DNA from: Mobula hypostoma
Taxonomy: Eukaryota
Reading direction: 5' to 3'
DNA length: 64,000 nt
Assembly (NCBI RefSeq): GCF_963921235.1
Contig: NC_086097.1
Location: forward strand, 33,358,001-33,422,000
Each line of letters begins with the position of its first letter. Within the stretch, counting starts at the first letter, position 1. The notes beneath the pieces were generated by a model that was not told where the DNA came from, did no database searches, and was given only the letters and a program-made list of their open reading frames with translations. This document shows, piece by piece, positions 1 to 64,000 of this stretch. A program made the position numbers and the translations under genes.

Positions 1-839
1 GGGTTATTCAGTTGTAGGTACACTATGTTGGTGCCGGAAGCATGGGCTGCCTATAGCACGCATGATTTACAAAGACATACGGGTTCATCATTGATCAAAT
101 GACACATTTCACTGTATGTTTTGATGCTTTGATGTACATGTGACAAATAAAGATAATCTCTTTAGAAAGCAGTGGCCTTCTCGACCTTCCCTGCTGCCTC
201 TCTCACTCTCTGGTACAGAACTGGAGTGCACCTTCCAATAAGTCTAGCCCCAGGTATTGGACAGCATTACCGATGGGGACAGAGTGGAAACAGGGAAAAT
301 CTTGCAATGGAAAAAATTGAGTGCATTGTGGAGCTTGCCCTGTCATCATGGTGTGCCAGATTTCCCATTGTTCTTTCATCTTGGAGTGTGCGCTGATCAT
401 CTTTCAACACATGGCTCTAGTCCATCTGGCACACGTATGTATGCACTCAGAGGGAGAATGTATTTTATTGTAGAAGATCTTTTTGAAGTGGATTGTATGT
501 ATCAAAATGTTTTGCTTGGAGGTGAAAATCGAACAACTTTATGGTCTGCCCCAACTTCGAGCATGGACACAGTATTGTTATTTTGCTAGTTCACGGTTGG
601 AGGAAGAGGGCAGCAGGAAGGTCAAAATTGTTAATCATTCAGTTCGAGCAGTGCTGCTTCATGGTGGGAGCTCTTGCTGTTCTCACTGAAGCAGTTTGTA
701 ACTTGATACATGAAATTAAACAAAAATTCGCTATTTACCAGTATACCCCACAACATGAAAAGCCACATTCTCCTCTGTTTCCCTTACTTTCAGATCCCTA
801 TAGTATCCCACTCTCCCCTCAAATCCCAAATCCAACAAA

Positions 840-1330
840 GAATGTGTTGGCATTGGAGAGGGTCTGGAGGAGGTTCACGAGAGTGATCCTGGGAATTAAA
901 AGGTTAACATATGTGAAGCATTTGATGGCTCTGAGTCTGTACTTGCTGGAGTTTAAGAGAATAAGGTGGAAATCCTATTGAAACCTACCGCATATTGAAA
1001 AGCCAGATATAGTGGATGTAAAGTGGATAATTCCAATAGTGGGAGAGTCTAGGACCAGAAGACACAGCCTCAGAATAGAAAGATGTCCTTTTAGAACAGA
1101 AATAAGAAGGAATTTCTTTAGCTGGAGGGTGGTGAATCTGTGGAATTCATTGCAAGTCATTGGGTATATTTAAAGTGGAGGTTGATAGGATTTTGAGTAG
1201 TAAGGGTGCCAAAGATTATGGGAAGAAGGCAGGAGAATGGGGTTGAGATAGATAATAAGTCACCATGATGGAATGGCAAATGACTGATTGAGCTGAACGG
1301 CCTTATTCTACTCCTATATCTCATGGTCTT
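840..1330 (+). mobile_element. CR1 LINE 3' fragment
   Basis: ALERVWRRFTRVI remnant and CR1 3' UTR. Confidence 0.82.
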
Positions 1331-2377
1331 AAACCCCAATCATTTCATATTCCATACGGTTTAATGTCACACCCAGTCTGATCACCTTCTTCCTTCTCTC
1401 CCTACACACTTTGAGTGCCTGCCTGGTTAATTCCACTGCCTCCTCTTGCTCTGAACAGTTATAGAACTGAGCCATTCTAATTCCACACCCATTTGCTCAC
1501 TGCTCCCACTTCCCCACATTTAATATCTCAGATAGTCTCTGCTTGATCTGATAGCTGGTTGCTTCAGTGCCTCCATGATGTAGAGGTTTCAATACATGGG
1601 TGACCTGGAGTGTCCGTGAGAATCAAAGTCTCTGGCCCTGACACGTAGGTATCAGACCTCTGACATCTGGACACACTGACCCAAGGGCTTTGACCAATGG
1701 GCCTCAACTTCCAGACTTGCCGTTGATCTTTGGGCTTTGACCTTTGGTATCAACCGCAGGACATGCCAACCTGAGGGGGTCACGAGCCTTCGTGCCTCCT
1801 GCCTGCAACCTGGAGGACCCACCGGCTTGGGGGGACTCGCCAAACTGAGGGTTCACCTGCCCTCATCCATGGGGCCTGTCAACCTCGGTCATTGAACATG
1901 GGGATCACTGGTCATCGTCCTCAACTCTTGTTAGGCACAGTTGCTGCGGTCCAGGCCCCACACAGACCCAGCATCCAGACAGCATGGTGAAAGTTGAAGC
2001 CAACCTGACCAGAAAGGTTTCCTTGACTTAAGTCAGTTTCCTGGTGGTTGAGCAATACCTTGATACGGGGATCAACCACTATCTCTCCGTACTTTCAAAG
2101 AGTGGCTGAATCCTCCAACACAATTATCTGATTACTCTCTTTAAAGGGATCCCTTTTATCTGTGTGCATCTGGTAATAATTTGCCATTGTTGGTAATTTT
2201 CCTTCAGATGATAGCGGCAGAGGCTTGATGCAAACCGTGTCTGGCAAACTTATTTAAATAGTTCAGTCAGATCTCAGAGCCTTGATGACAGTATGAAAGT
2301 TAATGTGGGGCAGATGAACTATTGGAAGGCAGTTTCAATAACATTACTTATACATGTCTTTGTTAACGTTCATACCC

Positions 2378-2705
2378 ACGTGTAAGTGTAGCAGTTAGCA
2401 CAGTACATTACAGTGCATCACTGTAAGATCAGGGTACAATTCCTATTGCTGTCTATAAGGAGTTTGTACATTCTCTCTGTTATTGTGTGAGTTTCCTCCA
2501 GGTGCTCTGGTTTACTCCCACATTCCAAAGACATACAGATCAGGGTTAGTAAACTGAGGGCATGCAGTGTTGGCGCCGGAAGTATGGCGACACTTGCAGG
2601 CTGCCCCCTGCATATCCTTGGACTATGTTGGTCATTGATGTAAACAATTCATTTCACTGTGTGTTCTGATGTACATGTGACAAATAAAGCTAATCTTCAT
2701 CTTTA
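2378..2705 (+). mobile_element. tRNA-headed V-SINE (HE1-like); other copies at about 1-160, 3990-4275(-), 18680-18845, 30245-30470, 34735-35070(-), 42750-42980(-), 44130-44610
   Basis: A/B-box-like head and V-domain ggagtttgtacattctc...gtttcctccaggtgctctggtttactcccacattccaaagac. Confidence 0.78.
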
Positions 2706-2807
2706 AATTGGCCAAGGCAGAGAGTAATGGTGAACACTGGGAAGTTCACAGCTGTGTTCACCAAGGTAGAAATTGGCAGGTCTGCACTTTGTGAACATGC
2801 ACTATGA

Positions 2808-3880
2808 CCATCAGCACAGGTGCACCACAAGGCTATGTGCTTAGCCCCCTGCTCCACTCGCTTTATGCTAATGACTGTGAGGCTAAGCACATTTCCAAAG
2901 CCATATTCAAATTTACTGGTGACTGTTGAGGGCTGAATCAAAGGTGGTGACAAATCAGCATGTAGGAGGAAGATAGAAAATCTGTCTGAATGGTGTGAAC
3001 ATCTCACTCAATATCAGCAAAACCAACGAGCTGTTTCTCAACTACAGGAGGAGGAAATTGGAGGTCCATGAGCCAGTCCCCATCAGGAAATCAAAGGCAG
3101 AGATGGTCAGCAATTTTAAATTCTTTAAATTTCTTGGTGTTATCATTTCAGAGGATCTGTCCTGAGTCCACATGTAGCTGGCATTACAAAGAAAGCACAC
3201 CAGCTTCTCACTTCCTTAGAAGCTTGCAGAGATAAGGCATGCCAACTAAAATTTTGACAGATGTCTGTAGATGCACAGTGTGCGTATACTGACTGGTTGC
3301 ATCACAGCCTGGTATGGAAACACCAATGCCCTTGAATGGAAAAGCCTACAAGGAGTAGTGGATGCAGCCCAGTGCATCACGGGTAAAGCCCTCTCCACCA
3401 TTAAGCATATCTACAGGAAAGCGGCATCCATCATCAAGAACCACCACCATCCAGGCATACATGCTCTCTTGCTGCTATCATTGGGCAGGAGGTACAGAAG
3501 CCTTAGGTCCCACACCACCAGGTTCAGGAACAGTTATTACCCCTCAGTCATCAGGCTTTTGAAGCAAAAGGGATAACTTCCCTCACCACAATACTGAACT
3601 GTTCCCACAACCTATGGAGTCACTTTCAAAAACTCTACAACTTTTATGTTCTCAATATTTATTGCCTATTTATTTATTACTATTATTTTGTTTTTTTTTC
3701 TTTTTTTGTATTGAAGTTTGTTGTCTGTTGCACATTGGTTATTTGTTGATCTTTGTGTGTGATTTTCCATTGATCCTTTTGTGTTTCTTTGTATTTACTG
3801 TGAATGCCTTCAAGAAAATGAACCTCAAGGTAGTATATGGTGTCATATATGTACTTTGATAATAAACTTGCTTTGACTTT
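2808..3880 (+). mobile_element. Rex1/Babar-clade LINE 3' fragment
   Basis: ILTGCITAWYGN...RFRNSYYPSVIRLL; tail aataaacttgctttgactttga. Confidence 0.82.
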
Positions 3881-4275
3881 GATTTTAACATGCATTGACA
3901 ACCTGAATCTTTTGCACACATTGCAAAGTGCACAGAAGATACAACAATGGGAATGTGGGGAGGAGTGATGGTAGAGAGGACACAGGTTAGATTTGATTAT
4001 CTTTATTTGTCACGTGTACATCCAAACATACAATGAAATGTGTCATTTGCATCAATGACAAGCACAGTCCCGAGGAACTGCTGGGGGCAGTGATGCCACA
4101 CGTTTGGTACCAGCATAGCATACCCACAACTTACTAACGTACATCTTTGGAAAGTAGGAGGAGACTGGAACACCCAGAGGAGACCCGCGGGATCACACAG
4201 AGAATGTACAAATTCCTTACAGATGGTGTCGGAATTGAATCCCGATCACTGGCGCTGCAAAACATTACGCTAGCT

Positions 4276-6665
4276 CAGCCTTTCTCAACCTTTTTTGTCC
4301 TGGAAGAACCCTTGAAATTATTTTCAGGTCTCAGGGAACCCTGCATAACAATTATTAGATCTACAGCTCACGGTATGTTAGCATGATCAGTCAATTGTAG
4401 ATACAATAATCCAAAAATAATTGTCAATGCTTTTTTGAGTAGAGAATGAATTTTTAGCCAACCTTTCTTGTAAAAAAACAGGTAGTTAAGATTAGCTTAC
4501 CTTTCTTGAAATTAATCTCTTTCTTTCCCTGTCATAAATTTTAAAAACTCATAAGGCAAACAATAAATTTCTGTTTTCAATAAGACTTAAGACTTTCTGA
4601 TACCCTTCCTCACTCTCAAGCCCAACCAGCAGTGGAAACATTTCAAGATTTCCTTTTGCAACATGATTTTTCCAAATATTCAGTTTCCTTTTAAATCCAA
4701 GAATCTTGTCACTTGAAGTCAAAACATTTTCTCCAGGGCCTTGCAGAGACTTGTTCAAATGGTTCATATGATGAAAAATGTGTGCTAAGTAGGCTAGTTT
4801 CTGCAGCCATTCTTCATCGTCAAAGCACTCAGCAAAATCTGACCTACTATTTTCCTGAAAGTACTCCTGCAATTCACCTTTCATCTCAAACACTATTTTG
4901 AAATTCTTCCTCTGCTAAGCCACCAGATTTCTGTATGTAGCAGGAGATTGGTGTGCTCTTTGTCCAGGTGTTCACAGTTTTTTAAACAACCTCGAGTGAA
5001 CTGGTCTTTGTTTAATAAAGTTAACCATTTTTGTAGCTTCATCCAGAACTTTTTTCATTTCATCTCATTTCTACACTTCTCTGTGCAGAAAGCAGAGTGT
5101 TGTGACAATGTCAGGATTTTCTTTTTTTTATAAGATAAACGAAACCTTTCATAGAGCTAACCATTGATGGGGCACTATCAGTACAGATGCCAACACAGTT
5201 CCTCCAAGACCGACCTTTTGTTTCCAGATATGAAGACAAAACTAAATAAATCTTGGCCCTTGCTTGTTTCTGGCAGCTCTTTGCTACAGAAAAGGTTTTC
5301 TTGAATTTCACCATCATTTACAAATTTTACAAAGGATACAACTTGACATTTATTGGTGAAATCTGTTGACTCAACAACCTGGATAGAGAAGTTGTTGTTT
5401 TTCAGTTTATCACACAAAACCTCTTCAGCATCATGTGACATGTCATCAATGTGTCGACTTTTCATACTGTTTGAGAGTGAAACTATTTCAATTTCTCATA
5501 CTGCATCTTGTCTTAACACAGGGTTAATAAAACATAAAAAAGAACAGCATAATAAATAACTAAGCAAGAAAATGGGAAAAAAATATGAAAACTTCACAAC
5601 ACAATTCACTTCTGACCTACACGATCCACCTTTTTATAACATTTACAACAACAGCAAAGCGGCAGTCCAGCAGCTGAGTCACAGTGCGTAAAAATTCCTT
5701 CCTGAGAATGAAAATTTCCTACCAATTTTCTACTACACCAGTAGAGTTTGTTCACTCCCATAAGTCAGTTGGTAGCGCATAAGGGGAAGTTTGGGGAGGT
5801 AATTCAGGAGGGAGAAGCTGACGTCACAACCCAAATTGGGCAAGTCCATTCGATTCCCGGAAAACGCACTTCACGCTCCTCATCAGCCTACTGTCCTCCC
5901 CTCCATGCAATACAGCACTCACTAATTATCAGTTTACCATCCTCCATCTATGCAATACAGCACTCACCAATTATCAGCCTGTCGTCCTCCCTCTATGCAA
6001 TACAGTGCTCACCAATTATCAGCCTGTCATTCTCCCTCTATGCAATACAATGCTTACCAATTATCAGCCTATTGTCCTGCCTCTGTGCAATACAGTGCTC
6101 ACTAATTATCAGCCTATCGTTCTCCCTCTATGCAATACAGCCTCACGAACTATCAGCCTACCGTCCTCCCCTCCATACAATACAGCACTCACGAATTATC
6201 AGCCTACCGTCCTCCCCTCCATACAATACAGCACTCACTAATCATCATCCTACCATCCTTCTCTCTGTGCAATACAGTGCTCACCAATTATCAGCCTACC
6301 GTCCTCCCCTCTGTGCAATACAGCACTCACTAATTATCAGCCTACCGTCCTCCCTTCCTTGCAATACAGCCTCACGAATTATCAGCCTACCGTCCTCCCT
6401 TCTGTGCAATACAGCGCTCACCAATTATCAATGGCCTCCCCTACCTCGCATCAAAAACTGAGAGTGGTCTCAATCCCAAATAAACATGGTCCTGCTGTGC
6501 ACTGCCACACTGAGCTGAGAGACCTGTAATGAGATTGCTAACGGGGCTGCTCAGTCACTGCTCACCACTGCAAGTGCTCGCATCGTGCATTGCACCAAGT
6601 TCAGAAGACAAAGTATATTTCTTTTTAATCATGATCTCTCGCGGAACCCTGGCTGAGAAACCCTG
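4276..6665 (-). mobile_element. hAT DNA transposon relic (Charlie/Buster group) with fragmented transposase
   Basis: TIRs cagcctttctcaacc and ggctgagaaaccctg. Degenerate 8-bp TSD cgctagct/cactgact. Minus-strand fragments ELQEYF...WLQKLAYLAHIF..NKSLQG, CVGICTDSAPSM and FSIQVVESTD resemble ZBED8/FAM200/Charlie transposases. Inserted in a SINE. Confidence 0.88.
5881..6435. repeat. Minisatellite with a 45-46 bp unit, about 12 copies, inside the hAT element
   Basis: Unit approximately tcagcctaccgtcctcccctccatacaatacagcactcacgaatta, repeated head to tail. Confidence 0.92.
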
Positions 6666-8744
6666 CACTGACTACTACACTATTGTATCGCACAGAACTA
6701 GAGAGCTAGGCAGATCAATTCTAATGCTGAGAAATGTCAAGTAGTACTCTTGTGCTGGTAGTCTGTGCAGTTGGCACTTCAGCTAGCCAGATCCATGCCA
6801 GCATTTTTGTCCATCTACACTAATCCTGGTAGCGTGTATTAAAACTGATTCCTTCTGTGCCTTGTCTGCTTTAGTACCTCTCTAAATGTCTCTTAAGAAT
6901 AATTTTATCTGACTCCACTACCTCTTCTGGCAGCATAATCCAGATATCAACCACACTCTGTGTAAAAACTTTCCCCTCAAATCCCCTTGAAACCTCCTTT
7001 CTTTTACCTTAAACCTATGCCCTTGTTTTTTATACCCTACCATGGGACAAAGTATTCTGATCATCTCTGGCTCTTGTTAAACAACAAACAATCTGCTGGA
7101 TGAACTCAATATCTGCTCAGTCCAGTTCTGATGCAAGGTTTCGACTCAAAATGTTCACAACTCCTTTCCTGCACCCACCCCCACAGATGCTGCCCAACCT
7201 ACTGAGTTCCTCCAGCAAATTGTTAGTTGCTCCTATATTCAAGTTCAAAGTTTCGAAGTAAAATTTATTATTAAAGTACATATATGTAACTATATACTGC
7301 CTTGAAATTTGTTTTTTTAGGAAAAACAAAACAATAGAATAGAATGTATGAAAAATGACCCATAAACAAAGACTGACAACAAACAAATGTGCAAGTGCAC
7401 AAATTGTGCAAACTTTTTAAAATGCTGACAATATTAGTTATAAAGAGTCCTTGAGAGTGAGTCTGTTGCTCGCAGAATCAGTTGGGAGTTTAGGTGAGTG
7501 AAATTATCCACGCTGGTTCAGGAGCCTGATGATTTTAGGGTAGTAACTGTTCCTAAAGCTGGTGGTGTGGGACCAAAGGCTAGCATGATGCTTGTAGCGA
7601 GAAGAGAGCGTGGCCTGAATGATGTGGGTCGTTGATGATGGATGCTGCTTTCTTGTGCAAGCACTCCCTGTCAAAGTGCTCATTGATGGGGAGAGTTTTG
7701 CCTGTGATGTTCTGTGCCCTGACCTATAAAGGTAAGCAAGCCATGTACTTACTTCACTGCCCTAACCATCTGTGTTCTGGAAACTATACCCTTAGATCCC
7801 AAGTCTCTCTGTTCTAGCATTCATCAGTGCCCTGTCATTTACTGTATATGTCTAACTAATTGACTTCTCAAAATGCATTGCTCTATTAGAACAATTGAAA
7901 AAGATAGTTTAAGTTGTAGAATTTTTGAAGTGCAGGAAAGTAAAAGTGCTGTCGGTGTACATGCATACATTTCTGATTGTGTCAGAATGAGATAGGACGG
8001 CTTTTAAAAGTGTTACGTACATGGTGTTGTGTATGGACTCGTGTGAAGTGCCTTGAAGTATTTCACTAGGATAAAAGCACCATAGGACAGGTTATATTGT
8101 ATAGCTCTGTTAAACACTGGGGATCCTTGTCTGCTCAGCCTCTGTGGGAGGTATGTAACTGGATGCTGTAAATTCTTCATCCCATTCAGTTTATGCAGTC
8201 TTTGCCAAATCTTCCCCTGGCTTTCAGTGCTCACACTTGCTTGAGCAGTTCACATATTTCAAGATTTAAGATTCAGATTTATTTATCAGTTGTATATCAA
8301 AGCGGCTTAGATTCCGGCCTGACCTCAAATTCCCCACATCCCTATCCCTAAACCCGAATCTGACCCCTACCTACTCTCTCTGTCCCCAAAACCATCACTA
8401 CGAACCTAAAAAAAAACTAAATCTGAGCCTTGACTTCAATGGATACCACTTTCCTATCCTTTCCTTATCACTAGTAAACAACCCAAGGACTAGCACCTTG
8501 GAACTTGCAAGTACCTGGATCTGACAATATAATTGATCTGGACTATGGCAGCAGAGCAATCAAGTGCCAGACGTTGATAGTGCGCTCACAACTGTCTTCT
8601 TGTTTGATTTTTGAATCAAAATAAATTTAGTAAAACATCAACAAAATAACATTATTTAAAATATCATTCTTCTTGTCTTGGATGCAGCTCAGCTGCATCA
8701 GTGTCCACTAATCTCAAAATGGCAATGCAATCTGGCTTTTTCCA

Positions 8745-9885
8745 CTGATGTTGGATGAGACTAAAACTAGATGTCATAGGTTAAGGCTGAAGGGTAAAAT
8801 ATTTAAGGGGAATCTGCGGGGGCATTTCTTCACTCAGAGGGTATGAATGTGGAATGACCTGCTAGCAGAATTGGTGGATATGGATTCAATTGTAACATTT
8901 AAGAGAAGATTGAATAGATACATGAATGAAGGAGGAATGAAGGGCTATTGCCTGGGTGCAGAGAGATGGAACTAGGCAGAAGCTAAGGCCAGCACAGACT
9001 ATATGGGCTGATGGGCCTGATTCTGTGATGTAGTGCTCTAAGACTCCCAGTGTCCCTAGGATGCAGAGACTCTCTAGAGAGATATAGATAGGTTAAGCGA
9101 GTGGGCAATGGTCTGGCAGATGGAGTATAAAACTGGTAAATGCAAGGTCATCCACTTTGGAAAGGAAAATAGAAGATCATATTGTTATCTAAATAGTGAA
9201 AGAATTCAGCATGCAATTGTGCAGAGGTACTTGGGATTGCTTGTGCATGAATCAGAAAAGGTTGGTTTGTAGGTACAACTGATTATCAAGAAGGCAAAGG
9301 GAGGTAATGCTGCGACTGCACAGGGTACTGATGAAGCCACACCTGGAGTACTGTGGGCAGTTCTGGTTTGCTCACTTAAGCCAAAATATACTGGCTTTGG
9401 AGGTGGTGCAGAGGAGGTTCATCAGGTTGATTCTGGAGTTGATGGGGGGTTAGCCTATCAGGAGATTTAGAGTTGCCTGGAACTATACACTCTGAAATTT
9501 AGAAGGATGAGACGGGATCCTACAGAAACATATCAAATTATGAAAGGGATAGGTAAGACAGAGGCAGGAAAGTTATTGCCATTGGTAAGTGAGACTAGAA
9601 CCGGAGGAAATGGTCCCAAGATTCAGGGGAATAGATTTAGGACAGAGATTAGGAAAAAATGCTTTCTCCAGAGAGTAGTGAATCTGAAATTTCTTACCCA
9701 GGAGAGCAGTAGAGGATACCTCATTAAGTATATTTAAGACACAGTTAAATAGATTTATGCATAGCAGGGGAATTAAGGGTGATGGGGAAAAGGTGGATCT
9801 GAGTCTGCAGCCAAGTCAGCCATTTTCTTATTGAATAGCAGAGCAAACCCAACAGGTCAACTCCTCCTCCTAATACTTATGTTCT
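8745..9885 (+). mobile_element. Two adjacent CR1 3' fragments
   Basis: CR1 ORF2 C-terminal remnants (RRDPTETYQIMKG, FRTEIRKKCFLQRVVNL) and 3' UTRs. Confidence 0.78.
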
Positions 9886-10834
9886 TTAGTACAGTACTTC
9901 CCTGCCCTTCCCAAGGTGTGACCCTCCCTCAGTACCACACTTCTATAGTGTAACCATTCCCAAAGATAAATAGAATCATAAAGTCATGGACACAGATCTG
10001 TTCTGACCACTGAAATGTAAGGTTTAGAAGTCTGAACAAATGCATCAGGAGTTGTGTACTGGGCTTTTGTGAGTGTATACTTTTCAAGTTCAACTTTAAT
10101 TATTATTCAACCATATTCTGTTTGAATACCCATGAAAACAGCTAAATGAAACAGCATTACTTTGGGACCAATGTGCAAAACATAGTACCAGTAGTCATAC
10201 ACAGCGCAAGGCATATATACCACATATAAGAAACCAGCAAGCATAGAGTCACACAAAAAATATATAATATAGCCCCAGTCCCTGAGTGATAAGTCCTGCA
10301 GATTGATGATGCATGTATGTTTGTCAGCAAGAACTAGCCCTTTGCAACCGCAGACGAACGTTCGCATGCACACATGCATGCAATCCACCTTGTCTTCCAT
10401 CGAGTGAAACCCGGAGGGCAACATTATCGAGAGGGGCCTCCCCTCCCCAATCCAGCATGGACACTGTGCCATAGCGCCTCTGGTATCTCCTCTCCTGGGA
10501 GGGTGTAACAGGCAAGCCTGTGACGGGAGGCCCTATCCGTGCTACAAATGAGGCCACAAAGTTCCCTCGCCGTCAATCTCACCAATAAAATCAGTGAACC
10601 GGACTTGCAGTATTCTATATCAATTTGAGTCTTGTGATCACAAGAAAAACGTCCAAGACATTCGTTCACTGTTAGACTACACGCTGCCTTTGTGCACTGA
10701 TTCCAACACCTTTCTGTAACAGACAGCTTCTCTGCATTTAAGCAACTCACTGACTGTGTATACCTACAGTACCTGAAGTTTTTAATGTCTAGCCATGCCT
10801 TGTGATTTAAAAAAAGACAATAACATCTTTGGTT

Positions 10835-12706
10835 ACAAGCAACACACATAAACATTGCTGGTGAACGCGGCAGGCCAGGCAGCATCTCTAGGAAGAGGTA
10901 CAGTCGACGTTTCCGGCCGAGACCCTTCGTCAGGACTAACTGAAAGAAGAGCTAGTAAGAGATTTGAAAGGGGGAGGGGGAGATCCAAAATGATAGAAGA
11001 AGACAGGAGGGGGAGGGATGGAGCCAAGAGCTGGACAGTTGATTGGCAAAAGGGATATGAGAGAATCATGGGATGGGAGGCCTAGGGAGAAAGAAAGCGG
11101 GGGGAGGAAGCCCCGAGGATGGACAAGGAGTATAGTGAGAGGGACAGAGGGAGAAAAAGGAGAGAGAGGAAAAAAAATTAATAATAAATAAATAAATGAA
11201 TAACGGATGGGGTACAAAGGGGAGGTGGGGCATTAGCGGAAGTTGGAGAAGTCAATGTTCATGCCATCAGGTTGGAGGCTACCCAGACGGAATATAAGGT
11301 GTTGTTCATCCAACCTGAGTGTGGCTTCATCTTGACAGTAGAGGAGGCCGTGGATAGACACTTCAGAATGAGAATGGGACGTGGAATTAAAATGTGTGGC
11401 CACTGGGAGATCCTGCTTTCTCTGGCGGACAGAGCATAGGTGTTCAGCAAAACGGTCTCCCAGCCTGTGTCCAGTCTTGCCAATATATAGAAGGCCACAT
11501 CGGGAGCACTGGATGCATTATATCACCCCAGCCGACTCACAGGTGAAGTGTCGCCTCACCTAGAAGGACTGTTTGAGGCCCTGAATGGTGGTGAGGGAGG
11601 AAGTGTAAGGGCATGTGTAGCACTTGTTCCGCTTACAAAGATAAGTGCCGGGAGGGAGATCGGTGGGAAGGGATGGGGGGGGAGGATGAATGGGCAAGGG
11701 AGTCGCGTAGGGAGCGATCCCTGCGGAAATCAGGGTGGGGGGGGAGGGAAAGATGTGCTTAGTGGTGGGATCCCGTTGGAGGTGGCGGAAGTTACGGAGG
11801 ATTATATGTTGGACCCGGAGGCTGGTGGGGTGGTAGGTGAGGACAAGGGGAACTCTATTCCTAGTGGGGTGGCGGGAGGATGAGGTGAGAGCAGATGTGC
11901 GTGAAATGGGAGAGATGCGTTTGAGAGCAGAGTTGATGGTGGAGGAAGGGAAGCCCCTTTCTTTAAAAAAGGAGGACATCTCCTTCGTCCTGAAATGAAA
12001 AGCCTCATCCTGAGAGCAGATACGGCAGAGACGGAGGAATTGCGAGAAGGGGATGGCATTTTTGCAAGAGACAGGGTGAGAAGAGGAATAGTCCAGGTAG
12101 CTGTGAGAGTCCGTAGGCTTATAGTAGACATCAGTGGATAAGCTGTCTCCAGAGACAGAGACAGAAAGATCAAGAAAGGGGAGGGAGGTGTCGGAAATGG
12201 ACCAGGTAAACTTGAGGGCAGGGTGAAAGTTGGAGGCAAAGTTAATGAAGTCAACGAGCTCAGTATGTGTGCAGGAAGCAGCGCCAATGCAGTCATCGAT
12301 GTAGCGAAGGAAAAGTGGGGGACAGATACCAGTATAGGCTTGGAACATGGATTGTTCCACAAAGCCAACAAAAAGGCAGGCATAGCTAGGACCCATACAA
12401 GGTGCCCATAGCTACACCTTTAGTTTGGAGGAAGTGGGAGGAGCCAAAGGAAAAATTATTAACAGTAAGGACCAATTCCGCTAGACGGAGGACAGTGGTG
12501 GTAGAGGGGCACTGGTTAGGTCTGGAATCCAAAAAGAAGCGGAGAGCTTTGAGACCTTCCTGATGGGGGATGAAAGTATATAGGGACTGGACATCCATGG
12601 TGAAAATAAAGCAGTGGGGGCCATGGAAAAAATCATCGAAAAAATTCAGAGTGTGAGAAGTGTCACGAACATAGGTAGGAAGGGATTGAACAAGGGGGGA
12701 TAAAAC
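10835..12706 (-). mobile_element. Penelope-like retroelement (Neptune-type), 5'-truncated: RT, Cys linker, GIY-YIG endonuclease and 3' terminus
   Basis: Frameshifted ORFs with PLE RT motifs (FTMDVQSLYT, QTKGVAMGT/MGPSYACLFVG, LRYIDD), CKRNKCYTC linker and a GIY-YIG region. Candidate 8-bp TSD ctttggtt at 10827-10834 and 12707-12714; the flanks rejoin into one older element. Confidence 0.93.
10902..10937 (-). ncRNA. Minimal type I hammerhead ribozyme motif (PLE-associated)
   Basis: Reverse complement agtc ctgacga agggtctcggccg gaaa cgtc gact; core intact, stem II variant. Confidence 0.8.
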
Positions 12707-14753
12707 CTTTGGTTGACTGCAGAGAGGCCACTTCATCCGAGCATACTGCCATCTTACTGGAATTACTTTTATTTGTCAGTCTTTGTTTATGTGTAGTGTT
12801 CTTCATAAATTCTGTTGTATTGCTTTATTTTCCTTTAAATGCAGGCAAGAAAATGAATCACAAAGTAGATAATGGTAACATGTGTAATTTGATAATAAAC
12901 ATACTTTGAAACTCTGACACTCGCACATCTTGAAGGAAAAGCAGTGAGAATGTCCATGGGCTTTGACTGTAGGCTGGCTTCACCTTTGTTTTTACAGTAG
13001 CGGGATCTGTTTTTCGTTCAGTGCTCACTACCATGCCTTCACAGAATGTGCTTTGTATCAGGCTCCAGATGCTGTGGTCAGTGTGTGCCCAAACATCTGC
13101 AGTCTAAAACAAAGCCAGACTGGCAGATGCAGCACAGCCAATAACTGTTGGCAGAGTCCGTGCAACAGATATCTGTGCACTTACCTTGCCTGCTCCACTC
13201 CACTTCTGAGCCTGATTGTCTGCTCCTTACTACTGTCACGTTGGGAAGGCCCACTGCCGGCAGCTCTCCTGGACCAGATATCTGCACTTAGCCTGCCTGG
13301 AGGAGGTACAGGAGCCCAAAGACCCACACTCAATGTTATAGGAACAGCTTCTACCCTTCCACAATCAGATTTCTGAACAGTCCATGAAAATTATCTCACT
13401 ATTTTTGCTCACTTTCTATGCCTCCGATTTATGGTATATGTTATGTTCTATTCTGTATTTCTGCCACAAAGCAACAAATTTCATGACATATGTCCGTGAT
13501 TATAAACTTGATTTTGATTCTGATTTTGCTCTCGTACAGTACTGAGCTTGATTAACCAGTCTTCCACAAGCTCGAATTCTTTGTCATAATCTATTGTGGC
13601 AGCTTTGTATCTTTACAAAATGTGCTCTGGTTACCTTACAGCAGTTCAGAATTGTGAAATGTTCCAGCAAGGAGTTAGACTTTCGACCCTTTACTGTACC
13701 CAGCCTAGTCTTGGGGGTTCTTTAGTACCCCTCTCTCAGTGACATTTAGTGTCCCACCCAGTCTAACCATGCAATCCTTGAAGACTTGTTCCGCCATTCA
13801 GTAAGATCAGAATTGATCCCATTTTAACCTCAACTACCTTCCTACGTTAGAGTAGACCAGCAATCTTTTCACTGGAAATGTATTCAATGACTTAACATAG
13901 AACATAGAACATTACAACACAGTACAAGCCCTTCGTACCACGATGTTGTGCTGACATAACCTACTCCATCCAAGCTCAGTCTAGCACATCCCTCCCACAT
14001 AGCCCTCCACTGTTCTATCATCCATGTGCCTATCTAAAAATCTTTTAAATGTCCCTAACGTATCTGCAATATGCCTCTTATCTTGTACACCTGAAACTTG
14101 GCCTCTGGTGCAGAAAATTCCAAACATTGATAGCCCTATGAGAGTAGTTGTTCCTAAGTGGATAGATCTTCATTCTAACACTGTGTCCAAGGTCTAGGCT
14201 TCCCCCTCAAGGGGAGCCATCTCAGCATCTAACCTCACAGTCCTGTACATTTTCATGGAAATATGTCTTATTCCTCTAAACTGCAACAAACGTTGGCCCA
14301 GTCTCTGAGGTAGGTGCATTAGATACACTGAAGAAGTATGTGGATAGGTATATGGATCACCTAAGGGATATAGGCCAAGTGCCGGGAAATGGGATTAGCT
14401 TGAACGTGCACCTTGATCAGCATGGCCATGTATGGGCCGAAGGGCTTTTTCCACACTGTAAAACTCCATCCTCAATACTGTTCCCTCTGAGCTGCGTGGA
14501 TGCATATCCGCACAGTAACTAAAATGCTCCAGCACACATAGCCTTTGTTGCTGCACAGGTATTTAATCTAAACATTCAGCGTATGCATATTACGAAAGAA
14601 AACATTTAAAGTGCCATACAATTTTCAGGCCGTGTAAAAATACCCTGCTCAAAGCAATCAACAGGAATTCTGCAGATGCTGGAAATTCAAGCAACATACA
14701 TCAAAGTTGCTGGTGAACGCAGCAGGCCAAGCAGCATCTATAGGAAGAGGCGC

Positions 14754-14789
14754 AGTCGACGTTTCAGGCCGAGACCCTTCGTCAGGACT
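14754..14789 (-). ncRNA. Minimal type I hammerhead ribozyme motif (PLE-associated)
   Basis: Reverse complement is identical to the motif at 16082-16117. Confidence 0.85.
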
Positions 14790-16081
14790 AACTGAAGGAA
14801 GAGTGAGTAAGGGATTTGAAAGCTGGAGGGGGAGGGGGAGATGCAAAATGATAGGAGAAGACAGGAGGGGGAGGGATAGAGCCGAGAGCTGGACAGGTGA
14901 TAGGCAAAAGGGGATACGAGAGGATCATGGGACAGGAGGCCTAGGGAGGAAGACAGGGGGGGGGGTGACCCAGAGGATGGGCAAGAGGTATATTCAGAGG
15001 GACAGAGGGAGAAAAAGGAGAGTGAGAGAAAGAATGTGTGCATAAAAATGAGTAACAGCTGGGGTACGAGGGGGAGGTGGGGCCTAGCGGAAGTTAGAGA
15101 AGTCAATGTTCATGCCATCAGGTTGGAGGCTACCCAGACGGAATATAAGGTGTTGTTCCTCCAACCTGAGTGTGGCTTCATCTTTACAGTAGAGGAGGCC
15201 GTGGATAGACATGTCAGAATGGGAATGGGATGTGGAATTAAAATGTGTGGCCACTGGGAGATCCTGCTTTCTCTGGCGGACAGAGCGTAGATGTTCAGCA
15301 AAGCGGTCTCCCAGTCTGCGTCGGGTCTCACCAATATATAAAAGGCCACATCGGGAGCACTGGACGCAGTATATCATATATATGTAAGCGGAACAAGTGC
15401 TACACATGCCCTTACACTTCCTCCCTTACCACCATTCAGGGCCCCAAACAGTCCTTCCAGGTGAGGCATCACTTCACCTGTGAGTCGACTGGGGTGATAT
15501 ACTGCGTCCGGTGCTCCCGATGTGGCCTTTTATATATTGGTGAGACCCAACGCAGACTGGGAGACCGCTTTGCTGAACATCTACGCTCTGTCCGCCAGAG
15601 AAAGCAGGATCTCCCAGTGGCCACACATTTTAATTCCACATCCCATTCCCATTCTGACATGTCTATCCACGGCCTCCTCTACTGTAAAGATGAAGCCACA
15701 CTCAGGTTGGAGGAACAACACCTTATATTCCGTCTGGGTAGCCTCCAACCTGATGGCATGAACATTGACTTCTCTAACTTCCGCTAGGCCCCACCTCCCC
15801 CTCGTACCCCAGCTGTTACTCATTTTTATGCACACATTCTTTCTCTCACTCTCCTTTTTCTCCCTCTGTCCCTCTGAATATACCTCTTGCCCATCCTCTG
15901 GGTCACCCCCCCCCCTGTCTTTCTCCCTAGGCCTCCTGTCCCATGATCCTCTCGTATCCCCTTTTGCCTATCACCTGTCCAGCTCTCGGCTCTATCCCTC
16001 CCCCTCCTGTCTTCTCCTATCATTTTGCATCTCCCCCTCCCCCTCCAGCTTTCAAATCCCTTACTCACTCTTCCTTCAGTT

Positions 16082-16117
16082 AGTCCTGACGAAGGGTCTC
16101 GGCCTGAAACGTCGACT
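16082..16117 (+). ncRNA. Minimal type I hammerhead ribozyme motif (PLE-associated)
   Basis: AGTC-CTGACGA-AGG(gtctcgg)CCT-GAAA-C-GTC-GACT: stem I AGUC/GACU, core CUGANGA and GAAA, stem II AGG/CCU, loopless palindromic stem III (ACGU), GUC cleavage triplet. Confidence 0.85.
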
Positions 16118-16224
16118 GCGCCTCTTCCTATAGATGCTGCTTGGCCTGCTGCGTTCACCAGCAACTTTGATGTATGCTGCTCAAAGCAATGGTTGTTTTG
16201 TGCAGCTGTAAAAAAAAATTAGAG

Positions 16225-17050
16225 GGAACATTGGCCCTCAATTTTGGAAAGTGTATGGTTATGCACTTTGGCAGAAGAAATAAACGGGCAGACTATTATT
16301 TAAATGGGGAAAAAATTCAAAGTTCTGAGACGCAACGGGAATTGGGAGTCCTCGTACAGGATACCCTTAAGGTTAACCTCCAGGCTGAGTCGGTGGTGAA
16401 GAAGGCGAATGCAATGTTGGCATTCATTTCTAGAGGAATAGAGTATAGGAGCAGGGATGTGACGTTGAGACTCTATAAGGCGCTGGTGAGACCCCACTTG
16501 GAGTACTGGGGGCAGTTTTGGTCTCCTTATTTAAGAAAGGATGTGCTGACGTTGGAGAGGGTACAGAGAAGATTCACTGGAATGATTCCGGGACTGAGAG
16601 GGTTAATATATGAGGAAAGTTTGTCTGCTCTTGGACTGTATTCCTTGGAGTTTAGAAGAATGAGGGGAGACCTCAGAAACATTTCGAATGTTGAAAGGCA
16701 TGGACAGAGTGGATGTGGCAAAATTGTTTCCCATGGTGGAGGAGTCTAGTACGAGAGGGCATGACTTAAGGATTGAAGGGTGCCCATTCAGAACAGATAT
16801 GCGAAGAAATTTTTTTAGTCAGAGGGTGGTGAATCTATGGAATTTGTTGCCACAGGCAGCAGTGGAAGCCAAGTCATTCGGTGTATTTAAGGCAGAGATT
16901 GATAGGTATCTGAGTAGCCAGGGCATCAAAGGTTATGGCAGGGGAGTGGGACTAAATGGGAGAATGGATCAGCTCATGATAAAATGGCGGAGCAGACTCG
17001 ATGGGCCGAATAGCCGACTTCTGCTCCTTTATCTTATGGTCTTATGGTCT
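16225..17050 (+). mobile_element. CR1 LINE 3' fragment
   Basis: ORF LYKALVRPHLEYWGQFWSPYLRKD; tail tcttatggtcttatggtct. Confidence 0.9.
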
Positions 17051-17672
17051 CAATCTTGTCATATTGGGAAAAAACTGCTAGATCTTCTCTGGAATGCCCT
17101 GACTGACCAAGGCAAGTGTGCTAAATACCTTTTCCACAGCATTGTCTGTGATGCCACTTTCAACAAACTATGCACTTGTATCATAGCTTCCTCTGTTCCA
17201 TTATATTCCCTGGTGCTCTCCCATTTATAATACAAGTCCTATACTGATTTGACTTTCCAATATGCGTCACCTTAGATATGAGGGGTGATTGATAAGTTTG
17301 TGGCCTGAGGGAGAAGGAGTCAATTTTAAAAAACCTAGCACATTTATTTTTCAACATAATCCCCTCCTACATTTACACACTTAGTCCAGCGGTCATGGAG
17401 CATACGGATCTTGGACCTCCAGGAAGTGCCCACAGCAGGGGTGATTGATAAGTTTGTGGCCTAAGGCAGAAGAAGATGAGTTATACAGCTCTCGTTACAT
17501 GCACATGCAGTTCAACTTTGAGTGATTATGCAGAAAGTTTGAGGTTAATAACTCATCGGGGTGATTGATAAGTTTGTGGCCTAAGGTAGAAGGAGGTAAG
17601 TTATTAACTTCAAACTTTCTGCATAATCACTCAAAGAGTTGAACTGCAGTTAAACTGTTGAAAAATAAATGT

Positions 17673-17982
17673 AAACAACAGGAATTCTGCAGATGCTGGA
17701 AATTCAAGCAACACACATCAAAGTTGCTGGTGAACGCAGCAGGCCAGGCAGCATCTGTAGGAAGAGGTGCAGTCGACGTTTCAGGACGAGACCCTTCGTC
17801 AGGACTAACTGAAGGAAGAGTGAGTAAGGGATTTGAAAGTTGGAGGGGGAGGGGGAGATCCAAAATGATAGGACAAGACAGGAGGGGGAGGGATAGAGCC
17901 AAGAGCTGGACAGGTGATAGGCAAAAGGGGATACGAGAGGATCATGGGACAGGAGGTCCGGGAAGAAAGACAAGGGGGGGGG
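17673..17982 (-). mobile_element. Penelope-like element 3'-terminal fragment
   Basis: Nearly identical to the terminus at 14659-14960. 10-bp TSD aaataaatgt at 17663-17672 and 17983-17992. Confidence 0.92.
17771..17806 (-). ncRNA. Minimal type I hammerhead ribozyme motif (PLE-associated)
   Basis: Reverse complement agtc ctgacga agggtctcgtcct gaaa cgtc gact. Confidence 0.83.
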
Positions 17983-19377
17983 AAATAAATGTGCTAGGTT
18001 TTCTAAAATTGACTCCTTAGGCCATGATCAATCACCCCTCGTATATATCTGTATTGAAATTCATTTGCCACTCCTCAGCCCACTTCCCTAACTAATCAAG
18101 GTCCCCCTGTAATCTTCTTCACTACCAGCAACACCTTCTAATTTTGTTATTTACAAACTTACTGATCAATGCTTGTGTACTTGCATCCAAATCATTACTA
18201 TAAATAACAAAAAGCAAGGGTCACAACAATGAGCCCTGCAGCACACCACTAGTCACTAGCCTCCATTCTGAGCAACACCTGCACCTTGACCTTTCTCTTC
18301 AACTTTTTATATTTCCGCTCTCCCTGAACCTTGCCCCAACATTATTTTGTTTGAAGTCCTTTCTGTAGCTCTAATTATTGCATTTACCAGGCTTGCCAGA
18401 GCTCAGCTCAACAGAACAGTTTCTCCTCTCCCTGATGGCAGTGTCCCAAGAATTCACATCCACTTCTCCTACACTAATCTTTGAGCTGCACCTTCTTGAC
18501 CTAATGCCAGTTTAAATTGGCTCAGGTTGTGATCTGCAGATCATTAGCTCAGTGGTTCGACTTTATAACTGGGACTCTGGCTGCTCACACTCCTGCAACA
18601 AAACTTCTTTCATTGATCTTCAGGTGCTCTTGGTACCAACATGGATCATGACCACTGGGTGTTTCTCCCCCATGGATAGCACATAGCTTTACTGTGCCAG
18701 CTGTAAGATTGAGGTTGATTCACATCACTGTCTTTAAGGAATTTGTACATTCTCCCTGTGACTATGTGGATTTCCTCCCACATTCCAAAGCCGTACTGGT
18801 TAGGTTAAGCGAGTTGTGAGCATGCTATGATGCCACTGGAAGCCTCCGACACTCCAGAGAAAACAGCCCCAGTTTATTCAGCTTCTGCTTATCACCACAT
18901 GCCCTCTAATCAAGGCAGTATCCTGGTAAAACTCTTTAGCACCCTCTCCAAAGCCTCCTCATCCTTTCTGTAATGGAATGACCAGAACTGCACACTATAC
19001 TCCAAACGTAGCCTAATCAAAGTTTTATACAGCTGCAACATGACTTCTCAACTTTTATACTCAATATCATGACTGATGAAGTCAAGCACCTTTACCATCC
19101 TGTTGCCACTTTCAGGGAGCTATGAACTTGAAGCCTAAGATCCCTCTGTACGTCACTGCTCCTGTGGGTCCTGCTGTATACTGTGTACTTCCCTTTTACA
19201 TTTGACCTTCCAAAGTGCAATACCTCACACTTATCTGGAAAAGCTTTAAACTCCATATGCACTCCCCTGCTCAAATTTCCAACTCTTCTATATTCTGCTG
19301 AATTTTTTGACAACCTTCTTCCCTATCCATAATTTACTAATTCACCCAACTAGATTGCTGTCCAAGTCATTTATATG

Positions 19378-20736
19378 CATTCAGTGCCACTTTATTGGGT
19401 ACCTTCTGTACCTAATAAAGTGCACACTGAGTGTATATTTGTGGTCTTCAGCTGCTGTAGCACATCCAATCCAAAGTTCAACATGTGCATTCACAAAAAC
19501 TCTACTGCACAGTTGTAATGCGTGGTTAAGTTACTGCCAGCTTGAACCAATCTGTCCATTCTCCTCTGACCTTTCTCATTAACAAGGCATTTTCACTCAC
19601 AGAACTGTCGCCCACTGAGTTTATTTTTCTCACTGAACTCTAGAGACTGTAGATTCTAGAGACTGTTGTGCCTGAAAATCCCAGGAGTTCAGCAGTTTCT
19701 GAGATACTCAAACTATTCCATCTGGCACCAACAATTATTCCAGTCATAATCACTTAGATCACATTTCAATAGGTTCAATAGGTACTTTTAATGTCAGAGA
19801 AATGTATACAATATACATCCTGAAATTCTTTTTCTTTGCAAACATCCATGAAAACAAAGGAGTGCCCCAAAGAATGAATGACAGTTAAAAGGTTAGAACC
19901 CCAAAGCCTCCCTCCCAGCTCCCCCTCACACACACACAAGCAGCAGCAAGGCAATGGCCCCCACCTCCACCAGCAAAAATGCATTGGCACCCTCCACCGA
20001 GCACTCAAGCGTGCAGCAAAGCATCAATAAAGACACAGACTTGCAGTTCCCCAAAGACTGCTTGTTCACTCAGTAATTTGACATATCACTCTCTCCCTAA
20101 TAAGGTAAAAAGAGGTGTCCCTGTTTCAAAGCATATCAAACAACTCACTGATTTATGATGTTTAATGTATGTTGCGTTGCTTTTTCCGAGCTCTGCGCTC
20201 AGAGAGCTCAGGTCTCTGGACATACAGCCAACAGCTAACCTGCTGCTCCCAATGTTCTGTGTTCCTCTGCGATGCCTCAGTCAGGGGCACTGGCCTTGAA
20301 CCAGCACATCTCCAGAGCCATGAAAATCCGGCACCCTGAAGGCATGCTAGTCTTCCGGGCCGCATCCTTGGGATACCAAAAAGCGGCTGGATGTGAGACC
20401 CTGATAGCGGGTCCCATTCCCGTAAAGAACCAAAGTCAGAGTGTAACTCCAGGTCAGGGTCTTTTAAGGAACCTTGAAAATGAAAAATAGAGACATCAAA
20501 GATAAAATTAGAGCAGTTTCCAAAGATGCAAGCAAAGGAGTGGCCATTTAGCGCCATCTTGACTTTGCTCTGCCCTCCATTTCTTCCCCACTCTAATGTT
20601 TGGTCTGAAAAACAACTGAACCTCTTAACTATTCTGCGTGCTTTATGCATTGAGTTGCTGCTTCATGATTGGCTGATTAGATATTTGCATTAACGAGCAG
20701 ATGTACTGGTGTACCTAATAAAGTGGCCACTGAGTG
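19378..20736. mobile_element. Non-autonomous Tc1-like element with a nested insertion at about 19770-20561
   Basis: TIRs cattcagtgccactttattgggtacc and ggtgtacctaataaagtggccactgagtg|ta, with an extra internal TIR copy at about 19408-19434. Confidence 0.75.
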
Positions 20737-22471
20737 TATGTTACAAACAATAGGTCCCAGTGCTGGTCATAGACCTCCAGTCGGAATAACACCATTTCAG
20801 GTAGCCGGCTTCAATTCTAACTTCAAGCTTTCCGTGTGGAGTTTGTATGTTCTCACTCTGACAGTGTGGTTCGTCGGGGTGCTGCAGTTCCCTCTCACGT
20901 CCCAATGACAGCGGGTCAGTGAACTGACCACTGTAATGTTGGTAAATAACCAAGAAACCAAAGAGTGCTTGATGAGCAAATAAGGAGTATAAACACAAGA
21001 AATTCTGCAGATACTGGAAATCCAAAGCAACATATTCAAAAAGCTGGAGGAACCCAGCAGGTCAAGCAGCATCCATGGAAATGAATAAACAGTCAACGTT
21101 TCTAAGACCCTACAAGAGGGAAATAAGGAAGTAGAGATGACCCTGATGAAAATGGGGCTTAGAGATGATGGGCTGAATGCCTCCTTCTATGTCATAATAA
21201 CTGGTATATCAATTCACTATCCAAGGTTCAAAGGAAATTTACTATCAAAATACATATATGTTACCATACACTACCGTGAGATTCACTTTCTTGCAGGCAT
21301 TTTCAGGAAAATAAAGAAATACAAAAGAATTTACAAAAACTAGACATAAATAACAACTGACAAACAACCGATGTGCAAAACAAGAAAAATTATGCAAATA
21401 AAAAATAATACTAATAACCTGAGTCTGTAGGTTGTAGAATAAGTTCAGAGTTGTGGTGAGTGAAGTTATACACGCCGGTTCAGGAGCCTGATGATGAAGG
21501 GTAATAGCTGTTCTTGAACTTGGTGGTGTGTAACCTAAGGCTTCTGAACCTCCTTCCCAATGGCAATAAAGAGCATTACTTATATGGTGGGGGTCCTTAT
21601 GATGGATCCTGCTTTCTTGTGACAGTTTTCTTTGTAAATGTACTCAATGGTGGGGAGGGTTTTTCCTGTGATGAAAAGGTTGTATACACCAATTTTTGTA
21701 GACTTTTCCATTCCTGGGCATTGGAGTCATGGACATTGGAGCTTTAGACCATAAGACACAGGAACAGAAGTGGGCCATTCAACCCATCAAGTTTGCTCCA
21801 CCATTCCATAACGGCTGATCCACCATCCCTCTCAACCCCTTTCTCTTGTCTTCTCCCCATAAACTTTGACGTCCTTACTACCCAAGAACAAGTCAACCTT
21901 CAGTTTAAATATACCTAATGACTTGGCCTCCACAGCAATCTGTGGCAATAAAGTCCACATATTCACCATCTTCTGGCTGAAGAAATTCTTCCCCACCTCT
22001 GTTCTAAAGGACTATTCTGAGGCTTGTCTTCTGGTTCCAGACTCCCCTACTATAGGAAACTACCTCTCCACATCCCCTCCAATATTCAATAGGTTTCAAT
22101 GAGATCCACACCCCCTCCCCGCCATTCTGCTGAACTCCAGCAAATACAGCCCCAAGCCATCAAACGCTGTTCATAGGTTAACCCTTTCATTCTCAGAATC
22201 ATTCCAGTGAACCTCCTTGGAACTCTTTCCAATGCCAAGCCCACTCCTAAGTCCCTTTACACCGAGGATTTTTGAATTTTTTTCCCCATTTAGAAAATGG
22301 TCTATGCTTTTATTCCTTCTACAAAATGCATGACCATACACTTCCATACACTATATTCCATCTATCACTTCTTTGCCTATTTTCCTAAACTGTCTAAACC
22401 TTTCTGAAACAACACACATCAAAGTTGCTGGTGAATGCAGCAGGCCAGGCAGCATCTGTAGGAAGAGGTGC

Positions 22472-22507
22472 AGTCGACGTTTCAGGCCGAGACCCTTCAT
22501 CAGGACT
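22472..22507 (-). ncRNA. Minimal type I hammerhead ribozyme motif (PLE-associated)
   Basis: Reverse complement agtc ctgatga agggtctcggcct gaaa cgtc gact. Confidence 0.83.
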
Positions 22508-22515
22508 AACTCGTT

Positions 22516-22551
22516 AGTCCTGACGAAGGGTCTTGGCCTGAAACGTCGACT
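22516..22551 (+). ncRNA. Minimal type I hammerhead ribozyme motif (PLE-associated)
   Basis: agtc ctgacga agggtcttggcct gaaa cgtc gact. Confidence 0.83.
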
Positions 22552-23844
22552 GCACCTCTTCCTACAGATGCTGCCTGGCCTGCTGCATTCACCAGCAACT
22601 TTGATGTGTGTTGCTTGAATTTCCAGCATCTGCAGAATTCCTGTTGTTTGCGTTTAAAAAAACCTTTCTGAAGACTGTTTCTTCAACACTACCTGCCCCT
22701 CCACCTATCTTCATATTGTCTGCAAACTTGACCACAAAGCCATAAATTCCATCATCCATCACTAACATATTACATGAAAAAAGTGGTCCAAATTCCGACC
22801 TCTGAGGATCACCACTAATCACCAGCAGCCATCTAGAAAAGGTCCCTTTATTTCCACTTCTTGACTCCTACCAGTCAGCCAATCTTCTATCCATGCCAGT
22901 ATCTTTCCTGTAACACCATGGGCTCTTATCTTGTTTAGCAGCCTCATGTGTGTCACCTTGTGAAAGGCCTTATGAAAATCCAAATAAACAACATCAGCTG
23001 GCTCCGTTGTCTATGCTGACTGTTATTTCTTGTCTGATGGAAGTACCGAGAAGAGAAAATAACCTTGATGATAGATGCTGCTTTCTTGTGGCAAAGTTCC
23101 ATGTAAATATCATAGATGGTCGGGAGAGCTTTGTCTTTGATGGACTGTACTATATCAACCACCTTCTGTAGACTTTTCCGTTCCTGGGCATTGATGTTTC
23201 CATAGCAGGCCATGATGCAACCAATTAGGATAATCTCCACTGTCCATCTTTAGAGGTTTGTTAATGCTTTGGTGACGTCCCAAATCTACACAAACTTCTA
23301 AGAAAGTAGTGGTGCTGTCGAATCTTCTTTGTAATGGAATTTACATGCTGATCCCAGAATAGATCCTTTGATATATTAATACCAAGAAATTTAAACTACT
23401 GACCCTCTTCACCTCCGATCCCCTAAGAGGACTGGCTCATGGACCTCTGGCTTCTTCCTACAGTCAATAATCAACTCTTTGATTTGTTGACATTAAGTGA
23501 AAGGTTAATTTTGTTGTGACAGGCCATATTTGCGGAGAACCACCTTCAAAACATGGATGCCAGCAGCCAGTGGCCAGCTCTGCTCGCTCCCTGCAGCCCA
23601 ACATCACTGAACAGCACCCAGCGACCAGCACGGCAGCAGAAGCCGGAAGCATCTCAGGGCAGCCCTCTGCTTCTCCCAAGACCACCGCCGACAAGCAAAC
23701 AGGGGACGACCAGAAAAACAGGCATCCAGAGAGTGCCCAGGTAAGACGCTCAGCACACACCCATTGCTCCGTCTGGGATCCATGTTTACACTGCCTTGTC
23801 TATTCAATCTCAGACTGAGACTCAGGCTAACCTCACACACCCCT

Positions 23845-26800
23845 CAGCCTGTATGGGAAAATCAGGTTGGTGCTGGATCCCAAGAGAGAGAACTTGTAGA
23901 ATGCCTACGTGATGGCTTTTTAGAACAGCTTGTGATTGAGCCCACGAGGGGATCAGTTGTTTTGGATTGGGCGTTGTGAAATAAGCTGGATATGATTAGG
24001 GAGCTTAAGGTAAAGGAATCCATTGGAGACAATGATCATAATATATAGAAATCATCCTCAATTTGAGAGGGAGAAGCTGAAGTCAGATGTATCAGCATTA
24101 CAGTGGAGTAAAAGGAATTACAGAGGTATGAGAGAGGAGCTAGCCAAAGTTGATTAGAAGGGGGCAGAACACCAATGGCTGGAGTTGTTGGGAGCAACTC
24201 GGAAGGCGCAGTATAGGTACATCCAAAGAAGAAGTATTCTAAAGGCAGCATGACGCAACTGTGGCTGACAAGGGAAGTCAAAGACAACATAAAAGCAAAA
24301 GAAAGGGCATATAATAGAGCAAAAAGTAGTGGGAAGTTAAAGGATTGGGATATTTTTAAAAATCAGCAGATGATAAATAAAAATATCTTAAGAAGGAAAA
24401 GATGAAATATGAAGGTAAGCTAGCCAATAATATCAAAAAAGGACACCAATCTTTTTTTCTGATATATAAAGAATAAAAGATTTCAGACAACGGTAGTAGA
24501 ATCATTTCAAGCTTGTATAAGGGTTTGTCAAATCTTAAAACACATTCGACTTCATACATTAAAACAAAATGGGAGAAGGAAGGAGGGATAATAATATCTG
24601 AGGAAGAATGGACAATAACATGGAGGTATCGATGGAAGTGTACCAGTTCACAGAAATGGAGGGAGTTCGGATGGAAAAACTTGGTAAGATATTTTATTAC
24701 ACCCTCTCAGAAATCCCATTATGACAGTAACCTCCCTGTTTGCTGGAGAAATTGTGGAAATCAAAATGCAAATGCCCTGTTATCAAAGACTATTGGAGGG
24801 GGATACATAATACCCTACAAGACATCTTTAAATGTGTAATACCCGTAGAGAGTAAGACCATATATTTTGGGTATATACCTTAAGAATAGTTGAAAAGAGA
24901 TAAATATTTAATGAATATACTGCTAGTGGCTGGTAAAAAGACCCTCACCAGGAAATGGTTATCACAGGAGAGCCCAACTTTAAATGTATGGATGGAAATT
25001 GTAATGGACATTTACAAAATGGAGAAGATAACAGCATCTGTTAATCATAAGTTGGAACAATTTGATTCATACTGGGAAAAATGATTTAACTACATAACAC
25101 CTCATAGGCCTGATTTTTATTCTCACAAGTCAATGCATATGTTATAAAAAAAATCACTCCCTACTTTGTACATAGTTTTCTTCTTTTGATTGTTCTTGCT
25201 TTCCTCTCCTTTCTATAAGTGTATACCTCAGATAAATATTATGTGGAGATTTGTGACAAATATGATTATAAGATATATATGTACAGTATCTGAAATACAT
25301 CTTATGGAAATGTTTGTTTGATGATGAACTTCAATAAAAAATAAATTACAAAAAAAAAGAATAAAAGATAGGCAAAAGTAGATATTAGACCACTGGGAAA
25401 TGAAACTGGAGAGGTAGTAACAGGGGACAAGGAAACAGCGAATGCATTGAATAAGTGTGTTGTATCGAATAAGTGTGTTGCATCTATCTTCACTGTGGAA
25501 GACTAACAATATGCTGGAAGTTCGAGAGTGTCGGGAGCAGAAGTGAGTGCAGTTGCTATTACTAAGGAGAAGGTACTTGGGAAACTGAAAGGCTTGAAGA
25601 TACATACATCACCAGGACCAGACGGACTACACTGCAGGGTTCTAAAAGAGGTAATCGAAGAGATTGAGGAGGTATTGGTAAGAACTTTTAAGGATCACTA
25701 CATTCTGGCATAGTAGGTTGTGTCTAACCAATCTTAAAGAGTTTTTCGAGGAAGTTACCAGGAAAGTTGATGAAGGCAAGGCAGTTGATATTGTATATAT
25801 GGACTTCAGCAAGGCATTTGACAAGGTCCTGCATGGGATGTTGGTCAAGAAGGTTCAGTCAGTTGGTATTTCAGATGAGGTAGTAAATTGGATTAGACAT
25901 TGGCTTTGTGAGAAAAGTAAATGGTTGCCTCTCTGACAGGAGGCATATGACCAGTGGAGTGCTGCAGGGATTGGTGCCAGGTCTGTTTGTCATTTATATC
26001 AACAATCTGGATGATAATCTGGTTAACTGGATCAGCAAATTTGTAGAGGACACCATGATTGGGAGTGCAATGGACAGCAAGGAAGACTATCAGAGCTTGC
26101 ACCGCATCTAGACCAGCTGAAAAATGGCAGATGGAATTTAATGCAAAGAAGTGCAAGGTGTTGCACTTCAGTAGGACCAGCCAGAATTAGTCTCACACAG
26201 TTAATGGTAGAGCACTGAGGAGTGTGGTAGAACAAAGGGATCTGGGAATACAGGTCTATAATTCATTGAAGTGGTGTCACAGGTAGATAGGGTCGTAAAG
26301 AAAGCTTTTGCCACATTGGTCTTTATTAATCAAAGTATTGAGTACATGGGGATTGAATATTATGTTGCAGTTGTCTAAGACACTGGTGAGGCCTAATTGG
26401 GTGCAGTTTTGGTCACCTACCTAAAGAAAAGATGTAAGTAAGGTTGAAATGGTATAGAGAAAATTTATAAGGACATTGCTTGGACTGGACGATCTGAATT
26501 GATAGAGGTATACAACATTTTGAGCAGTTATAGATAGGGTAAATGCAAGCAGGCTTTTTCCCAATGAGACTGGATAGGACTACAACTACAGATCGTAGGT
26601 TAAGAGTGAAAGGTTAAATGTTTAAGCGAAAAATGAGCGGAAACTTCAGAGGATGGTGAGGGTGGAATGAGCTATCTGCGCAAGTGTAGGATATGATTTC
26701 AATTTCAATGTTTCAGAGAAGTTTGGAAAGGTACATGGATCATAGGGGTATGGAGGGCTAATACCATGGTACAGGTTGATGGGAGTAGACAGCTTAAATG

Positions 26801-26850
26801 GTTCAGCACAGACTAGGTGAGCCAAAGAGCCTGTTTCTGCGCTATGACAT
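23845..26850 (+). mobile_element. CR1 ORF2 fragments (two subfamilies), interrupted by L1
   Basis: ELVECLRDGFLEQLVIEPTRG, SPGPDGLH, CLTNLKEFFEEVT..DFSKAFDKV remnants. Confidence 0.82.
24482..25355 (+). mobile_element. L1-clade LINE, 5'-truncated 3' end with poly(A) tail
   Basis: ORF2 C-terminus (KWEKE..ISEEEW...CWRNCG zinc knuckle), AATAAA at 25333-25338 and an A-rich tail. TSD aaagaataaaagat at 24468-24481 and 25356-25369. Interrupts a CR1. Confidence 0.88.
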
Positions 26851-27584
26851 GGCCCAATACCCTTGATACAATACACACCAGGTGCCAGTGCTGTGAAATA
26901 GAGGCATCATTTGTGGTATCTTTACTGACACCTAGTTGTACATGAAGGCATATGGAAAGGATGTTTCCAATAGTGGGACAGTGTTGGACCAGAAGGCACA
27001 CGCTCAGAATACAAGGGTGTCCCTTTAGAGTTTAGACAGGGATAAGGAGAAATTTCATTAGCTAGAGGGCAGTGAATCTATGGAATACATTGCCGTAGTC
27101 AGTTGTGGAGGACAAGTCATTGGGTATATTTAAAGCAGAGGTTGATAGGTTCTTGATCAGTAAAGGTGCCTTAAGATTATAGTGAGGAGGAGGAGAATGG
27201 GGTTGACCTTGCACTTTATTGTCTACCTGCAATGCACTTTCTCTATAGCTGCTTCATTTTATTCTGCATTCTGTTATTGCTTACCCTCAATGCACTGTTG
27301 TAATGAATTGATCTACATGAACAATGTGCAAGACAAGTTTTCACAGTACCTCAGTACATGTGATGATAAACTAATTTACCAATTTATATTTCTCATAAGG
27401 CAGCCAAATGACTGTGTGCTTACTGCACATTGGTAAAAGTGACTGCATAGCTGTGCGGTTCTCATAACAAAACACCCATGGGAGTCCTTCACCCAGAGAG
27501 CATGTGCGTACCGAGGTGTAAACAGGCCAACTGTGATGGATAGGTGGATGCCATTTCACCAATAGTAAACAGAGCACTCTGTAA

Positions 27585-29315
27585 GTTACTCCTGCAAGCA
27601 GGACAAGTGCTACACCTGCCCCTACACCATAAGACATAGGAGCAGAATTAGGCCAATCGGCCCATTGAGTCTGCTTCACCATTCCATGATGGCTGATTTA
27701 TTAACCCACTCAACTCCATTCTCCTGCCTTCTCCCCGTAACCTTTGACGGCCTGATTAATCAAGAACCTATCGATCTTTGCCTTAAATATACCCAATGAC
27801 TGCACAGCCATCTGCGGCAATGAATTCCACAGATTCACCACCCTCTAGCTAAAGAAATTTTTCCTCATCTCTGTTCTAAATGGACTTCCCTCAATTCTGA
27901 GGCTGCGCCCTCTGTTCCTAAGCTCCTGCACTATAGGAAACATCCTCTCCATATGCACTCTGTGTAGGCCTTCCCAATTTTCAATAGGTTTCAAAGAAAT
28001 CTATCCTCATTCTTCTAAGCTCTGTGTTCTAAACCCTAAGGTGCTGTCTGGCCCATGCCTTATAAAGCTTCAGCCTTGCCTTTGTATTCTAGTCATCACA
28101 AAATGAATTCTAACATTGTATTTGCCTTCCTTACTACTGACTCAAACTGCATGTTAACCTTTAGGGAATCCTGCACGAGGACTCCCATGTCCCTTTGCAA
28201 CACTGAATTTTGAATTTTCTCCCCATTTAGAAAATAGTCCACACAGTTATTCCTTCTACCAAAGTGCAAGACCATGCACTTCTTTGCACGATGTTCCATC
28301 TGGCATTTCTTTGCCCAATTTGTCTAAGTTCTTCTGCAGACAGTCTGCTTCCTCAACACTACCTGCTCCTCCACCTGTCTTTGTATCGTACGCAAACTTG
28401 GCCGTAAAGTCATCAATTCCTTCACCCAAATCATTGACATATTACGTGAAAAAGTAGTCCCAACACCAACCCCTGTGGATCACCACTCTTCACCCGCAGC
28501 CAAGCGGAAAAGCCCACCCTATTCCCACTCTTTGCCTCCTGCCAAATGCTCTATCCATGCTCGTATCTTTCCTGTAATACCATGGGCTCTTATCTTGTTT
28601 AACAGACTCATGTGCATCACCTTGTCAAAGGCCTCCTGAAAATCCAAATTAAACAACATCCACTGACTCCCCTTTGTCTATCCTCCCTGCTTTCTCACCT
28701 CCTGCATCACTACCATTCAGGGCCCTGAACAGTCCTTCCAGGTGAGCTGATACTTCAACTGCGAGCCTGTGGGGGCTGGTGTGTGGTCTCCTCTACAGCT
28801 TTGGACAGAACTCTGTTTGGGGGTGAGGGAGAACAAAAACTTAGTAATCATTTATATTGGTGAGATCTAATGTAGATTGGGAGATCACTTTGTCAAGTGC
28901 CTTCGCTCTGTCCACCAAAAGAGGAAGTTTTTCCCAGTGGCCACTGCCCATTTCAATTCAACTTCCCATTCCCATTCCAACATGTCGGTCCAGTGCATCA
29001 TCTACTGTCACAATAAGGCCACTCTCAGGCTGAAGGAGCAGCACCTCATATTCCATCTGGATAGCCTCCAACCTTCTAGCACGAACATAGATTTCTCTAA
29101 CCTCTAATAATTTCTCCTCCTTCCCTCCTACTCCTTGCATCTCCCCCACCTTCCTAGTCTGATTTTTGCCCCCTTTCTTTCAGTCCTGAGGGAGGCTCTC
29201 AACCCAAAACCTTGACTGTTCATTCCCCTCCATAGATGTTGCCTGACCTGCTGAATTCCTCAGGTGTTGTGAGTGTGTTGCTCTGGATTTCCAGCATCTG
29301 CAGAATCTCTTGTAC
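27585..29315 (+). mobile_element. Older Penelope-like element fragment (Cys linker, GIY-YIG, 3' end), split by a CR1 insertion
   Basis: Linker tgcaagcaggacaagtgctacacctgcccctacacc at about 27590-27627 resumes at about 28695. ORF 28877-29107 gives GDHFVKCLRSVHQKRKFFPVATAHFNSTSHSHSNM. Degenerate terminus at about 29180-29315. Confidence 0.8.
27628..28685 (-). mobile_element. CR1 LINE 3' fragment inserted in an older PLE
   Basis: CR1 tail and ORF2 remnant KCMVLHFGRRN. Confidence 0.82.
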
Positions 29316-31004
29316 TGTACTGATAGTTTATAACACTGCAGCATACAGCAAGGGTGCTTCCTTCCCTCAGGGTAAAGGTGATGAAATGGGGACCCTGGAA
29401 CAGTGGTCAATCACAGTGGAAGATTGGCAGATCTCCAGGGAACTGATCCTTAAAGATAAAATGTTACATTTTTTGGAGGGAGTTAGACTGAGGAGGAGGT
29501 TAGTACCAAAGGAAGAGGATGTAACTTGTAGGCCATCACAGCTGGGTCCCTCCAGAGTGTTTGGTATCTGAGCCATCTAACTGTGTGGTGCTCGAGCTTG
29601 TTTATTGCTGTTTATTGGCGTCTATTTCAAGGGGAGGGGATCTCTGCCTCAGCTGCTGAGATTTGGCGGAGGAAAGCAGGGGTTCGTGGGTGGTTATACT
29701 GTCCAATTTAGCCTTAGGTCTTTTGTACTCCTTTGTCTCTCGGGCCCTGTGAACCAATCCACAGAGGGCAAACAGTACTTCCGCCTGTGGATCCTGAACA
29801 TCCATTCCCTGAGCTGGTAGACCCACCTTCCCCTCCCTCCTACAGAGCCTGACACAGGGGCACCCACACCCATAACTGCCGGCACCGTTTGTCTAAGGCT
29901 CCCAAGGAATCTCCCCCTCCTGTTTCACTTTGTTTTGCTCCAGGTTTTCTGCTGATGTTTCTCTTTTTCCCACACTCGGGCCCAGCCACACTGACAAAAC
30001 CACAAAAATGCGGAGAAGTTTAAGCACTCAATAGAAATTTGATTCCAGTTCTACTGAATAAACACTCAGTGTGCCAGGGCCAGCTAGCGAGCAGCGGTCC
30101 TGACAGTTAACTCCCTAAACATTAACATGCACTAATCGACCCGCACATTAACCCTCTGTTAGATTTACCTCATATATCAACGCTCCTGCGCTTTATCCCT
30201 CCGATACAGCTATATTCTCTACATCAACCCCTCTATATTCATAGGACTGCACAGTAGCATAACACTTTACAGTGCCAGCAAATCCCTCCACTATCTGTCA
30301 GGAGTTTGTACGTTCCCCCTGTGACCATGTGAGTTTCTTTCAGGTACTCTGGTTTCCTCCCACATTCCAAAGACATACATGTTAGGGTAGTAAGTTGTGG
30401 GCATGTTATGTTGGTGCCAAAAGTCTGGCAACAGTTACGGGCTGCCCCCAGCACATCCTCAGACTGTGTTGACTCATGTACTTATCCAGACTTCCCAGGG
30501 AATTGAGTGTGTGTTTAACTCAGCACTGGATTTAATAGGATAACATACCACTGTTATTTGTTTTTTTTTACGTAAAAGAGTTTAGTAAATATACTGGTGG
30601 ACTGTGGTTTTCCAACCAAAATCTAGGAAAGTTCTTACATCTGCTTGTTTCAGAGTTGATGGAGGGATGCAGACCGGCCAGCCACCCTTGGATTCAGCAT
30701 GGGGGAACAAGGCAGCAAATTACAAACACAAGAAATCCTGCAGATGCTGGAAATCTTGAGCAACACACAGAAAATGCTGGAGGAATTCCTGATGAAGGAT
30801 CTTGGCCCAAAACGTTGACTGTTTATTCCCCTCAATAGATACTGCCTGACCTGCTGAGTTCCTCCAGCATTGTGTGTGTGTATGTGTGTTGCAGGAATTT
30901 AGGGAAATGTTCCACAGACTGCTCAGACCCCCCTCAGGTTCCTGCCACTCACTGATGCCCACTGAAGATGTTGGGGGTCTTGAAGGCTTTATGATGATTG
31001 CCTG

Positions 31005-31380
31005 CGTCCCTGGGGTCCTGGTGTGAGAGTGATGTGTATTGAGGATGTGGGAGGATGGGGGGATGGGATGATATCCCTGGATCTTGGGGTGAGAATGATG
31101 TTTACAGCGGTATAAGAATGGGAAAAGTCCCAGAGAGTGACCATGTTGTCCCTAGATCTTGGGGTGACAGTGACATGCAGTGAGGGTGTGGGAATGAAGG
31201 ACGTCTCAGAAGGTGACGGTGATGTTGCTGAATCCTGGGGCGAGAGTGTCATGTATAGAAGGTGTGGAGGATGGGGGCTGGTATCTCTGATCCTGAGGTG
31301 AGAGTGACATTATTTAAGAGAATGGGGAGAAACGGGGTTACGACTGCATCGAGGGGTGAGAATGACTTGTACTGAGGTGT
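31005..31380. repeat. Degenerate tandem repeat with a unit of roughly 55-65 bp
   Basis: Recurring atcctggggtgagagtgacatgt..tgagggtgtgggaggatgggg. Confidence 0.6.
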
Positions 31381-31497
31381 GACAAAGTTACCCGAGTCCT
31401 CTATTGAGCAGTGGCTTAGCTTTCAGTGACTGTGTGGGTGACTGGATCAGTCCTGATGAAGGGTCTTGATCTTAAATATCAGCTATACTTCTCTGTC

Positions 31498-31703
31498 GGC
31501 TGGAGGTGTAGTGGCATCAGCACTGGATTTCAAGTAGATGATCCTGACTACAAACCCAGCCAGGTCCCAACCTGGGCAGCAGCAGTATCTGTGCGGAATA
31601 GGCTCGGTAGTCTACTTCCTTATCTTGCCATGAAAACCCTATAGACTCTATGGTCCATGAGGTCATGAAGGATCGGACTCGACTGAACAACAACAAACAA
31701 CAA
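31498..31703 (+). mobile_element. tRNA-headed SINE with RTE/BovB-type 3' tail
   Basis: Head ggctggaggtgtagtgg and tail gtccatgaggtcatgaaggatcggactcgactgaa(caa)n. Perfect 13-bp TSD atacttctctgtc at 31485-31497 and 31704-31716. Confidence 0.83.
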
Positions 31704-34700
31704 ATACTTCTCTGTCCACAGATCTCCCAGACCCTCTGAGTTAGAGTTGTACAACTCAGAAAAAGGCCCATTTGTGTCCGTGCTGACCAAGGTGTATATT
31801 GAAGCTAATCCCATTTCCCAACACTCGGCCCATATCCCTCTAAACTCTTGTCATCCACACACCTATCCACACTGTTCTTAAATATACCTATTGCACCTTC
31901 CTCAGCCGTTCCCTCAGGCAGCCAGAGCCTCCACTTCTGGTATGTTCTCCAATCAGCTTAATCTGTCCTCAGAGGACAAAGTTACCATTCCAGGAGTCAG
32001 ACGGGGAAAGTTTCACTGTACTTTTGTCAAGTATATCTTTCCTTATACAGGGAATCAAGATTATACCCAGAATTCCAAATATGTTTCCAAAGTTCTATTG
32101 ATTTATAACACGATGTGTCTGATCTTCTACTTAGATCACCTTGTAATAATGTCCAATAGGTTTGCCTTCCTGAATCAGCATTATAAGCTCCAATGGTTCG
32201 TGTAGAAGGACACCCACATTGCTTCAATCTGAGGCTTTTTGACAGAGCTGGAAGAACTGGGAGCTTGGAGAGGAAAGATAATGAGTTTAAAGACCATACC
32301 TATAACACCACGAGTAAGGTTGCTCAAACAAGGTTTTCCTTTCAAATTACATTCTGGCTGTTTATGGGTATAATGTCCATTTCCGGATGCTCTTCTTCCC
32401 TTGGGATTCCGTCATTTTCCCTGTCATTATTGTTGCACTGTCTGGTGTGTAGTTCCCCGGGTACATGGCGAGGTCCGCCTGCCTATCCAGGTTACCGTTA
32501 AAGACCCCACAGAGCTTTGGAGTGCCTACGCAATCCTGGGCCGTTATTTGTTGCTCAGCCAGCAGCACCATAAAACCCTGCATTGGCAGGCAAGTTCCTT
32601 CTGTTGGTGGGATCAGGCAGCATAAAATGGGCTTCCTCTTTTACTCCTTTCCAGAGGTATATCTTTTAATGGTTTTGCGATGCAGAGGTTTGGAAGTCAA
32701 GAATAAGGCATAAAACTTGTTGCTTATGGCTGTCTCATTAAGTGATGCAAGAACATAGAACAACACAGCACAGGCCTTTGGCCCACAATGTTGTGCCGTC
32801 CCTTTAACCTACTCCAAGAACAATCTAATATAAAGAACAAACAGAAAGAGTTGAGGACAAAGAATTCATGGTCGTGCTCTGGAAAACCAGCTGTGACTGA
32901 AATGTTAACATTCCAGTGATAACAATTAATCTAGAATAGACAGCTTCAAGTAGTATGATACCTGCTGAAGAAATAACATCTAAGAAGCTTCTAGAAAAAT
33001 ACAGAAGCAGCTATACCACAATTACTAGAAAATTTGCCGAACATATATAGGTGATTATATAAACATATAAGCAAGCATATGAAAGTAAAACTACAAGGAA
33101 ATTGACAATTCTACACCTGAATCCAACAAAACGTGTGATGAGAGAGTATTTCTAAGTCCCAGTCTCTCCTTTCATGTTGCTTCTGAGCTGAATGAAACAT
33201 AAATGGGACTGGTGTTTCTGGTCCCAGACCAGCAGAAGAAAGGCTTCCCTTGTCTGTTTCAGTGGGAAGGTGAGAGAGAATGCAGAGACTGACTGTGACA
33301 GGAGCTGCACATTGGATGGGCACAGACCAGCGCAAAGTTCAGAATAAGTCTTCAAGTAACACATTAATTCACATTACTAAGCCTGAAAATAGTAGAGCAA
33401 AGCCCAGGGGAACCATCTCCTTCTCCAGATTGCACTCCTGAACTGGAATTACTGCACCCTCCCTGTAAAATATATTTAACATCCAGCTGCTTGCTGGGCC
33501 CTGTCACACAGGCTGCGATAGTGGGCTTTCTCTCACATCTTCCTTCACATGCCTGCTTGTTTTTGTGTTCACACTTAAAACAAATATTGTGCTCAGTTCT
33601 GGTCACCTCATTATAAGAAGTGTATATCAGATCGATTGCGGGGATGTGGCAGTTGTGCACGTGACCATTTGATGATACAGTAAATCGATTGGGCTTCCCA
33701 TGTGCGGGAGTCTCTCACTTTTGGGTGCTGGCTTTCAAGTGCACATGTCTTTGTTTCGGAGAGGTCACTGTAGCTCTGCGCATACATAACAAGAAGGGTG
33801 TGGAAGCTTTAGGCAGGGTGCAGAGAAGATTTACCAGGATGCTGCCTGGATTAGAGAGCGTGTAACATATACAAAATGCTGGAGGAACTCAGCAGGTCAG
33901 GCAGCATCTATGGATGGGAATAAACAGTTGATGCTTCAAGCCAAGAATCTTCATCAAACAGGATAGTTGAGCAAGCTAGGATTTTTCTGTTTGTAGCAAA
34001 GGAGGATGAGAGGTGAATTGATAGAGGTATACAAGATGATAAGAGGCATGGAACATGTGGACAGCTAGAGACTTTTAACTAGGTCAGTAATGGCCAGTAC
34101 AAGGGGTCATACATTTAAGATGATTGGAGGAAAGTATGGGCGGGGGGGGGTGTCAGAAGTAAGTTTTTTTTTACACACAGAGCGGTAAGTGCATAGAATA
34201 CACTACCATGAGTGGTAGAAGTTTCTTGGATGATAGAAAAATAGAGGGCTATGTGGGAGGGAAGGGTTAGTTTGATCTTAGAGTAGGTTACAAGGTTGGC
34301 ACTACATCGTGGGCTGAAGGGCCTGTATTGTGCTGTAATGTTCTATGTTCCATGTGTTCTATGTAACATAGAATATTGCTGTACGGTACTGGCCCTTCAG
34401 CTCATGATGTTGTGCCTACCTTTTATGTATGTGGAGGTGGGCATGAAGTGAAGCTGCTTGTTCTTTTCTTTCAGGGTGACTGCCTTTGATGGCCGTCAGT
34501 CAGGGGCTCCACGGATGTACTCAGCCGAGTTGACCCTCCCCAGCAATACAGGTGAGACACTTGTTGTAAGTGAGAACCCCAAATACTGCAAACACTGAGA
34601 ATCTGAAAACACTCAGCAGGTCAGACAGCGTCCATGGGCAGATACATAGTTAATGCTTCAGGTCTGGAGATTCAGCTGTGTCCTCAGTTGGAGCACCAGA

Positions 34701-36089
34701 GCCAAAGGAACAGCATTATTAATGTCACATTAAAGATTAAAGATTATCTTTATTTGTCATGTGTACATCGAAAATCAAAAGATATTGTGAAATGTGTTAT
34801 TTGCATCAACAACCAACATGGTCCAAGGATGTGCTGGGGGCAGCCCGCAAGTGTTGCCATGCTTCCGGCATTAACATGGTATGACGACAACTTAGTAACC
34901 CTAACCTGTACAGAACGTCTTTGGAATGTGAGAACAAGCCCATGCGGAAGCACCCAGAGGAAAACCATGTGATCACAGGAAGAACATGAAAACTCCTTAC
35001 AGACAGCAGCAGGAACTGAGCCCTGAATGCCCGTGCTGTAGAGTGTTGTGCTGGCTGCCATGCTACCATCTCACCCTTTGGCATTAGAGGGGAGATTGAC
35101 AGTCAGGAAGAGCAAAGGGCGAGGAGAGAGTAATTGACAGGGTAAAATGGTTGTAACAAGAGAGAGAGGGGGATTCCAGAAGGATAGGGAGGTGGCATGG
35201 AGGGAAGTGTAGTGAGATGCAGAGAGAAAGTGAGGGTTTGAGGGAGGGAGGATGAGACAGAGGAGAGGTGAGACAGGGGAAAACTATGGGCTTCCTTCCC
35301 GAAGTTGGTTTGGTTTGACCATGTTCTTACAGTTTACCATTCACTTTAGAGAATACAACTTACCACTCATCAGGAAAGTATAGAAACTCTTTATCATGAG
35401 GAGTTTAGAGTAAGATGGGTGACATTGGCCAGGTTCAAGAACTGAATGAAGGGAACAGCTGTGCATCTGTACAGTGGCCCTGCAATTGGGAGCAGTGAAG
35501 CAAAGGTAGAAAAGGAGGATGATGCAAGCTACAGAGAAGAGTGTTAGCTTGTGCTACTGGATAGTATATTCACGAGATTCCAGCATGCCCACCTCAACAA
35601 CTGCCCCACTGAGCAGCTGATTGGATGAAATGGGAGCAGGTTTTTTTCTATCTACAACCACTAAAAGAAAATGTTCAGAAGTGAGAATCATTGAACCATG
35701 TATGGGACAGTGCAAGAGGGAGGCTGTGCACTTTCACCTGTGCCAGCTCTGACTGTGCCCTACGGTCGGACCCCAGCCCCGGGCACATGGGGCTGGGCTG
35801 AGAGCTGTAGAAATAGCCAGTGAGATGACTGTTCTGACCAATGGGATGGAGACAAGGTCTAAAGTCTGTCCCTGAGGTTGGGAGCCATCCATTCCACTCA
35901 GCCGTGGGAGTGCGTGTGTGGGCAGTTAGTGACAGGCAGTGATGCCAGTGGGTTTTGACTTTACCAGGATGGTCTGCCCCAGAACTGCTGGGCAAACATC
36001 AGAGGAATAGGCGAAGAGTTGTCGCAGATGGAGCATATTCTATATGGGACTCCTGCTCTTCATGATTCTTATAAATCACTTGGCTGAGG

Positions 36090-36970
36090 AAATGGAAGGA
36101 TGGGTTAGTAAGTATATAGATGGCACAAAGGTTGGTGGAGTTGTGGATAGTTCTGGTTGTCATGGATTACAACAGGACATTGACAGGATGTAGAGCTGTG
36201 CTGAGATGGTGTTCAATCTGGAAAAGTGTGAAGTGATTCACTTTGGAATGCCAAATTTGAAGGCAGAATACAAAGTTAATGGTAGGATTCTTGGTAATGT
36301 GGAGGAACAGAGGAGTCCACATCTATAGATCCCTCAAGGTTGCCTTGCAAGTTGATAGAGTGGTTAAGAATGTGTATGGTGTGTTGGCCATCATTTGTCA
36401 GGGGATTAAGTTCAAGAGCCCCAAGGTAATGTTGCATCTCTCTAAACAGTGGATAGATCACACCTAGAGTATTATGTTCAGTTCTGATTGCCTTATTATA
36501 GGAGGGATATGGAAAGTTTAGAGAGGGTACAGAGAAGATTTACCAGGATGCTGCTTGGACCAGAAGGCATGCCTTCAGAAAAAAGGTTAAGCAAGCTAGG
36601 GCTTTTGCATTTGGAGTGAAGGAGGATGAAAGGTGACTTGATAGAGATGTACAAGATGTAAGAGGCACAGATAGAGTGGATAGTCAGAGACTTTTTAGCT
36701 AAGAGAAATAGCTTAAATGAGAGGGCATAGTTTTAAGGTGATTAGAGGAAAGCATAAGGGGGGATGTTAGAGAGAGGCGGGTACATGAAACACCCTGTTG
36801 TTGGTGGTGGTAGAGGCAAGTACATTAGGGATACTTAAGAGACTATTAGAAAGAAAAGTGGAGGGCTATGTGTGAGGGAAAAGTTAGATTGATCTTAGAG
36901 TAGCTTAAAAGGTTGGCACAACATAATGGGCCAAAAGGCCTGTACTGTAATGTACTGTTCAATGTTCTAC
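36090..36970 (+). mobile_element. CR1 LINE 3' fragment
   Basis: Decayed copy of the subfamily at 46452-47634; similar pieces at about 33785-34360 and 61785-62225. Confidence 0.78.
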
Positions 36971-37574
36971 ATTCAATGGGACATCAGTGGATGAGAACAG
37001 CATTCAATGAGGGGCCTAATGGGATATTAGTGGGAAGGGAGCTGGTGAGGGACTATCCCTTGGGACATGAGTGGGGGTTTGAGAGTGTCTGATGCACCAT
37101 GTCAGGCACTGAAGAGGGTGAGGGGGTAAATGGTCAGGCTGCCACTGCCACTATGTATTGGGTGTGAATATTTTCAGTCCCGCAGCAAAAGGAAACCTGC
37201 TTTTGTCCACTGTCGATCCCCCAGCATCCCAAACAATCTCAGTGTTCACGTGCCTATGGGTGACCAGGGCTTATATCAACTGAGGGCCTGTAGATTAATC
37301 TTCAGCGCTCTGTAGGTTTAGCAGCCCAGTGTTTGCCGTGAGATGGATAGGCAGTTGAAGGAGGCCCTGTGTGAATAACTCTTTATTACACAGTGGAAAC
37401 ATGATTGGATTAACAAGGGTGTTGTAAGTTCATGCTCTGATAATGAAGGGCTTCACTGTGTGTCATAGGTGGTGCAACCATTTCAGTTCAATTTTGTATT
37501 TCCATTCAGACATGTCTGTCCATGGCATCGTTGACTATCATGGTGAGGCCTGTCTTGGGTTAGGGGAGAGTATT

Positions 37575-38035
37575 CCACCTCATATTCTGCATGGGTAGCC
37601 TCTAACCCGATAGCGTGAAAACTGATTTCTCTAATTTACTGTAATTTTTCCCTCCTCCCAATTTCCCTATTTCCATTCCCCATTCTGGTTACCCGTTCAC
37701 ATCTTCTCCTCAGATGTCCATTACCTCTCTCTGGTTCCCCTCCTCCTCCCCTTTCTCCTATACTCCACTCTCCTCTCCTAGCAGATTCCTTATGCTTCAG
37801 CTTCTCCCCCTATCACCTCCCAGCTGATCACTTCATTTCCTCTCACCCACCCACTTACCTTTCCCCCACCTTCTTAATCTGGCTTCTTCTCTCTTCCTTT
37901 CCAGTCCTGATGAAGGGTCTCGGTCTGAAACGTTGACTGTTTGTTCCCTTCCATCGACGCTGCCTGACCTGCTGAGTCCCTCCAACGTTTTGTGTGTGTT
38001 GTTCAAGATTTCCAGCATCTGCAGAATCTCTTGTG
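37575..38035 (+). mobile_element. Older Penelope-like element 3' fragment
   Basis: End of the GIY-YIG coding sequence (cacctcatattctgcatgggtagcctc), pyrimidine-rich UTR, hammerhead core and terminal ttccagcatctgcagaatctc. Confidence 0.82.
37903..37938 (+). ncRNA. Minimal hammerhead ribozyme motif, older subfamily (GUU triplet)
   Basis: agtc ctgatga agggtctcggtct gaaa cgtt gact; core intact. Confidence 0.72.
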
Positions 38036-39424
38036 ATTCTGACATGTTGCTCATTTGATATCCTGACCCTTTAGTTCAATTGCTTTCGAGAGCTGCGGGG
38101 TAGTGATGGGTCTTTGGTGTTTCCTTCTGCTCTGGACCACTTCTCTCCATGTGCTTAATTCCCGCAGTGTTCCAGGGTTATGGAAAAATCATCAGTCGAT
38201 ATAAGCCGTGCTGCGCTGCCATGTGTACTTGAAGCACTGGGTGACACTGTTACACCGACAGGTGGTTTAAGACTGCCGAATGCCTCGGGTAGAGGGGAAA
38301 TCCCTGGTGCAAAGGTCAGGGGAATGTAACACTGCCACTATTACCACAGGGTACACCAACGGCAGCTGCCAAACATACAGACTCTCCCATCCAGAGGGAC
38401 AAGAGAGGCAAGCACTGCCCCCAACTTGACCTAGAAATTGTGGGGCTCCACTGAGAAATTGGGGGAGCCTAGGACTAGAGAGCATGGCCTCAGAATAGAG
38501 GTACGTTCCTTTAGACCTGAGATGAGAAGAAATTTCTTTAGCCAGAGGGTGGTGAATCTGTTGAATTCATTGCCACATACAGCTACAGAGGCCAAGTCAT
38601 TGAGACAATGAAAAGTCTTTGTCCGAGATGTTAACTGTTTATTCCCCTCCACAGATGCAGCCTAGCCTGCTGAGTTCCTCCAGCATTTTGTGAGGGTAGG
38701 ACGGAGTTGGGGAGAGGTTCAGACAGTGAAGGCCCTTTCCCTGCTGCGGTCTCTGCTCTCTCTTCCCTCCATTCAGCAGGGGTGGGAGGAGCATAGACCA
38801 GTGTTACAGCAAAAACAATCTATCTCCCGTTCTATCCGTCTCTGTGTTGAGTGTGTCAGGAATTTCGCAGATATTGAAGGGGTCACTGGCTCTGTGCCCA
38901 GACAAGGGAGCTGGGTATCAAATGGCTGGGGAGCAGCTGCTAAAGGAACCGTTGAGATCAGGTGTCTGATTGTAAATGCCGCTTGGAGCAAGGCTGCTAA
39001 ACTTGCTGCCACAGGGTATGTTTCTACACTCAGTGAGTGGAAGTAGAGCAGAACTGCACTGAGATCTCATCCAACAGCTGGTAACGTCTCAGTGAGCAGG
39101 GAGCATTCGATGAATTCCACAAAGACACAGATCCCCGTTAAGTCCTCCAAGCAGAGTGACACATTCAGGAATAGAGTCAGCAATGATTAGAGAAAATGCC
39201 CCTGTGTACAGGAGGGAGAGGCTTCATCATCTGCCCACTCTCCATCATCGCCTCTTTGGTCAGAGCAGGCAAGGTCACCAGATTCAGATGTATTTACATC
39301 AAAATACACAGTGATTCAGGGATTAATCTTCGAGTCTGAATGAAAACACCACAGTTGTCACTGACTTAATCAAAATCTGTGTGGATGAGTCAGTGCCTTT
39401 GAAAACATACTGAACATATCTAAA

Positions 39425-41020
39425 TCAAAAGCCATGAATGAACCAGGAGATGGGTAGTCTGCTGAGGGATAGATCTGTGGCATTCAAGACCAGTGATCTA
39501 GAATTGTACAAGAAGTCCAGGTATGACTTAAAGAAGGCTATCTTAAGCTCTGGTAGGGTTTGCAGGCCATTACTTCCTACAAAGTGAAACCTAACAGCAT
39601 GATTGGAAGTCATGCTTCCCTCCCAGACGAGCTCAATGCCTCTTATGCATACTTTGAAAAAGAGAATAAAACTATAGCTATGTGAGTCCCTATAGCATCC
39701 AATGACCCTGTCAGCTCTGATTTGGAAGCCAACATCAGCACATCTTTCAAGAGGGTGAACTCTCGCAAGGCATTAGGCCCTAATGGTGTACCTGGTAGGG
39801 CACTGAAAACCTGTGCCAACCAATGGGAATGTTCAAGGACATCTTCAATCTCTCACTGCTGCAGTCAGAAGTTCCCACCTGCTTCAAAAGGGCCACAATG
39901 CCCAAGAAGAGCAGGGTGAGCTGCCTCAGTGACTACCACCCAGTGGCATTCACATCCACAGTGATGAAGTGCTTTGAGAGGTTGATCATGGCTAGAGTCA
40001 ATTCCTGCCTAAGCAAGGACCTGGACCTGCTGCAATTTGCCTATCGCCACAATAACTCTACAGTGGTTGCAATCATCACTGGCGCACCTCAATGATGTAT
40101 TCTTAGCCCGCTGTTCTACTCTCTCTACACTCATGACTGTGTGGGTAGGCACAACTCAAATGCTATCTATAAATTTATCAATAACACAACTGTTGTTGGC
40201 AGAATTTCAGATAGTGACAAGGAGGCATATAGGAACAAGATAGATCAGCTGGTTGAGTGGTGTCACAACAACAACCTCACACTCAAATATCAGTACAACG
40301 AAAGAATTGATTGTGGACTTTAGGAAGGGTAAGTTGAGGGAACACACACCAGTCCTCATTGAGGCATTAGAAGTGGAAAGTGTGAGCAGTTTTAAGTTCC
40401 TGCATGTCAACATCCCTGAGCATCTATCCTGGGCCTAACATATTGGTGCAATTACAAAGAAGGCTTGACAGTAGCTATATTTCATTATGAGTTTGAGACG
40501 AATCGGTATGTCAGCGAAGACACTGACAAATTTCTACGAATGTACCATTGAGAGCATTGTAACTGGTTGCATCATCATCTGGTATGGAGGGGCCACTGCA
40601 CAGGATAGGAAAAAGCTGTAAGCTCAACCGGCTGCGTCATGGGCACTAGCCTCTTCAGTATCCAGGACTCCTTCAAAGGCAATGCCTCAAAAAGGTATCA
40701 TCCATGATTAAGGGCCCCCTTCACCCAGGACACGCCCTCTTCTCATTGCTACCATCAAGGAGGAGGTACAGGAACCTGAAGACACACACTCAAAGTTTCA
40801 GGAACTACTTCTTCCCCTCCAACATTAGATTTCTGAATGGACAATGAACCCATGAACACTTCCTCATTATGTTATTCTCTTTCTTTTAGCACTACTTACT
40901 TAAATTATTTTTTTGATATAGTTATTGTAATATATCATTTTTATTACTATGTGTGGCAATGTACTGCTGCCATAAAAAAACAATTTCATGACCAATGCTG
41001 GTGATATTAAATCTTGTTCT
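39425..41020 (+). mobile_element. Rex1/Babar-clade LINE fragment
   Basis: RKALGPNGVPGRALKTCANQ, FKDIFNLSLLQSEVPTCFK..DYHPVAFTSTVMKCFERL, VESVSSFKFL remnants. Confidence 0.85.
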
Positions 41021-41449
41021 GATTCTGCCAACAATGTTCAGCAGAACACAAACAGCAGTAACAACAATAGAACAAGACAACAACATCAAGCAAATTCTTT
41101 TCCCAGTCATGCAGCCTCATCACACACACAGACAGAACTCCAACCCCTTACCACCTAACTTGCAAACTCGTGTTTACTGCCCTCGACAAGGAGGTAGTAA
41201 GCTGTTCCAGAACCATTGCAGTCCTTCAGGTGAAGGTGTTGTTGGAAAGAGCTCCCAGCTCATCACACTGTTGAGAAAGAGGAACAGTGTGCAACCTGGA
41301 GAGGAGAACCTGGTGTCCTTGTTGTCTGCGGTAAGGTTGGCGGTCTTGCAACATGCTCTAGGTCTAATCTGGGCAAGTGACTACAGGGCATTTTGTGTCA
41401 CCAAACACCAGCTTCAGTTTTAGCACATGAAACTAAGCCAGTCATCTGG

Positions 41450-42700
41450 ACATTAAAGGTGCATATATCAGGATGTTCCTTATCGACTACATTCAATACT
41501 ACCATCTCCTCAGACTATTATTAATCAATAAGCTTCTAGACCTTAGCCTCAATACCTCCTTGTGCAATTGGATCCTCAATTTCCTCACTTGTAGACACCA
41601 CTCAGTTCAATTGGCAACAACATCTCCGCCACAATCTCCATTAGTGCAGGTGCACCACAAGGCTGTGTGCTTAGCCCCCTGCTCTACTCACTTTACACAT
41701 ACGACTCTGTGGCTACGCTGCAATGCCAGATTTAAGTTTGCTGACAACACCACTGTTGTAGGCTGAATCAAAGGTGGTGACAAATGGTAACAAAGGTGGT
41801 GACAAATAGGAGGGAGATTGAAAATCTGGCTGAGTGATGTCACAACAACAACCTCTTACTCAATATCAGCAAGACCAAGTTGCTATTATTGACTTCAGGA
41901 AGAGGAAGCCAGAGCCAGTTCTCATCAGGGGAGCAGAAGGTGGAGAGGGTCGGAAACTTTAAATTCCTCTATGGTTATCATTTCAGAAAAAAGCACAGCA
42001 GTGCCTCAACTTTCTTAGAAGTTTGCGAAGATTTGATCTGACATCTAAAACTTTGACAAACTTCTATAGGTGTGTGGTGGAGAGTATATTGACTGGCTGC
42101 ATCACAGCCTGATTTGGAAATGCCAATTCCTTTGAATGGAAAATCCTACAAAAAGCAGTGGATACGGCCCAGTCCATCACGGGTAAAGCCCTCCCCACCA
42201 TTGACACCATCTACACAAAACACTGTCCCAGGAACACGACATCTATCATCGAGGACCTCCGCTACCCAGGACATGCTTTCTTCGCGCTGCTGTCATCAGA
42301 ATGAAGGTATGGGAGCCTCAAGACTCACACCACCAGGTTCAGGAACGGTTATTACCCCTCAACCATCGGGCTCTTGGACCAGAGGGGATAACTTCGCTCA
42401 ACTTTACCTGCCCCATTATTGAAATGTTTCCACAACCAAAGGATCCACTTTCGAAGACTCTTCATCTCGTGTTCTCGATGTTTATTGCTTATTTATTTTA
42501 TATTATTATTATTTCTTTCTTTTGTATTTGCAGAGCTGGTTAGCTTTTGCATACTGGTTGAACACCCAAGTTGGTCTTTTATTGATTCTGTTATTATTAT
42601 TGTATTCTGGACTTATTGAATATGCCCGCAAAAAAATTAATCTCAGGGTTGTCTATGGTGACATAACGTACTTTAACAACGGATTTACTTGAACTCTGAA
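41450..42700 (+). mobile_element. Rex1/Babar-clade LINE 3' fragment
   Basis: SLCNWILNFLT and KFADNTTVVG remnants; 3' UTR ending in a ttgaactctgaa-type tail. Confidence 0.82.
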
Positions 42701-44914
42701 GCCCACATGACCCAGTGCAGGAGCTGTAATAGGTATCTTTCAATTATTTACTAAGGGGTACAGCGTGGTAACAGGCCTTCCGGTCCAGTGGGTCCGCTCC
42801 ATCCAATTACACCCATCAGACTAATTAACCCATATATCTTTGGAATGTGGGAGGAAACTGGAGCACTCAGAGGAAACCCACGCAGTCACAGAGAGAGCTC
42901 CTTACAAACAATTTTGGAATTGAACCTGGGTCACTGATGCTGAAAAATATTACACTAACTGCTACGTTACTTTCCCACCCCTAAATATCAGTTTGTTTAA
43001 AGGATGTTAAAGTCATGCCTGGTAATTCTGGAAGGGACAGGGTCAGGTTTGGGAGCATATGTTTGCTGTAATAGCATTACGCTAACTGCTATTCTACCAT
43101 GCTGCTGCCAGATACCGAGGCCTTTGTTAGCCGCAACCAGAACAACTGTTGAGTCTGGGCACTGATCAGCTTGTTGTGCTGCAGAAAGGACGGTGTGTGA
43201 AAGTTATTGCTCTTCCTGTGTGAACGGGATTAAACATTGATGCAGTGGAGGAGTTTGAGACAATGAGGGAATTTGTTGGGGTGAATGTTCTGAGATGTGA
43301 GTCCCTAACAAGAATTTGTAAAATGGGAACCTGTCCGTCAATGGGCAAGATCGGTAGGAACCAACACACCAAGGGAGAGGAGCTATGGAACTTTTTCCTA
43401 GACAAACTCTTCAACCTGTAGCTACAACTCCTGGCCTGGGAAACTGAGGCAACAATTCAAAGTGAGCAGCGAAAGAACTGAGTGCCAACTTCTGCTCCTG
43501 CCTGTGGTGACTTGGTACCATGTATGGAACATCTCGCAGGTTTCTGAATCATCAGGATCAGAATCAAAATCAGGTTTATTATCACCGACTTGTGTCATGA
43601 AATTTGTTGTTTTGTGGCAACAGCACCATGCAAATGAGAGCAAAACCTTGTGGGAGTGTTCCAGACTTCAGAAATCTGATGGGAGAGGAGGAAGGTGTTC
43701 CCAAAATGTTGAATGTGTGTCTTCAGCCTCCTGTGACCTCCTCCCTGATGGCAGGAATGAGAAGAGGGCATGTCCCAAATGGTGGGGATCCACCATGATG
43801 GATACCTGAGGTATTGCCTTTTGAAGACGTCCTTGATGATGGGGAGGTGGTTGGCTGCTGTGTGGCCATAGCTGGAATGGTCCCACAGGAACAGAGGTCT
43901 ATGGCACTAGGATCTCACGTACCTTGTGGCCACATCTTGGCTGAAATCGCCATTGTGGGTTTAGCAGCCACACGTGAGGTCAGAGGGATTTACATCATCA
44001 TTTCTGACAGCCATTCAGTGACGAGCGATGGTCCCTGTCAGCACAGTAAGATCCCACACCAGGTCAGCTTTGCAAAAGGGTCAACATTGGCTAGAAAGTA
44101 AAGAAGTAGCAAACTGCTTCTGAACAGTATGGCAGCGTAGTAGTTAACGTAACTCTTCACAATGCCAGTGATCAGGGACCAACAGACCCTGGGACAGCTT
44201 CTTCCACCAAGCCATCAGACTGATTAATTCACATTGTATTTCTATGCTATATTGACTGACCTGTTGTACATACTATTTATTACAAATTACTATAAATTGC
44301 ACATTGCACATTTAGACGGAGACGTAATGTAAAGAGTTTTACTCCTCATGTACGTGAAGGATGTAAGAAATAAAATTAATTCAATTTCTGCCACTGCCTG
44401 TAAAGAGTTTGAGTGTTCTTCCTGTCACCGCATACATTTCCAGGTTAGTAAGTTGTGGACATGTTATGTTGGCACCAGAAGCATAGTGCCACCGCTTGTG
44501 GGTTGCTCCCAGCATAACCTTGGACTACGCTGGTCGTTGACAGAAATAATGCATTTCATTGGATGTTTCAGTGTTTTGATATACATGTTACAAATAAAAT
44601 TAATCGTTGTCTTTATAATAAAGTCTGTCCTGGACACCATCCACCTGTGGGAGCTGGCCAGGTGCCACTATCTCAGCATGATTAACCTCCGATCTGGGGC
44701 ACAGCAACACCTCCTGAGGAGGGTGGGCCTGGTGGACTATAGTTTGGCTCCCACTTTAATCAAGTTCCCACAGCAGGGCACAGACTCCTGACACTCTCCT
44801 CTGGCATGCAGCTTCACCTCCCTAAGGATGTTTTCTGTTTATCTATTACAGCAGAGACCTCAGCAAACCCAGCAGGGAAATCTGCGTGAGTGGACAACTA
44901 ATGCCTCTGACTCA

Positions 44915-45080
44915 TCCCACTGACCAATTCCTCTGACCGGTCCTACTGACCCTCCCACTGACCAGTCTCACTGACCGATTCCTCTGACCCTTCCCACTGA
45001 CCGATCCCTTTGACCAATCTCACTGATCCATTTCACTCACCTGTCCTAGAAACCCTACCAGACAGACCCACTGACCCCTA
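44915..45080. repeat. Short-period tandem repeat (cactgaccgatccc-like)
   Basis: About ten ctgacc-containing units of 12-15 bp. Confidence 0.7.
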
Positions 45081-46451
45081 TGGACAGATTGCACTGATCT
45101 CTACGGACAGGTCAAACTCCTTAAACCGCCACGGATTGGACTATCAGAGGAGTGTGGACCTGAATCTGTGGGAATCATTTCACACATCCCATTGCTGTGG
45201 TGTTACATGGAGTTGTGCTGTGGACTCAGTGCCGATGGGGTTTAACCAGAACCACGACAAATATCGCTCCATCTGATAATGGGACTTCGCTGGAAACCTT
45301 CACCACATGGACCTGACACAGCCCACGGTCAGCTCCAGTTTGCCAGACTGCCAATGGTCAGCTCCAGGACTCAGGATGGCCTGCGGTCAGTTCCAGGACT
45401 CAGGACAGGCAGCACTGACTCCCTCAAGCCAATGGCAGAAGCACAGGGTCTTCAGTGCTAGAATGCCACTCTGGACTACACAGTGCTTGGGACGGCCCAG
45501 CCTGGGGCCTGGAATGCAGACATCAATGTCTTCAGTCACAGTCAGATGTGTGCTGGTGCCCTCAGTCCTGTCCACTTGTTGTCCTGGGGGAGTGTGTCTG
45601 ATCCTCCCTCACCCACCACCCACCCAGTGACTGCTGTTGGAGAGAAGGGAGGGAGTGCTGTGATTTGGACCCAGAGGGAGTGACAGGCCAAGGATTGATT
45701 TCCAGGTCAGGATGGCATGTGTCGGAAGTTGGGATCCCTTCTCCTGTAGCCACTGTTCTGCTGGGAATCGATGCAAAGGGACCAAAGGGAAATCACCGCT
45801 GGGGCCCTGAGGCTGTAGAAGGTGACCGAGGACTCTCCCCCATCCTCAGAACACTTCCCAGCCTCCCTCACACACCTCCTCTCTCCCTGTCCTGCCCTGA
45901 CCACCTTCAGGGCCTTCCAAATGAATGAGTCCCTATCCTCATTGCCCACCCTCCTTAACACTCCCCAACCAGGGGAGGTGAGATACCTCACCTGGAGGGA
46001 TGCAAGAATGGGTACAGGATGGGATGGGTGAACCCCAGTGTGATGAGGCTGCCTAGGGTTCTCACTAAGCTGTGGAGAGATATTCCAGTGCTGGCTGAGT
46101 AACATCAGGAGAGGTGGTTGGGGTGAGAGGTAACAGCTGCTTGGGGATGCGGACCGTTGGGATGCATTTTGCATACTACTGGCAAATTATTTCACTCTGT
46201 ACATAGAGTGGGGTGGGCTGCTTGGAGAATTGTATGTTTTATTCTAGAATGATGTGGGAAGGACTATAGCAGCAACTGATTGTTCTGTTTCAGGGAGACA
46301 TTTACAGCTAAAATTATAAAACATTTATTAATATTTTGAGATGTAAGGCTTGTATCAAGTAGTCTTTGTCTGAAGGTGCACTGCAGAGACCTATGTTAAT
46401 AAGGGGGGAAATGGGTGGACAAATTACATTGCATGTCCTCCCAAGAGGGAA

Positions 46452-47634
46452 ATAGAACATAGAATAGTACAGCACAGTACAGGCCCTTCGGCCCACAATG
46501 TTGTGCCAACCCTCAAACCCTGCCTCCCATATAAGCCCCCACCTTAAATTCCTCCATATACCTGTCCAGTAGTCTCTTAAACTTCACTAATGTATCTGCC
46601 GCCACCACTGACTCAGGCCATGCATTCCACGCACCAACCACTCTCTGAGTAAAAAACCTTCCTCTAATATTCCCCCTTGAACTTCCCACCCCTTACCTTA
46701 AAGCCATGTCCTCTTGTATTGAGCAGCGGTGTCCCGGGGAAGAGTCGCTGGCTATCCACTCTATCTATTCCTCTTATTATCTTGCACACCTCTATCATGT
46801 CTCCTCTCATCCTCCTTCTCTCCAAAGAGTAAAGCCCTAGCTCCCTTAATCTCTGATCATAATGCATACTTTCTAAACCAGGCAGCATCCTGGTAAATCT
46901 CCTCTGTACCCTTTCCAATGCTTCCACATCCTTCCTATAGTGAAGTGACCAGAACTGGACACAGTACTCCAAGTGTGGCCTAACCAGAGTTTTATAGAGC
47001 TACATCATTACATCGCAACTCTTAAACTCTATCCCTCGACTTGTGAAAGCTAACACCCCATAAGCTTTCTTAACTACCCTATCCACCTGTGAGGCAACTT
47101 TCAGGGATCTGTGGACGTACCCCCAGATCCCTCTGCTCCTCCACACTACCAAGTATCCTGCCATTTACTTTGTACTCTGCCTTCGAGTTTGTCCTTCCAA
47201 AGTGTACCACCTCACACTTCTCCGGGTTGAACTCCATCTGCCACTTCTCAGCCCACTCCTGCATCCTATCAATGTCTCTCTGAAATCTTTGACAATCCTC
47301 TACACTATCTACAACACCACCAACCTTTGTGTCGTCTGCAAACTTGCCAACCCACCCTTCTACCTCCACATCCAGGTCATTATTAAAAATCACGAAAAGT
47401 AGAGGTCCCAGAACAGATCCTTGTGGGACACCACTAGTCACAACCCTCCAATCTGAATGTACTCCCTCCACCACCACCCTCTGCCTTCTGCAGGCAAGCC
47501 AATTCTGAATCCACCTGGCCAAACTTCCCTGGATCCCATGCCTTCTAACTTTCTGAATAAGCCTACCGTGTGGAACCTTGTCAAATGCCTTACTAAAATC
47601 CATATAGATCACATCCACTGCACTACCCTCATCT
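46452..47634 (-). mobile_element. CR1 LINE, relatively young 3' fragment
   Basis: ORFs DVIYMDFSKAFDKVPH...[10 protein letters not shown]...KFADDTK and EYCVQFWSLHYRKD; tail (ttctat)n. Confidence 0.93.
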
Positions 47635-48559
47635 AGGGTCAGGCAGATTCTGGGAGATTGTACCCAAACTAGGGTTTTGGCTCAGGCTGGCCAGGGTCAA
47701 CAGGATGCCCATGGGGGGCCCGTACTGCAGCTGCTGGCTGACCCTGGGGGAAGGTATTGTTGGAGTAGGAGTGAGGGTATAGGCATCGTTCACTTGTCCA
47801 AGGGCAGTGTCATACTCACCATTTACTCATTAGGCACCATTTGGAACTGCACCCCTGTTTGAATTGTGTTTATCATTGATAGAGTTTGGGGATGTGCTGG
47901 AGGCTGCTGAGTGGATGAAGGTAGAATATAGAACATTACAGCACAATACAGGCCTTTTGGCCCACAATGTTGTGCCAACCTTTTAACCTACTCTAAGATC
48001 AATATAACCCTTCCTCCCACACAGCCCTTCATTTTTCTAATATTCATGTGCTTATCTAAGAGTTTCTTACATGTCCTTAATGTATCTGCCTCTGTCGTAA
48101 CCCCTGGTAGCATGTTCCACACACCCACTGTAGTGTATAAAAAAGTTACCTCTGCCATCCCTCCCTTCCATTGGAGTAAAAGTGGGGCATGATCATGTCC
48201 TCTGCTTTAGCAGAGGGACACTGGAGCATACAGTACCCTCAGCAGCTGTCCAAAAGCTCTGGGAGAAGATTATGCCTCTTAAAATTAGCCATCTCTGCCC
48301 TGGAAAAAAGTCTCTGGCTGTCCACTCAATCTGTGCTTCTTATCATCTTGAATGCTGTATTAAGTCACCTCTCATCCTCCTTCACTCCAAAGAGAAAAGC
48401 TCCAGCTTGCTCATCCTATCCTCATAAGACATGCTCTCTAGTCCAGGCAGTATCCTGGTGAGTCTCCTCTGTACCCTAATGAGGTGACCAAAACTAAACA
48501 CAGTACTCCGAGTGGTCTAACCATGGTTTTATAGAGATATAATGATATTGAGATACATC

Positions 48560-49460
48560 CTAGGATATGCTGGGACACATCATCTGTGATGTAAACTGAG
48601 GTCATCGTGTGTTTCGGGTCTTTCAACGTTAGATACTCTTGCCTAGTCAACCCAGCCACGGTTGATCAGACCCAGGTTTGTGTCCCAGCAGCATTGATCT
48701 ACGGGTCACATCTCTTGATCCATAGCCATCTGGAGCTCACTCAGCAGCCTCTATGATGGTCCTGATGACTTTTCTTTGCAATCCTCATAATGCCAAGGAG
48801 AGAGCAGGTTCTGCACGGCAAGCAGCCCAGCAAAACTTCTACACCCTGCTTCTATAGGCTTGCATCATGCCCTCCACCCATCTCTGGCACTGCTCTACCA
48901 GCTCCTGGTATTTGGCTTTCTTACGCTCAAACACCTCCTCAATCCAGTCTTCCCAAGGAACTGTCAGTTCTACCATGACCACCTGAATTGTGGTTTCTGA
49001 CAGAAGGACCATGTCAGGCATCAGGAATGATGAAAAAATGAAGTCAGGGAACTTCAATTGCTTACCAAGATCAACTTTCAGTTGCAAGTCGGATGCTGTG
49101 GCGAGCAAGCCTGCTGGTGATCTGGGCTGAGGCTGTGGTTGGTCTCTAGCTTTGACAAAGGCTATGGGCTTTCTGAGTTGGCGGAGGTGCCTACAATTAT
49201 TAACGGCCGAGAAGATTCCTTCTACCACTGCCTTCCATACCTGATCATGGTGCCGGCAGTAGCAGCCTTCTCCCAGAGCTTTTGGGTAGCTGCAGAGGGT
49301 ATGTTGTAGAGTCCCTCTGCCAGGACAGAGAGGACATGATTGTGCTTCACTTTTGTCCCAAGCAAAAACATTAGCACCACCATGACCTGCACCCACTTTA
49401 ATTGTGTTAATTGATGGAACATGGACATGTGCTGGAGGCTGCTTGGCACATGCAGTGTCA
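48560..49460 (-). mobile_element. HERO-like (R2 superclade) non-LTR retrotransposon 3' fragment
   Basis: ORF 48839-49396 contains a CPLCPGRGTLQHTLCS zinc knuckle, RHHDQV, and a restriction-like endonuclease motif PDMVLLSE...VELTVPWE...ERKKAKYQEL. Confidence 0.85.
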
Positions 49461-50580
49461 CTAGGCTGTGGACAAACAGCCCATCAGCCGCTCTGTGAGC
49501 AGTGCTCCCTTAGACAGCTAAACCTTTCTGTCATGCATCCCACTACCTCCACTCCTGTTTCCACCAGCTAGTGTTACCGATCAACCCCAGCTCATCAATC
49601 AGATCCCCAATCCTTCCCCCCTCTATTATTTGCTTAGTTCCTCCACACATCTTCCCTCCTTGACCCTCTACACACACTCTTCCTGTCCATACATTACCCT
49701 GGTGTCCCCACACTTTGCACTGCCAGACCCCACATAGCTCATCCTGCCCCACCAGGGGCAGGGTGGTACATGGTGACGCAGTACCCTGAGTGTTTAACGC
49801 TATATATGACCACTAGTGCCTCCAAGGTGGGTATTCAGAAGTCATGTGGTCTCCTAATCCAGCTCCCATTCTCTTACTCTCAGCAACCATGCTTTAACCA
49901 GAGTCAGCACCATGAATCAGTGTAACCAGAAGATCAGGTGAGAACTTCCATAGATCATTCCAAGTCCCATCCACTCAACACGGGATTCAGAGATCTGGAC
50001 ACAGAAGTGAGGCAGGGTCCTCAGCACACAGGAGAGGAATCTTCTCTACCCATCGCAGCAGGCTGGGGTTCAAATTCCAGTCTGGAGACTTCAGCCAAAA
50101 ATATAAAGCATCCATTCCAAGGCAGTGCTGAGGGAAGGTGACAATGTGGAAAGGGGTCGAGCTCAGGTCCTGTGTTTGGGCCTGGTTCCATGGTATGTGC
50201 TTGGTATCATTCTCTCCAGCTGACCACTGTCCAGGCTCTTTACCCTCACCCTATTCCTTTGCCCTTGAACAACATCTTGGTGTAAATGGCAGGATCTCCC
50301 CAATCAACAGAGGCAAAGAAAATTCATCCAAGCTACACTTTAATCTCAACTAAGTTGCATTCAACAACCTTATTCGCTTTTCTTTAAAAAAAGGTTTATT
50401 CATTAATGGGAAAACGTACTACAAAATAAATTAGCAGGTGGGATGTGCAACTTTCCACAGAACTGTTGCCCCTGTGTGACCGGCTTGAGATGGCCATGCG
50501 GGACTTCCCGTTGCCGTCACAAGTAGGGGTGGCACTGGAGTCCTGGTCTACCTGTTGTCAGTACGAGTAAACCCTGCAGA

Positions 50581-50586
50581 TTTATT
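50581..50586 (-). promoter_or_regulatory. Candidate polyadenylation signal (AATAAA) of the TGF-beta transcript
   Basis: tttatt on the + strand in unique sequence about 3.35 kb downstream of the stop codon, with a second candidate at 50395-50400. No transcript evidence. Confidence 0.35.
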
Positions 50587-53500
50587 ACCACTGTACAGAC
50601 ATGTTTACAGAATACAGTTACTCATTCACAGAGCTGCACCACACTCCCATTCTCCCTCCCAAAGCCTCACCATCAACAAGCCAGTCAATGAGGAGGAAAC
50701 ACCAGCAGGTACTGGAGACCCCCCCTGAGGCTCACACCATCCTGCATCATTCTGGAGCTTCCTCCAGCAGCATAGCAGGAGCACCGCAAGGGCTCAGAAA
50801 GACTTTGTCAAGGGCACAAAGGTGAAAGATGCCCGTCACCAGTTACTGAATCAAGACCATAAGATATAGAAACAGAATTAGGCTATTCAGCCTAGAGTCT
50901 GCTCTGCCATTCCATCATGGCTGATATATTTTCCGTCTCAGCCCCATTTTCTAGCCTTCACCCCTGAGATCCTCTGACAATGTTTCTAATCATAAATGTA
51001 CCAATATACCCAATAACTTCCACAGATTCTCCACCCTCTGGCTAAAGAAATTCCTCTTCATCTCTGTTCTCAAGAACCATTTGTTCTCGAACAGCCAATT
51101 TCCTATGATCCATGTACTGTGAATTTATGGGCTGTTTATTTGCCAATAAAATCCCCGACTTTAACCCCTCCTAATGTTTTCACTTCTACCATTGGATGCA
51201 TTTCTCTCCTGTTCTAGCTGGGTTAGTAGCCCTCTGCCCCAACCCGGGACCTGACCCCATTCTAGTATCCAACCTGGAAACGGCAGCCACAGCCAAGGTG
51301 ATGAATTCCCTCATAAGTTGGAGAATCCTTCAGAATCTTCAAAGTTAAAGCTCCTTCCCTTCAACCAAAACAAATCCAATTGCTCAGTGAACAATAGTGA
51401 TTCCACTTCCAACTGATTTGTTGATGTGAGACACACTGTTGTGTTCTAACAGTGTGATGCGACACCTTCCACTGTATGAAAAACCATGTCCTAGTATGGA
51501 CAACCTATCAAGCCGCAGTGTAGTTTTCATCTACTTTTATATGTAAGGAGATAGTTGAGTATTTCACTCGGTCTGGTTACTAACTTTCAAAGCCGTCCCT
51601 CAGATGGGTTTCCTTCATGGCTTGTGAAACATTAATTCATGTATCGAAGTGGATTATTGGAGATGGTGACATTAGGGAACCAAGCCCTCACTGGTCCCTT
51701 TGTACATTAGTGGAAGGTCCCACACTCCCACTGTGAGAGAGGAGAGAGGATGAATGGCCGTACTGACTAGGAATTATTCCTCATCAACCTCCCCACGCAC
51801 TTGTCCTATTGGCAGTTCTGAGAGCTTGCGTCCACTAACTGCCTGCTTCGCTGTCTATCTTCTGAGAACACACCAAATGTGTTCCTAATGAGCAGGCGTC
51901 GGGTTGGGGGGGTGGCACAATGGAAGTTACTAGAGGCCTGGTTCCCTCAGTTTTTTCTATTGGAAATCATACTCTGTCCCAACTGGGGCATCTGCTGGAT
52001 TTCAGGACCTTTCCAAACTCGCCTCCTGTCCAAGAGGATTTTTACACAGATCAGGAAGCATACCAGCACTCCTGCTGTCTAGTCTGGTCTGGGTCTGTGT
52101 GCACCAGGTTAGCAAACAATGGAATCCCTGCCCCAGCAATGGGTATCACAGATACCGAGACATAACCCACTCTGAACAGAAGCCAGCCTCGCACTCTGGG
52201 AGGTATAGACCCCTGATCAAAGCCTACTATGATATGCCAAGAGAAAAGCAAGGTTGGATTTCCTTCAAAGCCTTCCTACTCAAACAGTGGATCCTTGACA
52301 AAGGTTTGGCCCCCATCCTGCTTACTTCCTCTGTGAGACTCATGGCAACTCTTGTTACGCCTTGCTGGCTCAGACCCTGGCACAACACCATGGCCAGTAG
52401 AGGATGGAGGGAACTGTTCCTCCCAAGTTGCAGTGTGCCGCGGAGTCCACAGCGAGACAACCGCAAAGACGCTGGCTCTGGAGCTGAGGTAGGAAGCAAG
52501 GATGCGTGGTGGGGGTTGGGAAGGGGATCCCAGAGGGACTGGCTGTGGGGAAGACAGGAGGAAGGGGCTCAGGGTATGCAGAGACATCTCCATAGATCAG
52601 TCAATAAATTAAAAAATGGGAATTATAAATTAAATATAATGAAAACATACCGCAGTGCAAATGTCAATGTAAATCGGAGAGAAGCAGTCTCCCTGTGTGT
52701 CCACACCTCCCTACAGGTCACTGGGGAGCTCATCCCACCCAGACACCTCTGCAGAGGGGCAACGCAGACAGCACACACAATGAATGCCCCACTGACTGTC
52801 ACCAAGAGACCAGCCAACGGAGACTGTCACTGTGAGACTGAGCCACACTGACTGTCACCGAAAGACTGATGGTGACCATCACCGAGTTAATGACCCACAG
52901 AGAATATCACCAAGACTGACCCGTGGAGACCCTCACTGAGAAATTGACCAATAGTAAATGTAACTGTCTGGGTGGGGGTGACAGGGGGTTTCTCTGGGTG
53001 ACACTGACGGGCGAGGGCATCTCTCTGGGTCAGTATATCATTCAGGTTTTGACCGGAGCGTCTGCTGTGGGAATTCTGCCATGCTAGACACTCCTCTTCG
53101 GCTTCACATGTCACAGTCTGTGAACAACACACAGCGGGATGATTGGGGGGTTGGGGGTGGAGCTCTTACTTGGCAGCCACCAGCCAACATTGGTGCTCAG
53201 TAAAGGCCAGGATCACGCTCGTCCTATAGGACATATTTCATGCATCGCTGCACATTCTCCGGCCGGAAGCTCCTCACTCTGGTCTGCTCACATACAAAGA
53301 GTTCTTGAGGCTGGAGCAGGGGGTCAGCTGCAGTCCTTTGAACCCCTGTTCTCTGTATGTCTGGTACATGGGGCCGTTTGAGGAGCCAATGGCCCACTGG
53401 TCAATGTTACTCATGTTAAAACCTGATGTCGCTCTCTGCCTTCCTCTGGCTACAGTGCAGAGATATTCAGCATCATCTCCCATGTCTTGTCGCCACCACA

Positions 53501-53674
53501 CTCGCTACATCACAACTTCACCGATCCTTTACTTCTGGTGCAGAGTTTGGACTTGTGAATCTTTGTGACTCCTGTCTTGCCAGCTTCTTCCATCAGGCAG
53601 CAATGAGCAAACGCACCAGGCCCTTCGTTAGCCTCCTGGTGTCTGCCGCTTGGGTCTTGAAGCCTGTCCCTCTC

Positions 53675-53915
53675 ACATACTTGGACACATGTACTCCAAC
53701 ACACACCCACACATATACTCTTAAGACACACCCATACATACATGTACCCCAACATGAACCCACAAATGCACGCCAGCACGCAGCCACCCACACACGTGTA
53801 CTCCAACAGCACCCATGCACATGTACTCCAACATATACCTCCTATACAGATATGTGCACTCCAACACACAGACCTCACATATGTACATACAGACCCCACA
53901 CGCATGCATACAAAC
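53675..53915. repeat. Degenerate CA/TG-rich low-complexity repeat in the proximal 3' UTR
   Basis: Runs such as acacacccacacatatac and catgtactccaacacac directly after the TGF-beta stop codon. Confidence 0.8.
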
Positions 53916-53934
53916 ACGGGCAATCTGGGGAACC

Positions 53935-54096
<162 letters not shown>

Positions 54097-54639
54097 TCAA
54101 CAAAGGGAGAACAGCTCACTAGATCATTTATCTCTCCACAATAACACCCCACACACCACCTCACCCAGCAGCTAAAACCTAAACTCACTGAGAGGGCTGA
54201 GTGCCCCATTTGAATCTGCTCTGCAATTCCATCATGGCTGATCAACCCCATCCCTCTCAACACCATTCTCCTGCCTTCTCCCCATAACCTTTGACACCTA
54301 ATTAAGAATTTATCAACCACTGCTTTAAATATACCCAACAACCTGGCGTCCACCACCCTCCGGCTTAAGAAATTCCTCATCTCAGTTCTAAAGGGACATC
54401 CTATTTGGAGGCTGTGCCCCCAGTCCTAAACTCCCACACTATAGGATTATCCTCTCAATATTCAATGGGTTTCTCTGAGATCCTTCTTCATTCTTCTAAA
54501 TTCCAGCAAGCACAGGGTCATCAAACGCTCCTCATACATTAACCCTTTCATTCCCAGGATTATATTCAAGAACTTCCTCAAGACCCTATTCAATGGGCTT
54601 TTGGCTTTTTCCATCAGCTCAGTCAAAACACGATTCATT

Positions 54640-57600
54640 ACCAAGGGCAAATAATAAGGCAGGGATAAGCGGAGCGACCGTTGTGCAAGTGGACCACTTT
54701 TAGAGTGGGGAATTTTTGCCTCAGCAGGCTTCGGCAACAACAGACAAGGTACGTTTCTGGTAAGTTTCTTCTTCATTCTTCCTTAGTTAGTGCAATGAGA
54801 ATGCTCCGGGGATGTGTTGTGTTCTTTGTGTAAGATGTAGGAACTCTGGGAGACCTCCAGCCTCCCGGATAACCACACCTGCACTAGGTGCACCGAGTTG
54901 CAGCTCCTCAGAGAACGTGTCAAGGAAATGGAGCTACAACTCGATGACCCTCGGCTCATATGGGAAACAGAGGAGGAGATGATAGATAGCAGAGAGGGAA
55001 TGGAAATGGGCAGACAGAGCAGAGTGGCTGTTTCCCTCAGTAATAAGAATACCACTTTGGATACTATTGGGGGAATGACCTATCAGGGTGGAGCTGTGGC
55101 AACTGGATCTCTGGCACTGAGTCTAGCACAGTGGCTCGGAAGGGAATGGGGGAAAAGAGGAAGGCTGTAGTGAAAGGCAATTCCATAGTTAGAGGAGTAG
55201 ACACAAGATTCGATCGATGTGAAAGAGACACCCGGATAGTACATTGCCTTCCAGGTGCCAGGATCAGGGATGTCTTGGATTGGGTCCAAGGCATTCTAAA
55301 GGAGGAGGGTGAAGAGTGTCTTGGTACATATTGGCACCAATGACATCGGTAGGAAAATGTAGTTAGGTGGTAAGCTGAAAAGCAGGAGCTCCAGGATTGC
55401 TGCCTGTGCCACGCACCACTATGGACAAGAATAGGATGATCTGGTTGAGGAACTGGTGCAGGAAGCAGGGCTTCAGATTTCTGAATCACTGGGATCTCTT
55501 CTGGGGAAGGTATGACTTGTACAAAAGGGACAGTTATACCTGAACCCAAGGGGACCAATATTCTTGTGGGCATGTTTACTAGAGCTGTTGGGAGGGTTTA
55601 AACTAATCTGGCAAGGGAATGGGAACCAGAGTAATAGGGCTGAGGATGGGAAAGTTTGCATCCGATTAGATGCAGTGTGCAGTGAGACTGTCAGAAGGAC
55701 GAGACAAAATTTCCATCAGTGGAATGAAATGCAGTGTAGTATGATGACAAAATCAAAAAGGGTGGCAAATACTGGATTGAAGGTGTTATATTTGAATGCA
55801 CATAGTATATGGAATAAGGTAGGTAATCTTGTAGCACAGTTAGAGTTTGGTAGGTATGAATTTGTGGGCATCACTGAGTCGCGGCTGAAAGAAGATCACA
55901 GTTGTGAGCTTAACATCCAAGAATACACCTTGTATCGAAAGGACAGGCAGGTAGGCAGAGGGGGTGGGTGGCTCTCTTGGCAAAAAATGAAATCAAATCC
56001 TTAGGAAGAAGTGACATAGGATCAGAAGATGTAGAATCCTTATGGGTAGAGTTAAGAAACTGCAAGGGTAAAACACCCTGATGGGAGTTATATACAGGCC
56101 TCCGAATAGTAGACAGGTTGTGGCTGCAAATTACAACAGGAGAGAGAGAAAAAAAACACGTCAAAAGGGTAATGTTACATATAGTTACAAATAGTTATGG
56201 GAGATTTTAATATGCTGGTAGGTCAGAAAAATCAGGTTGGTGCTGGATCCCAACAGAGAATTTGTAGGAGGCCTACAAGATGGCTTTTTAAGAGCAGCTT
56301 GTGGTTAAGCCCATGAGGGGAAAGGGAAAGGCTATTCTGGATTGGATGTTGTGTAATGATTCGGATTTGATTAGTGAGCTTAGGGTAAGTGAACCCTTAG
56401 GAGGCAGTGATCATAATATGATAGTATTCAACCATGCATTTTGAGAGGAAGAAGCTAAAGTCGGGTGGATAGCATTACAGTGGAGTAAAGGGAATCACAG
56501 CAGCATGAAAGAGGAGCTAGCCAAAGTTGATTGATAGGGGATTGGAGTTTCTGGGAACAATTCCGAAGGTGCAGGATAGATACATCCCAAAGATGAAGTA
56601 GTATTCTAAAAGCAGGATGATGCAATCATGGCTAACAAAGGAAGTCGAAAACAACATGAAAGCAAAAGAGAGGGCATATAACAAAGCAAAGATTAGTGGG
56701 AAGTTAGAGGATTGGAAAGCTTTTTAAAACCAACAGAAGACAACTAAAAAAGCCATAAGGAGGAAAAAGATGAAATATGGAGATAAGTTAGCCAATAATA
56801 TAAAAAAGGATGCCAAAAGCTTTTTTTCCAGATATATAAAGAGTAAGAGAGGTTAGAATACATAACAGACCACTGGAAAATAATGCTGGAGACGTAGTAA
56901 TAGAACTAAATAAGGATTTTGCATCAGTCTTCACTGTGGAAGACATTAGCTGTATGCTGGAATTTCAAGAGTGTTAAGAGGCAGAAGTAAGTGCAATTGC
57001 CATTACTAGGGAGAAGGTGCTTGGGAATCTGAAAGGTCTGAAGGCAGATAAATCACCTGGACTAGACAGGCTAGACCCAGGGGTCTGAAAGAGGTAGCTG
57101 AAGGGATTGTGGAGGCATTAAATATAACCTTTCAAAAATCTCTAGATTCTGGCATGATTTCAGAGGACAGGAAAATTGCAAATGTCACGCCACTCTTCTA
57201 GAAAGGAGGGAGGCAGAAGAAAGGGAATTATAGGCCAGTAAACCTGACTTCGGTGGTTGGGAAGAGGCTGGAGTCTGTTTTTAAGGATGAGATCTAAGGG
57301 TAGTTGGGAGGCACATGATAAAATAGTCAGCTGGCTTCCTTAAGAGAAAATCTTGCCTGACAAATCTGTTGGAATTATTTAAGGAAATAACAAGTAGGAT
57401 AGACAAGGGAGAATCGGTGGATGCTGTGTTTTGGATTTTCAGAAGGCCTTTGACAAGGTGCCGCATGTGAGGCTGCTTAACAAGTTAAGAGCCCATGTTA
57501 ATAAAGGAAAGATATGAGCATGGATAGACTATTGGCTGATTGGCAGGATGCAAAGAGTGAGAATACAGGCAGCCTTTTCTGATTGGCTGCCAGTGACTAG

Positions 57601-58610
57601 TGGTGTTCCACAAGGGTCTGTGTTGGGACCGCTTCTTTTTACATTATATGTCAATGATTAGGATCATGGAATTGATGGCTTTGTAGCCAAGTTTTCAGAC
57701 GATACAAAGACAGGTGGAGGGGCAGATAGTGTTAAGAAATCAGTTAAGCTGCGGAAGGACTTAGACAGATTGGGCGAACGGACAAAGAAGTGGTAGATAG
57801 AATACAGTGTCAGGAAGTGCATGGTCATGCACTTTGGTAGAAGGAATAAAAGCATAGACCATTTTCTAAACAGGCAGAAAATTCAAAAATCCAAGGTACA
57901 ATATTACTTGGGAGTCCTCATGCAGGATTCCCTAATGGTTAACTTGCAGGTTGAATCGCTGGTGAGGAAAGGGCATGCAATGTTAGGATCCATTTTGAGA
58001 AGATTGAAATATAAAAGGATGTAATGTTGAGGCTTTATCAGGCACTGGTGAGGTTTCACTTGGAGAATGGTGAGCAGTTATGGGCCCCTTATCTAAGAAA
58101 TGATGTGCTGACAGTGGAGAAGTGGAGAGGGTTCAGTGAACGTTTATGAGAATCAATCCACGGATGAAATCATATGAGGAGTGTGTGATGGACTTGGGCA
58201 TGTACTTGCTGGAATTTAGAAGAATGAGGAGGGGCAGAATCTCATTGAAACCTATCAAATTTTGAAATGTGTAGATAGAGTGGATGTGGAGAGGATGTTT
58301 CCAAGTGGAGGAGTGTAGGACCAGAGGGCACAGCCTCAGAATAGAGGGACATCAATTTAGAACGGAGATGAGGAGGAATTTCTTTAACCAGAGGGCAGTG
58401 AATCTATAGAACTTGTTGCTACAGGTAGTTGTCGAGGGCAAGACGCTGGGAGTATTTAAGGCAGAGATTGATAGGTTCTTGATTAGTCAGGGTGTGAAAA
58501 ATTATGTGGAAAAGGCAGGAGAATAGGATTGAGAAGGAAAATAGAACAGCCATGGCGAGCAGACTTTATGGACTGAATGGCCTAATTCTGCTCCTATAGG
58601 TCTTATGGAG
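54640..58610 (+). mobile_element. Near-full-length decayed CR1 LINE in the last TGF-beta intron (antisense to the gene)
   Basis: ORF1 remnants (CxxC finger, coiled coil LLRERVKEMELQLDD, SGNH-esterase-like GNSIVRGVD...CLPGARIRDV), APE (LYLNAHSI..GITES), RT segments and a 3' tail ..ctcctat..tcttatgg. Many stops and frameshifts. Confidence 0.9.
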
Positions 58611-59220
58611 ATTTACAGGGGTATTGCCAGGATTCAAGAGACGGAATTGTTGGGAGAAGTTGGACAATTATAGGAAACTGACGGATGATCTTATAGAGAT
58701 GTGTTAAATAACGAGGGGCATAGATAGGATAAATACACTCAATCTTTTCCCCATGGTTGGGGAATAAAGAACTAGAAGGCAAAGGTTTGAAAGAGAAGGA
58801 AGAGACTCATTTCCCACTGTTGTCAGTAAGGAGTTTGTACGTTCTCCCCATGACCACATGGCTTCCTCTGCGTGTTCCGTTTTTCCCCTCATTCCAAAGA
58901 TGTATGGGTTAGTCAGCTCATTGGCCACATGGATGTAATTGGGCAGCACAGATTCATTGGGCTGAAGGGCCTGTTACATGAGGTACCTCTAAAGAAGTAA
59001 AATAAATAAGTAAATCTTTTTCATCCAGAGAGTAATCAGTATATTGAATGAGCTGCCAGAAGAAACAATTGAGGCAGGTACATGAATAACATCTAAGAGG
59101 TATTTGGACAGCTACATCGGTAGAAAGATTTAGAGGGAGATGGATCAATCACAGGCAAGGTATATTGGTCGGCATAGCCTAGCTGAGCTGAAGGACCTGT
59201 TTCCATGCTGTAGGGCTCAC

Positions 59221-59374
59221 CGTGCTGTGTTGCGTATCGGTGCTACGCAGGTAGGGGCATGGCCCAGCGCAGAAGTTTGCATAGTACCCCTTGGGCTCGT
59301 GGATCCACTTCCAGCCAAGATCCTGTCGAAAGTCGATGTACAGGGAGCGCACGCAGCAGTTATCCTCATAATGC
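59221..59374 (-). CDS. TGFB3: TGF-beta3-like ligand, coding exon (equivalent to exon 6), mature cystine-knot domain
   Basis: tttgcag|g cat tat...agc acg|gtgagc; encodes [51 protein letters not shown]. 154 nt, phase 2 to phase 0. Confidence 0.97.
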
Positions 59375-60257
59375 CTGCAAAGAAATGTTAGCACATTGAG
59401 CGAATCCGCCAGACTCTGCCTTCACTTCCACTCTACAGTCTATGAGGTCAACACACGAGACCACAGACTATCATGAGGGGGCTGCGGTGGAGAAACCTGA
59501 AGATGATTCTACGGTGGGAGAGAATGGAAGAATGAGGAGGGGTAGCAGGCAATAGACCACAGGAGTGAAGGGTCAGGAATCGAGGACAATGAGGAACCTG
59601 TGAAGGCACCGAAAGGTGGGGCTGGCTCAAGCAGCCTAGTGGCCTTTGCCTGCCCTGATTTTCTTCTATTGAACAATGAACTTTAAAGTTCTCACCAATG
59701 TTTTCAAATCTCCACTATCCTCCCATCTCCCCAGTCAACCCCATCCACCCTGTGACCACAGCTGCCCCAGCCATAACCACATCCTCAGGAGAGAGCCTGC
59801 ACCTGAGCTCTCCAATCCCCTTCCAAGGCCTGGAGATAATTGGCCAATGTAAATACCCCCATTGTGTAGGTGAGGGGTAGAATGTGAGGAGAATAATGTG
59901 GGATTAGTGTTGAATTGGTGTAAGCAGTCAATACAGACTCAAATCAGCCTGGGAGATGTCTGGAGTGAATGGGTTCAGATGGGTAAGTGGAGGGGCGAGT
60001 GAGGTTATAAATTTCGGAGTGGGGTGAGATCAACAGTGGAGGTCAGGGATTCAGAAATGGAGGAGTGTGAGTAGGGAGTGCAGTTTAATGATTTGGGAGT
60101 AGAGGTGAACAGTTGGGGTTACAGATTCAAGTGAGGGGCATTAGGGTGGAATGGGGGTCACAGATTTGGGAGTGGGGAGGGAGGAGGAGTGAGGTTTACA
60201 GGTTTAAGATGAAAGAGAGTGAGGGGGTGAATGGGAGGCATGGACTGGGGGCCATAC

Positions 60258-60447
60258 CTGAAGCAGTACGTTGTGTCCAGTGCTCGTTTTTTCCTCTGTC
60301 GCTGCTGCTGATTGTCCAGCCGGTGGGGAGGTAGCACCATGAGAATGAGGTGGGGGTTGGTGGGACCCCGGCTCAGTAGCTTCTGTTCCTTGCGTTTCTG
60401 GAGACGGCCCTGGTCCCCCCGCTCTGTGTATTCGTAGTCATCGATTC
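60258..60447 (-). CDS. TGFB3: TGF-beta3-like ligand, coding exon (equivalent to exon 5) with RGD motif, RKKR furin site and start of the mature peptide
   Basis: ccacag|ga atc gat...ttc ag|gtatgg; encodes [63 protein letters not shown](R). 190 nt, phase 1 to phase 2, consistent with neighbouring exons. Confidence 0.96.
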
Positions 60448-61090
60448 CTGTGGCCGAGAGGAGAGAACTGCACTCTGTCACTGACCCTCAATGCACTGCA
60501 CCAGCCCATCCATCTACCCCCTCCACTCTCCACAGTGCACCCTCACCCTCACCTCCTCCTCTACATCCCATGCCTCTCAGAACCTCCCATCACATCTACT
60601 GCACCTTCAGACAATGCATCCTAGGAAATCTCTGTGGGTAGACACTGCCGTCCTCTGTCCTCGCATCCATTCCAGTCCTCTGCTCATCACCCTTCTTGGG
60701 GACCTTCACTCCCCAGTGAGGTACAGGTCTGTGAACAGAGAGGGTGTGGATGGGGAAATGTCTCAGGATGACCATGGCATCAGCCGTAAACAAAGTTTCT
60801 TTGGTCATTGAGTGGAAGAGGGAGAATGTGGACTAAAGGATGTAGGAGTTGTGAAATGCACAGTAGGAGGACATGGCCTGTAAGTCAGGCTGGGTACAAT
60901 GTCCACTTCCAGAGAGTAAAGGACAAGGGAAAAATCCCAGCAGAGACATCCGTCACGTGGGCTTAACGACCTTTTGTTATCCCATTCCCAGTTATCTGAT
61001 CCAAAACATATATTCATTTTCTCTTCCCACGGATGCTGCTCAGTCTGCTGAGTTTTTCTGTTTTTATGGCCCCATTTGGATTATATCTTT

Positions 61091-61780
61091 CAAGATGGCG
61101 GTGCGTTCAATTGCTGCAGCTTCTATGGGGTCATCCAGAGGTGTTATGTCTTTTATAAATGTTTTTTTTTACTATTGCAAGACCCTGCTGGACATTAAGG
61201 AAGTACTGCAAGTCTACCCCATCAGTGAGTTGCACATTGGTGGAGAAACTGAAGGAGCTGGACTTGATGTGGATTGTGCTACTACCTGCATCAGTGAGGT
61301 GGAGGGATCGGTACGCAAAGGCAGTGTGCAGTCTAACAGCAAGTGGTTGTCTTAGTCACTTTTCTTGTGATCACGAGAGCCTGCTGGACATTGTTGATGT
61401 GGAGTTCTGCAAGTCTGATTCACTGATTTATTGGCCCATGCCAGGGGAGCTTCATGGCCTCAATCATAGTGAGGACTAGGCCTCAAGCTGCCGAGGAGAG
61501 AGGTGTCAGTACTGGGGCGCTCCACCGGAGGTGGTATGGCGCAGCATCCAAGCTGGGGTCAGTACTGCCCCCAGGTGCTCACTTGGCAGAAGACAAGCTG
61601 TATTTTGTTCAGCTGCAGACTGCTGCAATATTCATGGACTCAGGGTCTTGGACTATATAGATGTTATATCTTTATAAGTTGTGTGTGACTGTTGATACTG
61701 TGTTTTGAATGTTGGCCCTGGAGTATCACTGTTTTATTTGGCTATATTCATGTATGGATGAATGGCAATTAAACTTGAAC
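61091..61780 (+). mobile_element. Non-coding interspersed repeat starting CAAGATGGCG; related copy at 10085-10834 plus 12707-12756 (-)
   Basis: Colinear similarity with the reverse complement of the 10-12.7 kb copy; 3' tail attaaacttgaa. Confidence 0.7.
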
Positions 61781-62569
61781 AGGTTGCTGCTCTATTAAAC
61801 TCTAGTTAGGCCTTACTTGCAGTATTGTTTTCAATTCTGGTCACCTTATTATAGGAAGGATGTGGAGACTTTAGAGAATTTGCAAAGAAGATTTACCAGG
61901 ATGGTGCCTGGATTAGAGGGCATGTCTTATGAGAAAAAGTTGAGTGAGCTACTGTTTTTCTCTTTGGAGTGAAGGAGGTTGAGAGGTTGTATGAGATTAT
62001 AAGAGGCACAGATACAGTGGATAGCCAGAGGCTTCTTTCCTGGGCAGAAAGAGCTAATACTAGGGGGACATAATTTTAAGGTGATTGCAGGAAAGTATAT
62101 TTGGGATGTGAAAGGAAGATTTTTTTTAAAAACAGAGTAGTGGGGATGGAAGGGTTGGATTGATCTTGAAGTATGTTAAAAGGTCAGAACAACGTTCTGG
62201 GTCAAAGGTCTGTACTGTCCTATGTTTATCTCCGGTTTCCAGCATCCGCAGTTTACTGAAGTTGATCACTTATGCATGCCCGTGCCTCCACATCCAAGTC
62301 CTACACAGCCCCCAGGGGCAGCTTCACCAGTTCCATTAGTGTGACATTGTCTTATCCCAACAATAACCCCCAAACAGCACCACCAACATAGGCAGTTCAT
62401 GAGTTTACACCTAATCAGAGGGTGGAAGAAGGGAAGGGGGATGTTGGGAGTGGGACCAAAGGATAGGAGGGAACAGGGGAGAGAGTGAGACTTTGAGGGA
62501 AAGCAGTCGGGTTGCGAGGTTGGGGAGGGAGGAAACCAGTCCAAGAGAAAAACATTATTCAGTTCCTAC

Positions 62570-62674
62570 CCTTAAATTTCACATCCAGAACTTCCCCTTC
62601 TGCAGAGATGACACCATTGGCATGGAATGTATGGCAAGGACAATGAACGCTAATTTCCAGACCAAGATTCGTGT
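62570..62674 (-). CDS. TGFB3: TGF-beta3-like ligand, internal coding exon (equivalent to exon 4; latency-associated peptide)
   Basis: Minus strand reads ttttgcag|ac acg aat ctt...aag g|gtagga and encodes (D)[34 protein letters not shown](G). This resembles TGFB3 SNLGLEISIHCPCHTF...EIKFKG, including the LAP CPC motif. 105 nt, phase 1 to phase 1. Upstream exons were not found in the window. Orthology to TGFB3 is tentative. Confidence 0.93.
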
Positions 62675-63129
62675 CTGCAAAACACAAGCTAGTTAGATCC
62701 CAACGAAGACAGAAAATCACCAACAACTGACCCAGTCCAGTCCAACACAGGTAACACACGATCTCACCATGTCCCATGGATACATTGAATAATAGCCCAT
62801 TACTACACAATGAAACCAACACCCTCCAACACAGCCCACCACAAACACAAAATGCCCCCTAACAAAATGTTCCGCAGATCCAACTAAAGCTAACACATGC
62901 AACATAATTCAGCCAGCATACAATCTGCTGGTCGATCTCAGTGGGCAGAGCTGCTTCTGTGGGAGGAAAGGAATTGTCCACATTTCGGGTTGAGCCCCTG
63001 CATCCAGACTCTGCATCTGTTGTTCCGGATTCCAGCATCTGTAGTCTCTCGTATCTACATTATCCAACCAAACTCCATAGGCTAACAAAGCAGCAACACA
63101 AACCCAACGCTGCCTGAACAACATCAAAT

Positions 63130-64000
63130 ATAGACTAGTAGCTCAAGGGGCAGTTAGTGAAATTTGGGTCCAGTGACCATAGTTCTATTAGTTTTTAAAT
63201 AGCTAAGGAAACAAGACAGAACAGGTCCAGAGGGCAAAGAATTGAACTGGATCAGAGCCAACTTTGAGGGCATTAGGTTGTTGACTGGGTGACTCTTTAT
63301 AAAGGCAAAGGAACAGCTGACAATTTTTAAAAGAGTCAGATCAAGCATCTAGGGCAGCATATTCCTGTTAAGGTGAAGGGTAGACATATGAATTTCAGGG
63401 AACGCTGGCTGATAAAGAGATATCAAGGCTCTAGTCAGAAAAAGACAAGCCTTAATACCTTTTTTAGATCATCACTTTTAGGCAGCTGGGTACAAATGAA
63501 TCCTTCAACGAAAATAAAAATATTATAAACAGGCTTCAGAGGGAAGTCAGGAAGGCAAAAAGAGAGAACGAGATGGATTTGACAAGCAAGATTAAAAATA
63601 ATCCCAAGAGATCCTTCAGTTATATTAACAGTAAAAGGGTAACTAGGGAGACACGAAGTTTTCTTAAAGACCATCAGGGCCATTTATGTGTAAAGTTGCA
63701 GGAGAGGGCTGTGATTTTTAATGTACTTTTCTCCTTAGTGTTTACTAAGTAGAATATCACAGATGCCAAAGAAATGAGGGTAACGAGTGGTCAGTTTTTG
63801 GATCATATGCCTATTACAAGGAAGGAGGTTTTTGCAGTCTTGTAGTGCATTAAGCTGGGCAAATCAGAGCCTGACAAAGTGTAACCCTGGACCTTATGAG
63901 AGGCCAAAGACGAAATCGCGGAGACCCTTGTAGAGTTATTTGTTTTGTCATTACTCACTGCTGAAGTTGCAGAAGACTGGAGGAGGGTGGCTAATGTTCC
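63130..64000 (+). mobile_element. CR1 ORF2 fragment (intronic, runs off the window)
   Basis: CR1 APE-RT tether remnants (gggtccagtgaccatagt, aatcccaagagatccttcagttatatt, gaagactggaggagggtggctaatgtt). Confidence 0.72.

Follow-up and report, generated by a model that had tools for sequence, protein, structure and literature searches.

Minimal hammerhead motifs in the pseudo-LTRs of a Neptune/Nematis-type Penelope-like element of Mobula hypostoma

A stretch of 64,000 nt of the Mobula hypostoma genome (NC_086097.1, 33,358,001-33,422,000; called the window, and all feature positions are window positions) contains many copies of a short, hammerhead-like motif at the ends of Penelope-like elements (PLEs). 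What are these motifs, and where, if anywhere, would they cut RNA? An earlier note had read them as seven intact, minimal hammerheads in the pseudo-LTRs (pLTRs) of a PLE, present at very high density and active only when two copies pair through ACGU. We consider it quite probable that they are minimal type I hammerheads of the pLTR of a recently amplified Neptune/Nematis-type PLE, that the tips in the window are inert, and that dimers in full-length elements would cut.

The seven cores were all located at the positions given in the earlier note, four of them on the minus strand, and read CTGAYGA...GAAA-CG-T-H between AGTC and GACT arms. The letters of the type I core (C3 U4 G5 A6 N7 G8 A9, G12 A13 A14 A15, and U16 H17) are kept in every copy, with C at position 17 in six of them and U in the one at 37903. 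Stem III is the palindromic A-C-G-U throughout, and the assignment to this known class of PLE hammerheads is supported. A structural descriptor, which demands the core, at least three pairs in stem II and at least four in stem I, matched six times in the window versus a mean of 0.01 (maximum 1) in 100 shuffles. Stems I and II pair around the core, with the ends meeting in stem I, in six of the seven copies; the exception at 10902 has lost the closing pair of stem II by a G at 11.1. The copy at 37903 represents an older subfamily (76% identical, U17, weaker stem II), and together the seven cores belong to five insertions or remnants with a signature of the target-duplication type. Rfam hammerhead models are built on longer stems and on a stem III closed by a cap; therefore, the finding that an Rfam scan of the whole window gave no matches at E<=1 says nothing on the minimal form.

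A 5'-truncated PLE copy lies on the minus strand at 10836..12706 and, counted from the cut site, runs from -1798 to +70. It contains part of a broken RT-thumb-linker-GIY-YIG ORF with a frame change near 12392-12396, the 3' UTR, the hammerhead with the broken stem II (10902..10937, minus strand) and a short tail. It is 91% identical to the full-length element L082 and is flanked by an 8-bp direct repeat at 10827 and 12707. The sequence at 14656..16181 is a single head-to-head insertion on both strands, with a minus arm (15376-14656, -618 to +102), a plus arm (15382-16181, -731 to +68), and a 14-bp target duplication at 14645 and 16177. Its minus arm carries an intact minimal hammerhead at 14754..14789 and its plus arm another at 16082..16117, which lies sense to the ORF, 295 nt past its stop, with the predicted cut at 16113/16114, as proposed before. 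An open frame on the plus strand (15242..15787), whose PLE-derived portion begins at 15374, encodes the C-terminal GIY-YIG end of the PLE ORF and matches PF01541 above the curated cut-off (E 4.8e-5). A solo 5'-truncated terminus on the minus strand (17666..17982, -206 to +109, with a 10-bp target duplication) includes an intact hammerhead (17771..17806, minus strand) with one change in stem II or its loop that keeps the pairing. Another, short head-to-head insertion at 22407..22659, flanked by a 13-bp target duplication at 22396 and 22660, has arms from -35 to +69 and from -34 to +112 with intact hammerheads at 22472..22507 (minus arm and strand) and 22516..22551 (plus arm and strand); it is predicted to form a 100-bp hairpin of -215.6 kcal/mol. 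The older copy (37903..37938, plus strand) is preceded by decayed endonuclease remnants at 37476-37637. The hammerheads of the window are oriented sense to the ORF remnants, and no tandem array of the hammerhead unit is present in it. Since both head-to-head insertions are predicted to fold as long hairpins, the window has no free, intact same-strand pair. With four of the seven copies in such hairpins and one with a broken stem II, the idea that the copies in the window are working dimer partners finds no support.

A profile search yielded 17 matches in the window and none in reversed controls. It recovered all seven degenerate places listed before and added three. Degenerate old termini lie on the plus strand at 7124..7226, 29182..29278 (with endonuclease remnants before it, 28565-29101), 30787..30881 (preceded by an inverted piece of tail, 30724-30780) and 38608..38696, and on the minus strand at 21030..21114 (new), 33865..33956 and 62917..63010; degenerate fragments were found at 31448..31493 (plus strand, hammerhead), 34601..34668 (minus strand, new) and 60998..61055 (plus strand, new). 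As 138 matches in 710 kb elsewhere correspond to 12.4 expected per 64 kb, the chance of finding 17 or more is 0.13, and the density of the window is ordinary for this genome. What is high is the copy number in the genome as a whole: one 34-base pattern has 48,359 exact copies, the number of termini extrapolates to ~680,000, and ~37 copies per Mb pass the descriptor.

Full-length elements carry the hammerhead in both pLTRs, sense to the ORF: 23 same-strand pairs at 22 loci, 3,507-3,520 nt apart (~3.51 kb), flank an ORF of 1,016 aa. Thus, the premise of dimer action fits these elements, but not the copies of the window as a set of partners. The ORF has an RT with YIDD and DKG, a CX4CxxC linker, and a CCHH-type GIY-YIG domain with CxxCxxC between GVIY and YIG and the histidines later. 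In full, it matches PF00078 and PF01541, both slightly below their curated cut-offs, and it has 767 homologues at E<=1e-20. The hallmarks of EN+ PLEs, i.e., partial tandems, an inverted 5' copy, a one-sided tail and target duplications, are present. The CX4CxxC at residue 883 in the RT-EN linker corresponds to the CX2-5CxxC motif, which marks Neptune and Nematis and is missing from Penelope and Poseidon in the available text of PMC8557442. Judged by this linker motif, the element is of the Neptune/Nematis type; Neptune is tentatively preferred to Nematis, the sole reason being that this clade has been reported in fishes.

Among the majority sequences of five clusters with at least three members, which represent four distinct subfamilies as one cluster is not a true one, 26 of 36 columns of the hammerhead are invariant, compared with none of the 25 upstream columns and 3 of the 14 spacer columns. 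Substitution rates are 4.5% in the core, 6.9% in the stems and loop, and 5.6% in the tail block, so that the expected contrast between core and flanks is clear for the hammerhead as a whole but weak for the core versus stems, loop and downstream tail. The covariation that had been hoped for across copies did not appear: in 155 copies from subfamilies too close for the test, two-sided changes beyond CpG decay were absent, those observed being of the CpG type (four at 2.1-1.1 and three or four at 15.2-16.2) or singletons. The 15.2-16.2 pair is CG in 65 of 131 sampled copies, and most others show CpG decay. The unpaired base between 9 and 10.1 is A in 111 of 118 copies. Of 117 copies, 48 form the 10.1-11.1 pair as G-C and 53 as G-U. 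G-U is also the state of the youngest, ORF-intact lineage, where U replaces the conserved C11.1; in copies with U11.1, the extra A may alternatively be read as forming an A-U pair. An older subfamily that has spread (6 of the 110 copies sampled) carries A6C in its core, a variant with low activity in Mg2+ (PMC3088659). Nearest-neighbour folding gives a predicted monomer stem I probability of at most 0.02 in context, and -6.7 kcal/mol for an explicit dimer versus -28.3 kcal/mol for a rival duplex that forms through the cut-site palindrome GUCGAC. Thus, the hammerhead fold, as monomer or dimer, is not favoured by the predicted energies of this model, which undervalues hammerhead cores.

The ends of insertions were mapped in 100 copies taken from the initial 7 Mb of a single contig, in 774 kb of unselected DNA, and in 20 A6C and 30 ORF-start copies. 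Of 100 tail-selected copies, 96 have their 3' end at +55..73 (44) or +93..114 (52), i.e., at two preferred places of about +65 and +102, both before the first ATG, which lies 139 nt past the cut. Among short head-to-head insertions with both ends readable, 27 of 28 have one arm of each kind. The 5' ends coincide with the cut site in 2 of 60 short copies and in 1 of 17 short solos (four edge copies being left out before the solo counts), which is not above chance, and the copies carry an intact cut site. Thus, a cut-site footprint is without support, and cleavage is not visible in the insertion ends. One copy (L122) begins at +1, directly at the edge of its target duplication, but this duplication itself ends in element-like letters. 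Self-primed fold-back was considered for the head-to-head pairs and rejected, as it misfits cases in which the later-starting arm has the longer 3' end (L208). The two repeats within one insertion differ by 1.4% versus 2.3% between insertions and have rare variants in common, a likeness that fits a circular as well as a tandem template. The repeats of L083 are 6.8% apart, which is not expected from a single circular template.

We propose that, in the full-length element, the two hammerheads, which lie 3.5 kb from each other, would form a dimer through ACGU and cleave slowly, probably assisted by the element's own protein. Reverse transcription would begin downstream of the hammerhead, at two internal sites, and would use uncut or re-ligated RNA as its template. 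Both target strands could be primed, one per internal site, which would yield head-to-head pairs. Long copies would come from a more-than-unit template, by a circle, tandem read-through or a jump to the second repeat. Cleavage, if any, would then process or circularise a precursor and would not set the ends of the inserted copies.

Many insertions of 95-135 bp with 10-15-bp target duplications begin at nearly one base, and this is the first base of the hammerhead, not the cut. The stop rate is 3.2% per nt at -28..-34 versus 0.11-0.14% per nt beyond -300 (93 copies, after removal of 7 of 100 as extension failures), and 7 of 17 short solos end in this 7-nt stretch (scan P=0.004, to be read with the simple, uniform null that was chosen after data inspection). 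Older subfamilies show the edge as well, and so do 6 of 20 A6C copies. A spliced-exon origin was rejected, as the flank of the edge is the target duplication in all seven solos checked; a pyrimidine tract and AG do precede the -31 edge, as with the Drosophila intron. Stops at -21..-46 are found in 1 of 23 long cDNAs passing that sequence versus 12 of 34 solos (P=0.006), and this passage argues against a plain structural block. From the position of these ends, an RNA 5' end at the front edge is likely but unproven. More tentatively, and with the balance somewhat against it, the main RNA may start at the first base of stem I, with the hammerhead and tail forming a repeat like the retroviral R. 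RT primed at the 5' tail would then run off the RNA end, giving the short solo and head-to-head copies, or would jump to the 3' repeat and continue, rebuilding the partial tandem. An initiator-like YYAGTCC at the start of stem I in the subfamilies seen fits this; against it stand the fact that a consistent cap-derived G was not seen by eye and a predicted hairpin of the young subfamily, whose loop would lie at -33..-28. An upstream hairpin, considered as a possible conserved off-switch, is predicted for the young subfamily and varies in the others. A literature search, with results in part mostly unrelated and hence of little weight, found no strong-stop account. In contigs of runs of uncertain nature (RNA or DNA), the terminus is at great depth and the ORF start is also covered; they show no common start or end of many molecules and, among the joints listed, no canonical splice joint to the hammerhead front, and they are neutral on expression, start site and cleavage.

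Perhaps the motif is a hammerhead by descent that no longer cuts and is kept within a conserved RNA or DNA signal, such as an internal promoter or a site for protein binding, from the first base of stem I through the tail. This is the less likely reading. In its favour, conservation of the stems, the loop and the tail block is close to that of the core, covariation and a footprint at the cut are lacking, the A6C subfamily has spread, hammerhead mutants of an anole element left insertion in vitro unaffected (PMC11167929), and Naiads do well without hammerheads. However, the youngest ORF-intact lineage keeps the core letters, the freedom at N7, the stem pairing and the ACGU palindrome, A6C is a natural variant with residual activity, and related PLE motifs are reported to cut as dimers or with protein.

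That the dispersed copies form a working population, which pairs through ACGU in host pre-mRNA or in trans and cuts host transcripts, is improbable. The four minus-strand copies of the window do lie 3.0-4.7 kb apart, near the spacing in full-length elements, and the abundance of descriptor-passing copies and the depth of the terminus in the contigs would suit it, but two of these four copies are held in head-to-head hairpins, and stem II is broken in a third. Moreover, the first 100 genome matches include one same-strand pair within 4 kb versus eight divergent pairs, published dimers cleave poorly even when adjacent (PMC4209133), and the element's protein may be required (PMC11167929). Even less probable is a separate non-autonomous element, a retrozyme or SINE with its own master. 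The size, target duplications and nearly uniform start of the short copies are as it would predict, and animal retrozymes are reported to derive from PLEs (bioRxiv 10.64898/2026.07.22.740005). Yet the short copies are collinear with the autonomous terminus (94-97% identical), have its subfamily variants and its two kinds of 3' end, and intergrade with longer truncations; tandem unit arrays are absent from the window, and no diagnostic variants of short copies absent from long ones were seen.

The hammerhead of a Neptune/Nematis-type pLTR remains the preferred reading, and any cutting would take place in full-length elements elsewhere in the genome and probably not at the tips in the window. 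If the motif did cut host transcripts, the burden from one copy in every 5 kb would be heavy, but the evidence points away from such cutting. The M. hypostoma genome, with its insertion ends in the hundreds of thousands and its many young copies with an intact ORF, is a data set on how PLEs are copied. The ends indicate a template intact at the cut site, two RT starts, one per target strand, and short cDNAs halted by something at the front edge of the hammerhead; should the RNA begin at that edge, this would account for the way in which PLEs rebuild their end repeats.

The family is one more of a class published in 2014, when minimal hammerheads were described in the pLTRs of metazoan PLEs, including Xena, Poseidon and Neptune of fishes (Cervera and De la Pena 2014, PMC4209133). 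In common with these, it is of type I without loop 3, has a palindromic 15.2-16.2, an extra base before stem II and a stem I of 4-5 bp, and occurs mostly as solo copies, with few same-strand pairs ~3 kb apart around an ORF and with opposite-strand duals (100-700 bp apart in PMC4209133). In contrast, stem II has 3-4 bp here versus 6-8 bp in Schistosoma and Drosophila, G10.1-C11.1 is replaced in the youngest lineage by G-U or a shifted A-U, variability within the genome is low and without covariation, and the copy number is far above the 4,000-9,000 of coelacanth and Xenopus. A limited literature search found no PLE hammerhead of a cartilaginous fish, and the available text of PMC4209133 names none, although its supplements may list some. 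The very short palindromic stem III is shared with small PLE hammerheads, for which cleavage as dimers was reported (Lunse, Weinberg and Breaker, RNA Biol 14:1499, cited in PMC6765202). Non-LTR retrozymes consist of tandem non-coding repeats that carry a canonical hammerhead, whereas the copies here are truncations of a coding element. Like EN+ PLE insertions, in which an inverted pLTR and a one-sided tail of 30-40 bp were described (PMC8557442, PMC3846280), those of M. hypostoma show 5' truncation, partial tandems, target duplications, a head-to-head inverted copy and a tail at one end; an accumulation of 5' ends at the first stem I base is absent from the available parts of those accounts. 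The Poseidon element PAc of Anolis carolinensis (Frangieh et al. 2024, PMC11167929) is of another clade, without the CX2-5CxxC linker, and its start codon falls within stem II and its cut 26 nt into the ORF, unlike the ATG far downstream of the cut here. Nevertheless, it likewise has a pLTR hammerhead, two internal RT starts that define the tail, extension on both target strands and an uncut RNA template.

All seven cores that the earlier note had placed in the window are present, at 10902, 14754, 17771 and 22472 on the minus strand and at 16082, 22516 and 37903 on the plus strand. Each consists, in order, of the stem I strand AGUC, the core CUGAYGA, an additional A, a stem II of 3-4 pairs, GAA, A-C-G-U, H17 and the stem I strand GACU, and the predicted cut of the 16082 copy is at 16113/16114. 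A structural descriptor matched six times in the window vs. 0.01 times in shuffles; core 10902 fails it at stem II. An Rfam scan of the window for hammerhead models gave no match. A profile search, with a model made from the window copies and reversed sequences as a control, found 17 termini in the window, including all seven degenerate places listed before; unselected DNA totaling 710 kb gave 138 (reversed controls, 0). Measured against this DNA, the motif count of the window is ordinary for this genome (P = 0.13). Genome-wide, ~680,000 termini are extrapolated, and a single 34-base pattern has 48,359 matches in the 3.48-Gb genome (control, 0). The motif is real and correctly identified as a hammerhead, one more member of the class defined by Cervera and De la Pena (2014), who report the motif from Xena, Poseidon and Neptune elements of fish, as well as dispersed across genomes (PMC4209133).

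The motifs lie sense to a GIY-YIG frame, ~295 nt past its stop. In full-length relatives, an ORF of 1,014-1,016 aa, comprising RT plus a GIY-YIG domain at the C terminus, is flanked by two same-strand hammerheads, with the first ATG 139 nt downstream of the cut site. Such pairs, from 20 loci picked by ORF start and three full-length relatives found before, number 23 and are spaced 3,507-3,520 nt. The RT-EN linker motif is CX4CxxC, a type described as characteristic of Neptune and Nematis and as lacking in Penelope/Poseidon (PMC8557442). The top-scoring protein match is from Chiloscyllium punctatum (72% identity), pointing to a cartilaginous fish as the probable host. Since an open frame of 1,043 codons is kept in many copies, the family is young. 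Among the matches listed are true head-to-tail tandems of ~3.5 kb, as well as an array of five copies spaced by ~4.65 kb (L306, G000:C2:157228700-157237500; G000:C21:74011319/74014816 and 136338652/136342168; G000:C58:11273867-11293229).

None of the five window copies contains a tandem pseudo-LTR (pLTR) pair. Core 10902 lies in a truncated copy of 1.9 kb (10836-12706), cores 14754 and 16082 in a head-to-head insertion with a 14-bp duplication (14656-16181), core 17771 in a solo tip (17666-17982), cores 22472 and 22516 in a short head-to-head insertion with a 13-bp duplication (22407-22659), and core 37903 in an older remnant near 37.5-38.0 kb. The short pair is predicted to fold into a hairpin of ~100 bp, and in the larger pair complementarity between the arms reaches 99% across 687 bases; four of the seven cores would, therefore, be double-stranded, whichever strand is transcribed. 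With these in hairpins and 10902 defective, one free intact core is left per strand. The first 100 matches in the genome include one same-strand pair within 4 kb and eight divergent pairs. The copies in the window are tips and probably inert. Opposite-strand duals (PMC4209133), inverted pLTRs and one-sided tails (PMC8557442, PMC3846280) are already described.

The window also contains a tandem repeat (5882-6430; period 45 bp, 12 copies, 85% matches) and, by eye, open frames resembling transposon remnants, i.e., part of a DNA transposase, an L1/Tx1-type end and an R2-type end (4549-4914, minus; 24477-24839, plus; 48839-49483, minus), for which a Pfam search at E<=0.01 gave no match. Decayed LINE-type fragments, which we take to be CR1-like, are found at 16171-17230 (plus), 47079-47681 (minus; RT match PF00078 at 47082-47681) and 55516-56004 (plus).

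The hammerhead block as a whole is conserved above the upstream 25 nt and the spacer (0/25 and 3/14 columns invariant across subfamilies vs. 26/36 in the hammerhead), but not above the tail block downstream of the cut (28/39). The core has a non-CpG substitution rate of 4.5%, compared with 6.9% for stems and loop and 5.6% for the tail. Among the copies compared, whose subfamilies are closely related, the stems showed no two-sided covariation apart from CpG decay. The youngest lineage carries U11.1. An older subfamily with its own upstream and spacer sequences (L140:618-654, L251-L270) carries an A6C core (CUGCCGA), present in 6 of 110 copies of an unselected sample and in 87 exact 29-base matches; A6C is described as a naturally occurring change that has low activity in Mg2+ and prefers Mn2+ (PMC3088659, PMC7151607). 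Upstream, this subfamily has five bases complementary to the changed core, perhaps by chance. Energy models favor neither active fold. The perfect 6-base palindrome GUCGAC, centered on the cut (16111-16116, plus), is predicted to form a competing, inactive duplex between two copies. For the motif, Cervera and De la Pena (2014) report no activity of the monomer and low activity of the dimer (PMC4209133), and dimer cleavage is cited in a review (PMC6765202). We lean toward a catalytically competent full-length dimer.

The 5' ends are not enriched at the cut (2/60 copies; 1/17 solos, i.e., single-terminus insertions). Counting from C17 as 0, with stem I starting at -31, 15 of 93 copies stop at -28 to -34 (3.2%/nt vs. 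0.11-0.14%/nt beyond -300), as do 7 of 17 short solos (scan P = 0.004), which have target duplications of 10-15 bp. Thirty copies include the start of the ORF, and 23 of them extend to the upstream hammerhead; one stops at -31, and the other 22 continue to -86 or far upstream. The contrast in stops between long and short copies gave P = 0.058 for the narrow stretch of -28 to -34 and P = 0.0001 for -21 to -46 (P = 0.006 vs. solos only). Repeats diverge by 1.4% inside one insertion vs. 2.3% across insertions and have rare variants in common, except in the full-length copy L083 (G000:C52), whose pLTRs diverge by 6.8%, with differences at subfamily-type positions that point to two templates or conversion. 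Given the run-on past -31 and the alike repeats, long copies derive from a more-than-unit template; short copies most likely derive from a template ending near -31.

The stop at -31 could alternatively be caused by a hairpin predicted at -46 to -16 in the young subfamily; a front edge near -31 is seen in older subfamilies too. In this hairpin, the adjoining upstream part of the 3' UTR would base-pair with the core and with stem II on its 5' side, with a loop at -33 to -28 (window 16067-16097, plus, and equivalents), and it also provides microhomology for head-to-head junctions. The hammerhead would then be inactive, except in RNA that begins near -31. We give clearly less than even weight to the bolder reading of an RNA start at stem I, in which short copies are strong-stop products and reverse transcription jumps between repeats. 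Farther-upstream element sequence is fused directly to -31 or -30 at L170:7033 (minus), L144:4424 (minus) and in L082 (one contig joint, from 6467 to 6768), as a template jump or a deletion at this edge would produce. Our literature search found no paper that describes this family, which supplements may list, or that traces short copies to a strong stop.

In 100 copies picked by tail pattern, all of which extend past the cut on the 3' side, 3' ends lie at +55 to +73 (44) or +93 to +114 (52), and an inverted partner adjoins 53. In 27 of 28 short pairs with both ends readable, each arm has a different 3' end kind. This matches the anole Poseidon element, for which RT starts at two internal sites and extension of both target strands are reported, with uncut RNA as the template and its own protein needed for hammerhead cleavage (PMC11167929); circular templates were proposed by Cervera and De la Pena (2014; PMC4209133). 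At the front edge, a splice-acceptor-like pyrimidine tract ending in AG abuts the hammerhead in all subfamilies seen (window 16060-16083 and 37885-37904, both plus), and no copies spliced at this AG were seen. Drosophila virilis Penelope is described as having an internal promoter and an intron that ends at helix I (PMC2377424, PMC4209133).
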